Below, one piece after another: positions 1 through 64,000 of a stretch of DNA of 64,000 nucleotides. The translations under genes were made by a program, and so were the position numbers. Numbering within the stretch: the first letter of the stretch is position 1; each line of letters starts with the position of its first letter. The stretch comes from Acanthaster planci (taxonomy: Eukaryota): assembly GCF_001949145.1 (NCBI RefSeq), contig NW_019091356.1, positions 1,116,789 to 1,180,788 on the forward strand, given 5' to 3'. The notes beneath the pieces are model-generated. The model made no database searches. It was not told the DNA's origin and saw only the letters and a program-made list of their open reading frames with translations.

Positions 1-2648
1 GGTACTCTACGAGAGAGAGAATAAATATGTGCTTAAGCAGTCTTAAAAGGTGTCTTTTCTTTAAGACGGGCTTAGGAGAATGAACGCTGATAATGCCCCA
101 ACTGAAGGCAAGGGACATTACCAAAATCTGTTCCCCTGAGCTGGTCTTAACCACATATCATTTCCATTCAACTACATTCATAAGTCAAAATAAGTTTACA
201 AATTATGAATTTCCAACGCTGTTGTTTACTTGTTTGTTTTTTTAACTCACCTTTAGCCATGTTATGGTATGTCTCTCTCATGAGTTGTCACAAACAGTCT
301 CCTTATATGGAGATTGGGGCACATGTTGTATGTATTACATGAGATTGGCACACAGCCAGCCAATGCTTCATGAGCCCTGTAAGACCGGCTGTGTGATGGG
401 CTTGTGACCATTAGGAAAGGCTTAACTGTCTTGGGTATTTATGAATCAGATACATCATTTCAGCTTCATGAGTATCTCTTCATGCTGATTCCAGTAGATT
501 AATCCAGGCTGTTGAAAGTTCAACTATTGCAGATAGTGTTTATGAAGTCATTGAACAGCCAGAACTTTAGGATGTCTGTAACTCTGGGATGTTAGTTAAT
601 GACAAGCCATGTTTCACCAATATTAAGAGTTACACTTAATCATACATTTCCCTAGCATTTTCTGGAAAGACTAATTTACGGTCTTAGCATTTTCCGGACG
701 TTCGCATCGAATTTTAACTTGATTTCCGCATGTCAGGCCTTATTCACGCTGTTGATACATGACAACATGCATGTTTATCAACACAAACATTACTGAAGTT
801 TACAGCCTGGCTGATGGCTCTGTTTCGTCCATTTACAACAAGCAGAATTGCATGCAGTTTTGCCTCTTTATGGCGCAAAGTTGTTGTAAGAACTGTGTCT
901 GTTTCAATCACATAAACTGTTCCACGTAACAATTTTTCTGGAACTCTGTACTCTTCTCCAATGCATGAAAACTTGTTTACATCCCTAGTCAGTTAAATCA
1001 TAGTGCAAGCTTATCTGAACAACTCAGGGCGCTGTTGCTGTGATGTCATCTAGGGAAGATACATTTCAGTGCATAGGCTTTTCTGTTCAAACTGTGAGCC
1101 CAGAATTTAATTACTGAAGACATATCCGACAAAGGAATTGATGCTTGCTTGTTGCTATGCACGTAGACAACGAATCGGCAAGGAAGAGAAAATCTAGTCC
1201 AGCAAATGGACAAAAATGCAAAACTTTTTGTACACAAACCAATGTAACATTGAGGTTTCTTCCTGAGATGACATCACAGTTTTGCTCATGGAAATATCCA
1301 TGAAAATGAAAATCAAAAAGGCAGTAAAATACCCTTTCAAAAAGCGTGGAAAAAAAGTCAAAAAGAGGTTAGCCGAGACACAAAGGTGCATTTTGAAGTT
1401 TTATAACAATTACCCTTTAAGAGCTTGTCGTTATACGGTGTATTCTCAAAGATTTCAAATAAGTTTCTTGGACAATGCCAGGTATAAACCTTGTGCTAGG
1501 CTGACCACTTGATATCACCTCAAGGAATCTGATTTTATGCCTGCCATCAGGAGGATCATGACTTGAATGAATGGGGCTGCTGATGAACCATTGCCGGACC
1601 AAGACAGAATTTCTTGGTTGACCATGACTGGACTAGGTCTAGTCAGTTGTTCGGAACCAACTCGGACCTGATGTTATCACTTGTGTTCGGTGTTTCAAAT
1701 TGCATAATGCTTTATATAGCGGGGAGCCAGGAGAGTAAGGTTTTCTGATGACAAAACTGAAGCTTTGAGGTTTATGTATGCCCGTGGTACGGTAAATTTG
1801 CATCTTTCTGGATCTGCAGTTGGTTCATCTGTCTTGGTCATAATTGTCATAACTCACAACCCAATGTGACAAAAACAAAGAAGAAAGTCAGTAAAACCGT
1901 TCAAATTTGATTTAAACATCCATGGCTTTGTGTAATAGATGCCTGTGGTTATGTCACGTGTACAAGTGTGGTAATTAATTTATGCTTTGTTTCAACCTGT
2001 TGGAAAGCAGACCGTAACAGGTGGGTAGGATAAAGAGAAATCTTGCAGGGGACACGTAAGGGATAAATGTCAAGGTTGCTCCCTTCCATGTTTTGTCTGA
2101 CCATCATGTGATGGACATTGGTAGACAACTCTATTCTGTGAGGGCGCTCTATCACAGTAATTACCCTGCCGTAATGTTATAGTGGGTATTCAGACAGTCT
2201 TCTTAATGTTACTTGTAGTTCTCAGTGCCCAGAACCGGTGGCATTCAGAGCAAATAAGCTTCATATTGTCCCCCTTCTTCATCATCTACTCGTTAAAACA
2301 TCCTTTTTCTGTCTTTTCAAGAGTTCCCGGCAGATGACGTTCTGTAACAGGTGGTTGTGGTGCAAGCAAGAACTGACTTAGAGTGCGGGACATCAGATGA
2401 AGGAGTTGTTTAGCCAATTGCCTTCGGGGATTTGTTATCGCTAATTTCAGGCGACAGTCATGTCTGTCCTGCGGAACCTCACAAACAGCCTGCTTCAAAT
2501 TGTTGACATGTCGGCCCCAGTTAAACAGAACTTTAAAATTCTGCAAATAAGTCTTTGAGTCAGTGTAGGGCATAACAATGGAACCTGTACTAGTGTAGCA
2601 TGAGATGGACAAAGTACTGTTTTCTTTGAAGGGTTCTGTAAAGTTTGA

Positions 2649-2951
<303 letters not shown>

Positions 2952-5900
2952 AATGACGGTAACACCTCCATTAGTAATGTTGTCACAAGATCCAACACTT
3001 TTCAGGATATGCACATCTGACAAAGTCGTGGCACAGCTCGGGGTGCTGATTTTATGGAGAGGCATTCACTGTGACCGGTTCTAAAGTTTTTTTGGTGGTT
3101 TCAAATATCATTGACCTGAAAATTATTGACCTGAAACCACCACCAAAAAACAGAAATATCTACAATCAGCAACCCTCTTTCTGAATCAAGGGACTACACT
3201 TTCAATCCTGAGAAGTCGGGACATCTTACCAATGGACCACACCGTCGTTGTGTTTTGTGTATCTGTGTATAGTTTTACGAAAAATGTACATAGAAACTCA
3301 CTGATTAGTGATAGTGCGGGCCACACTAAAAGCCAACACCATTTTGATGTAAAAGTTTACAGTAGCCCAAAAAAAAAACAAACTGTGTTATAGTGTACAA
3401 AGTGCATGCTGAAATTAATAAAAGTCAAAACGGCTGTGGGGAAACAAGTCATAAATCCTGCTTGGTCTTATTTTTGTTTACATTTGAATGCAATCAAAAG
3501 TGTAAATACAAAATAGATTGAGAAAAAATAGAGAGCTATTTTGCTAAAACATTTTCCATTCATAAATAACTAATCTATGCTTTTGTGCAAAGTTAGATAT
3601 CGGTGTATGATGTGCAACACTGTTGATTGGTTCTTTAATTATCAAGTTTGACCAGGGCATTTCGAGCTTTGCTGCTTGAAAATTAAACAGCTTTGAAACT
3701 TTTTTTCAGAATCTGCACTAATGGATGCAAACCAAAAGCTGTGCTAACATGTACGTTTTGTTCCACCAGCACACAGATTTATTACAAAACATGTCTTGAC
3801 AATTAGTTGTGGACTTCATCTTTATTTATCTGTGTTTTTTTAATTGCTGCTATGTAATATTAAATACCTTAAGTCCTATGGAACAAAGTTGTGATTTCTT
3901 CTCCAGAACGCTGTCTGATTCCTGAAAGCTAAATTTTCTGTCCAAAGTGTCAAGGCACTTTCTAATGTTCTACTAATGCAACACAAACTTGGTAGAACTC
4001 ACCCAGAAATGAATTGACTGATGTATTTTATCTTGCCCAAACTTGAAGGAGAGGGTCCATTCCATAGGTTTTTTCAATTAAAAAAATGTTCCTTTCAACA
4101 TGTTTTACATGATGATTTGATTATATCATTATAGTTGCTTTTGTAACCTTTGATACCTGCTTTTTGGTAGTTGTTAATCTTGCCATTTATAATTCAATTT
4201 AATTGTATGAGGCCAACTTTACTACTTCCGTACTTGAACATGTAGATTTGGTTTTACACAGGATTTCTTCTGAGCAGAAGTAATTTAAAAAGGTAAATCA
4301 AAATGTAACTTTTGCAAGCTCTTAGGTGAGAAATGGTTGATCACTTGTTAATGTCATAAGCCTTGCAAGTTTAAAGCTGAAAGCTTGATTATAAATGTTT
4401 ATGCGGCAACACGCTGTCCATATTTATCTGTTCAACCAGTCTTTTGTGTACATGGTGTTCTCAGTTGCAAGTTTGCCCACGAGTTTATTGCCCCATTGGT
4501 TTTTTGTTTTTAGGCTCCGTGCACAACTTGATATACTCAAGAGGGTACTCTACAGCCTAGCTACCAGTATGGAGGCAGGAACCAGTCTAACAGGGGCCAT
4601 GTTTTCTTTTTTTCTTGACCCTCAACCAGAAACATGTTTATGGTGTCAAAGCAATAACCAGGAACAAGTTTTAGGTGGCGCACAAAACTGGTGTCATCTG
4701 ACAGGGACAAAACACACATACTGTACAAGGAAGCATACTGTGTGTAATGTTGATGAATGTAAAGATTCTTACCAGGGCTGCTTGCTCCTTTCTAGAAGGT
4801 CTTGAAGAAAATACGTCTTGGTTTTTACAGCACGTAACAACAAACGTTGGAGTGTAGAATTCACTTATATGAGAAACAGCAAAAAATTGTCCGCTTATTT
4901 TAGCCATTTTCAACCAGCGCTGAACCTGGTTACAACTTTCATTTCTCGTTAGGCTGGAGCAGTGATGTTTCACAGGCATGGAACAGTGATGTCTCACGGG
5001 CATAAAACAGTTGTGACTGCCCTCAACTAATGACGGAAGCCTTATCATGCGCATGGTTCCAGTTACCAAGCCACTTCCCTGAGCATCCTCTAGCCTCATT
5101 TGTATGAGGACATTAGTTAATTCAGCAATTCACTCACCCATCACAAGCCAGAGAAATTCCTGTAGACGCACTGCCGTTTTTTTTTTTAATGCCAAGGCAG
5201 GCCTTGTGCTTAAAGCCTGCATATCTCTGTCACCAACTTTGGATATATCCATGTATTCTTTCAATTTGTATTCACTTAAACCAGGAGTCACACTTACCCC
5301 AACATGGCTGGCAATTTTTTTTTCAGTTGTATATTGTTAGATTTCTCCGTGGTGTTGCCAGCTAGATTTTCATCAGGAATGCACGCACACAACATGTACA
5401 TGTATGATGTCGGGTTTGGTTTAATGTACAGCCGTGCAGGCAAGTGCATAGAGTCAATTTGGCTACCCCGTAAAGTGCAGTCTGAGGAGGGAATATCATG
5501 GTACGCATGAAACATCCCATGATGCCTTGAGGCAAGGTACACAATTTTCAGCCTTTGTTAAATCACCAGAGAGGCAAGTTGGGCAGACTCTTTGGGGTTA
5601 GAAGGCTTCTCTACATAGCCTTACCACTGAATCTGTCGTCGTTACAGTGTGTCAAATATTTTCTTATTTTGTGTCACATGGCATTTTTCCCTTGTTTCTG
5701 AGGTTGATACAGGTTCCAAGTTGCTAATTGGTTCTTTGATGCCAAGTTGTCATTTCTAGCCATAATCAGTTATGTTAACACTTTGTTTATAAACTTTTAA
5801 TAATGTAAAAATTTTACTTGAAAGTAATGCTTGAACTGCCAAGGAGAGTCTTGAAGGAGGGCAGAAATAAACCAGTGACTGAAAGTAATCAGTTAATTGC

Positions 5901-7609
5901 TGAAGAGCCCAAGAGGAATAATGGATATGGGTCATTTAGTAAATTTAGGGTCCAAAGCTGTGATATTTTTGGGTCCATTATACTCAACCTGTGGAAATTG
6001 ACGTGGAAGTTTCATTAAGATTGACCTGAAGGTGCATTTACTTCTTTGGCAGGTATGTGTTTTGCTTTTTTTAATCACTCTTTAAATTTAAAGACCGAGT
6101 TCCAACCTTGCAAAGGTCTTTGTCAGATGTGAGAGGGATATGGAAAACTTTGGACTCCAAATTTAGAGAATGACCCATATCAAGTTCTTCTATACTTCCA
6201 GTGCATTGCAGCTTCTGTATTTAAAAAGAGATGTCTACCTATATTTAAATTCTATCTGATTGTAATATCCACCGTACCAAAAACACTACACGAAACATAT
6301 TGATATTTTGGGAATTCTACAATGTTGATTTTTTTATTTAATGTGGTGTTTTTTTTCTGTGCAGAGTTTTGATGTGGAAAATGTGTATGCTTTTAAAAAT
6401 TTATTGAGCAGCGGGCTCCGTGCTTATGCCGTAGATTACTGTATGAAGGCTTTTCATTGGTCAGTGAGACATGGCAGGCATTTGCACACGAATGGGCAGT
6501 CACAAAGTGGTTTGGACTTAGAGGATCATCGTCATGTGACCAGTTTTCAACAGAACGTGCACAAAATGAGGCATCTTAGTTGAGTATGGTTGCAGAGCAC
6601 CGAGTCCATTGCTACACATGCCTTGGTTTCATAAAATGCGTGCTGAGAGTTTTTGAAAGGGAACAAAAGAAAGAAAAGCTACATGTCAGTGAACAAATTG
6701 ATACTGTACAGATCATGCTGTGAGGAACCCGAGTTTTACCTCTGTTAGGAATCAGAACTTATAAATTTTGAAACGTTTTTGGAGAAACAGTCAAAAGTGA
6801 TGATGAATCTACATGTACATGTACCTGTTATCAAACTAAATGTCCTTAAACTAAAACAGGGAATTTCACTTTTCAAAAACATACTGCACCATTCTAAACT
6901 CTGAGCATTTTTATTTTGTATTAGAAATAGGCAGCCAAACAGCTATCTTTTGTATTAACCTGTCAACACACAAACTGCAGTTAATAAACTGCATGCATTT
7001 TACCTTTTGTGGTAATATGTATGCTTTTCAAAGTCAAGCTGTTGTTATAGTGGACATTTGTTTTTGTCAAAAAATGTGGAGTATATGGATGAAGTAAGCC
7101 TAGTTGAAGTATGGGCAAATTTGGTATCGCTACTCTGAGAACCTCCTGGCTGTTTCATACCAGTGATAGAGGCTTTGCGTGGTAGCCATCTTGCAGGGAA
7201 GTTCTTTTGTTCCAAAGGGAAACCTTTGTGCATTCCCTGAGGTACAAAAGCACTGGTCTGCAAAATGGCTGCCATGCAAACCTTCTATGTAGGTATCATT
7301 TTCAGATGGACGAACCTTACTGAAGAACTCATTGGTGATGACTGGCACTGTGGCAGGTGCCACGTTACATTTCCAATTTCTGTGCTTGATTTTGATCAAA
7401 TCATTACCAAAAAATTTCTAAAATTACCCTCTCAAAAAAGCCAAATAAAAATTATCAACCCAATGATTTTTTAAATATTGATAGACTTCAAATGCAATAA
7501 TAGGGGCCTACTTTCAAAATCTAACCAATCTCCCCCCCAAAAAAACATTCACCCTACCAGCTGTAAGAAGTTTTTGAAACTAAATTGACAAGACTGACAT
7601 CCAGGAATT

Positions 7610-7836
7610 ACTGCTTGTAAACAAAGTACTCAAAAGAATGGAACAAGAGATCAGAATTGTTTTGTCATGGTCTATATGGGCTACCGTTAGAACAAGATGC
7701 ATTACAGTTGTGTGAAAATCATTCAGGTGTTGTCACATAACTTAAATGCCTCTTGTTCTAACGGTAGCCCATATGGACCATGACAAAAACCTTCTGTTCT
7801 CTGGTTCCTTTCTTTTGAGTAGTGTATTTTAAGAAG
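7610..7836. repeat. Long imperfect palindrome (MITE-like hairpin, ~100 bp arms, very short spacer)
   Basis: tactcaaaagaa...ttttgtcatggtctatatgggctaccgttagaacaagatgcatt is mirrored by aatgcctcttgttctaacggtagcccatatggaccatgacaaaa...ttcttttgagta. Confidence 0.85.
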
Positions 7837-8270
7837 TAGAGAACTGAAGGAACAAGCTAATTAACTTCTTTATAATGAAATGGAAACTTTAATGGCAATG
7901 TACTTCACAGATAATGCAATTTAAATTAAAAGACCTTAAAAGTAAAACCTATGAAAGACCAACATAGCCCAAGTGAAAGGCTCTGTTCCGATATCAAAGG
8001 CCAACTATTTCATGCAAGTTAAAAACAAAAATAAAACTTTCATGGGGAGCTTAATAAATTACTTAGGTTTGAACATTCAAAATGAACTCTCGGTCCTTCA
8101 AGAACGAATTCTTCACTGCACACACATACACAAAATAATGTTCTCCAAACTCAAAGGATACTTAAGACAATCTCTACAACCCAGACCACTGCAAATAAAA
8201 TAATTCCAAAAAAGAAGGGAGAAATATTTGGTGTGCATTGGTGGGTCATCTGATTAGTCTGGTTGCCTCA

Positions 8271-9656
8271 TCACCAGTAGCTCAGGAACGTTATAGTACC
8301 AGGTGATTCCGGAGAGGCAGTAACCAGACGAGTATCATTCATCCACATGGTGTGCACCAGACTAGGGTTCCGATGAACCACATTCAGCAGGTCCCCGTTC
8401 TGGGCATCCCAGACGACGATCTTTTTCCGATCACCCCCTGACACCAACCTGTTGCCACGGAGACACATGCAACGCACAACTCCAATGTGCTCACACATGA
8501 CCCTCAGAAGTTCGCCCATGTGGGTCCACAGTCGTATCGTGCTGTCTGCTGACCCAGACGCAATGACGTTCTCATTGAAACACAGGCAGTAAACGTCCCC
8601 GTCATGGCCCTCCAATGTCCTCAGACATTCCCCGGATTGTGTGCTCCAAACCTTCACCAGGCCGTCCCCGCTACCGCTCACCACAATTCTCTGGTCAAAC
8701 TGACAGCAGAAGACAACCTCGGTGTGCCCCTGCAAGGTATGTAGGCATTCCCCCGTGTGACTGATGTCCCACAACCTCAAGGTCGTATCCCAGGACGTGC
8801 TCACAACCAGGTTACCATGGCAGCTCAGAGCCTCAATGTCGTCACTGTGTCCTCGGAGTATCTGGGTACAGATTCCTTGAGATAGGGACCACACCCTTAT
8901 GGATCGGTCATCAGATGCACTGACGACAGTCTCTCCTTCAACACATAGACACTGCACTCCTCGTTCATGGCCACTGAATACCATTTGACACAGCCCACTC
9001 TTTACATCGTAGACGCGGACAAACCCATCCGAGCAACCAGTCATAACAATGCCGGTTTTCAGTCTCAAGCAGGTTACTGAGTCTGTGTGCCCTTCCAGCA
9101 CGCGAGTACACTCGCCGCTTACAAGGTCCCACACACGAACCGTCTTATCCACGCTTCCACTGACCAGCACGGTTCCGTCGCAATCCAAGCACGTCACTTT
9201 CTCCCGGTGTCCCCGCATCACTGGTGCTACCCGGTAACGCCCTCGACACCAGTTGCGCTCCAGGTGCCACGCCCTCATGTACACCTGCTTCCATTTGCAG
9301 GTTGGTGACAGGACTTGGTGCCCGGTCAAGATGTTGTCAAAGTGGAATGTTGGGGTGGTGTGGGAGATGTCTGTGAATGATGGACTGAGGGGCACTTCTC
9401 GGCTCAGGTTGGTGACAGTGCCATAACGCTGCCATCCTCTCTCTTTACAGAGCCCAGACCAAAGCGCATCACTGTTTGCCCTCTCTCTCCATGCCCGTGA
9501 GCACAAGGCAGCCCGGCACAGGTCCTTGGCAGACAGAAAACCAAATATTCTTTCTGTCAGTTCTTCTGGAAGCAGAGCTGGGATTTCCAGCGTCAGGAAT
9601 GCCTTCACGTCATCAATCAACGACGCCAACAATACTTTCTCTTCATTCTCGCCCAT
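8271..9656 (-). CDS. F-box/WD40-repeat protein (SCF substrate adaptor; FBXW7/beta-TrCP-like architecture), CDS in a single exon
   Basis: The 463-aa ORF in the track starts at a TTG; the first ATG is at 9656, with an in-frame stop at 9671-9669 upstream. F-box LLPEELTERIFGFLSAKDLCRAALCSRAWRERANSDALW is followed by about 7-8 GH...WD/WS/WT repeats. Acceptor ttttgaatttcAG at 9733-9731. Confidence 0.93.
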   Translation of the reverse strand: MGENEEKVLLASLIDDVKAFLTLEIPALLPEELTERIFGFLSAKDLCRAALCSRAWRERANSDALWSGLCKERGWQRYGTVTNLSREVPLSPSFTDISHTTPTFHFDNILTGHQVLSPTCKWKQVYMRAWHLERNWCRGRYRVAPVMRGHREKVTCLDCDGTVLVSGSVDKTVRVWDLVSGECTRVLEGHTDSVTCLRLKTGIVMTGCSDGFVRVYDVKSGLCQMVFSGHERGVQCLCVEGETVVSASDDRSIRVWSLSQGICTQILRGHSDDIEALSCHGNLVVSTSWDTTLRLWDISHTGECLHTLQGHTEVVFCCQFDQRIVVSGSGDGLVKVWSTQSGECLRTLEGHDGDVYCLCFNENVIASGSADSTIRLWTHMGELLRVMCEHIGVVRCMCLRGNRLVSGGDRKKIVVWDAQNGDLLNVVHRNPSLVHTMWMNDTRLVTASPESPGTITFLSYW

Positions 9657-11159
9657 CGTCAAGTTCTGTTACATGGCAGTGATGTTGCCTGCTTGACATC
9701 TTTTCGCACAGTCCCCAAGGTCTAGCTGCCCTGAAATTCAAAATTAAAATATCAAGTGATTTACAGTCAGAGTTAAGGTTTCCCAGAATCCTTGATTCGG
9801 CACAAGTTCTAAGGCCAGAGAGTGTACTAAGTGATTAACAAATCCGAATGTGAGGTTTCAACTTGTGCGGTGATTGACACATACTATTACGAAGACACAA
9901 GCCGACCCATAGTAGAGTCCCCTGACATATGGCGCACTTCAACTTTCACTTGACTTTGCTTCTACAGTTTGCCGAACCTCTTTTTGAAAAACTTCAAAAA
10001 CTTCATAGTATATGAACAATTTCAGTATCATGAAATTTCACAGGAAATTCAAAAATGGCAGTGTCCAGAAATTGGGCAAGAATTCAGCTGAAAGTTCTCT
10101 AATGTAGTGCACTTGAAAAAGTCTCAGAAAATCCCACATTTGTAAACATTTAACAAGTTTTTTAAAGTTGATATATTTTGAAAAATGTTTGTCACTGATT
10201 ACTGTCTCTACTTCTAACCATAAATTTGTTAGAAAGTGCTCTTGTAAGTATTTTGGAAGCATTTTAAAGGGCTCATTTTGCACTTTGCTTAAGAAAAAAA
10301 ATCAGAAAATCAGGCAAAAATAAAAATGCATCAGAACTTTGAAGCTGGTGATTAAAACAGAGATTTTTCAATTGAATTAGGAGTTAATGAATTTCACCCA
10401 TCATGAAATCTGGTAAGGCACATGAGGCCAAAAATCAAAGAGTGCCACGTTAGGGGCCATGCCACGTTACCTATACATCAACAACATAGGGCTCTGCATG
10501 TACATAAGGAACGTACGGGCATGACACAGGTAGGCCTACTGTTGGTTGATGACTTGATGTGTACGTTATTTTTTTAACACAACAGCAAGGAACATGATCA
10601 AGGAGACAACTTGTCTTTCATTTCATTTATCATTTTGTAAGAAAAAATTTACAATGGATAAAACAAAATAAATAAAAATACTATGTACAATATAGAAAAA
10701 AAGACATAGTTTAAATATAGGGTCAAACCTTATAAAAAGACTAAATCCTAGCTCCAAAATGGTTGCATGCCCCTGTGGGTTTACTATAAAGTGAACTAAA
10801 TCACTGTCAAGTAGTTTTCCCATGGCATGACTAAGAACTCTTATTTGCAAAATCAAAAACATTATAGCAGAGTCACACTAAAACACATAATCCCATGGGC
10901 GAAAAGAATAACCCTACAAAAATTGTACAAAATCCTGGAAGTTATGTAATAATTTTATGTACTGCACCATCTTAACAAGAAAAGCAAGGAAAACACCCCC
11001 AAGATAACTAAAAATCTAAAAACAAAACCCCCTCAAAACAAACTCCAAAGAGACGATCAACAGAAACAAATGACCCCACAGACAGAAAAACACAGCATCC
11101 GAAACATACCAGTAGCTAAAACAAAACAAAAAAAAACCAAAAAAAAGCAAGACAAAGGG

Positions 11160-11330
11160 GATCAGTAAGATGTTTAGCAACAATTTTTCGAGACATTTTA
11201 CTAACTACGGAACAAAGGGAGACTGGTCTATAATTAGACGGATTGTGAGGAGTCCCAGTCTTATGAATAGGAACAACATTGGCGAATTTCCATTCTTCTT
11301 TCAAGATGCAAAGAACATATTTTCCCAACG
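11160..11330 (-). mobile_element. Degenerate non-LTR retrotransposon (LINE) ORF2 fragment, N-terminal to the RT core
   Basis: Translation EEWKFANVVPIHKTGTPHNPSNYRPVSLCSVVSKM matches the WK.A.V.PI.K.G...NYRPISL...SK motif typical of CR1/L2/Jockey-group RTs. Confidence 0.85.
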
Positions 11331-12149
11331 ACTGCATTTTAATGCAGAAAAAGTTGATAGTTTGTAAACTTTGCATTCATTACCTGCAGGAAAGATCCGT
11401 GTCTGCAGAACTTTTTGCAGAAACCTTTGCTTTAGTGCCGGTCGCGATGTGCATGTACAGTACGTTAGGCGCTTGCTATACTTTTCACTTAGTTTCATAA
11501 TAAGCGCCCTCTCGAGAGGAAGGCTCGAACACAGATAAGCCGTTACGGTGTCCGAAACGGGCTTCCAGAGCTACGGCTAGGTCTATTGTCTGCGCGTCTC
11601 CACACATTTCCAATGGAGTAAAGACGTAGACCTTGCTCTAGACAAGAGATTCATATGCGGCCGTAATATAAACCATTGATCAATGTATAAACGCATAGCT
11701 ATAGACCGCCACATCCTATTCAAAACTACAGAGGCTTTTCGTGATCCGCGTGACGGCCGACTAAAATCAAAACTATGGGCAATTTCACCCCCTTGGTAGA
11801 GCGAATTTACGCCCAGTTGAAGAATTACTGCCATGAAATTCTAGGAAGCCATTTTGGATTGTGGAAAAAATCCTGTCTATTTACTTAATCAGCTGGCCCA
11901 TCACGATTCAAAACTATGCGGTGGAAACATTTGAAAGAGGAGATAGCAGTTTGTGTCCTTTCTTCATGCAGTACCGAAGAGCAAAAAACCGGGGGAGCAC
12001 ATATAAACAAATACAGGCAAAGTAAGTGCGTAACTGCGAGTAATGCGCACCGAACGCGCTGCCATCCATCCGTTTCGCCCACTTTTCAAAATCACGGTTG
12101 TACGCGCAAGACCGGCGGTCTAGTCTATATGTTTATATGTCTGTGGGCG

Positions 12150-13115
12150 CCGGGGTGCGAAATTTTTTTCCTAGGATAGTTGGTACACTGTATGCAAATT
12201 ATGCATTTATATATCGACCAATCCCAAGGTGTCTTTGGTTGTGGCAGGGACTCGAACTCATTATTATGCACACATAGGTAGCATTGTGGTTGTCAGCTTT
12301 GGTTGTCAGTGTGACGGCAGAGCTGTGAGTGAATTTAAATCACTAAGGGTTTGCCTTTTTGCTGTTGGGTCACGGTCTTGTATTCAAGTTACATACAACT
12401 GGAGTGTTATTTTCGTGCACTGCAGACTTTTGGGATTGCATTCGCCCTCTCAACCATAATTGATGTGTATCTCTCACGTGTACGCACTAACGTTAGTCAC
12501 GCGGCCTGCGTGCACATGTATTGTAATAGTGTTTACATCTTTCTTTGATATCACCCAGATAAAGAAATCTTGGTTAAAATGTACATCCGCTATTTAGTCG
12601 AAAAATTGACCAGAGAAAAAAAAGGTATTAGTTTTTGGTAAAGTACTGTAATTCTATTTGTTAAAAGTGACTCAGTCAACCCCAATGTCTTATTAAAACA
12701 TGTGAGCAGAAACTAATAAAACGTTTTACACATGAATATGAAATGCTTCAATTGAGTTAATTTTATTCTTCACTAAGACATGATTACATAAACAGTAATT
12801 TGCTGACAAGCACCATTCCCAAATATGCAGAAACTCTACCGATCTTAGCCAGTGATTGCATCGACAAGTGCTGATTGTATAAAAATAAAAGTAAATTAAA
12901 ATGTTAACGCGACGTGACTCAAGATCCGCGTACATGTACATGTGTGGACATGTACATGTGTGGACATGTACATGTACCTTGCATGTACTGTGTATGCATG
13001 CGTAATGAGTTCAAGACAAATCCCTGCCACAACCAAAGACGCCTTGTGATTGGTCAATAAACGCATAATTTGCATACAGTGTACCAACTATCCTAGGAAA
13101 AAAATTCGTCGCCGG
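12150..13115. mobile_element. Non-autonomous DNA transposon/MITE-like element with ~110-120 bp imperfect terminal inverted repeats
   Basis: 12160-12275 (tttttttcctaggatagttggtacactgtatgcaaattatgc...gtctttggttgtggcaggga...gaactcatta) is the reverse complement of 12990-13108. No transposase ORF inside. Confidence 0.75.
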
Positions 13116-13929
13116 CAGCGTCGAAGGTTCGATCAGCTCTGTGTCGAAGTACTCCCTCAACGGTATAGAAGGGAGAGGCTGGTGGGGCCGTGTGCACACC
13201 TTTTTTTAATTAAAAGCAGCTACCACTCTCTTTTCTCCTTTCAACATTAATGGGGTTGAGTTGCATTTTTGGGTGCAAACAAAGAGTGAATCAAATTTTT
13301 GCAATTTCTGGGAAGTGATAAATCCCATGATTGATCCCTTTAGATCAAGGCGCAAAACATGGATGGTTACTGTGACCGTGTGCGCGTCATGTGAACGTAG
13401 CCAAGGCTAATGGCTTACTTGGTGCAACCTCGACTCCATGGGCTGCCTGCGCGTTCCTTCACTAGATAGCACAATCATTGTGGGAACCAAATGGCTCGGT
13501 ACGGTTCTCATGCGAGATTGGCCAATCACGCTAACGCACAGAGTATGTTCCAACTGGAACTGCGCCAGGCAAGATTTGAAATAAACATTTCATATCGCTC
13601 AACCGAATTGATTGATTCCTAAAAGAAAAGGAGAACGTCATACTAAAAACTCAGGACGCTGCATGCGTCGAGCTAAGCTTGAACGACGTGACTCTCTAAA
13701 TGTTAAAACGGAAACGTATAAATTTGTACCAGCATAAATAGAGAGAAAACCGGCAACGGCACTTGCAGAAGAATCTTGAGTACCACGAGGCCAACACTTA
13801 GTCGCGCCCACTGTGGCTAGCCTTGGTAACCTTAATACTCTTCGATTACTCCTTGCCAGTATTCGGTGTCGAAAGCGATACCAACAAACGGCCAACGCTG
13901 CTTGAAAACCATCAAAGGTTATAACTTAC

Positions 13930-14030
13930 CTCTCGCGGGCTGATGGTTTCACCACAGATGTGATATATCGCGCTGTAAATCACATTGGCTGCGATCGGAA
14001 ATCTCAGTTTCCACTCCGACACGTACAGAA
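13930..14030 (-). other. Putative non-coding first exon of the F-box/WD40 gene (5' end approximate)
   Basis: Strong donor GAG|GTAAGT at 13930/13929 on the minus strand in a CpG-richer region next to a gap. It pairs plausibly with the acceptor at 9731. Confidence 0.45.
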
Positions 14031-14115
14031 TAATTTACTCTTACTGCGTTTGATATCACTTACGGGGTTACTTACTTTTTGAGGAAAGGAAAAAGTCGAA
14101 AAAATATGGTTAATT

Positions 14116-14794
14116 NNNNNNNNNNNNNNNNNNNNNNNNNNNNNNNNNNNNNNNNNNNNNNNNNNNNNNNNNNNNNNNNNNNNNNNNNNNNNNNNNNNNN
14201 NNNNNNNNNNNNNNNNNNNNNNNNNNNNNNNNNNNNNNNNNNNNNNNNNNNNNNNNNNNNNNNNNNNNNNNNNNNNNNNNNNNNNNNNNNNNNNNNNNNN
14301 NNNNNNNNNNNNNNNNNNNNNNNNNNNNNNNNNNNNNNNNNNNNNNNNNNNNNNNNNNNNNNNNNNNNNNNNNNNNNNNNNNNNNNNNNNNNNNNNNNNN
14401 NNNNNNNNNNNNNNNNNNNNNNNNNNNNNNNNNNNNNNNNNNNNNNNNNNNNNNNNNNNNNNNNNNNNNNNNNNNNNNNNNNNNNNNNNNNNNNNNNNNN
14501 NNNNNNNNNNNNNNNNNNNNNNNNNNNNNNNNNNNNNNNNNNNNNNNNNNNNNNNNNNNNNNNNNNNNNNNNNNNNNNNNNNNNNNNNNNNNNNNNNNNN
14601 NNNNNNNNNNNNNNNNNNNNNNNNNNNNNNNNNNNNNNNNNNNNNNNNNNNNNNNNNNNNNNNNNNNNNNNNNNNNNNNNNNNNNNNNNNNNNNNNNNNN
14701 NNNNNNNNNNNNNNNNNNNNNNNNNNNNNNNNNNNNNNNNNNNNNNNNNNNNNNNNNNNNNNNNNNNNNNNNNNNNNNNNNNNNNNNNNNNNNN
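14116..14794. other. Assembly gap (N run)
   Basis: Continuous N bases. Confidence 1.
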
Positions 14795-16837
14795 GATTTC
14801 GTTTTGAATTTGCCGCAACGCAGCAACGCAATTCGATTAGTAGTAACTCTACAGTATTTTAGTCCCCGAAAAAGCAACGGAATCAAGGACCTTTCCTACG
14901 ATGAGGTACTAAATTACTCTCTTCAATCCGATTTGGCAATTAAGAGATGAACAATTGCTTTAGTCTTTTTCATTTAGAATAATGATGTTCTGTTGAATAA
15001 ATAGAGCCTGAAAAATCAAGCACTTTCCTTCAATGCCCACTTGCCGGAATTCGTGTTTCTTCTCATATTTTTACCGTCATTAATAAAATGTATGTTTTCC
15101 CTTTCATAAGGGTGATCCGGTCTTAATTTAACCCTGACAAGTAAGAAATAAACATTAAAACTCGTAGCAGCATCTCGGAACCAGTTTTAATATTACACTT
15201 TTACATTCCAATCTTTGCATAGACACCTCTAATTTGATGGCTTGTTCAAATTTGCCCTAATTACTTTTGGCGATAATTCGTTGTGCTATTACAGCCTGCA
15301 AGTTTTCTGAAACTCCGTTAAATTATTCAGCTACACACAGCATCAAGTAACCTGCAATTCTGCTTGTTAATATCACATGCTATTCAGGCAGTATTACAAA
15401 TTTTAAAAGCCTACTTTTTATTCTTAGAAATTACAATAACTATGCTAACTTGTTAACAGTCATTTGTTACACTCTTAAGTGGGCCATATTTACACAGACA
15501 GAACAGGTCGCGCGATGACTCGAAGCGAGCACACCAGTTCCTTAATAGGTGTGTACACCGATAGTGGATAAGCCGACGGATGGAGTGCTAAATGGTTTTA
15601 TACGGAAACCAATCAAAGATGATGACCTGAGACAGGGACACGCATCAGTTGACCAACGTAATCTCGTTATATGTGACGTCACGCATGGACAGGCGCGTTG
15701 AGCGATTCCCCGATTCGCCCACGTTGTCTACCATACTTCTAATGGGCGCCATTGTTATTGGAAAACACAGGAAATACATAACAAAAATTGTTTGTAGACA
15801 CGGAAAGGGTTTTTGCCTTATGCGTAAAATTAGAGCAAATTATCGCCGGGCATAGGCCTACCACTTTCAAAAACCGCCGCTCGTTACTGCTTGTCTGCGT
15901 AAATGGGGGCCTTATACAGCAAGGTACACATTACTTGAAAAGATAAAACTTTATCTTCCCTTCGGGACAAAATCAAATTAAGGAAAAGGCGGAAAATGCA
16001 CACCCACCTATTCCCATTTGTGTATTCCAGATGAGCTAGTCAGCCCTACCGTATTGAAGATTCTCCAAGAGCATAATTAAGTCTAATAGGAATGACCAAA
16101 TAATATGATAGGATTAGGCATAGCCAATGGTCACAGGATATTAAGGATTATTCTGCCTCCTAACTCATTCAATTATAGGTCAAATAAATCGGCAGCAAGA
16201 ACTTGAGCAACAAGCACAGGCGAGTTCTGATGAAATGCCTGTGCTATGCTAGTGTGTGCAAGCTGCCGTGGGCTTACTGAGTAATCTAAACACAGCCATG
16301 TTTTTTGCGGTTTATTTATTCATTTTGGAATTTTGCAAGAATCGGTGAGAATGTTTCGATATATGGTGTCTTATGGAGATCCAGGAGAATGGGTTGAATA
16401 GGTCTCCATAAGGAATTTCTAAAGGTGTATAGGTCTCTACAAGGATTTCACGAAACTGATATTTGGAAATTGCTCAAAAAGAAGAAATTTTTAATGTGCA
16501 AGAATCTGTCGCAAATTGAAGTGTTTCATAATAATGTATGAGGGACCTGAAATTCCAGTCCAGGAGAGTGATTCATGTTGAAATGTGAACATTTTTAAAA
16601 CATTGTTTCACACACAGCCGAATTAGTACTGGAGAACAAAGCCATGTCTTCACAAGGATACAAATTTTGGTATACATGATTAGGACATGGTCTTGGAGTG
16701 TGCAAACAGGATGAACTCAACTAACACTAAAATTGGAAAACAAACACATGCTGATCACCAAATCTAGACCCCCATTTTCAAAATGTATCAAACATCAACC
16801 ACGGTGTTTTGGAAGTTAATTCTTACAAATAGCCTAT

Positions 16838-17190
16838 TTGAGTTCATTGTCTAAGCATACCGACATGACTGTTGCTATAGCTTCTAGAATAGACCTAATT
16901 GTAGGCCTCATTACTAGAATTTATGGGATGTCGCACTCAGATTCCCGTTACAGGGAGGTTTTGTATTATGAAGTTTTATGTCTGCCTATTCTTGAGTATG
17001 GTGTACCAGCATGGCAACCCTATAAAAAGAATCAATTCAAATTTAATCATTTGAGTGCATTCGCCACAGCATTATTTCAAATGGTCGCACCTTCCCATCA
17101 TTTTTATACTGATCATTTAGTTAACCCTAGCATCTCATACTTCAGTCAAGAACGTGGTATCTTACTTTTCCGTACAGGCTAGTCTTACGA
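16838..17190 (+). mobile_element. Degenerate LINE ORF2 C-terminal fragment
   Basis: LYYEVLCLPILEYGVPAWQPY resembles the post-RT LY...RP.LEY...W.P motif of non-LTR elements. Confidence 0.65.
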
Positions 17191-18637
17191 TTTAAGAGTT
17201 TTTAACTTGTTCTATCGATTAATTTTAGTCGAAGAAGTGACACTCTTCATTTTATTTGCATTTTTGCTTTACAACAATTACCTGTTCTTCGGACTTTCCT
17301 AGACAAAGAGTTTACTAACGGAGTAAGTTAGAAATGAATTAATTTTTAATTTTAAGAGTTTGAAAACAGGATTAAGACTGGTTTAGGCACGCAGCTGTGT
17401 GGAGGTACCGTATACTAGGTTGGTGTCAGTGATTTTTGTTAGTATCTTTAGATCGTCATTGTTTTTCATTGTTTGATGTCGATTGCCAATAAACTCCACA
17501 TACCCTGCCTCATATCTTTGTAAGTCCTTTGTATTTGCTCCTTTGCTTACTTTTGTTCACTTGTTGGGATGTTACGTTCNTTTGTTTTCTACGTCTTGTA
17601 TGTTTGTATCTGTCTGTTTTATAAGTTGTCCTGTTTTGTCTGTCTCTGTGTCTTGGGAAAAGTTGCAATGTTGTAGTTGGACAGCCTCTCGACATGTTTA
17701 TTGTATAGCTTTTTAGGCAATCCTCAAGTCCGCATAATGATACAATATTTTTTTCAATTTTTCGTTTAACGGTTCTCTGTGTCTTAACCTCTTGTAGTTT
17801 GTCCTTTTCACCTTCTTTGTCTGGTCGCTTAATCTTACAAAATTGATTTTTAATACTGTTATAATATTTGCATTTTTCAATGTCCTGTATTTTGCCTGAG
17901 AAAATCAGCTAAAAATAGTTTTGCACAGACTTGGTCTCCCTTGGAATGACAAAATCAGTTCATATATTTTCATTTGTCGTAGAAATTGGAACACAAAGTT
18001 TGAAATAATTTCAGCTCACGCATGTCTTTGCATTATTTTAAACATGTAATCGTTTAAAATTAAACTCCTTTTGGATATAATCGTGCGTCAGTGTTCAGAA
18101 AGTGTACCCGATAACGTATTTCTGTGTCTTGTTATTAACACCAAAATGTGTCATTGTCTCTCAGTTTATTAACACATCAACACTACAACAAAGTGTCACA
18201 GGAAGGCGTTTAAAAGGCGTGCAAACATTAACTGTTATACTTGTTTTTAGGGTGTATATAAAGAAGTCAAGGACTGAGAAAAACCAAGCGCTTTTACAAA
18301 AAAATAAAGTCACATTAACACAATCAATTAACAGTTTGTGTAATTGATGCTTTTCAAACACAATAATTAACATTATTAAGACGTCTATTACTTGAACCTC
18401 GAAATAAAGCAGCAAAGTTTAGCCAGCGTAATGTTCACATTGATTCATTGCACCTTTCCTTTTGCACATAAATATACTCAAGCAAGCAAGTGCGGAATCT
18501 ACTATTTGCAATTATTCATAAAATCTGTTCCCTGTCTTTCGTGTTTCCAATTAAATAATTTGTACAATCTTGTTTAGACCTCATTACCATAGAAGAGAAG
18601 TGTGTACTTTGAAATCAAAGATGGCGCCATCATGACG

Positions 18638-19081
18638 TCACTCCGAGTCCTTATATAGTGGCTTTATGAAATTCCGTTTTCCTAGCGTTTGCGGGGCGCG
18701 ACACATCCAGATCCAGCCATCCAGAGCTTGCGTGTACTCGTTCCAGACGTTGTCATCTAAGATTGCCATTTGTGCTGGATCAAGATGGCGCATACGGCCC
18801 ATGAGCTTGTCCAGTTGGCTGTCGGTATAGGAGGGCGAGATCACGATGGTGGAGTCATTGAGTATATCGGCTGCAATCGCAGACAGGTCATCCAGGTGTT
18901 GACGATATGTGTTCATAATGATAGGCCGGTCGCTATAAGCGCATTGACCCTTACAACGCATGACCTGAGTGGCAAGGACACATGCTGCTAGACACACCAG
19001 AAGTGTGTGAAAGGACCACTGGTGACCACGTCCATGAACTTGCCTGATATAGGAGCCCACAAGAGTAATTCCACCAGCCAT
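18638..19081 (-). CDS. Small secreted protein, family member A1 (147 aa): signal peptide, C-x79-C core, QTL-GKR amidation/cleavage site
   Basis: Acceptor tttcactacAG at 19102-19100, 18 nt before the ATG. Hydrophobic TLLVCLAACVLA, then QCAYSD...WIWMCRAPQTLGKR. GC-richer than its flanks and alignable with the ORFs at 44.7 and 52.1 kb. Confidence 0.85.
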   Translation of the reverse strand: MAGGITLVGSYIRQVHGRGHQWSFHTLLVCLAACVLATQVMRCKGQCAYSDRPIIMNTYRQHLDDLSAIAADILNDSTIVISPSYTDSQLDKLMGRMRHLDPAQMAILDDNVWNEYTQALDGWIWMCRAPQTLGKRNFIKPLYKDSE

Positions 19082-19457
19082 AGTTTGTGGTTCTTGACTC
19101 TGTAGTGAAAGACAAACAAAACCGAAAAATGTAAAATCTTATAATTGTGGGCAAGAGTGGAAAGTATAGGTGTTGTAAGAAACATTTTATTCAATCTGTT
19201 TATTCTAAGTCGACTCAATTAAAGTCCAACGAAACGAAAGCACAGGATTAGATAACTAATAATAAAACAGAGCCCCCCCCCAAAAAAAAAACTGCTACCG
19301 AATGCTTAGTGATGCAAATGACCTCAAATGTACAAGTCTTAAAATTAAGGTGGTCCGACGTTTTGATCACTGCAGAATCTTTCTGAAATGACCTGGTCAT
19401 TAGGAAAGAGTAACACTTCCCAACAGAAATCGAATATTCGTGTATGAGATTCAGCAT

Positions 19458-19607
19458 AGCCTAAAGGCCCGCTTCATACTTCATGCAAAAGCGAAAACGA
19501 ACTCGACTTTGTGACGTCAGATCAAATATTTGCTTTGCGAATGCGTAGATGCGTAATTTTGTCGTGACGTCAAATTCGCTTTTCGCCTGAAGCACGAATA
19601 GGCCTTA
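19458..19607. mobile_element. Short MITE-like element with terminal inverted repeats (second copy ~21973-22156)
   Basis: aaggcccgcttcatacttc ... gaagcacgaataggcctt, with internal inverted TGACGTCA-containing arms. Confidence 0.55.
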
Positions 19608-21197
19608 AGTCTGTACTCAGCGGCTTGATTAAGGAAATACATATGTGTTGGCTGAATTTTCCCCTTCTCTCATTACTTAAAAAACCAAAGGAGGGAGGGG
19701 TCGACTCCTGAGGGGCGTGGCCCCTGGCGTCATCCACCCACTATCCGTCTTTGAGAAGTGGTTCGCACGCACGCACGCATTGACGCATGCACGCAAGTAT
19801 ATTAACTAATAATAATAATAAATACCTAGGTACCAGTACGTATAATAACACTTCGCAGGATCTACCCAATAGTTTTCACGTCACTATATAGGTACGTCCT
19901 ATTTTTCACATACCTGAGTAAGTACATAATGTGATTACTATAAGTATCATTCATCCTATAGCATCGATATAATTCATGCAGCCATCTATGAGAGATGTAT
20001 TGCCGGTATTAACCGAACTAATACAGAATGCCTGGTGACAAAATCTTTATTTATTTAAGCCAAGCTAGTGTGCTTCTGGTTAAAAACAACGTGTGCCCCC
20101 AATTTCTAATACATTCTTAGAAAATTTGACTTCAGGTTATTCTCAAACCCGTCCACATTCTCAATCCACTTGATATCATATTTTACACCCGGAAGAGTAG
20201 TGTCAAGTCATTGGTTTTAGACCTAAATAAAAAAATGAAATATTTATTTTCTCTAACTGTTGGAGACGGGCGTTCATTAAGGGAAGTTGGCGAAATGAAC
20301 ACAGGATTTAGAATTTTATGTCGAAAACAAAAACACCCTTTCGGGGGTAATCCTCTTTGGGGGCGGGGACACAATTCATGACTGGGGTGCAGAAAAAGAA
20401 ATTTCAACGATATTATGCCATCAAACCAAAGTATTGACAATTCTCTCTTATTTTGGCTTCNGGGAAGTGCCTTGGACTATGTTACTCAAGCATGATTAAT
20501 TTGCATAACATTCCTTGCCACTATGTATTCTCTGACAAATTTGGTTTTGAATAGCCCTCTACACTCTGCAGTGGGTGTGTGGGGACAAACTCAAATCTGA
20601 AAGTAACTCTTAGCCCAATAATTTTTCTTTCTACCAATATTTATATAACCACGGTTTTCACACATTTCCCAACTTGTGATGTTAATGTAATATAAACATG
20701 ATTTATAAACTTCTCACATTGTGACAGCGTGCAAACATTAACTGTTATACTTGTTTTTAGGGTGTATATAAAGAAGTCAAGGACTGCGAAAAACCAAGCG
20801 CTTTTACAAAAAAATAAAGTCACATTAACACAATCAATTAATAGTTGTGTAATTGATGCTTTTCAAACACAATAATTAACATTATTAAGACGTCTATTAC
20901 TTGAACCTCGAAATAAAGCAGCAAAGTTTAGCCAGCGTAATGTTCACATTGATTCATTGCACCTTTCCTTTTGCACATAAATATACTCAAGCAAGCAAGT
21001 GCGGAATCTACTATTTGCAATTATTCATAAAATCTGTTCCCTGTCTTTCGTGTTTCCAATTAAATAATTTGTACGATCTTGTTTAGACCTCATTACCATA
21101 GAAGAGAAGTGTGTACTTTGAAATCAAAGATGGCGCCATCATGACGTCACTCCGAGTCCTTATATAGTGGCTTTATGACATTCCGTTTTCCTAGCGC

Positions 21198-21590
21198 TTA
21201 CGGGGCGCGACACATCCAGATCCAGCCATCCAGAGCTTGCGTGTACTCGTTCCAGACGTTGTCATCTAAGATTGCCATTTGTGCTGGATCATGTTGGCGC
21301 ATACGGCCAATGAGCTTCTCCAGTTGGCTGTCGGTATAGGAGGGCGAGATCACGATGGTGGAGTCATTGAGTATATCGGCTGCAATCGCAGACAGGTCAT
21401 CCAGGTGTTGACGATATGTGTTCATAATGATGGGCCGGTCGCTATCAGCGCATTGACCCTTACAAAGCATGACCTGAGTGGCAAGGACACATGCTGCTAG
21501 ACACACCAGAAGTGTGTGAAAGGACCACTGGTGACCACGTCCATGAACTTGCCTGATATAGGAGCCCACAAGAGTAATTCCACCAGCCAT
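21198..21590 (-). CDS. Small secreted protein, family member A2 (130 aa): near-identical to A1 but ends at CRAP*
   Basis: ATG at 21590, acceptor at 21613-21611. Ten substitutions versus A1 over the homologous 444 nt, including CAA>TAA four codons after the second Cys. Confidence 0.8.
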   Translation of the reverse strand: MAGGITLVGSYIRQVHGRGHQWSFHTLLVCLAACVLATQVMLCKGQCADSDRPIIMNTYRQHLDDLSAIAADILNDSTIVISPSYTDSQLEKLIGRMRQHDPAQMAILDDNVWNEYTQALDGWIWMCRAP

Positions 21591-23030
21591 AGTTTGTCGT
21601 ACTTTTGACACTGTAGTGAAAGACAAACAAAACCGAAAAATCTAAAATCTTATAATTGTGGGCAAGAGTGGAAAGTATAGGTGTTGTAAGAAACATTTTA
21701 TTCAATCTATTTATTCTAAGTCGACTCAATTAAAGTCCAACGAAACGAAAGCACAAGGATTAGATAACTAATAATAAAAAGAGAGCCCCCCCCCAAAAAA
21801 AAACTGCTACCAAATGCTTAGTGATGCAAATGACCTCAAATGTACAAGTCTTAAAATCAAGGTGGTCCGACCTTTCGATCACTGCAGAATCTTTCTGAAA
21901 TGACCTGGTCATTAGGAAAGAGTAACACTTCCCAACAGAAATCGAATATTCGTGTATGAGATTCAGCACAACCTAAAGGCCCGCTTCATACTTCGTGCAA
22001 AAGCGAAAACGAACCCGACTTTGTGACGTCAGATCAAATATTTGCTTTGCGAATGCGTAGAAGTTGAACACATTTCATTAATTGGAGTTAATTTTCGTTG
22101 TAAATTTTGTCGTGACGTCAAATTCGCTTTTCGCCTGAAGCACGAATAGGCCTTAAGTCTGTACTCGGCGGCTTGATTAAGGAAATACATATGTGTTGGC
22201 TGAAGTTTCCCCTTCTCCCATTACTTAAAAAACCAAAGGAGGGAGGGGTCGACTCCTGAGGGGCGTGGCCCCTGGCGTCATCCACCCACTATCCGTCTTT
22301 GAGAAGTGTTTCGCACGCACGCACGCATTGACGCATGCACGTAAGTATATTAATTAATTAATAATAATAATAATAAATACCTAGGTACAAGTACGTATAA
22401 TAACGCTTCGCAGGATGTACCCCATAGTTTTCACGTCACTATATAGGTACGTCCTATTTTTCACATACCTGAGTAATAATACATAAGTACATAATGTTAT
22501 TACTATAAGTATCATTCATCCTATAGCATGGATATAATTCATGCAGCCATCTATGAGAGATGTATTGCCGGTATTAACCGAACTAATACAGAATGCCTGG
22601 TGACAAAATCTAATTTATTTAAGCCAAGCTAGTGTGCTTCTGGTTAAAAACAACGTGTGCCCCCCAAATAAATTTCTAATACATTCTAAGAAAATTTGAC
22701 TTCAGGTTATTCTCAAACCCGTCCAGATTCTCAATCCACTTGATATCATATTTTACACCCGGAAGAGTAGTTTCAAGTCATTGGTTTTAGACTTAAAGAA
22801 AAAAATGAAATGTTTATTTTCTCTAACTGTTGGAGACGGGGCGTTCATTAAGGGAAGTTGGCGAAATGAACACAGGATTTAGAATTTTATGTCGAAAACA
22901 AAAACACCCTTTCGGGGGTAATCCTCTTTGGGGGCGGGGACACAATTCATGACTGGGTGCAGAAAAAGAAATTTCAACGATATTATGCCATCAAACCAAA
23001 GTATTGGCAATTCTCTCTTATTTTGGCTTT

Positions 23031-23284
23031 NNNNNNNNNNNNNNNNNNNNNNNNNNNNNNNNNNNNNNNNNNNNNNNNNNNNNNNNNNNNNNNNNNNNNN
23101 NNNNNNNNNNNNNNNNNNNNNNNNNNNNNNNNNNNNNNNNNNNNNNNNNNNNNNNNNNNNNNNNNNNNNNNNNNNNNNNNNNNNNNNNNNNNNNNNNNNN
23201 NNNNNNNNNNNNNNNNNNNNNNNNNNNNNNNNNNNNNNNNNNNNNNNNNNNNNNNNNNNNNNNNNNNNNNNNNNNNNNNNNNNN
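23031..23284. other. Assembly gap (N run)
   Basis: Continuous N bases. Confidence 1.
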
Positions 23285-24002
23285 AGCGGTCAAGTCAGAA
23301 AAGTTACTCAATTGAACGATTTCCACTTATTAAATAAAATATATTAATTTATTCTCTTGCTACTGTTTCTACTGGGATATTTGGGTGTGGAGAAATTCAA
23401 AGTAACTAAGGAACAACAATCCTTTTTCAATATTTCTCAAAACTTTGAAAAGAGAGTTGGGAGGTCTATTTTATGAACAAAAGCACTTTGTGAAATATTG
23501 AGGGGAATGGGCAAACCACAAAGAAAGATGATACTGAATGTAACAAGAAATAATATTGTGTGTTAATTAGATTTTTTTCTTAAAGTGAACGTTCAATAAG
23601 TCTGTTCTGCACATTTATTTGGTTGAATACAGACACAAATTTTATCTTTTGTGCGAAATCACTTTTTTCTCCAACTTATGGAAATATATTATTAATATTA
23701 GTTTAACGCCTAAAGCTGATGTCTGTTAAAATTTCCTCGGAGGACGAATGACTTTTCCTAAGTTATCAATTCAGTGTCTACAATATGAAACAAAAAAGAG
23801 TCTGATTCCTAATCTTCTGTATACCCTTTTTATAACGCTGGGTAAAAAAGTGGTTTTACAAATAATATTTTCTATAACCGTTGGGTAAAGAGACAAGTAT
23901 AATATTGGGAAAGAATCATTGCGGTATGGTAATTATACTTGCCGAGATTTTTACAGTGACGTAGGTTTATTGGCTTCTGTTTAGCGCCCCCCGAACGGAG
24001 AT

Positions 24003-24075
24003 ATTGGTAAAGCTCTGGTACGGTGTTCCAGAGGTCGCAGGTTCAAATCCCGCTCCAGTCAATTTGTTTGTTCAT
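24003..24075 (+). mobile_element. tRNA-derived SINE fragment
   Basis: ttggtaaagc (partial A-box), ggttcaaatcc (B-box), then a T-rich tail; no complete cloverleaf. Confidence 0.65.
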
Positions 24076-27006
24076 CTTTGTAATCATTATATAGTTGACA
24101 GAGAAAAAAATTTCATGCCATCTAATGTCATGTCTGGGACACCGTGCATTACTTGTTCATTTTTTATTTCATATTTCCTTAACTGGGCGCATTGTGAAGG
24201 AAATTTGGCAACCGTCACGGATACGTTATAGTCAGACGAAACCTAATAAGTCACGAAGATGCGACATTACGGTATTGATTGTAACCATAATTATCATGTT
24301 GACAAGATGTCCCTACGTCTACAACTCAGAAAGGTTCTAAATTATTCGTAACACTACAGATGATTTCCAAAGTCAATTTCTCGGTTGAAGAGTTTTTTGG
24401 GTACTATCTATAAATTATCTATAATTTACCATGCTCACATAATGGGGGCACGATTTTTTTATCGAACAACCTTGCCTCGCTTCTGGCTATTTGTTGAAAT
24501 CGGATTTAATTATCCACGAAATGAAGGCGGGACATTAATAGTAATTAAAGGTGGGAATGGTGTGCAGACTCTCGAGTGAATTCACCGAGTTCGCAAACCT
24601 TTTCAACCTTTTTAACCCTTTGACAATGAGTTTATAGCAAATACGAGGCTTTGGGGTACGTTGTAGAATAGGTAGGTTGTTAATTGACCGATTGAGTTAT
24701 TTCTAGGGTGAATTTCCGAGAGCAGAGTAGTTAGGCTTTATCTGCTTAACGATGTCAGGCCTGGTGCTAAATCAAACGAGCATAGGGCGGTAAGATTGAA
24801 CAAAGTGGGCGGAGTAATATACACATCAGGGTTATTGTGTTGTTCTGGTCTCCACCTGTGGCCCCACGTTTAGCAGATCTTGTAATGGGGTAGGTCCTAA
24901 TGGATCCGTCTATTAATGGCTGATGTCGGTGGTTTAACAACTCCCCCCCCACACACACTCTTTTGAAAATAGTTCCGCCGCTGTTGCCTTACTCCTTCAC
25001 AGATGAATCCAATACTTTTTTGGGTAAACACACTGTAGAGATGCGCAGCAATCGAACCACCATCCGTGAAAGGGTTGAAAAGTTTTGCTTAGAAAATTGT
25101 GACAGACATTTAACAATCTTCCAATCAGGCAGCAGCAGTACCTTAACCCTGAGGTTTGTCTAATTTAAATGGTGATCGAATGGAACAGCGCTGATAAACA
25201 AGCTACCAACACGGCTACACTCAGACTATATAAAAATAGTCATGAATAAAACGTGATGTATTTCATGCTATTCCGTCCCAGATTATACAGTTGCGAATGA
25301 ATCATTAATGTTTTTTAAATCTGATTTTTTATGTTATGTATTTTTAAGGGGTGAGACATTGACGCTGTTTTCAAATGCAGAGTGACTAAAATTAATTGAA
25401 CCTTATTTGATTTTGAAGTGATTTGGAGAAAGAATACTTCGAAACTAAGCTGCGTTTCGCCACCACAATTTCCGCCTGTGATTAATGTTTACATTAAATA
25501 CCACGAAAACTACAATTTAACTTGTGACAAAAAAACACGCACCGATCCACTAGCCCCATGGGGATGCTATTATGTCGGCAAATAAATAAAACTAAATCTA
25601 AGAAGAGGAGCAAAAAAGTTTTTTTCCCTTGCGACAGGAGCTACATGCCCTGTGTCTCAGACGAGACCATTACCGTAACCAGGCGCTTTTATGACAAGGC
25701 ACGCTCGCTCCTCAAAATTATGTCAGCTGGAAAGTATCCAGCCGTAGAATTCAGTCGTCCAAACGCAAAGTTCTAAGAATGCATTTGCATGGATCAAGGG
25801 AGTGATTTTTATATAATGAATACATTAAACAGTGCTTTAGCGCTCTTTATTATATCAAAATCAAAATTAATCAAAATAACTTTGCCCTTGGTATCCATTT
25901 GACATTTTTCTCTCATAAATCACAACAGGCCAATCCCCCCACAAAAAAAAAAAATACACAAACCTGGTAATGTTGTAGAAATGAATAATTATATGAACTG
26001 TTGATCAAAATCATTTCAGTTAGATCGCATTTCAGAAATAAATGCTAGAAATAGTTTGGAAAAACATGACGGACGGTTAAAAAGTTAAGATTTTGAAATT
26101 TTCATGCGTTTTGATAACACTTGGTGACACAAAAACAAGTTAACATTCCACATCTCTGCCCGCCAAATTCCCCTTGGGTGTACTTGGCTTTGACAAACTA
26201 AACGGCTCGCTGTAAACGCATAACTTTATGACAGGAGTTCTGTACAAAATAAGTAGCCACTGATGTAGCAAGCAGACTACTGTTCTTGATTGAGAAGACG
26301 CACATAACATGGCACACATATATACAATGGTGAGAAATTTTGTGACCTGCTGTTTCAAAACCAGGCTGATCTCTTGAAAGTCTACATTTTGGCTGCAGAA
26401 GGGTATATACCGGTAGTGAGGCCTCTAAAAAGGCAGTGAAAACATAAACAGTGGAAGTTCCACTTTTTTCAGCCTAGTTTTGGGGTAGTGGGTCACATGG
26501 AGATCACGAGTGGGGTTCATCCTTTTCTTGAGTACTTGATAAAAATGTAATGCGCGTGAAAAATGGCCCATGGAGTACATGTATATAGGACACTACCCAA
26601 CAATATTTGCTTCAGAAAAGCTACTGAGGATGATGCAAATTAACTGGTCAAAAGTGCCTGATTATTGCGTCTTTGAAAAAAAAATTGGGGGGAACAAGGA
26701 AATACTACACTTTGCCATAAATTACACAGCTAAAAAAATTTTACCGTCTCTCTGAGAATTTTTGATATTCTCATAGTAGCTAGTGAATTGCTTAGTACAG
26801 CTCTGCATTAACTTGAATACTGGAACATCTACCAGCGCTATATGCCCTGGGTGTCATAGAATATATGGCATGGGGGCTTAAAACCTTTGAAACATTGCAT
26901 CTTGCCGGCTGCTGTTTTATATTACCCCCGCTCATGAAATGACAATAGTTGAAGATTAATCTTTGGGATGAGGGAAAATGATTTCATTTGTCTGTCTCAA
27001 GCTTAC

Positions 27007-27220
27007 CTGAGTTTCCTCTCAATCGCACGCCTTAACGATTTTCCCGGGTTGTGTGATAGTGCTGGCCTCCGGCTCGAGACTGTTGAAACAATACCCGATG
27101 TGTCTGGTTGTCAATCGAAGACAGCAAGCCAAACCGACGGGTAGGACCGACAATGTGCAGTTTGCAACAGCTAGATAGTTTACTTCGAAGTACCTTTCCC
27201 GTTAGTGACCAGCCAAGGAC
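27007..27220 (-). other. Putative non-coding first exon upstream of A1/A2
   Basis: Strong donor CAG|GTAAGC at 27007/27006, CpG-richer sequence, and TATA-like GATAAAA at ~27248-27242. The link to the A1/A2 acceptors is inferred. Confidence 0.4.
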
Positions 27221-28057
27221 GTTCAATTTACTTTTGACGAATTTTATCTTCTGAGCGCCCTCACGTGTTGTCGAAAGAAAATGCAGGTTTTCAGTGTACT
27301 AGACAGCAGTGGGAAAAGGTACTTCCGATTTTAGAAAATTGAAGAAAAATTAGTTGCAAGGCATGTATACTGGCAAAACTACAGATGGCCCAGCGCGTGG
27401 GTGATTTATTTTCCACGATAGAGAAAAAGGTTGAGGGGGTGGCTCCCCCGCCTCTTTAAGAGTAAAGGCATAGGGAATTTAATGCAACAGAATGCCCGTA
27501 AACAGTCTTTTTTCCTCGAAAGGTAGTTTTCTTAGCTGACAAAAGCCAATCAGATATGTAAGTTCAAATTGTGGATGAAATTTACGTCAAACCCATCAAA
27601 GCATCTTTCCTGGTACTGTATTTCCTAAACAAGTTTGGCGTCAGTTCGTGGAACAAAAAAATCAGTCCATGTCGCGTCAGAGTCTGATGTACGCACGCAC
27701 TACCAGGTGTTTATGAAACTGAATTTGTTGCAAAGGTGGTTTACACGAACCAACACCCACTTCCCAATTAGTGTTAGTTCGTTGTGTTGGTGACGATATT
27801 TGACTAAATTCACAGAATGAATGAAAATAATTTGTAAAAGGAATTGGCAATATATTGCACAACTGTAGTAAAACCATAATCCATTTATTTCATGTGTTGA
27901 AGTCTAATGCACTGATGTTTAGTTGACCTGAGTGCACTTTTATTCATTTTTGTTGGAAGAGTTCTTCAAAGAAATTGACATCGAGTATCCGCTTTGAGCT
28001 ACAGACAATATGAAAGTTGGGGGATCCCTCACTGATCTTCAAAGCAAAACTACCTAA

Positions 28058-28632
28058 TTCAGGCGAGGAGGGTTATGCAACACCCTCTTCCAGGCGAGGG
28101 GGGTCATGCAACANNNNNNNNNNNNNNNNNNNNNNNNNNNNNNNNNNNNNNNNNNNNNNNNNNNNNNNNNNNNNNNNNNNNNNNNNNNNNNNNNNNNNNN
28201 NNNNNNNNNNNNNNNNNNNNNNNNNNNNNNNNNNNNNNNNNNNNNNNNNNNNNNNNNNNNNNNNNNNNNNNNNNNNNNNNNNNNNNNNNNNNNNNNNNNN
28301 NNNNNNNNNNNNNNNNNNNNNNNNNNNNNNNNNNNNNNNNNNNNNNNNNNNNNNNNNNNNNNNNNNNNNNNNNNNNNNNNNNNNNNNNNNNNNNNNNNNN
28401 NNNNNNNNNNNNNNNNNNNNNNNNNNNNNNNNNNNNNNNNNNNNNNNNNNNNNNNNNNNNNNNNNNNNNNNNNNNNNNNNNNNNNNNNNNNNNNNNNNNN
28501 NNNNNNNNNNNNNNNNNNNNNNNNNNNNNNNNNNNNNNNNNNNNNNNNNNNNNNNNNNNNNNNNNNNNNNNNNNNNNNNNNNNNNNNNNNNNNNNNNNNN
28601 NNNNNNNGAGGAGGGTTATACAACACCCACCG
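28058..28632. repeat. ~31-bp minisatellite spanning an assembly gap (N 28114-28607)
   Basis: caggcgaggagggttatgcaacaccctcttc and caggcgaggggggtcatgcaaca lie before the gap; gaggagggttatacaacaccc lies after it. Confidence 0.7.
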
Positions 28633-31600
28633 CTTCAGCACGTCATAACTTTCTGAAGTTCCATTGTACGCAGTTGTTGAAATCAGCATACATGGAGTTA
28701 GGAGCTCTAAGTTAAGTAGTGGAATCGGGAGTTTTTTTTTATCCTTTTCTCTTGCAAAAAGTGAGCCCCCCAGGTCAGAAAATCCGATTAAAGATTATGT
28801 AAAATTGGTTTAATCAAAAATAACGCCTTAAAGCACGTCTTTTAAGACGTGTGGGGTTTCATGAACCTCAAGCCTAGTTTGTGGCGATTGCTTCAGTATT
28901 AGACATGGAAATTCACAAGTGATTAGTACAACACAAAAGACCCTTTACAACTCTTAAGTGTTAATTTTGAGTCTTAATCAGTAAGTAAGTGGAAATTATT
29001 ACATTCTAAATTAACTTCAGTTTAACCATGTATTTCAAAGTTTCTGGAAGATTTTTGCAGACTTTTTGAATGTCTGTTTTGGGCTAGAAATAAAAAAAGA
29101 TGAGCAAATAAGACTTTCACAAAGCCCCTCTTTATCAAAACTACTAATACCATATTTCAAATTACCGCAGACTTGCCCACCTAAGTCAACTATCTGTGGC
29201 TTTTTCTGCACATTCAGTTGGGGTAAGGCCTAATTTTCCAGAGAACGGTGAGACATATCTATGTGACTGCCGTGTTTGTTCATCATTTCAGAAAACAGAC
29301 ACGTTTAAAACGAACTAATCTAATGAAAGAGATTTGTGCATGCCAGTTTGAGGGCAGTACTGTTGGTACTGTTCGCACAAACCAACAGTATTTCGTGGAA
29401 AAAAATTCTGTTTGAAGTATACTGGAAATATTTGATTGGTATAACTTATAATTGCGATATTTCTTGATTGAGAATAAATCTACAGTTAAACTTCAGTACA
29501 ATATTGTTCATGTATTGAGTTACGTAGTGGCCGAGGAACTGATTTTTTTTATTAGAACATAAATAAATGCATAAATTTACCATTACATTTGTAACAATTA
29601 TTACATAAACCCAATAAACATGTAATCCGAAGTAATTCTAAACACAATATCTGCACTTTTCAACCCTAGAACAGTTTAAATGTAAATTTACATAATCACG
29701 TTTACTGAGTTATAGGGAAAACTTAGGTATTTGTTTTCTCAGTAAAAATTTACCAAATTTTTATGAACAAACTTACCCAACACCTCTTTGTAAAAATTCA
29801 ATTATCAGAAGGTTCGTATGGCTCCATGCAGTTGTGTAAAATTGTACACAACCTGGGTATTTTTCTCTGTGTGTAGTTATATACATTTAACTTTGACTTT
29901 AATATCATCCTTAAAGGTTTCTGTACCATGAAAGTATATAGCTTAATTCAAAGAATGGAGCATACAATATTGCAAGAAAGAGTAACGCAAGATTTGTTTC
30001 TTTGTTGAATTACAAAATTTTTCTTACATGTGTAAAACCTGTTGTGCTGAGGATTCTGGCTACTCAGATGCTGTTTTGGGGGGAAAACTTGGACAGAAAT
30101 ACAAAATGGCAACATTCAAACTTGAGAAGATAATTGTGATGTACATTATGTGATATGTTTGCCACAATAAGTAAGTGGAATAAAGTGTTATAACTTAATG
30201 ATGAAACAAATCTTAACGCAACAAACGCGACCTTGGACAGCCGAACAGAGAGCCGTATGTAGGCCTACTAAAGTAGAGGATACTGCATTATTGAAACGTG
30301 TGTAGTCTTTGTTATCTTACGAGACACAACTGGAGATACACAAGTAACGAATAGAAAGTATTCTCAAGTAAATTTGGCTCAACGGCAAAAAGTGTTAAAC
30401 TATTCAAAGTGTTAAACAGCAGTCGACTAGTTAAGACCTTGCTGCTGTCTTGAAGCGAGCTGTCGAGAGTCTATAACAATATGCAGCCGTGCTGGTTGAG
30501 TACCCGTATCAAGTGAACGACTGAGTGTCCGAAAACATCGAGTCGACAGCAAGTACCCTCTTCATCCTTGTGAGGGTCACTTAAGACCGGGAAAACCGTG
30601 TGTTTTGGGCTGTAGTTAGCGCTGGGAGGTCTGGCCTGACATGGTTTGTCTGACATGGTTTTGAAACTTCACTCCTCTCGGCTTTCAAATAGTCTGACGC
30701 TTGTGGTAAAGTTAGAATTAAGAAAAAATATGGGGCTAGCCGGTAGACGGGCTTCCAAAATACATGAGGATTAGCCACGCGTGTTACTGAGAGTTAAAGT
30801 AAGAGTCAAAGTAAGATAAATTGCCAATTTTGTGTTGTTCAGCTGGGTAGCAGTCTCAACTGGCTTGAAGTTTGCTACTTCGATTTGCACTCACGTCGTA
30901 ATCCGAGCAACTAAGTAAATGGTCTGTTGATAATTGTAACAGGCGTCGACGCCACACTACGTTGACCCAAAATTATAGCACGACAAAACGTCTACTTGCA
31001 TTTGTGCTTGTTATCTGTCCTGTAATGTTACTCCATACCGCAATACGCTGAAATACGTTCGCTAACACCCTTCCTGTTTCCCACATCAAAAAATCTCCCC
31101 AAACTAAGACCGAATATTGTTATGGCAACAATTAACAGACAAATCGAACTTCATGACATATGAAGCAAGATAGCACCCCCACCTTTGTGTTGGTCATTGT
31201 TTGATTGGATCCTCAGGAATTCTTTATAGACATGGGGGGGGGAGGTAACAATACTGTAGAGTGTGTACAAGGATCGGACATGTGGGGTGTGCCCCTCTGT
31301 CCCATATCTTGCTTGCGAATCCCATTACAAGAGCCACCTGTTGATATTTTTGATGTGGCTAAAGAAAAAAATAAAATTTGTTTCAAACTAGAAAAAAGAC
31401 ACTACAATGCTAACTAGTGAACGGATAAACAGTATCTCCAGCCAGTCTAGCGAGGCATCATGTTTCATTTTACTTGCCGTTTGCGTGTGCATTTTTCTTA
31501 AAAAGTCGTGGAAGCTCCATGAAATCAATGCCGACGTCAATTTGGCGTCGGGCTTTTGATTCGTTTAAGGATCGACAACAGATTCTGCATCTGCCAAGTT

Positions 31601-33954
31601 TCTTAAAGACAAGGCATGAAGTAAGTTTTAAAAAAATGAATACATACTGCTGTGGGGGCCAGATTATAATCTCAACTTTTTGGTGAAGGCCTGATCTTTT
31701 TTATGAGTATTTGTGAAGTTTCAATTCTAAANCAGGTACAAAATTAAAATCATTTAAAACAACCAAATCTTTTTAAACGACTACATTTGAAAGTTGAAGA
31801 AACTGCAGACAAACAAAACTGTCCCTGTATAGCTGAGATTGGGAAGGAGCTGAGGGACTGCACAAATACAATTTCTGGTTTAAGGCTTTACGAGCGAATT
31901 CTGAGGGAAATTATCATTATCAAAAATCATTTTCACCAGCAATGCCACCTGTCAATAAGGAGCATTGTGTTCCTGGTGCATGCCACTCATTAAATAAATC
32001 CACAATTGCCACAAATTAATACTCAAAAAGAAGAAAAATAAGCTAATTTCTTTTAATTTAAAAGTTACATAGCCGGTTCTTCTTTTCCGATAAATGTCTG
32101 TATGTGAGAAGACGCGCGTTCAACTTAGAGCTTTCTTCACATTTATAAATTACGACCGCATTTTTGACAGGTAATAAGCTGCCAAAGGGTGATACAACAG
32201 ACGCCATATAATCAAATAAAATGCACATGGGATTATACAACACTTCATTCTAAGTGTTGCTTTTGATGAAATCTACAGGAGCCCTGCTTCAATCGTCATA
32301 CCATAGACATACTGAGCACTTTTCCAAGACAAATGGGATCTACAGAAGCTATGCTTGTTATTTGGTTTTGACATCAGACACAGAGCAGACAGAATGTTTT
32401 GTGTGTGTTGGTGCTTTCATATGTATGTTTTCGGTAGCGCAGTCTACCAGTTCTCACCAGCACCTTATAAAAATAGACAGAATATGAATTTGTGGTGGTA
32501 CAGGTGGGCGTATTTGGGATTTTTTGAGGGGGGCATTCGTCTGTGATGACGAACCATTAAAGGAAGAAAGGGGCCAAGTCTGAGGTATTTTAAGCAAATC
32601 TGTCATTTTCATCCTGTCTCTTCGACTTTCCTTTCTCCCCCTTCTTTTCATTCTTCATTTCTGTTCAGGGGGCCACGCCCCCTTGCTTCCTGTGACGCCA
32701 TATTCAAGGCTGCTATGTGATCATAAACCAGTGCGTGGAATGGAAAGGAATCCGTAACACAGAACAGCACAGCAGTTATCCACAATCTTTACTTCATGTT
32801 GCTGGCTTCTTACCTTATGAAAATAAAATAACTTGCTTCTAGCTGGCTTCTAATATACGCAAACGTACTCCACAATGCCAGAACGACATTGGACGAACAA
32901 TATGTCGAACAACCATGTGTCGAACTGCCAACATTGAGAAGACTGGTGCACGCAAGTTCTATTATTTTTGCCAACACTCAGCACGAGTGTGTGTAGACAG
33001 GCTGATAAAACGCCCTCACGAGACAAGTCCCACGCACGAAAATGCATAGATTTTAATGCGCTGACGCTCAGCTTCAGCCTCATCCAGTATTCGCTCGTCA
33101 CCCAGGGCCCCAACAGGGCGCTGGGAAGGGCTAACGACCTTGCACTGTGACTGGCTACATTGTGGACGGCCTGTGACCGTGAGGTTACCATTTCCTGTCA
33201 GCAAAGCTTTATGTAAATCTTTTGGTTCACCAACGGCAATACTTTGGCTAATTGTCAGCCATAAAAACATTTCCTTGGAACAATCACAGTGTGGTAAATT
33301 ATCTTTTCACTACGTATCACTGATCACATGTCTTTTGGCGATCATATTTCAAATCATTGGTTGTGTTGATCATTTTGAATGAATGAATAAAGTGTAGTTA
33401 CAATATTTTCAGTATTGAAAAAGAAAAAGAAAAAATATCGAATTGATAACCACCGCTGGTGTAAGGCATTGAGCGAGCTCGTGCGTCTTTCATAAATTCA
33501 CCCACAATGCTCCGCGCATCTTTAGCTGTGACCTGTGTGACGTATCTCCTACACCGAAATTTGTGCAGAGCCATTAGCCGTTCCCAGTGCTCTGTTCGGG
33601 CGCTGGATGACGAGCGAAAATATAGTACAAAACCGTGTACTAAACGTTGGGGGCGCCATCACCTCCACCTTCCCGGTAAGCCATGTGTCGGCAACATGCC
33701 AAATACGCAAAATAGACAATTAACGATGGACTTCCTTAAAAGGGAGGGTTTGGGAGTTTAAAAGTACGCCCCCGATTCATATTGTAATTAGTGTACGCTC
33801 TCCATCATACATAGAAATTTCCCTTTTAAAAAATTAAAGGGAAGAGATCATTTTTTCCAGATTTTTTTTTTATTTTTATTTTTTACATCAATTACATCCT
33901 GAAAATAGTTCGCGGTACCCGCTGCTTCACCTGACTCGGACCGGCCAGCCGACC

Positions 33955-34045
33955 CCGACAAGCTCGGTGGTCGAGTGGTTAAGACGTCTAGTAAGCAGGG
34001 GGTCGTGGGTTCGAGTTCCGCCCGAGTAAGCTTGTGACTTTTTTC
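33955..34045 (+). mobile_element. tRNA-derived SINE fragment
   Basis: A-box-like tggtcgagtgg and B-box ggttcgagttcc, followed by gtaagcttgtgactttttt; the anticodon arm is not tRNA-like. Confidence 0.7.
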
Positions 34046-35046
34046 GCAAGCTCTCTGACAAGCACTGAGCATACAGTGTTTATTAATATGTACGTTGGGT
34101 AAGGGCAAAACCCGTTATATTTGCAAACAATCAATGACGATATGCGTAACCTACTGATGGATGGGACACATCGATTTACGTTAGCATCACTCCCTTTATC
34201 ATTTTTGTCTTATTCATCCAATAAAATCAGGCAAAGTGCAATAAAAATGCTACTGACAATGAATCTTGGACAGCATGGGCCATCAACGTTAGGCGTGTGG
34301 ATGCCTCTCTGGTCTTGACAAGTAGAAAATAACGTTCAGAAAACACAGAATGTGTCCATTTTTTTATTTTATAAATTTTGTTTGTTGTATAGACAGAGGT
34401 TGCTACTGCTCGCATTGGACAGACACTTGCATACACGTGATCCTGCCCATACCTCACGGACCACGATGCAAGCAGTTCAAGGAGCTGATGGCTAGATCGA
34501 CCGGCGGTTCATTTGTCACCAAGACGTCCCCTGTGATGTGAGGTTCGTTCGGTTCAGTTTATGTTGGCTCATAAAGGGAGCACACTCTGGAGAACTCGTG
34601 GGGAGTGGATGAGGAGGGGAGGGGTAAATATTATCATGATTCATGTTGCTTCATATGTGATTGCCTGCGCCACTCGGTTGCACTTGAAAGAATTACACGG
34701 GCGTCGACCATTAGGAATTTAGGTAGGACTCTTGTTGAGAGTCGAGTTATCAGGGATAGTTATTCTTGAATTATCGGGTTTATTTTCATCCCCTCTCTGT
34801 GTGTGAGTTAGTGCTCCCCTCTTTTGAGCATTCTTGTTCTTTGTACGCAAACACTGCACACTTTAAGTACTTTTTGTTTTGGAGGGCCTTTTTAGTATAA
34901 GGAATGCATTTTCGGGATGTCGAAATCGGGCAGCTCACTGCTCAACTAACAGTTCATCCGTCTGCCAACCCACCCTCTTTCGTTCACAGCGAGTGACAAT
35001 AAATTCAAACAACCTTCAGCTTTGCATGTACCGTTACAATTCTGGA

Positions 35047-36053
35047 CTACACCAGACAGTTCTTAGGCGTTGCAATCAGCAATCTGGCACCGTACGACGT
35101 GTTAGCACCATGGAGTCGGTGAAGCGACTTGATCTCCTGGAGCGACTCCTCAATGTTTATATCTAGACTGAAATTAAAATTAAAATTAAAACACACCTTA
35201 CAGGTATATATTAAGTGTCACTGACTTGAAAGTGGTATTTTTGTCTTGTTTACTGCCAATCTTTTCTTTGTAAATCATAAACGTTCGTAAAACTGAAACT
35301 TTCTCAGAAAAATCTATTCAGACTGGTTTTCGAAACTAACTTTGTGTTGCTCGACTTAAGAGATTTCTGGTCCCTTTTAGATTTAGCGCCACCTCCGTTC
35401 TCAGTTTCTATTTCATTCCAAAATAAACCATTCTCAGCAGATAATAGAAAATTTGTCCAGGCCTAACTTAAAATTGACATATTTCCTCAGATGTTACCAA
35501 AATACCAGTCGTGTTTCCTCTTCTTCCACATTTAGTTGGTCTTGACGTCACTGATGATGGTATCCGATGTGCGCCGATGGTATCCGATGTGCGCCGATTG
35601 AAAGTCCTTTTCATTGTAGCACCAGAATAAACCTCCGCTTTTTTGTGCAAAATAGAAAAGCGTGTGGAGATGTCAACAATTATACTCCAATCAGCATTCA
35701 TCCCCCGACACCCACGCCAGATAGGGTGCTAAGAAGTAGGCAGAGCCATCAGGTGTTCTTGCACCGATGTTAACGTGTAGATCATGCGCACCAGGCGAGC
35801 TGGATTGCGTTTCCCGTCACGCGCAGACGGCACATCGGGTGTCCCGTACACGCCTTCGATACTGCCGTCTCGAGGGCGGAAACAAGTACTTGTGGGCCGT
35901 AATTGGCCGCTTGAGGCCTCGTCGACCCCTCGTCCGTGATGCGTGTGGAGAGAAGGGCAGGGTTACAGGGTATCATATGCCGTAAATTGGGCAAAATAAG
36001 ATGAAACCGTCCGCGTAATAAGCGAGCTGTCTACTCAATGTAAAAGGCGCCAT
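35047..36053 (-). pseudogene. Disrupted member (D) of the small secreted protein family
   Basis: ATG at 36053: MAPFTLSRQLAYYADGFILFCPIYGI*...HKYLFPPSRRQYRRRV. After a frameshift, 35797-35732 reads RLVRMIYTLTSVQEHLMALPTS* (member C has LFLYTVRQFEDRV and RLVRMYYRLREV). A segment at 35167-35047 behind a strong acceptor reads LDINIEESLQEIKSL...PKNCLV* (compare DIEQLVSEV in C and LKNC in B). Confidence 0.55.
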
Positions 36054-39000
36054 TTGGCAGATCGTGACCGAGCGAAGTCTGAACAATATCACCTGTGTCA
36101 TGTAAAGAGTCAGCTGCATATTTCTTAATACGACATTCAATTTGTACCTCCTTCCGTGTGAGGTATGCTCATAGTTCAGGGTAACCTTGTTGGGAGAGAT
36201 TCAGACAATTCCAACTCGGGGTTTTAGCGGCATGTAATTTCCTGCACCTCTATACATGTATTCTTTCAATATTGGTGTGGCTGGAACAAGGTTGCACCTC
36301 CCCTAATAATTGGTTCTATGTCCACCCTTTTGCTGTAAAGCCTTACATGACCTATAACCCGATTCATTTACAGTATTTGCATAAGTCTTTTGCCACTGGA
36401 TTAAGGATTAATGTACAGAGCGGCACAACATCATAGGTCTCGCCCCGTGCACCTCCTTTGGAAAACTTGAAAAACTACGGGTAACTCCAAAACATTGTAG
36501 GTATTCAACAATGAATGGAATCGTTGTTGTTTACTCCATGCCTGATCCTTTTAGGATTGTCAGTTCCGTTCAATGACGTATTTTTCTAATGAAGTAATTT
36601 AAATTGCTCCTGGGATAAATATTTCTTCATAAATGGAACGAATTCGAGAAGCTGTTTTCAACACGCAATCACAGATGTTTGTGGTCATTCTTTGCTTTGA
36701 AAATTATTAAGTATATATTACAAATCAAGTGTTGTTGTTGACAAAGGGGTGTTCCATACCCTCTCCTCCAAGCATCGACTGGCCTTTGACATCAGTCGTA
36801 ACTCACTGCATAATTCGACAATCTCCACCAACTGAATCGGGTATTTGATTCTTTGTTCTAACAGATAACTTTGCATCTTATATCCTCTGAAGCTGAGGGA
36901 GACAAGGGGACATCGTACGGTAAATTTTAATTTCCGTTGCATACGGAGACCGACAATCATGCTGCGCTCGAGAAGATCGATTTCTTCACGGGATCAGATA
37001 AGTGCTGTTTAAGGGCGCGATCCTACGCACTTCGTAAGTATCGATTAATCAACTGTCTGACTGTTTTTTATTCAAGGACAACGATCAGGATTAAACCTTT
37101 AAAACTAAGCCTGTGTGTGAGTGTGTAAACGACTTCAATCGTGGACCTATAACAATAGGGGACAATAGGGTCCACGGTTGCCGAAGAGTCCACGGTTGGA
37201 AAACGTGTACAAAACATATGGGAGGTCTTCCGAAAAAGTTGAAGTATGAACAAAAGAGGAACAATAGGGAGTCTACAAAGGAAGGCGTTTACACACGTGT
37301 GTGTGCGTGAAAAATTCAATGAACCACGCTTTAAGTCAAGCGAATGAGAGCAATTTTTTTATGTGGACAAAAATGTACAAAACAATTATGTGGGCTTTCA
37401 GTTCTCCCACAAACGAGCGGAGAAAGAGGCAATGAAGTCTAGAATTATTCCAGTCATTCTAAGATTGCAAACAGTCAACATAAACAGTAAAAACAAAGCT
37501 CGTAAACTGTGGAACCTTTAGAACTCCAAGACACATGGTATTTTGAGTTGGCCTGATGCCAAGTTTGTATCTGGTGTGGTATCCATTTATTGGGTAGAAA
37601 TGGGTAAAACAAAGAAGAGAACCGAACAGACAACGGTCGTTATTCTCACATGATTAGTCAATTTGGACAAAAATGTAGAGTTTACCTTTGTACAGATACC
37701 CTGACATTGTCCCACTTGTCTAAATCGGGCGAAAGTCAACTTGGAGTAGAAGCTTTTTTCCACAGTGTTTCTGGGTCTGAAGCTTATGACTCGTCAAATT
37801 AAGAAATAAAAAGGAGAGAGCCATCAAATTTCTCTGTCGAAAAATACTGAAAGACGTGTTGGTATTCAGTGCATATTCAGTATTGCCCGGGTGTATGAAT
37901 ATTTGTCACTCGACTGGGCCACTTTTCGCAAATAGTTGACTCAAATTAGGTCCTGCAGGCTCCCGGCATTGTGTCTACCCAGACTTGGGAAATGCATGTT
38001 CCAAGTGTCAGCGACCGCTGTGGATTCTATATACAAAAAACCGACAATCAAAGACGAGACACTTTCCTTTTGCAGTGGCGGTTTCATTCATTATTCAAAA
38101 TAATGCCACTTGCGACTTACCTCCCTCTCCTGTAAGTATAAGCTGTCAAATTGCCCTGATGTTAACCTGCATATTTGCTCAAATAACACCCCATATGGGC
38201 TATATTAGCTGCATTTGGCGTTTTCAGGTTCTCAGAAAAGTGCAACTCCCGCGCGTCCGTAAATGTCAGTCGTAATCACATTTTTTCCAGAAAGAGACCA
38301 CAAGTCGCGCACAACTTGGTTTCGAAATCGCACATAGAGCGGGCTCTTTTGGTGTTTACTTATTGCCACCTTGTGACACTGTTTTGAACCTTAATTGAGA
38401 AATCGCCGTCGATGACCCACACACGTACCTGGTAAAGTAAGTCTCCTTTTTCTGTAGTCTTCAACCCCTCTCGGTCTTCACAACGTGTGCACCCGACGTC
38501 TCTGCTCAGCCGATATGTAGCAGGAGAAGATAATTAGGTCGACTGTAATCATCCAGCACATGAAATGTGTGGTGCTCGGGGTTGATTATCGAGTTGGTTG
38601 TGAAGACACAGAAAGAAAGCTGGAGGCATTTAACATCCCAAACATCACTCAGTTGACATAATTTGTCCGTTAGTAAGGCAAGCAAAGCCCCACTCTTTGC
38701 CTGGTTTGGCGTGCACTTTTGATATTTCAACTGAAAGAACAAGCGATGTTGACATTTTGAGTGATGGATAATAGCTATTACGTTCACTGCGCATTTGGGC
38801 AGTTTCTGATCATGTCAAATTTTGGCAGATTTTTCCCCTGTTTTCTTTCTGCACATTCTACATTGTTAGCGTTTTACACGTCATGATCGTTTTCAGTGTT
38901 GCTTTCGTATTGCTTTTATTTCATCTGCAGTAAGTACATGATTATATACTTTGTTATCTGCCCGGTCATAGACAACAAAAATTAATTCAACGTGAAACAA

Positions 39001-42000
39001 GCCTTCATGAAATAATATAAATAAGATATATAGTAAGATATGTCAGCAAAAAAGCATATAATTTGCATATAAACATTGAGTTGATGAGAAAATACGATTC
39101 TAAACAAAGTAAATAGAAATTGTTTACTCTAAACATTGTTTATATCAAATAAATAATTTAGAATAAATTAAGAAACCAATAATTAGTGGTTTCAAGGTTA
39201 AATTGTTGTGTCCAAATAAATCTTAAGTGGATGAAATTGATAGGTAACCAGCCACTAAGAGCAACACACATCGCAAACATCTTATTTGATATTTTAGTTT
39301 GTAACCCTTTAGTCCATTATTTAAAAAAAAGGTTTGTGTGGATTCTGCACGTATCAATGACGTGAATTGAATCTGATGATTTTCCGTTCGGGGAAAATTA
39401 TAAAACTATCTTCGAATTTAAACAAAAACTCTTCTGTTTGCTCATATCTCAATATCTTACTGCACCTAACAATCTTGTGCGGCTTCTTTAAGTCACGTGG
39501 TTTATTTCCAAAAGCGCCAATCTCCCGCATCATGCAATCCAACCATTACCACGGTTATTAGATGCACCGAGACAGTATCGACCCATTTTCGAGAGCGCTT
39601 CTCTTCTTCGTGGATTTTATTAGATTTTTCACTCCATTATTAATTTGTCAAAGCATCTTTTGTTCGAAATAGCTAGTTTGCCATTGCCCCAGATAAAAGT
39701 AAAATGGGTTTTGGGGTAGGCTGTACGACAAATGAGTTACCTTTACAAAACCAAGTGCAAGGTTTTAGGTCAGTAAAAAAAGAGTAGGTAGATAATTTCA
39801 CGCCGTGCTTTACAAAATGTCATGAAGAAAAACGAGATCATGCAGAGCGTTTCTGCTTCATCTACAAATTAAATGCACACCTGTCAAAATGTAAGAAAAC
39901 TCCCCATCTCAGCTCTTTTATCAAGCCAAAGACTAAAACTGTGTGATTGCCATTTTTCAATTCAGTTCCAGTGGACTAGGCCTTTAAGAAATGCCATAAG
40001 TCGGGATATATTTCATAACGGTTTTACAATCGCCAAATGATGAGATTCTGATGACACGTGTACTTTTGAAAAGAAAATTGTCGTTCAAATTCTACAATTG
40101 TAAAAGCTTTCAACAGCGTTGACCGATTTTGAGAGTCTGAACTTCCAAAATTATGACACGTTTATTGATAATGTCTTAACCTTCAGGGCCTTTGAGACCT
40201 GGAGAAATTAAGAGAGAGGGTCGTTGTGTGTTGACTTGTTAATGTGCTCACTAACAAGATAGTTATCCTGTTACAGAATCTTTCTTGACCTTTCTCCAAG
40301 TCATTTTGGGTAAATATTATCAAATCTCTCCCGAAAGTCCAGAGTTCAAGAGAAAGCACTAACAACTCGAGGCCAAATCATTGTGTAGTTGTAACCCTGG
40401 TGTTTTTCAACGCACACAATTGTTGCCGACTGTGCCAACCCCCATCCTGGTGTTGTTGTGCAATTAAAGAATCCCAGGGTGGGGGAAACAAAACAGGGCA
40501 GAGTGGCTCTACTTGCGTCATCTTGAGCCTTGTTTGTCACCTTGTGTACTTGGCTGTATCGCAGACTTGTACACACTGAACAAAACAGCGACCTGGGGAG
40601 TGGGGACTTGCTCTTAAGGATAGCAGAGGGTGAGCCCACTTCTTTCTCGACAAATAATTAGCAATCACAGAACAAATCCCTAATGGCCTAAATTAACTTT
40701 TTAACAAGCCTTAAATAATTATATGCACGATCAATGAAATCAAGGAAAAGGGACGAAAAAGGAAGTGTGTTTTTACTACGTCACCACGGTCCATATTTGA
40801 CATGCTTTGTATGATTGGGCATTATCTAAAGAGAGAAAATATTTAATTCTTATCTCGTTAGCTGTGTGCGCGGTCTCCTGCGCATTCCTCGCTTCTTTAT
40901 TGTGGTTTGTAACGTGACACCGAAGGCACTGCGGGGGATCCTCATGCATGCATCATACAGAATCATATATCGTGTTCACTCATGTATCTACGAAGACAGA
41001 GAGAGATAGAGAAAAAAGAGACCTTCCACCCACACGGAGCCTTGTCGCTTGGTCTGACCAAAGCCAGGTGTGTTAACAAGACGGGCTAATGTTACGCCGT
41101 ACCAAATGCCTAGAGAATAGCTGCCTTGATATCGCTACAAAGCACTCATTCATCAAGGTCCGCGCTATCGTAGGTAGATAGCTGTGTTATCAATACGATG
41201 CTGGCTAGCGCTTCTGCTTATGGCGATTCCCCCCCCCCATTAATGCTCCCAGCTAAACAAAGAAGATTTGCCACAGTGTTCAACCAGGAAAGTAAGAAAA
41301 GAAGTTTTCCGAAATCGATCAAATATTTGTAAGGGCTTTTGGGGTTTCCAGCAATTACGTTTTAAATACCAAACTGCTTGAAAAAGCGAATAATTACGTT
41401 TAAAAACTTATGGAGGTAAAAAATATCCAGGATTTTTAAAACTTCATTTACCGCAATACTTCCTCGCAAAATCACAAGACTGGATTACAGACAGAGATAA
41501 AAAGTTCTAAATTTACACAGAAAAGGACAAGAAGAGCATTACAAACATCACAACAAATATGAATAAAAATACAATGTTATTACGATAAACAAGGGGAACT
41601 GCAGCAAAATTACTTTCAGGGAATTAGAAAGACAGGTACTCTTGACTGAGATTAAATAATTTCTGCAAGACGATACTCAAAACATCTTATCCTCCGGCTT
41701 GGCCATAAAAATTGTCATAAACAAAACAGACTCCTTGATGGTCGCAATGCTGAGGGTTCCTTCCAATCACATTCAAGACTTTTTTTACAAATACATCATT
41801 GCAGGAAGTTGGGAATTTTCACCCACACTGGACACGAGTCAAGACTTAGTGCGTCACCATTTTCACTGATAGAGGTAAACACGAAAGGTGTCATGGACAC
41901 TTGTATAGACCCTTATAGGATGTCATGTAGCTTCTCTAATACGAAGAGATGTTCTTACCTGATAAATTGCCTGTACGTTTAATTATTTTAAAAAATGCTT

Positions 42001-44672
42001 TTCTGAAGCTTACGATATGGACAAGGTGTTTCCTGTTAATTTTGCGAGTGATATAACTTGTTTAGAAGTCAGTGATAGAATGTACCGATATGCATCACGA
42101 AATTGTTGGTTTTGTTCTAAGGTGTAGTTTAATGTCACTCTGAAAATTGCTGTCATAGAAGTCTGACAAAAGTGTTGTAAGAACTTTCAAGTATGTTTTT
42201 GTCTCTACTTTAATCTGACTTGTTTCACATATTTACCATTACGTCTTATTTGCTTGTGATGGGAGCTAGGTTAATTCGCCCAGCTACTTTTGCTGCAAAA
42301 CCACTCAGCTATATCATAAAACCGATAAAATAATATTTTGAGAATCGAAGACAGCTGTAAGAAAGAGTTGAGTGAGTTTTATTGAGCTCAAATTGAGATC
42401 CCCTGCCACCCCTGACATTTTGACATAAGACTATCTAGTTTTCCCCTTGTTTCTTAACTTCAAATCGTCGATTACAAGAGGCAAAATGTAAAACCTTACC
42501 AAACATAAATAGCTCTCGAAATGTCAAGAACAAAAGAGTATCTGCTTTATCGTATTTTTTTCGAAACCGTGATAACTGTTGGAAGGACGACGTGTTTAAT
42601 TCAGAGCATTATGTCGACAAGGGTACAGACGTGGGACACCAAATGCCAGTCATAAAAAATAACGAAAATGTGGGCTGGAATTACAGAAACCGACACCGTT
42701 CAAACTGGAGACATAAAGGCTGGGAGTTCACGGAAAGGTTCGCAAGGGGTGTACCTATAGAGAAGGTTATTTCATACATCTCATCTTAATTGCCTTACCA
42801 GCACACAGACAGACTTGATGCACTTTTTTTCACCCACAATGTTGTGCGCGAAGTTCGCGAGTTACTTCCACTCCCCCGCAGTGTGCTTTGCTATAGGCAA
42901 GGATGTTGACGGGGCAAACTCCTCTGCGCGCGCTCAGAACCTAGCCAGGTCACTGCACGTGGCGTAGCGTCCCTCGAGAACAGCGTATGTGGCAGTAACA
43001 GTCCAACCACTGGATTGCCGGTGACCAATAATATGAAACATTTCCTTACTTTGTATGTTTGTTTCATCGAAGTATTAGCGTTACATGTCGATAGAGCGTT
43101 GACATTTTGCTACAAAGGGCGCGTTGCTTTTTGTCTTTCACCCAGATTTTCTTCAAGCGTCTGAGTAAAGAAGGGCATAGGTCGATTTAGGGCCAGCAGA
43201 AATGCACGAAAGAGCTGAGGAATATTCCTCAATTTGTCAGATGAATCCAGAAAGGAGAGTAAATAAAATATACACTTGAAACCTGAAGTTGTTCTTTAAG
43301 GTCACATATCAGCGTCTACGATAGGCTTCAGGAATGTATTCTCCGTTACAAGATTTCAAAATTTAAGAACTCCGTATTCCTTTGAGTTTTAACAATTTTG
43401 TAGTTTTCTAAAAAAAAAAAGGAATAGTGTAAGAAGGAGACTCCTCAAAGCAAAGCAAGTCAAATATTGTTTTTCATACTATTTCATTTCTTAGAGTAAA
43501 GATTATGAATTCGTATCAGCAAAAACAGCAAAACAACAAATTCTCGTACCCTTCATATCAAATGGTGATGATAAAATACTGTTAAGCATTGAAGGTTAAT
43601 ATTGAACATGCCGTGTAGCATATACAGTAGATATACCTACGATTTCGTAGTCTTCTATTTTTATCAACATGATACATAATCTGATGCGAATCTTAAAATA
43701 ATACCCGCTGAGTGTATCGTAAATGTTATCCAACTTACATGGGATGCGATTTTATGCATTGGACATTAATTAAGCCAAATAGGGAAAGATATCAGTCGAT
43801 GCCCACGCATTGGCCAAAAATTCCTATCGTTCGTCATCCATCATAAGAGCAACAAAAAGCACTTACCCATCAGGCGTAAGAGTCGACTTTTTAGACACTT
43901 CATTCACTTTTTTTTCTCTAACCGAGTAGCGTAGAACCTGTAGTTAGCGCACTCGATTTACAGACCCCTACATCTCCTGAAGTTATTCAGAATTATCGCC
44001 AGTCAGAAAGCTAGTTTTTGATCCCAATGTGAATTATACACGATTCGATGTTTTTTAAATGCTTCTTGTTTCAAAAGAATGTGTAAAGACCCAAGTGATT
44101 AGGTCAGAAAAAAAATAACATGCACGATTCGAACTGTCATCATCCGTCGGTGTTAAGCATCAAGGCAGATAATAATTACTATTCAAAGTCTATTTTGGTA
44201 ATGTTCACGCATTACAGGACATAAAGAACACAGTAAATTTTATTTCAAAGTCATGCAGCTTGGAGTCAACACATAGATTGCTTTCTTTTCTCATGCATGT
44301 GTTTGTATTTTGTGGGCACAGTGCATGAAGGTCATAAGAACAGAAGGATTAAGTAAAATTCTCTACTTCAAATAAATTGCCTCTTCTGACAACTAAAGCT
44401 TGATGATTGGATACTGTACATGGAAGTTTACTTTTAAACCTGAAAGGGGTTTCCGTAATCACAGACCAAATACTCAACTGATAATGCATTCGGAGATCTG
44501 CGTTTTGATTCTGTCAGGTTTCCTCGGCAAATACTTAAAAAATAACTACCTTTTATTTTTTGTTTTATTTTGTTATTTTTTTTCCAATTTTCATTTATTT
44601 AGAATGTACAATATCCTTGCCCCTGAGAACTAAGGTCTCAGCACTTTATGCAGTGCAGAACTTTGGTTTGTC

Positions 44673-45053
44673 ATGATCACGAAATTCACCAAGCTCATCC
44701 TCCGCGTCATGACTGACTCCAGTTTCTTGTCTCCACCCTTTTGTTGTGATGTCTCTTCCTTGCTTCATACCCAGTCCCACCAGTTCAAGTCTTGCTCCAC
44801 CGGCGGCCCGGCGTCGAACTGCCGCCACACGGTTAGGAATAACTGGGCCACGATGTCCCGTCTCTTCGGGCGGTACTTGGATGGTCTCGCGCCCCAACTC
44901 CATGAAACGCTAAAGAAGGCTGTGCTAGAGCTGTTGGACGCACCGGATGACGGGATCCAGAGCATGGTGAACTCCGTTAACGATGGAAATGGTTATTGGA
45001 AATGGTACTTCACTTGGCTCAAGAATTGTCAACCTCAGACGCTTAGGCGCTGA
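44673..45053 (+). CDS. Small protein, family member B: C-x77-C core ending CQPQTLRR*; N-terminus and signal peptide uncertain
   Basis: TVRNNWATMSRLFGRYLDGLAP aligns with TVRQFEDRVAALYNRHFSKDLTP of C; IQSMVNSV with IEQLVSEV; CQPQTLRR with CRAPQTLGKR of A1. AATAAA at 45198-45203. Possible phase-0 acceptors at ~44773 and ~44782. Confidence 0.72.
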   Translation: MITKFTKLILRVMTDSSFLSPPFCCDVSSLLHTQSHQFKSCSTGGPASNCRHTVRNNWATMSRLFGRYLDGLAPQLHETLKKAVLELLDAPDDGIQSMVNSVNDGNGYWKWYFTWLKNCQPQTLRR

Positions 45054-46655
45054 TGGCGATCGAAGAAGGCAAATGATTCCTACAAAAATCTTAAACTTTG
45101 AACATCCGAAATATCAATTCACATTATACAATCAAAATGAGGAATTTCCGAGAAGACCTATAAATCGTGGGATCACTACTGATTTTCTACTCCTCTGAAT
45201 AAAATTGATTCTTTAGAAAAAGACACCGCAAATGATGAGTCTCTTTTAGTTCATTCAAGGTCATTAGCATGTGGTGTTTTTGAACCTGTGGATCCATCAG
45301 CTAGTAATTTATATCTTTGGTATTGGTTGAATGAGAACGTGGGCATTAATTTATTTAATGACACTGATTACGCAAACATACACAGAAACTTTAGTGCATG
45401 TATACAGCAAAGCAGAACACCATTATTGATTTGTATATCGTCAAAGTTGCCAGCAAATTCACCTCCAGAAAAGTGTTAATTATGGGGAAAATAAATTTCC
45501 AAATACCTTTCATTTTAAAGTGGATAGGGATGTATGAAATCAGGGTTTAGGAATCTATGTGGTCAACCCCCCCCACCTGCTGAGGTTGTTAAACCACGTC
45601 TGCTGGCTGCTGCGCAACGACTTAGCAACCTAGCTGCATCAAATCGACATATATTTGTCTGTTTTCTATGCAAGAATGCAGCTACACAAATGCAATGCCA
45701 GTGACACGTCTGCTCCGGCTTAGAAGCTAAAACGATTCTGTCTCCTTTCATCCCTTGATCATTCTCTGACAGGTGAAGATATGGGTAACAATAACCTGTC
45801 CAGAGGAAGCGAAGTTGTCTTTCCGGTGTTCCATTTCTGTGGGGAATTACTCTTTGCTAGTCCATCCCGTACTGTTTTTTCCCTGTCAATCTAGCGTCTT
45901 TTGAGGAACAAGACTCAATATAATATGAAATCGACAGTGAAAGTCTGTGTGTCATATGTTAAACGAATCTACACTGTTTTGATGCAGTTTCATCGACAGG
46001 GACGAGGTACAGCGTGGTACACGAAATAAAATTATTCATGGGTATAATAATTATTGCAATTATTTTTTCATTTTTCCCCTGTGAGCCAACTGTATTTCCA
46101 ATCAGCCAGGTCGTTTCACGTCAGTATTAAAATTCCTGCGTAAAAACTGAACGTCACGCCATTATGTGCAAACCCGCCTGTACACGAATAGCTTAAAGCC
46201 TACGTCTGAAAACAAAACAAAACAAAACAAAATAAAAATGGCCAAAATCACAAGCCAGAAAGAACCTCAAAAATTCAAGGTTCCCAGGAGGGCTTTGAGA
46301 ACGGAGAGTGATCACGGTCCCTAAGGTATGAATGATGTAATGCACCATACAAAGGCTACTTGCCCGGAGGTTGTACGTTTTCAAGAACTGAGGTAATGCT
46401 AGGAGAAAGCTCACAAACAGCTAGCATGATTTGTCTTAAGCCATAGACTGAAATGGCTTTCACTCATCTAAATTCTCTTGGCAAATTCTCGATGAGTGTT
46501 TTTCCCTTTTGACGCAAAGTGACATCTATTGTATCAGCCAGTGTTGAATTTACGAAGATTGCCTGTTCAAGGGCAGATCTCAACAAAATTTTCGGAGGCT
46601 TAATTTAGGTTCTTGGTACATTGCAAAGGAGGGAGTGGGGATTTCATAGAAGATG

Positions 46656-46835
46656 CAACAACAACAACAACAACAACAACGACGACGACGACAACAACAA
46701 ATAACAACAAACAAACAACAACAAACAAACAAACAAACAAACAATAACAACAACGAACAACAACAACAACAAACAACAACATCAAACAACAGCAACAACA
46801 GCAATCAACAACAACAAACAAACAACAACAACACA
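46656..46835. repeat. (CAA)n/(AAAC)n compound microsatellite
   Basis: Visible directly; it produces the spurious polyQ, polyC and polyV ORFs. Confidence 0.97.
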
Positions 46836-49000
46836 ATCTCACAGGTAACACTGAAAACTGAAACGCGTCTTTAAAAAGACACTTTGCTTCATACAAGTGC
46901 GATAGCCGATGGAAGTATATATGAGATAAGACTGTAATGCAAGATGACAACTCTTTAAAATGAAAAAAAAAATGATACAAGGGTAAATTACAGAATGACT
47001 GACAACTCCCGAAGGCTGGCTGAAGTCCAAACCGTACCGAGAAGGTTTTCGTTTTCACTAGCACAAATGACAGGCCCGCACGTTTTGGGTAATCCCATCC
47101 GCTGGTAAAAAAAACCACTTGTCCAAGATGGATATTCAAACGTCTCTTTCGACATTTAGTGTCCGGTCGATTTTGTGCCTTTCCCGCAGGGGATGTTTCG
47201 AAAAATGCTTGCATAGGCAACATTCATACCATAATTGGAGATAATTAACCTTATAACCTGTTGTGGTAAGTAAACCCAAACCAACATCAGTCCATTTACT
47301 TTTTCCCCTAAGAACAGCCTGTCAGGTGAGGTATAAGTAAATGTTCTTTTGGTTTACTTCTTCATCTCATATTCATTAGGGTACAAATTAGTATATCACT
47401 GACAGTTTGTATGGTCCTGACGAATGTTTGTAGTTGTGGGGTGTTTATGTCAAACAGGAGAGATTATATTCCACATATTCATCAGTCCCACAGTGAGGTA
47501 AAGTTATGTCGAACTCCCCCGAATCTCAAGCTTTCCCTATTTTTGTCTCAGACGTTGGAGCAAGACATAAAAACAAAATAACCTGAAAAAACGATCTGTC
47601 CGAGTAAGAGACGTTGACATTCGCTCTGGGAATGACCTGATCGAGGTTTAGACCAAATACAGAAACCGTTTCACTCGAATGAAATGCATGTACCGAAACA
47701 TTCCAAACTGGCGAAACAGATGCGGTCCTAATTTAATGTTTAGGCCTTTGTCGCGCCAACGAGCGCCCGCAAACAACATTATGTTGTTATTCTATCTTAT
47801 TCTATTCTATCTAACGTATAATAGACATAGTGGCAACGGGTTCGTTTGTTTGTTGGGTCGTTGGAGTGTTTGTTTGTTTTCAATTTTCATACTAAAATTC
47901 TCACCATTAGTTAAAATCAACGCACCACGATGAAGGTCAGCAGCATATAGCGTACTCTGGGACAAGACAGGTGGTCAAATTTCTCCTGTTTGCGGTCTGA
48001 AATGACCCATGAACAGAAGCGCTCGGGTGAACGATTGGATATTGGGAAACAACTCAGTTTGACGAGACAGATTGGTTTTTTAATTGGAACTGATTGCTGC
48101 GTTCTTTCTTGACAGACAAACTGACCAACCAACCGACCGGGCGACCAACGTAATTGCTGAACGACCAAAAGAATGTCTAGGTCTCAGTCCAGCGATTCGC
48201 ATCATAAACTTACCAACTTATGGACCTAACTTCGGACTAACCGAGGGCCGACTTCTCTGCCATCTGCCATTCATCTGCCCTCTACCGCCTCTGCCAATTT
48301 ATTTCAGGACACGACTTGCTCTTACAGCATACAATTGTCTTCCCCGAACTTGCCAAATCTTGACGCATTATCGCGCACACATCTCACCTGCCTATATCGA
48401 CTCGGGTTTATTACTACTCATTTGCCCACAAATCACACTTTGTGTTGCCACGGTAACACAATACGTTAACACGTAAATCTTGCCTCATAGCACCTCATTA
48501 ATTAGACATCGTCCAACCACATGTCGCCGCTTTTTCGAAGAGTTAGGAAACAACATGCAATGACCTCCCAGCTCAGCACGTGATGTGCTCACCTACCCAG
48601 TATCAGTGATGATATCAAGAAAGATGAACTCAGTCTGGGGGGCAATCGGAAGCACTGATATACGATCCACACAAGAACTTTTTCTCGCACAATCGTTTAA
48701 TACCTCGCCAAGAGAGAAAGCACTGTGATTGAATTTCACGGGCACCCGGGCCTGCACCGAAGACAAAGGAACAAGAGTGAGTGGGGTAGGAGAGTTTGTT
48801 AGCATCACCAAGCGAGGCATCCTCCCACGAGGAGCCATTTGAACAAAGACTTCGCGGGGACGTGAGCCTGTTGCGTAGCGCTGTTGGTCACAAAACATCG
48901 CAATTTTTTTTTTGTATCTGTCTCTCCAGCACTTGATCTTTGTCAAAGGATGATTCGAAATCTGTTAGAATGATTGCAGGCTCATCACCCGCGGGTGTAT

Positions 49001-49214
49001 TATAAAAGCTACTCGCTGAAAGTGGAGATTGCACAGACCAAATCGCACTTCTGAGCGGCCGGCACGCATCGGCAAGTGAAGTCCACCAAGATTGTTTTCA
49101 TTTTCGAGGATACTTCGGACAACGCACTCCTGGCCCTATCGATCTGAACAGCGGCAAATTAACAGCGACTTCCGAGACCGTCTCATCGTATATCATATCC
49201 CGGGGGAATAGAAG
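49001..49214 (+). promoter_or_regulatory. TATA box and putative non-coding first exon of member C
   Basis: TATAAAAG at 49001-49008, a CpG-rich ~185-nt stretch, and donor AAG|GTATGT at 49214/49215. The matching acceptor would be ttttttcccacAG ending at 52103. Confidence 0.55.
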
Positions 49215-52112
49215 GTATGTTTGTAGACACAGAACACACCAGGCTTCAGGGGAAGACTGAGACAGATTTATCTTTGTTAATTGATTACGTAAAAATCCTA
49301 TAGGACTATATATCCGATTCACTTTTTGTTTTATTTGTTTTTTTCTAGTTCTTTTTCTGCTGAAGGACTGACTAAGATAAAACAGTTTTAGAAGAATTTC
49401 CGTCTTCAACGTATTTGTAGGAAGCTCAGATCAAATTACCAGGAAAAATGTTGTTCGAGTTTTGTCAGGAAAAATTGATTTACATTATCAATGAATACCC
49501 TTCCCCAGAGACCTTAAGTTGAATCAGTTCAGTGCGTAGTCTAGAAAATAGCAGACACTCTTTGGAAACGTCATTTTGCATTTAGATTCATTTAGCTTCC
49601 ACTTTTACTGGTGTCGCGCTCTCTGACTTCCAATAATGGTCATTCCTATTTTCGACTCCCGATTCGCATGTCACTGCCTTCAATATCCGTTCAACGTTAT
49701 TCCCTTTGAGTGTCATTGTAGAAATTGTATCTCGATATTCAGGCAAAAATACTGTCGCAAACCCTCGAGCTTTCCCACTTTTTTCCGGTAATGATGAGAA
49801 GTCAGTTCTTTTCAATTTGCCGGAGTGCCTTGTGCCTTTTACTTTACACCCATACTTGAGTCGCCTATAACTTTTTTTCTTGTTTAATGTTAATTGTGCG
49901 GATCGTTGTGACTCTGCCAGTGAGTGAATGATCGTCCCGATGAAAGCTAAGAGATCTAAACAAACACGGGCGCACGACCGCAGTTCCGCAGACTCCCCCG
50001 ATTTGCTCGGCTGCACGGTGACGTACATGCGACACCATTGCAGCTGCTGCCAGTTGCATCGCGGGCAAATCACCATATATCAAAAATGATGATCGCGCCG
50101 CCAAAAAGACCAATTCGTCATTCTTGTAGTCATAGTAACCACACTTTTTTTGTACAAGTAGACAGTGCGTCTGGGTATTATTGTTTGAAGAGATATTACG
50201 TTTATATTCATAATGGAAGTGGGTCATTACCTATTAATTTAAATGAAACATTCGTGGTGGCACAAAAGTTAAAAATGCAATCATAACTCGAGAGGAAAAA
50301 CAAATTTACTCAAATACCATCCACTTTGTTACTGTGAATCCAACTTGTTTAACATTCTACAATATTCGTATAATTGCGATTTATAATTTTCCTGTCGTAA
50401 TCAAGTTCCAATATACATGTACATTCGCTTCAGTACGTGTTGGATCTTTTTTTGCGGAGCGGTAGCAAGTGTTCGCGAATGCATCAATCATGTAGTAAAT
50501 ACATGCACATCTTGACGCACACAGTTCGACGTCTCACCTTTCTAGCGCTATCGACAAGAGTACGAAAATTCAAATCACCACCACCCGACCCTTCGAGTGT
50601 TCATTCACCGTTAGCGTAAACGATGAAATATAATGTGTGTGTTTTTCATAGCACGATGCCAGTGATCACTACGCAACATTTGCAATCCGTGTAACGAAAG
50701 TCATATTTGCGCGTTCATGATTCTGAGATGTGAATACTGGCGCAAAGAAATGGCAGTTTATAACATGTCAGCCCCTTGTCTTAGATGTACATTTGATATT
50801 ACACATAGCCTGTGTCATGAACCGTAAAAATAAGCGTATGGGTCTATTAATGCGACCTCTAATATGACGAAGGCAAGTAAAGAATCAACCAAACTATCCG
50901 GTAACTCTGTTCACTCTTTTCACGGCCACGCTTAACCAAAAAAAAACCCCAAAATAGATCGACTTTTTTTTCAACAAGATTACACATTTGCAGGTATAAG
51001 TGCTTTTTTGATCGATGCCACATTTTAGCAGACCTGCGGATATTTATGTAATTAAAGACACGGTTAAAACTGTGTAAGGAGTGTAACAAATGATCTGAGC
51101 GAAAACTATGTTATCAAAAATGTAAGACAACGTCCTGCAGTTTAAGAATTTGTATAAAAAATTAGATATTCTTTTTATGATTTACATGTATTTTTCGTAG
51201 AAATAAAACTATGAGAGTTTCGAACCAGCTTAATTCAGATGCCCTTTAAAGACCTTTTTCATGTAATGGTAATTCAGACATTGGCGGTGATCTTGCCCTC
51301 TGTTTGTTTCGTGGGCTAATACTACTACCAATACAACTCATTTTCATGCCACGTCATTTATTTACTTTAAGGTAGGAATCAAATCTTTACTCCAAATACC
51401 GACTAGAAAAATGCTGCCCAGTTGTCTCCTTTCAAGTCTTATTCTATCCCAAAGAAATCAGCTGGCAATGAAAAATAAACTGTCCCCTTGAGTTTCGTGA
51501 AGATTGTGACATCTTTCCCCCTTCGTTTAAAACTACGTTGATATTTCTTAAATGCTGGGGAGTCAGAAAAGATGATTTTAACCACTTAATGCCCGCTTTG
51601 ACCGATTGCCAAATCTCCTCTGGCGTCACTCGTGGCCGCCGAATGTTATAAGGTTGTCTATATCATTTACTGATGGCATCTTTCGTTCTGCTTGGAATGT
51701 GTTGTGTTGAGCTCAATACCGATTTATTGAATTGGCATGGCTACAGATTCTTGTCTTCGTTCCTACGGTTACCGATGGTCACACTATAACGTTGATGGTC
51801 AATGTGGAAGAGGCTGGTATCAGATTTGGGCATTAGATAAGGAAGATATCTGTCACACACGCAAGAGGCTGACTTTTTCGACGCCTGCATGCATGAATGT
51901 CATTTTTTTAAATCGTTCATGATACTTTTTTGCTCATGCGCAGTGGCAGCTATGGCTGATAATACATATTGATTAGCTGTGAAAAAGAAACGTTTCCAAA
52001 AATTTCGGGGCAACTAGTCTTTGGCATTACGTACATAGAGGTCCTTCGATCATAATATACATCATGACGTCCACAGTGTCTGAAACTCCATTTTTTCCCA
52101 CAGATAATCAAG

Positions 52113-52493
52113 ATGGAGCGGCGACTTTTTCTTGGTTGGTCCACGGTCTTAGTTCTCCTCGTGCCTTTGTTAATAGAGCTCCCACGACAGTCGTCAGCGG
52201 CGCCCTTCAACTACTCGGCGCACTGCCGCGATATGAACCGCGGTACAAACGCGCTCTTCCTATACACAGTACGCCAGTTCGAGGACCGGGTGGCGGCGCT
52301 GTACAACCGCCACTTCAGCAAGGATTTAACGCCCCCTCACGGCATTAACCGCCTGGTCAGGATGTACTACCGTCTGAGGGAGGTGCGGGACCAGGCCCAA
52401 GACATCGAGCAGCTGGTCAGCGAGGTGGAGGAGGTGTTCCTCCTACGATTGGGGAGGCTAGAGAGGGACTGTAAGATGCAGATACACGGCTAG
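52113..52493 (+). CDS. Small secreted protein, family member C (126 aa): signal peptide, C-x81-C core, C-terminal His-Gly-stop
   Basis: Acceptor 9 nt upstream and aagATGG start context. Hydrophobic VLVLLVPLLI with an SSA|AP cleavage-like site, high GC3, two Cys, NYS sequon. Confidence 0.88.
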   Translation: MERRLFLGWSTVLVLLVPLLIELPRQSSAAPFNYSAHCRDMNRGTNALFLYTVRQFEDRVAALYNRHFSKDLTPPHGINRLVRMYYRLREVRDQAQDIEQLVSEVEEVFLLRLGRLERDCKMQIHG

Positions 52494-55019
52494 ATTTGGA
52501 ATGACCCAAAAGATGACCTGACAGATGACAGAACAACCAGTGGCGGGGACAGGATAGTTTGAGAGGAAAGAGGACTTCAGTAACTGGTGGGCTTCAAAGC
52601 GATTAGGCACTCGGAGGAGTAGGCGCTTTGGGTTTAAGAGTGATTCAAAATGCAGTATAATCTGAGCAATGTAAACGGGCGTGAGGGTTGGGAAGGAGGG
52701 ACTTCAACCCTTAATTCCTGTTCTGGCCACTGAAAAACCACGTCTGGGACAAGAACTCGTGTTGTCGACCTTGTCTGGGACAAAAGCCACATTCACCGCC
52801 GGATCGACAGATTAGAGACTTCCTACATAAAAACTTAACCTATTTTAGATCCGCTGCTAATCTTAATGCGAAGGTAAAAAATCTATGTTTATCTCCGTTC
52901 CCTGTGCAGGATTTGTTACAATTTAGCTTATAAAACAACCTGTAAATAGGAGCTTTCTCCATAGTAACATTACACGTAATAAGATGATACTGGCGCCCAC
53001 TCGCAATAGCTCCATAGCTGTAGTGAGTTACTGAAGAACGCGCACTCTAGGTATCACTTCAGTATACGACATATAAATCGTATTGCCCCACTCTCCTACA
53101 ATATAGAGCTACAAAGAACACTTGAAATAAGATATTGGTTTCTTCTAATATTGCCTATCACTGGTCTGACCTCCAAGTCACGTAGTCACTCTAAACTACA
53201 CACACCGATCATCTTTACAAGTCATGCAATCCCCGATCGAAAAAAATGGCACGAGAGTGGGAAATATAAGACGGAAATGAATAGTATACTTTTATGCATA
53301 TTCAAGTTCGCCGTGAGGTAGATGGAATTCATATCTTTGCTTTCAAACACAACTCTTACGAATTTAACCTGTATCAATATTGACATTTTGTATCATTTTC
53401 GATCAGATCCTTCTTTGGCGCCCACGCATCTCATATTTTTTCCCTCCAAGTGAACCGTATACTAACAGACGACGAAAACTGTCAATCCATACTCTTGAAA
53501 AAACTGTCTACATTGTGGACAGCCCAAGGCACCTAATGTCTGACAAAATCGAATTCACAGTTCAATTGCGCGCTGATAAAAGTAGTTACATGAATACACC
53601 AGGCAATCACCGTGCCTTTGTGTTTCGCCCAGGCCTTTTTATAGTGTGACCTGTCCTGCTGTTAGTGTCGATGACCATCAAGTTATTGACAACAAAATGA
53701 GCTCCCAATGAGAATCTTTTAGTTCAGAGTTCCACGCCATAAAAACTTTCATTCAGTGAATACTCAGTGATATGAAAAGATGTTGTAGTCCATAAATATT
53801 AACATTAGATGTTCTCTTACGCAAGGACAAACTGTAATACTTGTTACGATTGGCAACGCCCACATTTATATTTCCCAATGTTATTTCAAATTCAGAGCCA
53901 TATTATGCAGGGAGACTTGCGACATGAGGTCATGCATGCCGCCATTTTGCTTGGGTTTTGGCGCGTGGGCTCGCACTGATCGCTTGGAACTTGACCAAAC
54001 CCCGACCAAACTTTGACTGGGTTCCACATTTGCTGCAAACTTCCAAACATGTCCCAACTTTCTCTGTATACTGCTCTGTTCAAAATAAAGAACGCCCTGA
54101 AAGGTTTTCATGTTTACGAGAAATAGATTCGTTTAACTCTTAAACTCAGCTGCAATGTGAAATAGCCAGTCATATATGCAGATGCGGTATATAATTTGCA
54201 GAGTTCCACAGCCCGTAGACTTAGTGTTTTTAAATTAGGTGTAATACCATAGGTTATCTGAGAAATAATTGCGATTAAAAAATTGTTAAAATTAGCAAAA
54301 TAAAAGCAACTAGTTGATTTAAGAATGACTATTTTCAGGTTGAGTCTTTCACCTCCGAAGCCTTTATTCTGTTGGCTTTTCGGTGCAAGAAAAATAAAGA
54401 TTCGAAATTATTACCAAGTATAAATAGTATAAATAGTAATAAACTGAATGTTGTACTTGCAGAATCAAAAGATGCACGACATTCGTAACTGTGATTTGAA
54501 TAAAATCAAAATTCAAACAGCAATCGTTATCTATACCTGTAATGACTCGTTTACTGTGCTTTGCTGGTTGGTCGGAACTTACTGAGTATGAATATGCTTG
54601 CTTATTCAATCCAGTCGGTTATAAATGGTAACAATGTCCTTTATTAGACATCCTGATAGAATTCCAAAGTTCGTTTTACCTTGTTATTGTCTGCACGTAA
54701 AATGTTGGAGTTCATCAGCACTCTTGTTCCCTTAGTCCTACTCCACAAGCGATGAGCGAGATAAAACAAACATAGAAGCACATAACAGGAACAGCGCGTA
54801 AGCAGCAGACAATAGTATCTCCTTACCTCTTGACACCGACTGCCATATTTCTGCTGAAATACGCTCGTGATCCATAGAGCAGCTCATGCACTCCTGAGTC
54901 AACCGAGATTGACAACTGGAGCGCATTTTACTATCTGCAAAATTCAGAATGTCTGGGTACTTTGAGGGAGCAGCTTCATAGCCACTGTAGGAGGCCAGCA
55001 GGACGCTTACACACGTACC

Positions 55020-58000
55020 ATGGGCCTACAGGCGCCAGTTCACCGGGGCCCTCGTGCATTTGTGCCGATGGTATCTGTTATTTTATTAGCTGGTTGCCAA
55101 GTCCTGGCGGAATCGGCGGGTGTAGATAGTGCGAGAAACGCCCAAGGACAAGGGGCACACGACAATGACACGGTGAGAATGGTTTTCCTTAATTTTGTAT
55201 GCAAAATCGGTCACCATTTAACAAGAAATCCAGGTTAGAGACCGCTTGGTAAATACAAGACGCTTCATCTTGCACCGAACATTTGTAAAAAGTTCTAAAG
55301 AGTTCATTTTAATATTCAACGAGGGATCGTGGATGTTGTAAAGGAAGCGCATGATTGTGGAGTATCAGTTTCCATGAAAACAATTAAATTATTCTTCAAT
55401 TGCAGGAATGACTCCTGACCACATAAATCATTTTTCTTTTAGGCCTTAATTTTCTAAGTTTTCAAACACTTCCCACATAAAAATGTCCCCGACACTTAAA
55501 CCATTTGGAACTTTTCAGAGGATGTAGGTTAAATTTACATGTGCGTTGCATGGGGGGGGCAAGAGGGTGCTTCCCCCAAAAAGTTTTAAAAGGGGGGGGG
55601 CAAAGGAAATTTTAAAAAGGAGATGGAAGTCACCAATTTGATTGAAAATACCTCGAAATTGACCCTCTTCCACTGTGAATAGTTTACCTGTCTTGTTATT
55701 GATGAGTGATTTGCCCCCTCGAGGACCCATCCCAAAAAAAAAAGGTTCACCTCTTGAAAGAATCCTGGCGAGATCTGCCTTTTGTAGACCTAACTGTGCC
55801 TTGAATGATATAAAGCTCAGCCATGCTAAGCACAACAGGTTAATTAATAGAGGTACACAAGGAATTATCGGCAGTTTGTGTGTGATGAAATGCTCGATAT
55901 CCTTTTGTTCGGAGACGAAGATAATGTTCAGCAAATACACTCGTCTTCCTAATCATTTGTTTATCTGGGTAAATCCTTAACGGCAACTTTATCCGGGCAT
56001 CCACTTTACGAATGGTGTTACCCAATGCCAATTTATCTGATCCGTCTGAATGAAATTGTAGTTGGGAGTGACTGCAAGCGGCTGTAGGTTTGTTCTGCGT
56101 TGTGATTTTCCTCCAACAATTAGGAATAGGTTATTCAACACGTGGATCGTATTCATTTGGTTTTCGGCAAGCAAGCAGGCTAGCAAATTATTCGGTGTAA
56201 TGGTAAGGTAGACACGTGTTGTTTTACTCCGTTTGTCGACTAGCTAAAGGAAAGATTATCACCATTGTCGAGAGATAACCTTTTGTCCTGCCACTTGCTG
56301 TATAGGCCTATACCTGTTGTCGCAAAACTTCACGTAAATGTGTATGGTGAATCCTTTTCTGTCTTTGCCCTGTAATTGCTGCATTTGCTAAGTACAGTCA
56401 CTCCGGGGTTATTGTTGTAACACCAATGGTTAGCAATGGCACCAGCACTGCATTTCTAAAGTTTCCGTTATCTGTTGTTGTCGATATACTCTCCCTGCTT
56501 CTTTTTTAAAACAGTGTATCTATTACCACGAACTGAACTCTGACGAACAATGCAAGTTCATCCAGACTACGGAAGATTGCAAGCCCGATAGTGGTTTCGT
56601 CAACTACTTGGAGTTTACGTACTGTTCTTTCTCGGCTGGTCTACAACCACTCGCACTAGTCATACTGGTGAGAAAAAAGAGGGCGTGTGAAGTTGTATTT
56701 TGGGTTTGTGATGAAGCAGCCAAAAAAGGTGTAACGTTAAGTGAGCATGTAGAAGGCAGTTTTCTCAGTACTTTATGTCTTTCCGCCATTTGGACTGATA
56801 GGTTTGCTCCTCGTGCGTCCTCTTTGTGTTTCCGTGGATGTGTGTTGTGGCCACAGAATGATTAGAGTTACTACAGTCACTAAAGTATATTCAGCACGAT
56901 TCCAGCGCTGCGGGTATCGTTTTTCAAAAAGAACTGACGAACACATTGGGAATTCTGAAACAACTCAGTGATTTTGTTTTTTGGTTTGCCTGTTTGTTTC
57001 TCTTCCTGATTTTTTGTCTGTCTTTGCCGTTACAGTTCGTCTGGCTTTCTTTCTTGTTTGTCTGCCTCGGGGTTGCGGCCAAAAACTTGTGAGTGTAAAG
57101 AAGACATCTGATGCTTCGGCAAAATTATTTGCATGATAAATAAGAGTTGATTGTTTGGCAGTTACTTGAAACTTTGGGAAGAAAAGTTGTTCCTTGATAG
57201 TCACATGCGCAGTCACATGCCATGCTGCAAGGCTTCGTTTGCTATTAGAAATTTATCCAAATAAGCACGCCACAATAATGTTGACTTGTTGATAAACGCC
57301 AAAAAAGATAAGTAACCCCAGGGTCGAAGTGCAAAGTCCAGCTCAACTCAGGAGACCTGGCTGATTAATTTCTCTCAGCCACTCTCATAATGCAAAATCA
57401 TAGCAAATATCGTGGAAGAAATTGCAAGAGTTCTTGTTTTTCATTTGGAAAAGGTTATTCCTCCATTGATTTGCGACTTTAGTCTGGTTTTCAGTGTTTG
57501 CACCGTTTCTTTTCTATCTTGTACAGCTTTTGTCCGGCGCTGCTGACCATCTCTAAGGCGCTGAAGCTTAGCGACAACGTTGCAATATCCTTTTTGCTCT
57601 GTGTTGCTCTTGCTTCAAGTGTATTCATTTTGAAACCCACTCTAGGGGAGGAAAGTGCTGATTTGGTTTGCTGGATACTTGGTATCCTGGTTTCTAGACG
57701 AGTTTATCAGTTATTTCGCGTATCGCATCATTCAACTTAGACATTTATGATAGGCCCCTCCTTCTCTGGCTACGTTAGTGCATCAGATTTCGAGCAACTG
57801 TTCTGGGTAAGGTGAATGTCAAATTTGTGTCACATTGGCACTGAATCCGCCATAAAATCATTTTAGAATATTCTTGATTTAAAATGCACGCTGTCGTATC
57901 AGTGACTGACACCAAAGCTCTTTTTCGGAGTCGTTGTTCAGCCTTAACGTTTTAGGTGTCAACACGGAGTGACGTTCCTAGCCTTTGGCAATGGCGCCCC

Positions 58001-61000
58001 TGATGTTTTCAGTGCTGTTGTGGCCATCACGAATTCTAAAGATGGAGATGCAGGGTTGGCCATTGGCGCGCTCTTCGGTAAGTTAGAATTGTTTGAGCTT
58101 TTGTAATCACAATGTAATCCTGAGCTCCTTTGTGAATAATAACATTCTATATAAAGGACAAGCAACCTTTGAAAGTACCTTTTTTGCACAATCATTCCAA
58201 ATGTTTGTCATATTGCTACACAAAATAATGTTTCAACGACGACGACCTCGCTTTGAAATGAGGGGTCAGCTTATCATTTCCTCTTCAAACATACCAACGA
58301 AGTTGGACTTTTTAAGCTTTCAACGGGTCCATCCTCCCCTAAGCCTCTAAGTTCCTTAGTTATTTCCTAGCAAAGCAAGCCAACCCACCAATACTTCGTA
58401 CATTCCGGTACTGAGCCCGCCTCCAAGCTGATAAACTCCCCTTCCTATGAATGAAATTGCTGCTGTTGCTTGTGCTTGACGCCGCAAACATGATCTTCCC
58501 TCAGTCTCGGCAGCGAGAACCTTTAATCAATCTTGCACACTTTCAAGGAATGGCTAACCAACTTCGCCTTTCATAAAAACAGGAGCCGCTGTGTTCATCA
58601 CGACCTTTGTGGCGGGTACCATTTCCGCCCTGAACTCCTTCGAGGTAGCGCAGGTGCCGTTCCTGAGGGACGCCATCTTTGTCGTGGGGGCGTCCTACTG
58701 GACTTTCTACATCCTGTACACAGGACAGATATGGACCTCGGAGGCTGTAGGTGAGGTGAAGTGTTCTGAGGTTTCGTGCCCCACCTGCCTCTGTAAACCA
58801 CATCTGGTGTGGCTATTCGGTGCACTTATTAAACGACGACGTGGGACAAGTAGTAGGCCTAACCCACAGCGATAAACTATTCTCGCATATCGTGTACCCA
58901 AATCCAGACTCTTTGGTATTTATTTTACTTGGAAAAAAATTGCCTTCGTCATTGTCAAGAAAATCCTTGTATAATTTGTTTTATATTGAGAGTAATCGGT
59001 GTGGAATTCCTTCAAAACTGTAGTATCCATCTGAAGTGATCAGTTTCATCTTTTAGGAAAAATCAAGAAACAAACAAGAAATTTGAATATTTTCACACAA
59101 CATTATATCTTTCAGGATTCATATTGCTGTACATATTTTACGTGATCGTCGTTTTGGTTTCAATACGATTCACGAAGCCTGCCAATGTGACCATACCTAA
59201 GATAGACGGTAGTGGGTCTTATAAGCGTCTGGAAGAGGGTCCAAACACTGAGACCCAAGAAGTAACTAGCGACATCGATCAACTTGCCGAATGCCCTCTT
59301 AAAGATGAGCAACATGTATCAACAAACAGCTTTGAATTGGCAAAAGATGACGCAGACACGGACATGGACAATAAGTGTCAGATTGAAGATGCCTCTTGTG
59401 ACTCACCCGAAGAAGTTAGCCCTGAAAGAGACTCTAACCTCAAAGATGACGACGTGGAAAAGCCAACAGCAGACGGCATAGGCGAGGATCTCATAACCGA
59501 AGAAAATGACCCTAGCGAGAACGTAGTAATCTCCTGCAAGACGCCGGAAAAAGAACCACTTCCAGCCAAGCGGAAAACTAATTTTGGAACCATACATCCC
59601 GTCGACGGACCAGGGGAGCCTTCTGACATAGGCCTCATAAAATCCAATGAGTTCTCCAGGGGCTGCACCGAACAGGAACCATTGCTCCCCAAATCAAAGA
59701 AACGCAGTGGTCCGTGCCACCAATTGGGGGCACTGTTCAGGGACGTCAACCCTATCGATTTTGAGGGATGGAAAAGCAAAGGTTACGTCATGAGAGCCTT
59801 TGAAATATTCAAGGTAACCCACCGCGTGTTTTCAAAGAGGGATTTATCAACTAGCACAACGATGAACTAAGAGGCGGGCACAAATAAAGAAATTCAATTA
59901 AAAGATTATAAGAAAATGTTCCAAACTGTCAAAATGCATACTCATTATGCAAACAGCGCCAGTACATTGGAAACCCTGCCTAGGCATCCTTGCCGTGTGA
60001 AATTTCCCCTACTAAAGATCGATGACGAATCCTTACTTGGACCTGCCCATACATTAAGTTCATTGTCCACAGTTAACAAGATGCGTCTGCCAACTTTTCA
60101 TCCAAGACTGCCGAGATAATTTCAGCTCGCATGGGATCATGAAGATTTTGCTTTTCACATGTTGGTCTTTTCCATTCCTAGTCTCCAATCAAGCTGTTAC
60201 TGCTAATCACGGTTCCCCTTGTCCACCACGACAAGTGTAGTTGGAATAAGCCTCTGAATTGTCTACAGCTTCTAGTTGGACCAGTCTGCTGTGTCTTCAT
60301 TACGAATAGTAAGCTCAGTTCTTAAACGATAGATACTAGATACTAGACCAAGAAGGACGAGACCGTGTATTTTCTTTTCGAAAGGCTCTTCACTCCGAGC
60401 ACTGCTTGACTTAAAATATCTTGAAATATTACTCTAAGGTTCATACAGTTTTACCTTCTTGATTCCTAGGTTACAATACAGTCATAGCAGGTCAATTCTA
60501 CCTGTGGCATCTGGTGTTGTGTCTCGGTGCTCTTCTATTCATCATCGCTTTCCTCACATCTAAGCCAAGCCAACCTCCAGTTTACTATATAGTGAGCAAA
60601 CCCAAGCTTTTCAAAACAATCCTCAAACACGAATTTAATTTTTTGAAGAAAATACAATAAAAACAAAAGCATAAAGTGACTGAAATGAATGCTGCAAAAT
60701 TCAACGTTGCAATAAGTACAATATTTGACTAAACATCTTCACATTCACATACAATTAAGTTGACCTTCACGGCAGGATGTCACACGTATCAAAGGGAGGT
60801 ATCTGGTGTTGATTGACGTTAAAATGATACAGTTCGCATTGTAATAATTTTACAAAATTGTTTGCCGGTATGGTTGTTCTTCTTGCAGGCATTTGCATTT
60901 CTCGGCTTCGTCATCTCTGTATGCTGGATCTTTGGCATCGCTAATGAAATCATCAATCTTTTAAGGGTGAGTTGAAGCAGAACAGACGTAGAGATGCCCC

Positions 61001-62518
61001 GGCTTTCATGCAGAAAATGAATAACATAAACAGTCTCCCTGAGAGAATAATTAATTTGTTCGATTATTTCTGTGAATGGGTCTGTTTTTGTGATCCAGAG
61101 CAAATTAACAACGTTGATAGAAGCATGAAGATAACACAAGTAAGGTACATTAAAATGAGACTATTTTCGATGGAAGAGGCAAGTTTGCTCTTTGGCTCTT
61201 CTCAAAGCATCTTGGGAGCTTGCTCTCTCTCTCTATGCATACAAAATTTATTATTATCATTTCTTAGATGTACGGCATTGTCTTTGACCTCAGTGATGCC
61301 ATTCTAGGACTGACGTTTCTGGCATTGGGCAACTGTATAGGAGGTAAGCTCACAAATTACAATTCGAGATAATCTTGCGGTCAGAATTTAACATTGTAAT
61401 ATTAGATTTGCTAGTATTTTTAATGTGTTTTTGCACATTAGTTTTTAAAGTGGAAAGTAGAGAGTATCTCAGCACCGCTTTATTGCAGTTTGATTTTCCT
61501 TTTTTTTTTCAACCAGATCTCGTGAATGATATAGCTATGGCCAAGCAGGGCGCCCCCAACATGGCCATATCTGCATGTTTCGGAGGGCCCATTTTCAGTA
61601 TCCTTTTTTGAATAACGTATAAATGAAACAAAAGAGGTATAGCTGTTGGGGAATTAATGTTGTAAAAAGCCTTGAAAACTTTGTCATTTTGTATTTTTAA
61701 GAAGCGTAGTTTGTCGAGATAAGTCGTGAATAGGTTTTCTTTTGCCTACCAGCTTGTGTTCCGATGCAAAGGCTTTTCCTCTTTGGTTTATATGAAAAGT
61801 ATAAATCGTCGCACAAATCGTCCAAGCACGAGACGAAAATTTAAAATCAAGCCACTAAATACAGCAATATAATTACAGCAGTTCTGGCAATTAATAGTTC
61901 AATGAATTGACGAGGGCAGAATCATATGCAAGGTAGCTCCGATATTTTGGGGAAATATTGGATGTAACGTGGCAGCCACCGTAATGTTTGATCCGACGGT
62001 TCCATCTACAACAGCCCATTGATTTCCTTAATGCGCCACTCGTTCAGATATGTTGATTGGGATAGGAGTAGCAACTACCATTGCAACGGCACAGAACGGT
62101 GGAATTTTCAAAGTAGGTTATTATTTTGTCCTTTTCACGTGCTCACGGAAATTTCTAAACTTTTGGCAGGATAGGAGATAACTTCAGTTCACTGCACATT
62201 TAGTTAAACGTGATGAAAGGAATGGTTAAAGTTTTCTGTTTATTTATGGTCGTGTACAGAGCAGCGAATGCAGAGTCAAACATATTCACGGCGCATTCAA
62301 TCTCGCTTTCGGTTTTGCTACTTTTATTTCAGTTGAAGACGGACACACTGCAGTTTGTATTGGCCGCCGGTCTAGGCATCAGCCTCTTCACGTCCATGTT
62401 CTTCATGATAGCAGCCAGGTTCCGGGCAACTAAAATCTATGCTGTTCTGCTGTATATCTTTTACGCGGTGTTTCTGACTATCGCCATCTTGACCGAAACC
62501 AAAGTCATCAAGTGGTGA
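55020..62518 (+). CDS. SLC8B1: Cation/Ca2+ exchanger of the CCX clade (NCLX/NCKX6-like), 14 coding exons
   Basis: Phase-consistent exons assembled by hand: 55020-55172, 56515-56667, 57036-57088, 57527-57584, 57966-58077, 58583-58750, 59116-59813, 60182-60308, 60470-60591, 60889-60966, 61268-61343, 61517-61597, 62048-62112, 62333-62518. Alpha-1 repeat GVTFLAFGNGAPDVFS; alpha-2 GLTFLALGNCIGDL; AISACFGGPIFNML; Cys-containing N-terminal region ...NYLEFTYC. Confidence 0.92.
57585..57965 (+). other. U12-type (minor spliceosome) AT-AC intron
   Basis: 5' splice site ATATCCTTT, branch-point-like CCTTAAC at 57942-57948, 3' AC at 57964-57965. Removal joins ...SDNVA|GVTFLAFGNGAPD in frame. Confidence 0.9.
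61598..62047 (+). other. U12-type GT-AG intron
   Basis: 5' splice site GTATCCTTT, branch-point-like TTCCTTAAT at 62024-62032, AG at 62046-62047. Removal gives GGPIF-N-MLIGIG in frame. Confidence 0.88.
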
Positions 62519-63586
62519 AAAATAAATGTAAAATATCCTGCCTTCCTAGTCAGTTTATTCAACTCTCTTTTTTATACGTTTAGGCAATATTTCCTTCAAC
62601 TATGAAGTTATTTAAATCTGTTTTCTCAGATAATATTTGAGACTTTTAGGGGAGTTACCACCCCTTCATACTTCTATTTTAGAATTTTGTTAACCCGAAA
62701 TAATTGTTAATGCTAAACTCATCAGTTCAGTGATACTAAGATATACAATACCAAGTCTGATACCTCAGTCGTGGTCTGTGCCACATACACCTTTTTAGTT
62801 AGTTTTTCAAATGCATCCGCCAATGTTTTGAATTTCCAAGGGTTTGAAATATTTCTGGTTAAGGAAAAACTTTTTTTCCATTTATAGTGTAATGATCAGC
62901 GACGCTGTGACCTCAAAGCTATCTGTTATCTACGTGTAAATTCTACCGAAAAGAAACACAGAACACAGAACCAAATAATTTTTCTCTTTGCCAATAAAAT
63001 CAAACGTTAACTGTTTATTAATTCCTTTTCGTTTTCCTTCATTGATCTTCAGCCCATTTGTCATTTTTGATCGACACAAAAAACTACAAAATATGTTTGA
63101 AAAACATGAACAACCTGAGCAAGTAAAAAAAACAAATACGGAATAACTTTGACCTTAGATTTGGCAAATTATGCAACTAAAAAGAATTCGAAAACTTAAA
63201 AAGGATTTTGCTTAAAGAAAGGGATTTCAATCCAAAGAATTTATGTCTGATCTGATTGAAATCAGTCTGCAGTAAATTTAAATGTTTTGGAGATTATTCG
63301 ATGCTATTCGATACTATGTAATGACTGAGGCACGTGATAGGTATTTTGTGTAAAGGATTAATTCGGCACGTACGTTGCTCTACTGAGGGCTATATTGCGC
63401 CATGGGCATAGTTTACCAGCTAGCACAATTTGGGATTTTATTCGGATGGGTTCCGTGGCTATTCAAAATATTTGGTCAACTTTAATACTGCTAATTGATA
63501 TTGATTCAGTCATGTCCAATTTATAAAACGAGATGGTTTCATTGTCTTGGAATGTCTTCACGGACGCATGTCTGACCTGGAGTCCT

Positions 63587-63999
<413 letters not shown>

Positions 64000-64000
64000 A

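Follow-up and report, generated by a model that had tools for sequence, protein, structure and literature searches.

Two genes within a 64,000-nucleotide stretch of the Acanthaster planci genome (the window) likely form a single sea-star family, so far undescribed, of amidated protein hormones that nerve would secrete and a cell-surface receptor would receive. The initial annotation of this DNA had proposed a locally expanded cluster of five helical proteins, comprising four open reading frames (A1, A2, B and C) and a broken copy (D). All four frames were found at the coordinates claimed for them, but the five copies are two real genes, A1 and C, together with one likely pseudogene, one near-copy and one chance-level match. 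That these are real small secreted proteins is borne out by both genes: A1 is among the proteins listed for a nerve-cord proteome, and C is spliced and conserved. The best reading of the family's build, judged from sequence and model, is a neurosecretory hormone of ~90 residues, predicted to be helical and likely to be disulfide-closed and amidated.

Two secreted-protein genes

Gene C encodes 126 aa in one exon (52113..52493, forward strand), with a signal peptide ending by eye at about A29 and a predicted mature chain of about 96 aa that holds C38 and C120 and finishes with CKMQIH-G-stop. A non-coding first exon (48935..49214, forward), with TATAAAA at 49001-49007 in the region as drawn from the sequence, is represented by a contig piece, 48935-49212, that is joined to the coding exon across a GT-AG intron of 2889 nt in the 5' UTR (49215..52103, forward). 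This splice joint was present in all four RNA runs (1, 4 and 2 reads, plus one contig). The 3' UTR (52494..54400, forward) is about 1.9 kb long with AATAAA at 54299 and 54393, and a 2559-nt RNA contig of the gene extends beyond 54100. Orthologous frames and transcripts had been named as things to look for, and C has both: orthologues in Patiria and Asterias are 78, 66 and 67% identical, and C and all seven fetched relatives (3 clusters) contain exactly two cysteines and a glycine directly before the stop codon. Conservation of this terminal glycine points to amidation of the predicted chain. Across asteroid orders, C is 66-78% conserved. When a four-sequence C profile was run with HMMER against 1.84 billion representatives, the Patiria protein was the sole match, and neither HMMER nor word-index searches found a relative outside the asteroids. 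A search of the nerve-cord proteome table of PMC9971248 did not find C.

Gene A is read on the reverse strand. The A1 coding sequence (18638..19081) specifies 147 aa in one exon, with a signal peptide whose cleavage we place by eye near G45/Q46, a predicted mature chain of about 88 aa containing C47 and C127, the tail CRAPQTL-G-KR, and an 11-aa C-terminal propeptide. Its sequence is that of oki.2.73, an entry of both Table S1 and Table S4 in PMC9971248. The supplement of that study places oki.2.73 in the radial nerve cord's soluble RP-HPLC LC-MS/MS list, within a table of protein entries with no peptides given, and scores it as SignalP-positive with neither a BLAST nor a Pfam hit. Its TPM values are 20.0 in female nerve, 37 in male nerve, 19.5 in spine and at most 3.6 in seven other tissues (PMC9971248 supplement). 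Expression of gene A is nerve-enriched; its level in nerve is modest, and in females it is equalled by spine. A1 RNA depth was low in all four runs examined here, and a word-index search (lengths 0.55-1.75 times the query) gave no A1 orthologue.

A2 (21198..21590, reverse) is a close copy of A1 whose frame stops at codon 131, three codons short of the amidation glycine. It sits in a 2.3-kb duplicate, 20727-23029 versus 18217-20459, with 95% DNA identity and N gaps beside the copies at 20461 and 23031-23284. Because both copies end on the same base beside an N gap, A1 and A2 probably represent a single gene, with A2 likely either another haplotype or a duplicate of the last exon. Their ten codon differences (one silent, eight missense and one stop) give no evident sign of purifying selection. 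An RNA contig from run X2 matches 21429-21610 without differences, carries 127 letters off the stretch, and has its break precisely at 21610, the acceptor of A2. A candidate non-coding first exon for gene A is inferred at 27007..27133 (reverse; donor CAG/GTAAGC at 27007/27006), where RNA depth is low in bins 26446-27739 and a repeat contributes part of it. A likely long 3' UTR occupies 15239..18637 (reverse), with low-depth contig pieces at 15239-17951 (run X2) and AATAAA sites. Genes A and C would thus have a like plan, consisting of a non-coding first exon, the entire frame in one exon and a long 3' UTR, and they lie within 33 kb of each other.

The hydrophobic N-terminus and the acceptor before the ATG that had been ascribed to A1, A2 and C are present in each, and RNA shows splicing at the acceptor of C. 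These are also the only three of 52 ATG-initiated frames (at least 70 aa) with a 12-residue Kyte-Doolittle mean of at least 2.7.

Relationship among A, B, C and D

Sequence comparison gives moderate support to a common ancestry of A, B and C. The segments that had been quoted for the three proteins do align as written, and their cysteine spacings are as claimed: A1 C47-C127 (x79), B C41-C119 (x77) and C C38-C120 (x81). Spacing alone is common, as 16 open frames (at least 70 aa) of the window contain C-x(77-81)-C. Aligned globally to the C family with the cysteines as anchors, A1 gave a z of 3.2 and B of 3.1 (3/2000 shuffles each), and A1, A2 and B hold ranks 2-6 among 158 C-x(65-89)-C stretches. 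Block shuffles that preserve the helices and keep the tail gave a weaker result than plain shuffles, with 61-126/2000 for A1 and 14-56/2000 for B, and B against A1 alone was not significant by global alignment (154/2000).

A1 and C have a common tail, C-x2/3-Q-[IT]-[LH]-G with either a stop or KR after it, which is an amidation signal. This shared glycine-ended tail is the best link between the two genes, and it had been overlooked in the initial annotation, whose hormone-like reading it strengthens. The patterns were devised after sight of the sequences, with decoys that are for the most part non-coding frames; with that understood, 127,996 codons contain C-x2/3-Q-[ITVL]-[LH]-G before a stop or dibasic pair twice (C and A1), a count reached by none of 100 shuffled windows, and C-x76/82-C-x2/3-Q-[ITVL]-[LH] occurs three times against a shuffled mean of 0.01.

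Might A and C nevertheless be unrelated secreted neighbors, alike only because both have amphipathic helices and an amidation signal of a generic kind, with B unrelated or a relic? It is in such a reading that the failure of every local and profile method finds a ready place. Pairwise blastp among A, B and C gave E values of 1.4 or worse, an hmmsearch of 2140 segments with the C profile brought up neither A nor B at E up to 20, and the profile-profile similarity that had been looked for is lacking, with hhalign probabilities of only 0.2-0.5%. A1 and C are about 21% identical in protein, their cysteine spacing is a common one, and they have no DNA likeness (290/300 nulls as high). Against this stand the global z of about 3, the joint match of tail position and sequence between A1 and C, equalled in 845/200,000 draws from A1's own composition, and the same gene plan within so short a distance. 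The claim of shared ancestry is supported by the global alignments and the tail motif and by none of the local, HMM or profile-profile tests, and we regard unrelated neighbors as unlikely. Were A and C unrelated, two orphan precursors would be left, which is ordinary for starfish.

The B frame (44673..45053, forward) encodes 126 aa with C41/C50 and C119 and the tail CQPQTL-RR, but no in-frame signal peptide and no amidation glycine. Its GC3 is 0.69 versus 0.34 GC in the flanks; upstream are an acceptor-like AG at 44602 and an in-frame ATG at 44604 that is followed by a stop. RNA depth over B was about 0 in 4/4 runs (tissue of the runs not given), and no homologue was found by word-index search (lengths 0.55-1.75 times the query). 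We read B as a likely paralogue in decay that lacks a signal peptide.

The proposed broken copy at 35-36 kb, D, is a GC-rich island (35730..36080, reverse) with faint likeness to C and no intact frame. Its score of 32.8 in a frameshift-aware scan is indistinguishable from chance, for which the best scores were 31.8-42.8. D is the best non-self DNA tile for C, but at 54 versus 50 for a Smad exon; it has no codon-position GC bias and zero RNA depth in 4/4 runs. Its status as a broken copy of C is unproven, and the protein-motif and DNA alignments to C are in different registers.

Predicted structure and proposed mode of action

The AlphaFold2 model of C (pLDDT 75) has helices at 41-68 (kinked into 41-55 and 57-68), 78-90 and 96-125. 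The A1 model is poor (pLDDT 46), with helices in the same order. Of the helical bundle closed by one N-to-C disulfide that had been envisaged, the predicted helices and the two conserved cysteines stand, and the disulfide itself is a prediction. Single helices mostly had hydrophobic moments no higher than those of shuffles. The family had not been recognized on first reading, and Pfam, PDB and fold searches likewise gave no known family. Pfam returned none above cut-off for A1, A2, B, C and three relatives, and PDB sequence searches gave weak matches only, the best (E 0.03) being a designed helical protein. With the C model, fold searches gave no match at E <=0.001 in the pdb and viral sets; the best VIA Z, 6.1, was to ion-channel pore helices in a generic arrangement. 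None of these blanks makes the fold new or excludes a family. In the ESM Atlas, C was without a usable match and A1 met three bacterial clusters under 0.8, at chance level. Literature searches with short motifs and accession terms of these proteins gave no match, and motifs and gene ids were absent from the supplements of PMC9759900, PMC10448888, PMC11957666 and PMC11093393 (the last without files 11 and 12).

How might such precursors work? The signal peptides of A and C would be cleaved off, after which precursor A would be cut at KR, whereas precursor C would require no cut. The exposed glycine would become a C-terminal amide, giving ...PQTL-NH2 from A and ...QIH/QIL-NH2 from C. Each chain is predicted to fold into two long helices and a short joining helix, which would bring the two cysteines together for one disulfide, and the amidated tail of 5-6 residues may protrude and enter a GPCR pocket, as has been proposed for FAM237A on GPR83. 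In this scheme B would be a likely decaying third paralogue and A2 a truncated haplotype or duplicate, with D left unproven.

The family could be real and yet serve an external or tissue-defence role, as a pheromone or a spine or epithelial secretion, perhaps in a secretoglobin-like disulfide-linked dimer. Spine TPM (19.5) is near that of female nerve (20.0), A diverges fast with no orthologue found, the surface of the nerve cord is itself a secretory epithelium, and the same animal has a spine-secreted clustered family, the attractins (PMC11957666). What makes this role improbable is the conserved terminal glycine, suggestive of amidation, the 66-78% conservation of C across asteroid orders, the absence of the motifs from the supplements of two spine-secretion papers (PMC10448888, PMC11957666), and the unlikeness of the printed attractin peptides to A and C.

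The analogy with EPO/IL-4 cytokines fared worse. Short-chain helical cytokines acting in immunity through class I cytokine receptors would likewise be secreted and helical with one N-to-C cysteine pair. However, mature four-helix cytokines are roughly 110-170 aa long, and the predicted chains of 88 (A1) and 96 aa (C) fall outside that range, with three predicted helices of which the first is kinked. The protein evidence comes from nerve, and the amidation signal is, to our knowledge, not a cytokine trait. The analogy is unsupported, and we consider a cytokine identity very improbable.

The neurohormone reading of A and C is of practical interest. Crown-of-thorns starfish are coral-reef pests whose neurohormones are studied for control. 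Neuropeptide screens seek short repeated peptides between dibasic sites, so single-chain amidated hormones of ~90 residues are easily missed, and C has no dibasic site ahead of its final glycine. A conserved asteroid protein of this build, together with a nerve-detected relative, provides concrete candidate ligands for orphan echinoderm receptors.

Comparison with known systems

The attractins of Acanthaster (oki.327 cluster) are a clustered, genus-specific, spine-secreted family (PMC11957666). They resemble A and C in being secreted, clustered and lineage-restricted within this one animal, but have other gene ids (A1 is oki.2.73, not of the oki.327 cluster), are spine-specific and are cut into peptides, and those printed contain no cysteine and have no likeness to A or C (PMC11957666). 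The unclassified starfish precursors, namely Arnp11-Arnp25, the ApNp series and other No_BLAST nerve proteins (PMC4772807; PMC9971248), are similarly orphan, nerve-expressed and equipped with a signal peptide, with no relatives outside echinoderms. Those described in the parts consulted yield short peptides or hold 6-8 cysteines, unlike A and C, and in these descriptions (as distinct from the figure sequences) none is a single chain of ~90 residues with two cysteines about 80 apart.

The architecture of A and C is most reminiscent of vertebrate NPGL/NPGM (FAM237A/FAM237B), the ligands of GPR83 (10.1101/2022.09.27.509696). These have a signal peptide, one large mature chain of 80-83 aa with three predicted helices, two conserved cysteines in one disulfide with a short tail past the last, a glycine-plus-dibasic amidation site, and neural expression (10.1101/2022.09.27.509696; PMC5768754; PMC4625114). 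A and C likewise have a signal peptide followed by one large chain that, by predicted processing, ends at a glycine amidation site (G-KR in A1, G-stop in C) and two conserved cysteines in the predicted mature chain (C and 7/7 relatives); three helices are predicted for C, and the fold searches brought up no FAM237 structure. The analogy is one of architecture and breaks down over two sequence features. Cysteine spacing is about 55 there versus 77-81 here and the tail is 8 residues ending in H-G-L/M there versus 5-6 here, the FAM237 values being derived from W17 and H78-G79-L80 (10.1101/2022.09.27.509696) and from NPGM fragments (PMC4625114) on the assumption of like spacing in the paralogues. 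The ends are Q-T-L, Q-I-H and Q-I-L in the starfish proteins versus H78-G79-L80 (10.1101/2022.09.27.509696) and Gly-Met-NH2 (PMC5768754). C lacks a C-terminal propeptide, and the reported range of FAM237A runs only from fish to mammals. GPR83 appears among bilaterian receptor types and is also listed in Xenoturbella. A and C could, at a long shot, be viewed as long-diverged invertebrate equivalents of NPGL/FAM237 that activate a starfish GPR83-type receptor. They would then be the first invertebrate ligands for this bilaterian receptor type, and the crown-of-thorns starfish would have in them a signal for feeding or growth. Because the vertebrate ligand has the same overall plan, GPR83-type receptors would be the first to try.

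Genuine genes and the splicing of gene C

Which of the four short open reading frames and one broken copy that the initial annotation grouped as a cluster of divergent two-cysteine proteins are real genes? Gene C is a genuine gene. Its 126-aa ORF (52113-52493, + strand; GC3 0.76) is linked, 9 nt upstream of the ATG, to a non-coding first exon (48935-49214) by a 2889-nt GT-AG intron (49215-52103), and the splice joint is found in all four runs, through 1, 4 and 2 reads in three of them and through a 2559-nt contig in the fourth, presumably an RNA run. The relatives found for C are confined to sea stars: Patiria miniata XP_038079030.1 (78% identity) and Asterias amurensis XP_071788868.1 (67%), both annotated as uncharacterized, and an unnamed third (P0002; 66%). 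C has both transcripts and orthologous ORFs, and the seven relatives fetched, in three clusters, all possess exactly two cysteines spaced 81 residues apart and the C-terminal end Q-I-[HL]-G-stop. The AlphaFold2 model of C from four sequences (pLDDT 75; approximately 85-94 across most of the core) predicts helices at residues 41-55/57-68, 78-90 and 96-125. Since the weak structural neighbours of this model, mostly channel pore domains, place a short helix between two long ones, the C chain may be a hairpin that would bring both cysteines together.

Gene A is also a genuine gene. Compared side by side by eye, its 147-aa ORF A1 (18638-19081, - strand) matches the crown-of-thorns starfish gene model oki.2.73, which identifies the window as Acanthaster DNA. 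A published proteome of the radial nerve cord lists oki.2.73 in Table S1 (soluble RP-HPLC) and Table S4 (secreted), marked SignalP Y and without a BLAST, GO or Pfam label, in rows that carry neither peptides nor scores (PMC9971248). Its expression is nerve-enriched, with TPM values of 36.9 in male nerve, 20.0 in female nerve and 19.5 in spine, and lower values in testis (3.6), oocyte (3.35) and tentacle (0.83); egg, gastrula, mouth and podia are all at 0 (PMC9971248). The main text of that paper, in the portion available, does not mention oki.2.73, and as far as we have seen A1 is in print solely as an unnamed table row. In the accessible part of its supplement 2, oki.148.20, oki.28.37, oki.105.36 and oki.148.17 are strongly nerve-enriched without BLAST hits and look like unnamed precursors. 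All four runs show some RNA depth, though little, across gene A (15.4-22.5 kb); a word-index search (10 candidates) found no relatives of A1. The near-copy A2 (21198-21590, - strand) lies with A1 in a 2.3-kb duplicate of 95% identity; both copies start from the same base of the intron, where each meets an N gap, and a single candidate first exon was seen. From this arrangement, A1 and A2 look to be either a pair of haplotypes assembled one after the other or duplicates of the last exon. A2 differs from A1 by eight missense, one silent and one stop change and has lost the amidation site, and one contig departs from the genome precisely at the acceptor of A2 and runs on for 127 further letters. 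Within the A1 coding sequence, 18884-18973 is an imperfect inverted repeat (score 78.5 against its own reverse strand).

Relatedness of A, B and C

The proposed protein-level relatedness of A, B and C is not detected by blastp (E at least 1.4), by hmmsearch with the C profile (neither A nor B listed up to E 20) or by profile-profile comparison (hhalign probabilities 0.2-0.5%), but it finds support in Cys-anchored global alignment to four C-family sequences (A1 z 3.2, B z 3.1; 3 of 2000 shuffles each). When 158 stretches taken from 44 frames are ordered by global score to the C family, A1, A2 and B occupy ranks 2-6. Block shuffles preserving helical periodicity and the tail, the segment after the last cysteine, gave 61-126 of 2000 for A1 and 14-56 of 2000 for B, and B against A1 alone was equalled by 154 of 2000 shuffles. 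Sixteen open frames share the cysteine spacing of the cluster, a point against relatedness. In its favour, 15 of the 71 ungapped core columns hold a hydrophobic residue or Ala throughout the six rows. With ORFs picked in the initial annotation for their likeness and tail patterns broadened after the sequences were seen, C-x2/3-Q-[ITVL]-[LH]-G followed by a stop or a dibasic pair is present only in C and A1 (two or more occurrences in 0 of 100 shuffled windows), and the pattern minus Gly arose in 845 of 200,000 draws from A1 composition. We consider A and C probably homologous, and the balance tips slightly towards B being a paralogue.

B (44673-45053, + strand; 126 aa) has a coding-like GC3 of 0.69 and lacks both a hydrophobic N-terminus (1.2 versus 2.4-2.9) and the amidation Gly. 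Its RNA depth is approximately 0 in all four runs, a silence that is weak evidence, since the runs are of unstated tissue and only some 20% of the raw reads in each was covered, and a word-index search found no relatives. Because another frame of its 5' part is a hydrophobic stretch with two stops, the sequence suggests that B is decaying. D (35730-36080, - strand), a GC-rich island, is unproven as the broken copy it was taken for: it reached E 11 with the C profile, its frameshift-aware score of 32.8 is at chance level (chance bests 31.8-42.8), and it has no codon bias. D is the top non-self DNA tile for C among 488, barely exceeding a Smad exon, and its alignment with C was matched in 0 of 300 trials under a Markov null that does not preserve the GC-rich core. 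The cluster is smaller and less proven than the five copies claimed: A and C are two genuine neurohormone-like precursors, both undescribed, B is likely a third, decaying member, and A2 looks like a haplotype or duplicate.

The initial annotation did not recognise the family, and searches made with a shallow profile of C and with one sequence each of A and B led to no family, structure or relative outside the asteroids. Searching full text gave no match to a motif or accession of these proteins, which could nevertheless be in print under ApNp names, for instance in figure images or in the neuropeptidome and genome papers of 2017.

Neighbouring genes and repeats

The window, which is animal DNA, contains four scaffold gaps and four single Ns. 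To the left of the cluster lie the terminal coding exon of a Smad gene (2649-2948, +; Pfam MH2 E 1.5e-22) and an intronless 461-aa ORF with Pfam F-box and seven WD40 domains (8274-9656, -), which could have originated as a retrocopy; to the right are exons assigned by homology to NCLX/SLC8B1 (56434-62515, +), of which the long acidic exon 59040-59867 has no Pfam match. A tRNA-like sequence (33961-34029, +), slightly over the Rfam cut-off and with hundreds of divergent RNA reads, is likely a tRNA-derived repeat. Short transcribed interspersed repeats (16369-16620, 24014-24084, 31176-31295 and 37117-37303) have many divergent reads and loose ends, and MITE-like inverted repeats of 56-231 nt and 80-85% identity occur at 7609-7838, 12161-12277 with 12988-13106, and 33090-33145 with 33563-33618. 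The 113-aa ORF at 32853-33191 (-; GC3 0.59), which overlaps an inverted repeat, has low, divergent RNA depth and no Pfam match, is probably repeat-derived. A weak reverse-transcriptase-like fragment (11119-11376, -) is below the Pfam RVT_1 cut-off (E 0.031).

Processing and comparison with known systems

Glycine before KR, or before a stop, is a substrate for C-terminal amidation. Mature A would comprise approximately 88 aa (46-133; 10.1 kDa) and mature C approximately 96 aa (30-125; 11.5 kDa), each presumably with one intrachain disulfide. The short amidated tail (from CRAPQTL-G-KR in A1 and CKMQIH-G-stop in C) may be the receptor-activating end, and by analogy only, the receptor class would be GPCR.

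The suggested likeness to helical cytokines fails on size and drew nothing from fold searches, and comparison with the available part of the attractin report (PMC11957666) led us to reject A and C as attractins. The architectural analogy with NPGL/NPGM (FAM237) holds for the overall plan. FAM237A is an 80-aa chain with a single disulfide that is predicted to form three helices, and its binding to GPR83 requires the amide and the disulfide (10.1101/2022.09.27.509696); in the sources available, GPR83 is listed as a bilaterian receptor type and is found in Xenoturbella, and another source includes GPR83-type receptors solely as an outgroup. Because their cysteine spacing and tail motif differ, A and C are not assigned to FAM237, although they share its plan.

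Follow-up and report, generated by a model that had tools for sequence, protein, structure and literature searches.

Locus and transcript of A1

The window analysed here is a 64,000-nucleotide stretch of the Acanthaster planci genome (assembly GCF_001949145.1, contig NW_019091356.1, positions 1,116,789 to 1,180,788), and all coordinates below refer to it. Its minus strand carries, at 18638-19081, an open reading frame (ORF) of 147 amino acids, here called A1, in which RCKG/QCAY follows a hydrophobic core and the C-terminal end reads CRAPQTL-GKR-NFIKPLYKDSE before the stop. These features, from which a preliminary description had read A1 as the precursor of an amidated hormone, were reproduced letter for letter. 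The transcript consists of three parts:

27007-27133, minus strand: non-coding first exon of at least 127 nt with a canonical GT donor, common to A1 and A2 (a second copy, see below) and seen in X1 and X2 contigs
18638-19099, minus strand: A1 coding exon, with the acceptor at 19099, an 18-nt leader and the entire 147-aa ORF (gene model oki.2.73)
17381-18637, minus strand: 3' UTR of A1, of approximate extent, from an X1 contig (17381-18336) and X14 reads, with poly(A)-like signals

A1 is a real, spliced and expressed starfish gene. Over 536 nt (18567-19102) an X1 contig agrees with the window at every position, after which it departs from the genomic sequence at the splice acceptor, its remainder mapping to 27007-27133. 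The junction between the first and the coding exon is present in both RNA-type contig sets, in X1 contig 3 with no differences and in X2 contig 10 with one. The RNA origin of X1 and X2 is a guess, for which the spliced contigs argue. Donor and acceptor are canonical, and the first ATG lies in a good context. Raw RNA reads cover the ORF to a depth of ~7-16 in X14 and barely in X10; as these reads run in both directions, the strand was taken from the splice signals. Read and contig evidence was drawn from five of 23 runs, with X1, X2, X6, X10 and X14 among those cited.

The genes near A1 are represented by a Smad exon and an F-box/WD40 gene. The former (2649-2948, plus strand) is a last exon encoding an MH2 domain (Pfam E 1.5e-22) with a divergent C-terminus, which we take to be Smad2/3-like; the latter (8274-9656, minus strand) is a 461-aa ORF without introns. 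Exons at 55020-62515 (plus strand) belong to an exchanger-like gene, presumably resembling a Na/Ca exchanger of the NCLX type, two pieces of which were scanned with no significant Pfam match. A short ATG-led frame at 33507-33674 (plus strand) has a hydrophobic start, ends at a GT donor and shows low RNA depth; it is possibly the first exon of another secreted protein. High-copy short repeats of very high read depth lie at 33903-34120, 24004-24084, 31176-31242 and 37118-37272, and the loose ends of some are presumably tRNA-derived.

Layout of the precursor

The precursor divides into segments of 45, 88, 3 and 11 residues, placed as follows:

18947-19081, minus strand: signal peptide, residues 1-45, with a long n-region, a core at ~24-37 and a putative cut site (from hydropathy and a published SignalP Y)
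18683-18946, minus strand: predicted mature protein Gln46-Leu133, 88 aa, with three predicted helices and a sequon at Asn75
18941-18943, minus strand: Cys47, mature part
18701-18703, minus strand: Cys127, mature part
18674-18682, minus strand: Gly-Lys-Arg, predicted convertase and amidation signal, identical in the relative P0001
18641-18673, minus strand: C-terminal tail of 11 aa, 0 of 11 identical to P0001

The hydropathy maximum falls at residues 26-37, and no further transmembrane segment is seen, in keeping with the published table rows for the identical protein (SignalP Y, TM 0; PMC9971248), which bear out the signal peptide predicted earlier. The n-region, previously remarked on as unusually long (~25 aa), proves genuine: the core starts near residues 24-26, and the exon at 27007-27133 contains no ATG and has a stop in the reading frame of A1, which rules out a coding upstream exon and makes Met1 the start. 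Cysteines occupy positions 30, 34, 43, 47 and 127, the last two inside Gln46-Leu133, and the only dibasic pair of the precursor sits in GKR (134-136). At Lys-Arg sites prohormone convertases cut and a carboxypeptidase trims, PAM converts the preceding Gly to an amide, and an exposed Gln cyclises. A Gly-dibasic motif arose anywhere in the post-signal region of A1 in 2.6% of 100,000 shuffles; by itself the motif is modest evidence, and its conservation in P0001 carries more weight.

With pyroglutamate, one disulfide and an amide, the mature protein would have an unglycosylated mass of ~10,096 Da. An N-glycosylation sequon is present in both A1 and P0001, in the loop following helix 1, so this mass would shift if the site were glycosylated. 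The amidated-prohormone interpretation is supported in outline; we infer both terminal modifications (amide and pyroglutamate), the disulfide and the position of the cut from the motifs, and placing the cut after Gly45 is a guess. The label 'neurohormone' for the product is likely to apply.

Conservation of the processing signals

P0001 (ENA, 133 aa) was the sole phmmer match to A1 among 1.84 billion representatives (E 1.4e-21, 43% identity) and is the one relative found over the full length. A word search with A1 gave ten candidates, none of them a relative, and a two-sequence profile search matched one of 199; neither search returned a named Patiria or Asterias match. Identity to P0001 is 14/45 in the signal and 36/88 (41%) in the mature part, and reaches 10/13 over residues 124-136. 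The preliminary description had named, as a check on its reading, a conserved GKR followed by a variable tail in orthologues; in this one relative GKR is kept (3/3) and none of the 11 tail residues is shared. Also kept are Arg-Cys-x-Gly-Gln-Cys at the proposed cut and the C-terminal Cys, with a Cys gap in the mature part of 78 residues in P0001 (mature length 86 aa) versus 80 in A1. P0001 has an internal tribasic site that is absent from A1, and its GKR is followed by additional basic residues. P0002, from the cluster of P0001, diverges ahead of the last Cys and lacks the C-terminal part; it was excluded from the identity counts and included in the folding alignment. A peak of conservation at the predicted amidation site, with none beyond it, would, as far as one relative indicates, be expected of a processed, receptor-binding C-terminus.

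A second copy of the coding exon

21147-21610, minus strand: A2, second copy of the coding exon, either an alternative last exon or an allelic haplotig
21198-21200, minus strand: premature stop of A2 at codon 131, which removes QTL-GKR in the window's copy

The segment 18217-20459 recurs at 20727-23029, the two differing by 47 substitutions and 68 gap columns, and A1 (in X1) and A2 (in X2) are both spliced to the same first exon. The A2-like contig of X2 differs from the window's A2 at two positions, one of which is the stop; in X14, four of six reads at this codon are without the stop and two carry the window's letter. At least three mosaic haplotypes occur in X14, so the copy differences are not fixed between A1 and A2. 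At the proposed cut A2 retains Cys-Lys-Gly-Gln-Cys.

A2 occupies a 2.6-kb piece bounded by N at either end, and an N also terminates each of the two copies, a pattern suggestive of an allelic haplotig. The small contig between the N breaks (20462-23030) holds, along with A2, the terminal part of an element present in many copies (20462-20726, at a depth of 61 in X2). Against an allelic origin, the divergence between A1 and A2 (2.1%) lies above the 0.36% between the window and the DNA-type run X6 (51 of 13,983 bases, over eight listed pieces only). A near-zero depth of X6 over A2 was set aside, since record filtering could produce it. A2 is probably an allele, and a true exon duplication is a substantial, if less favoured, possibility. 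The two coding sequences are separated by eight missense, one nonsense and one synonymous change (9 non-synonymous to 1 synonymous). Neutral drift fits these changes (p 0.30) and strong purifying selection does not (omega 0.2, p 0.002), whilst the pN/pS of 2.6 is not significantly above neutral. The comparison shows no sign of strong purifying selection, which is unusual for a conserved hormone.

Published trace of the protein

The A1 protein is identical, letter for letter, to the Acanthaster gene model oki.2.73 in Tables S1 (soluble RP-HPLC proteome of the radial nerve cord) and S4 (secreted proteins) of PMC9971248. The rows available there record SignalP Y, TM 0, no BLAST hit and no Pfam family, and the table gives no cut site. 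As the identifier occurs twice in the supplement file (S1 and S4), it is absent from the gel and neural-bulb tables; the main text never names it. Transcript levels (TPM) among the ten tissues are 19.98 in female nerve, 36.91 in male nerve and 19.53 in spine, followed by testis (3.59), oocyte (3.35) and sensory tentacle (0.83), with 0 in egg, gastrula, mouth and podia. The protein was therefore recorded from nerve cord, and the RNA from nerve and spine. In the same table part, named neuropeptides are much more strongly nerve-biased (nerve versus spine: kisspeptin 93/102 vs 14, MCH 95/96 vs 26, orexin 223/427 vs 12), and they have a podia signal where oki.2.73 has none. The samples were trypsin-digested and the accessible portion of the paper holds no peptide list or error rate, so processing is unreadable there.

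Literature searches with QTLGKR, the gene identifier and the gene C motifs (see below) returned no relevant paper, the one match being an irrelevant scorpion paper, and the supplements of PMC11093393 (apart from files 11 and 12), PMC9759900, PMC11957666 and PMC10448888 gave 0 matches. Apart from the unnamed rows in PMC9971248, the literature searched contains no description of A1; the gene may be listed in the 2017 COTS papers on the neuropeptidome and the genome. The precursor thus appears to be undescribed and, at the level of sequence, to have no detectable link to any named family.

Predicted structure and family searches

The model of mature A1, built from a four-row alignment, has helices at 7-29, 42-55 and 57-83 and a mean pLDDT of 71.7; its two ends are poorly predicted (residues 1-4 and 83-89, pLDDT <50), and each Cys falls within or close to one of them. 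A full-length model (pLDDT 50) was discarded in favour of this one. Foldseek found 0 matches at E<=0.001 with either model, and VIA-align reached a best Z of 7.4, with none of 48,161 chains at Z>=8. The top VIA-align rows, mainly channel pore helices, were read as a generic helical arrangement, and no family was ruled out by them. In channel pore modules the outer helices are antiparallel, so that, indirectly, the two Cys of the model would come to the same end. The Atlas search returned only bacterial hypothetical clusters (0.77-0.78). Pfam gave two weak rows for A1, under the cut-off, and no rows for P0001, ORF B or gene C; a PDB sequence search gave five rows at E 0.15-2.4, all judged to be chance.

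Gene C and ORF B

Two further features of the window resemble A1 at their C-terminal ends:

52113-52493, plus strand: gene C, 126 aa, with a signal-like start and two Cys 82 apart, ending Cys-x2-Gln-Ile-His-Gly-stop
44775-45053, plus strand: ORF B, exon-like, ending Cys-Gln-Pro-Gln-Thr-Leu-Arg-Arg-stop

Gene C lies 33 kb from A1 and has an acceptor-like site immediately 5' of its ATG. It matches a Patiria miniata protein at 78% identity and an Asterias amurensis protein at 66-67% (three matches among 15 candidates), similarities that by themselves mark the window as starfish DNA, and its terminal Gly is kept in all three aligned homologues and in all four further cluster members. Gene C is another candidate for an amidated hormone, with stronger conservation than A1, and did not turn up in the papers searched; it is possibly a distant paralogue of A1. 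In ORF B the amide-donor Gly of A1 is replaced by Arg, and no signal exon for it was found in 34000-44775. Within 44660-45053 (plus strand), ORF B is closely preceded, in another frame, by a hydrophobic stretch that contains a stop. ORF B may therefore be a decayed, degenerate paralogue of A1, which is possible, or the stretch may simply be an acceptor tract.

The pattern Cys-x2-3-Gln-[TI]-[LH]-[GR] has three matches in the six frames of the window (A1, ORF B and gene C) against 0.6 expected (P 0.035), a value weakened by the motif having been defined after the three were seen. Global alignments of A1 with ORF B and four C-type proteins gave z of 3.7-4.3; with interiors only, z ranged from -0.8 to 2.9 between groups and from 0.8 to 2.0 for A1 with ORF B and the C-type proteins. 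A profile-profile comparison of A and C gave a probability of 0.17%, and a search with the A1 profile left ORF B and gene C outside the top 20 of 1,295 window segments. Paralogy of the three is best regarded as no more than a lead, the similar ends hinting at an undescribed family. Under a bolder reading, A1, gene C and ORF B would form a local cluster of diverged paralogues from an unrecognised starfish hormone family, whose members are long three-helix proteins stapled by a disulfide and end Cys-x2-3-Gln-[Thr/Ile]-[Leu/His]; the family would be the invertebrate counterpart of NPGL/NPGM and would provide the missing ligand for GPR83-type receptors of invertebrates. This is quite improbable; if true, A2, the copy with the stop codon, would yield a product lacking the amide, which might serve as a natural antagonist.

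Proposed maturation and alternative explanations

We hold with moderate confidence that the 147-aa product of A1 gives rise to one secreted, hormone-like protein of ~88 residues with a Leu133-amide and one Cys47-Cys127 disulfide, a judgement that covers the whole chain of processing, disulfide formation, regulated release and GPCR activation. Signal peptidase would cut after Gly45 and Gln46 would cyclise. Cys47 and Cys127 would staple the ends of a three-helix body through an intramolecular bond. A prohormone convertase would cut after Lys-Arg, a carboxypeptidase would trim and PAM would turn Gly134 into the amide. Following release through the regulated pathway, the protruding, conserved QTL-amide end may activate a peptide GPCR, in the way that GPR83 is activated through the C-terminal amide of NPGL/FAM237A. 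The gene structure, the transcription, the listing of the protein in the available table of the nerve-cord extract and the processing motifs kept in one relative support this account, and expression that is much less nerve-biased than that of the named neuropeptides counts against it, as do the single full-length relative, the internal tribasic site of P0001 and the A1/A2 differences that fit neutral drift.

A1 may instead be processed alike and be a fast-evolving, non-neuronal secreted effector (defence, cytokine-like or a water-borne cue) of the spine and nerve-associated epithelium. Acanthaster has spine-secreted families with predicted convertase sites, according to the available text of PMC11957666, and the published TPM of oki.2.73 in spine equals that in female nerve, with podia at 0. 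The 9:1 ratio of non-synonymous to synonymous changes between A1 and A2 points the same way, as does a mature part just 41% identical to P0001 when the neighbouring gene C reaches 78% and 66-67% with starfish proteins. However, oki.2.73 is absent from the supplements of two spine-secretome papers (0 in three files and 0 in two) and is not among the oki.327 attractins in the material available, the pN/pS is not significantly above neutral, and conservation is highest at the predicted amidated end, as in receptor ligands. The effector reading is unlikely, although it deserves real weight. Somewhat more doubtful is an earlier signal cut, after Ala37, which would keep Cys43 in the mature chain, make a disulfide-linked dimer possible through the three Cys, and leave Gln46 uncyclised. 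Signal peptidase sites follow a -3/-1 rule, which Val-Leu-Ala before Thr38 fits; Cys43 is conserved in P0001, and the published table rows give no cleavage position. Yet P0001 has Leu-Ile-Ser-Tyr at this point, a poorer site, whereas Cys-x-Gly ahead of Gln fits both sequences and would keep the Cys count even, and Cys-Lys-Gly-Gln-Cys is retained in A2.

As a special case of the favoured account, A1 could be a true but highly diverged NPGL/NPGM (FAM237) orthologue, the ligand of a starfish GPR83-type receptor. The layout, the sizes, the two Cys and the Gly plus dibasic site agree with the published descriptions, a long C-terminal helix ends three predicted helices in both, and GPR83 figures among the receptor types of bilaterians (PMC5818035, as far as its available text goes). 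Set against this, A1 ends in QTL where the accessible FAM237A text makes His78 and Gly79 necessary for GPR83 binding; at most 2/10 core residues are identical in any of seven registers; and the word, phmmer and profile matches of A1 include no FAM237 protein. The Cys spacing of 78-80 also departs from the ~56 that we take to hold for FAM237A. Orthology is improbable. The least probable alternative is that A1 encodes a small secreted protein of an ordinary sort and that its GKR goes unused: a Gly-dibasic motif does arise by shuffling in the 2.6% of cases given above, and processing is deduced from the letters, but identity to P0001 drops from 10/13 up to the Arg to 0/11 past it, and P0001 carries extra basic residues after GKR, making this reading very unlikely.

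Should the hormone precursor account hold, A1 would be a defined candidate ligand for orphan peptide GPCRs, and a candidate signalling molecule added in a coral-reef pest species. Starfish neuropeptide catalogues hold mostly short peptides found through homology or repeats, and a single long amidated product that BLAST fails to match can easily escape them; the present protein is entered without a name in a nerve proteome table (PMC9971248, in the part available). No invertebrate GPR83 ligand is named in the literature searched. With GPR83 being bilaterian and its vertebrate ligands sharing the layout, the question of a GPR83 ligand is directly testable.

Comparison with known systems

Amongst the uncharacterised starfish precursors Arnp11, 15a/b, 18 and 21-25, a signal peptide, dibasic sites, Cys and a nerve origin recall A1; they differ in yielding peptides of 14-76 aa from internal dibasic sites, the long ones with at least six Cys (PMC4772807). 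A1 was rejected as one of Arnp11-25, none of which is described in the available text as a single 88-aa amidated product with two Cys (PMC4772807). The Acanthaster attractins (oki.327 family) share with A1 the genus, secretion, spine expression and predicted convertase sites (PMC11957666). An identification with these was likewise rejected, since the gene model differs (oki.2.73 vs the oki.327 family) and A1 is absent from two supplement files (PMC11957666); the attractin text at hand has 0 occurrences of Cys and of amidation.

A closer parallel lies in the vertebrate NPGL/NPGM proteins, as far as the published excerpts describe them. Their precursors (132-139 aa for NPGM) comprise a signal peptide, a mature protein of 80 or 83 aa with two Cys, Gly plus Arg-Arg, and a propeptide (bioRxiv 10.1101/2023.09.01.552892). 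FAM237A has 80 aa, three helices, one disulfide and Gly plus a dibasic site; its amide and disulfide are essential for binding, and His78-Gly79-Leu80 is critical for GPR83 (10.1101/2022.09.27.509696). Three helices with a long C-terminal one are predicted for NPGL/NPGM (10.1101/2023.05.04.539513; 10.1101/2022.09.27.509696). GPR83 is counted among bilaterian receptor types (PMC5818035; also PMC11521371 and PMC7314547); nothing on it was found in the available part of PMC7041311. Literature searches on FAM237 with amphioxus gave one lamprey paper only, and no description of FAM237 neighbour genes was found in the literature searched.

A1 was compared with FAM237 by published description; its Pfam, word, phmmer, profile and PDB searches gave no FAM237 match. 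In a crude, gapless comparison with the ten FAM237A core residues named in the source at hand, 0-2 were identical across seven ungapped registers, and in the best register up to 6/10 positions were hydrophobic in A1 and 8/10 in P0001. The ends also differ, with QTL in A1 and P0001 and QIH in gene C in place of the published His-Gly-Leu/Met, and unlike NPGL/NPGM, the predicted mature part of A1 begins with Gln-Cys and has its first Cys at position 2, with a Cys gap of 78-80 in P0001 and A1. The likenesses lie in the design. A1 and P0001 share with the described family a signal peptide, a single mature protein of 86-88 aa (80-83 in the family), a Gly-dibasic site and a propeptide. As in the family, the mature part has two Cys (Cys47 and Cys127 in A1, both kept in P0001), with one disulfide predicted for A1, and A1 would have three helices, the last one long, although here prediction is set against prediction and the arrangement is a common one. 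The predicted Leu-amide end of A1 resembles that of NPGL. By analogy, then, A1 appears to be built, and may work, like NPGL/NPGM, a likeness of design rather than of filed membership.
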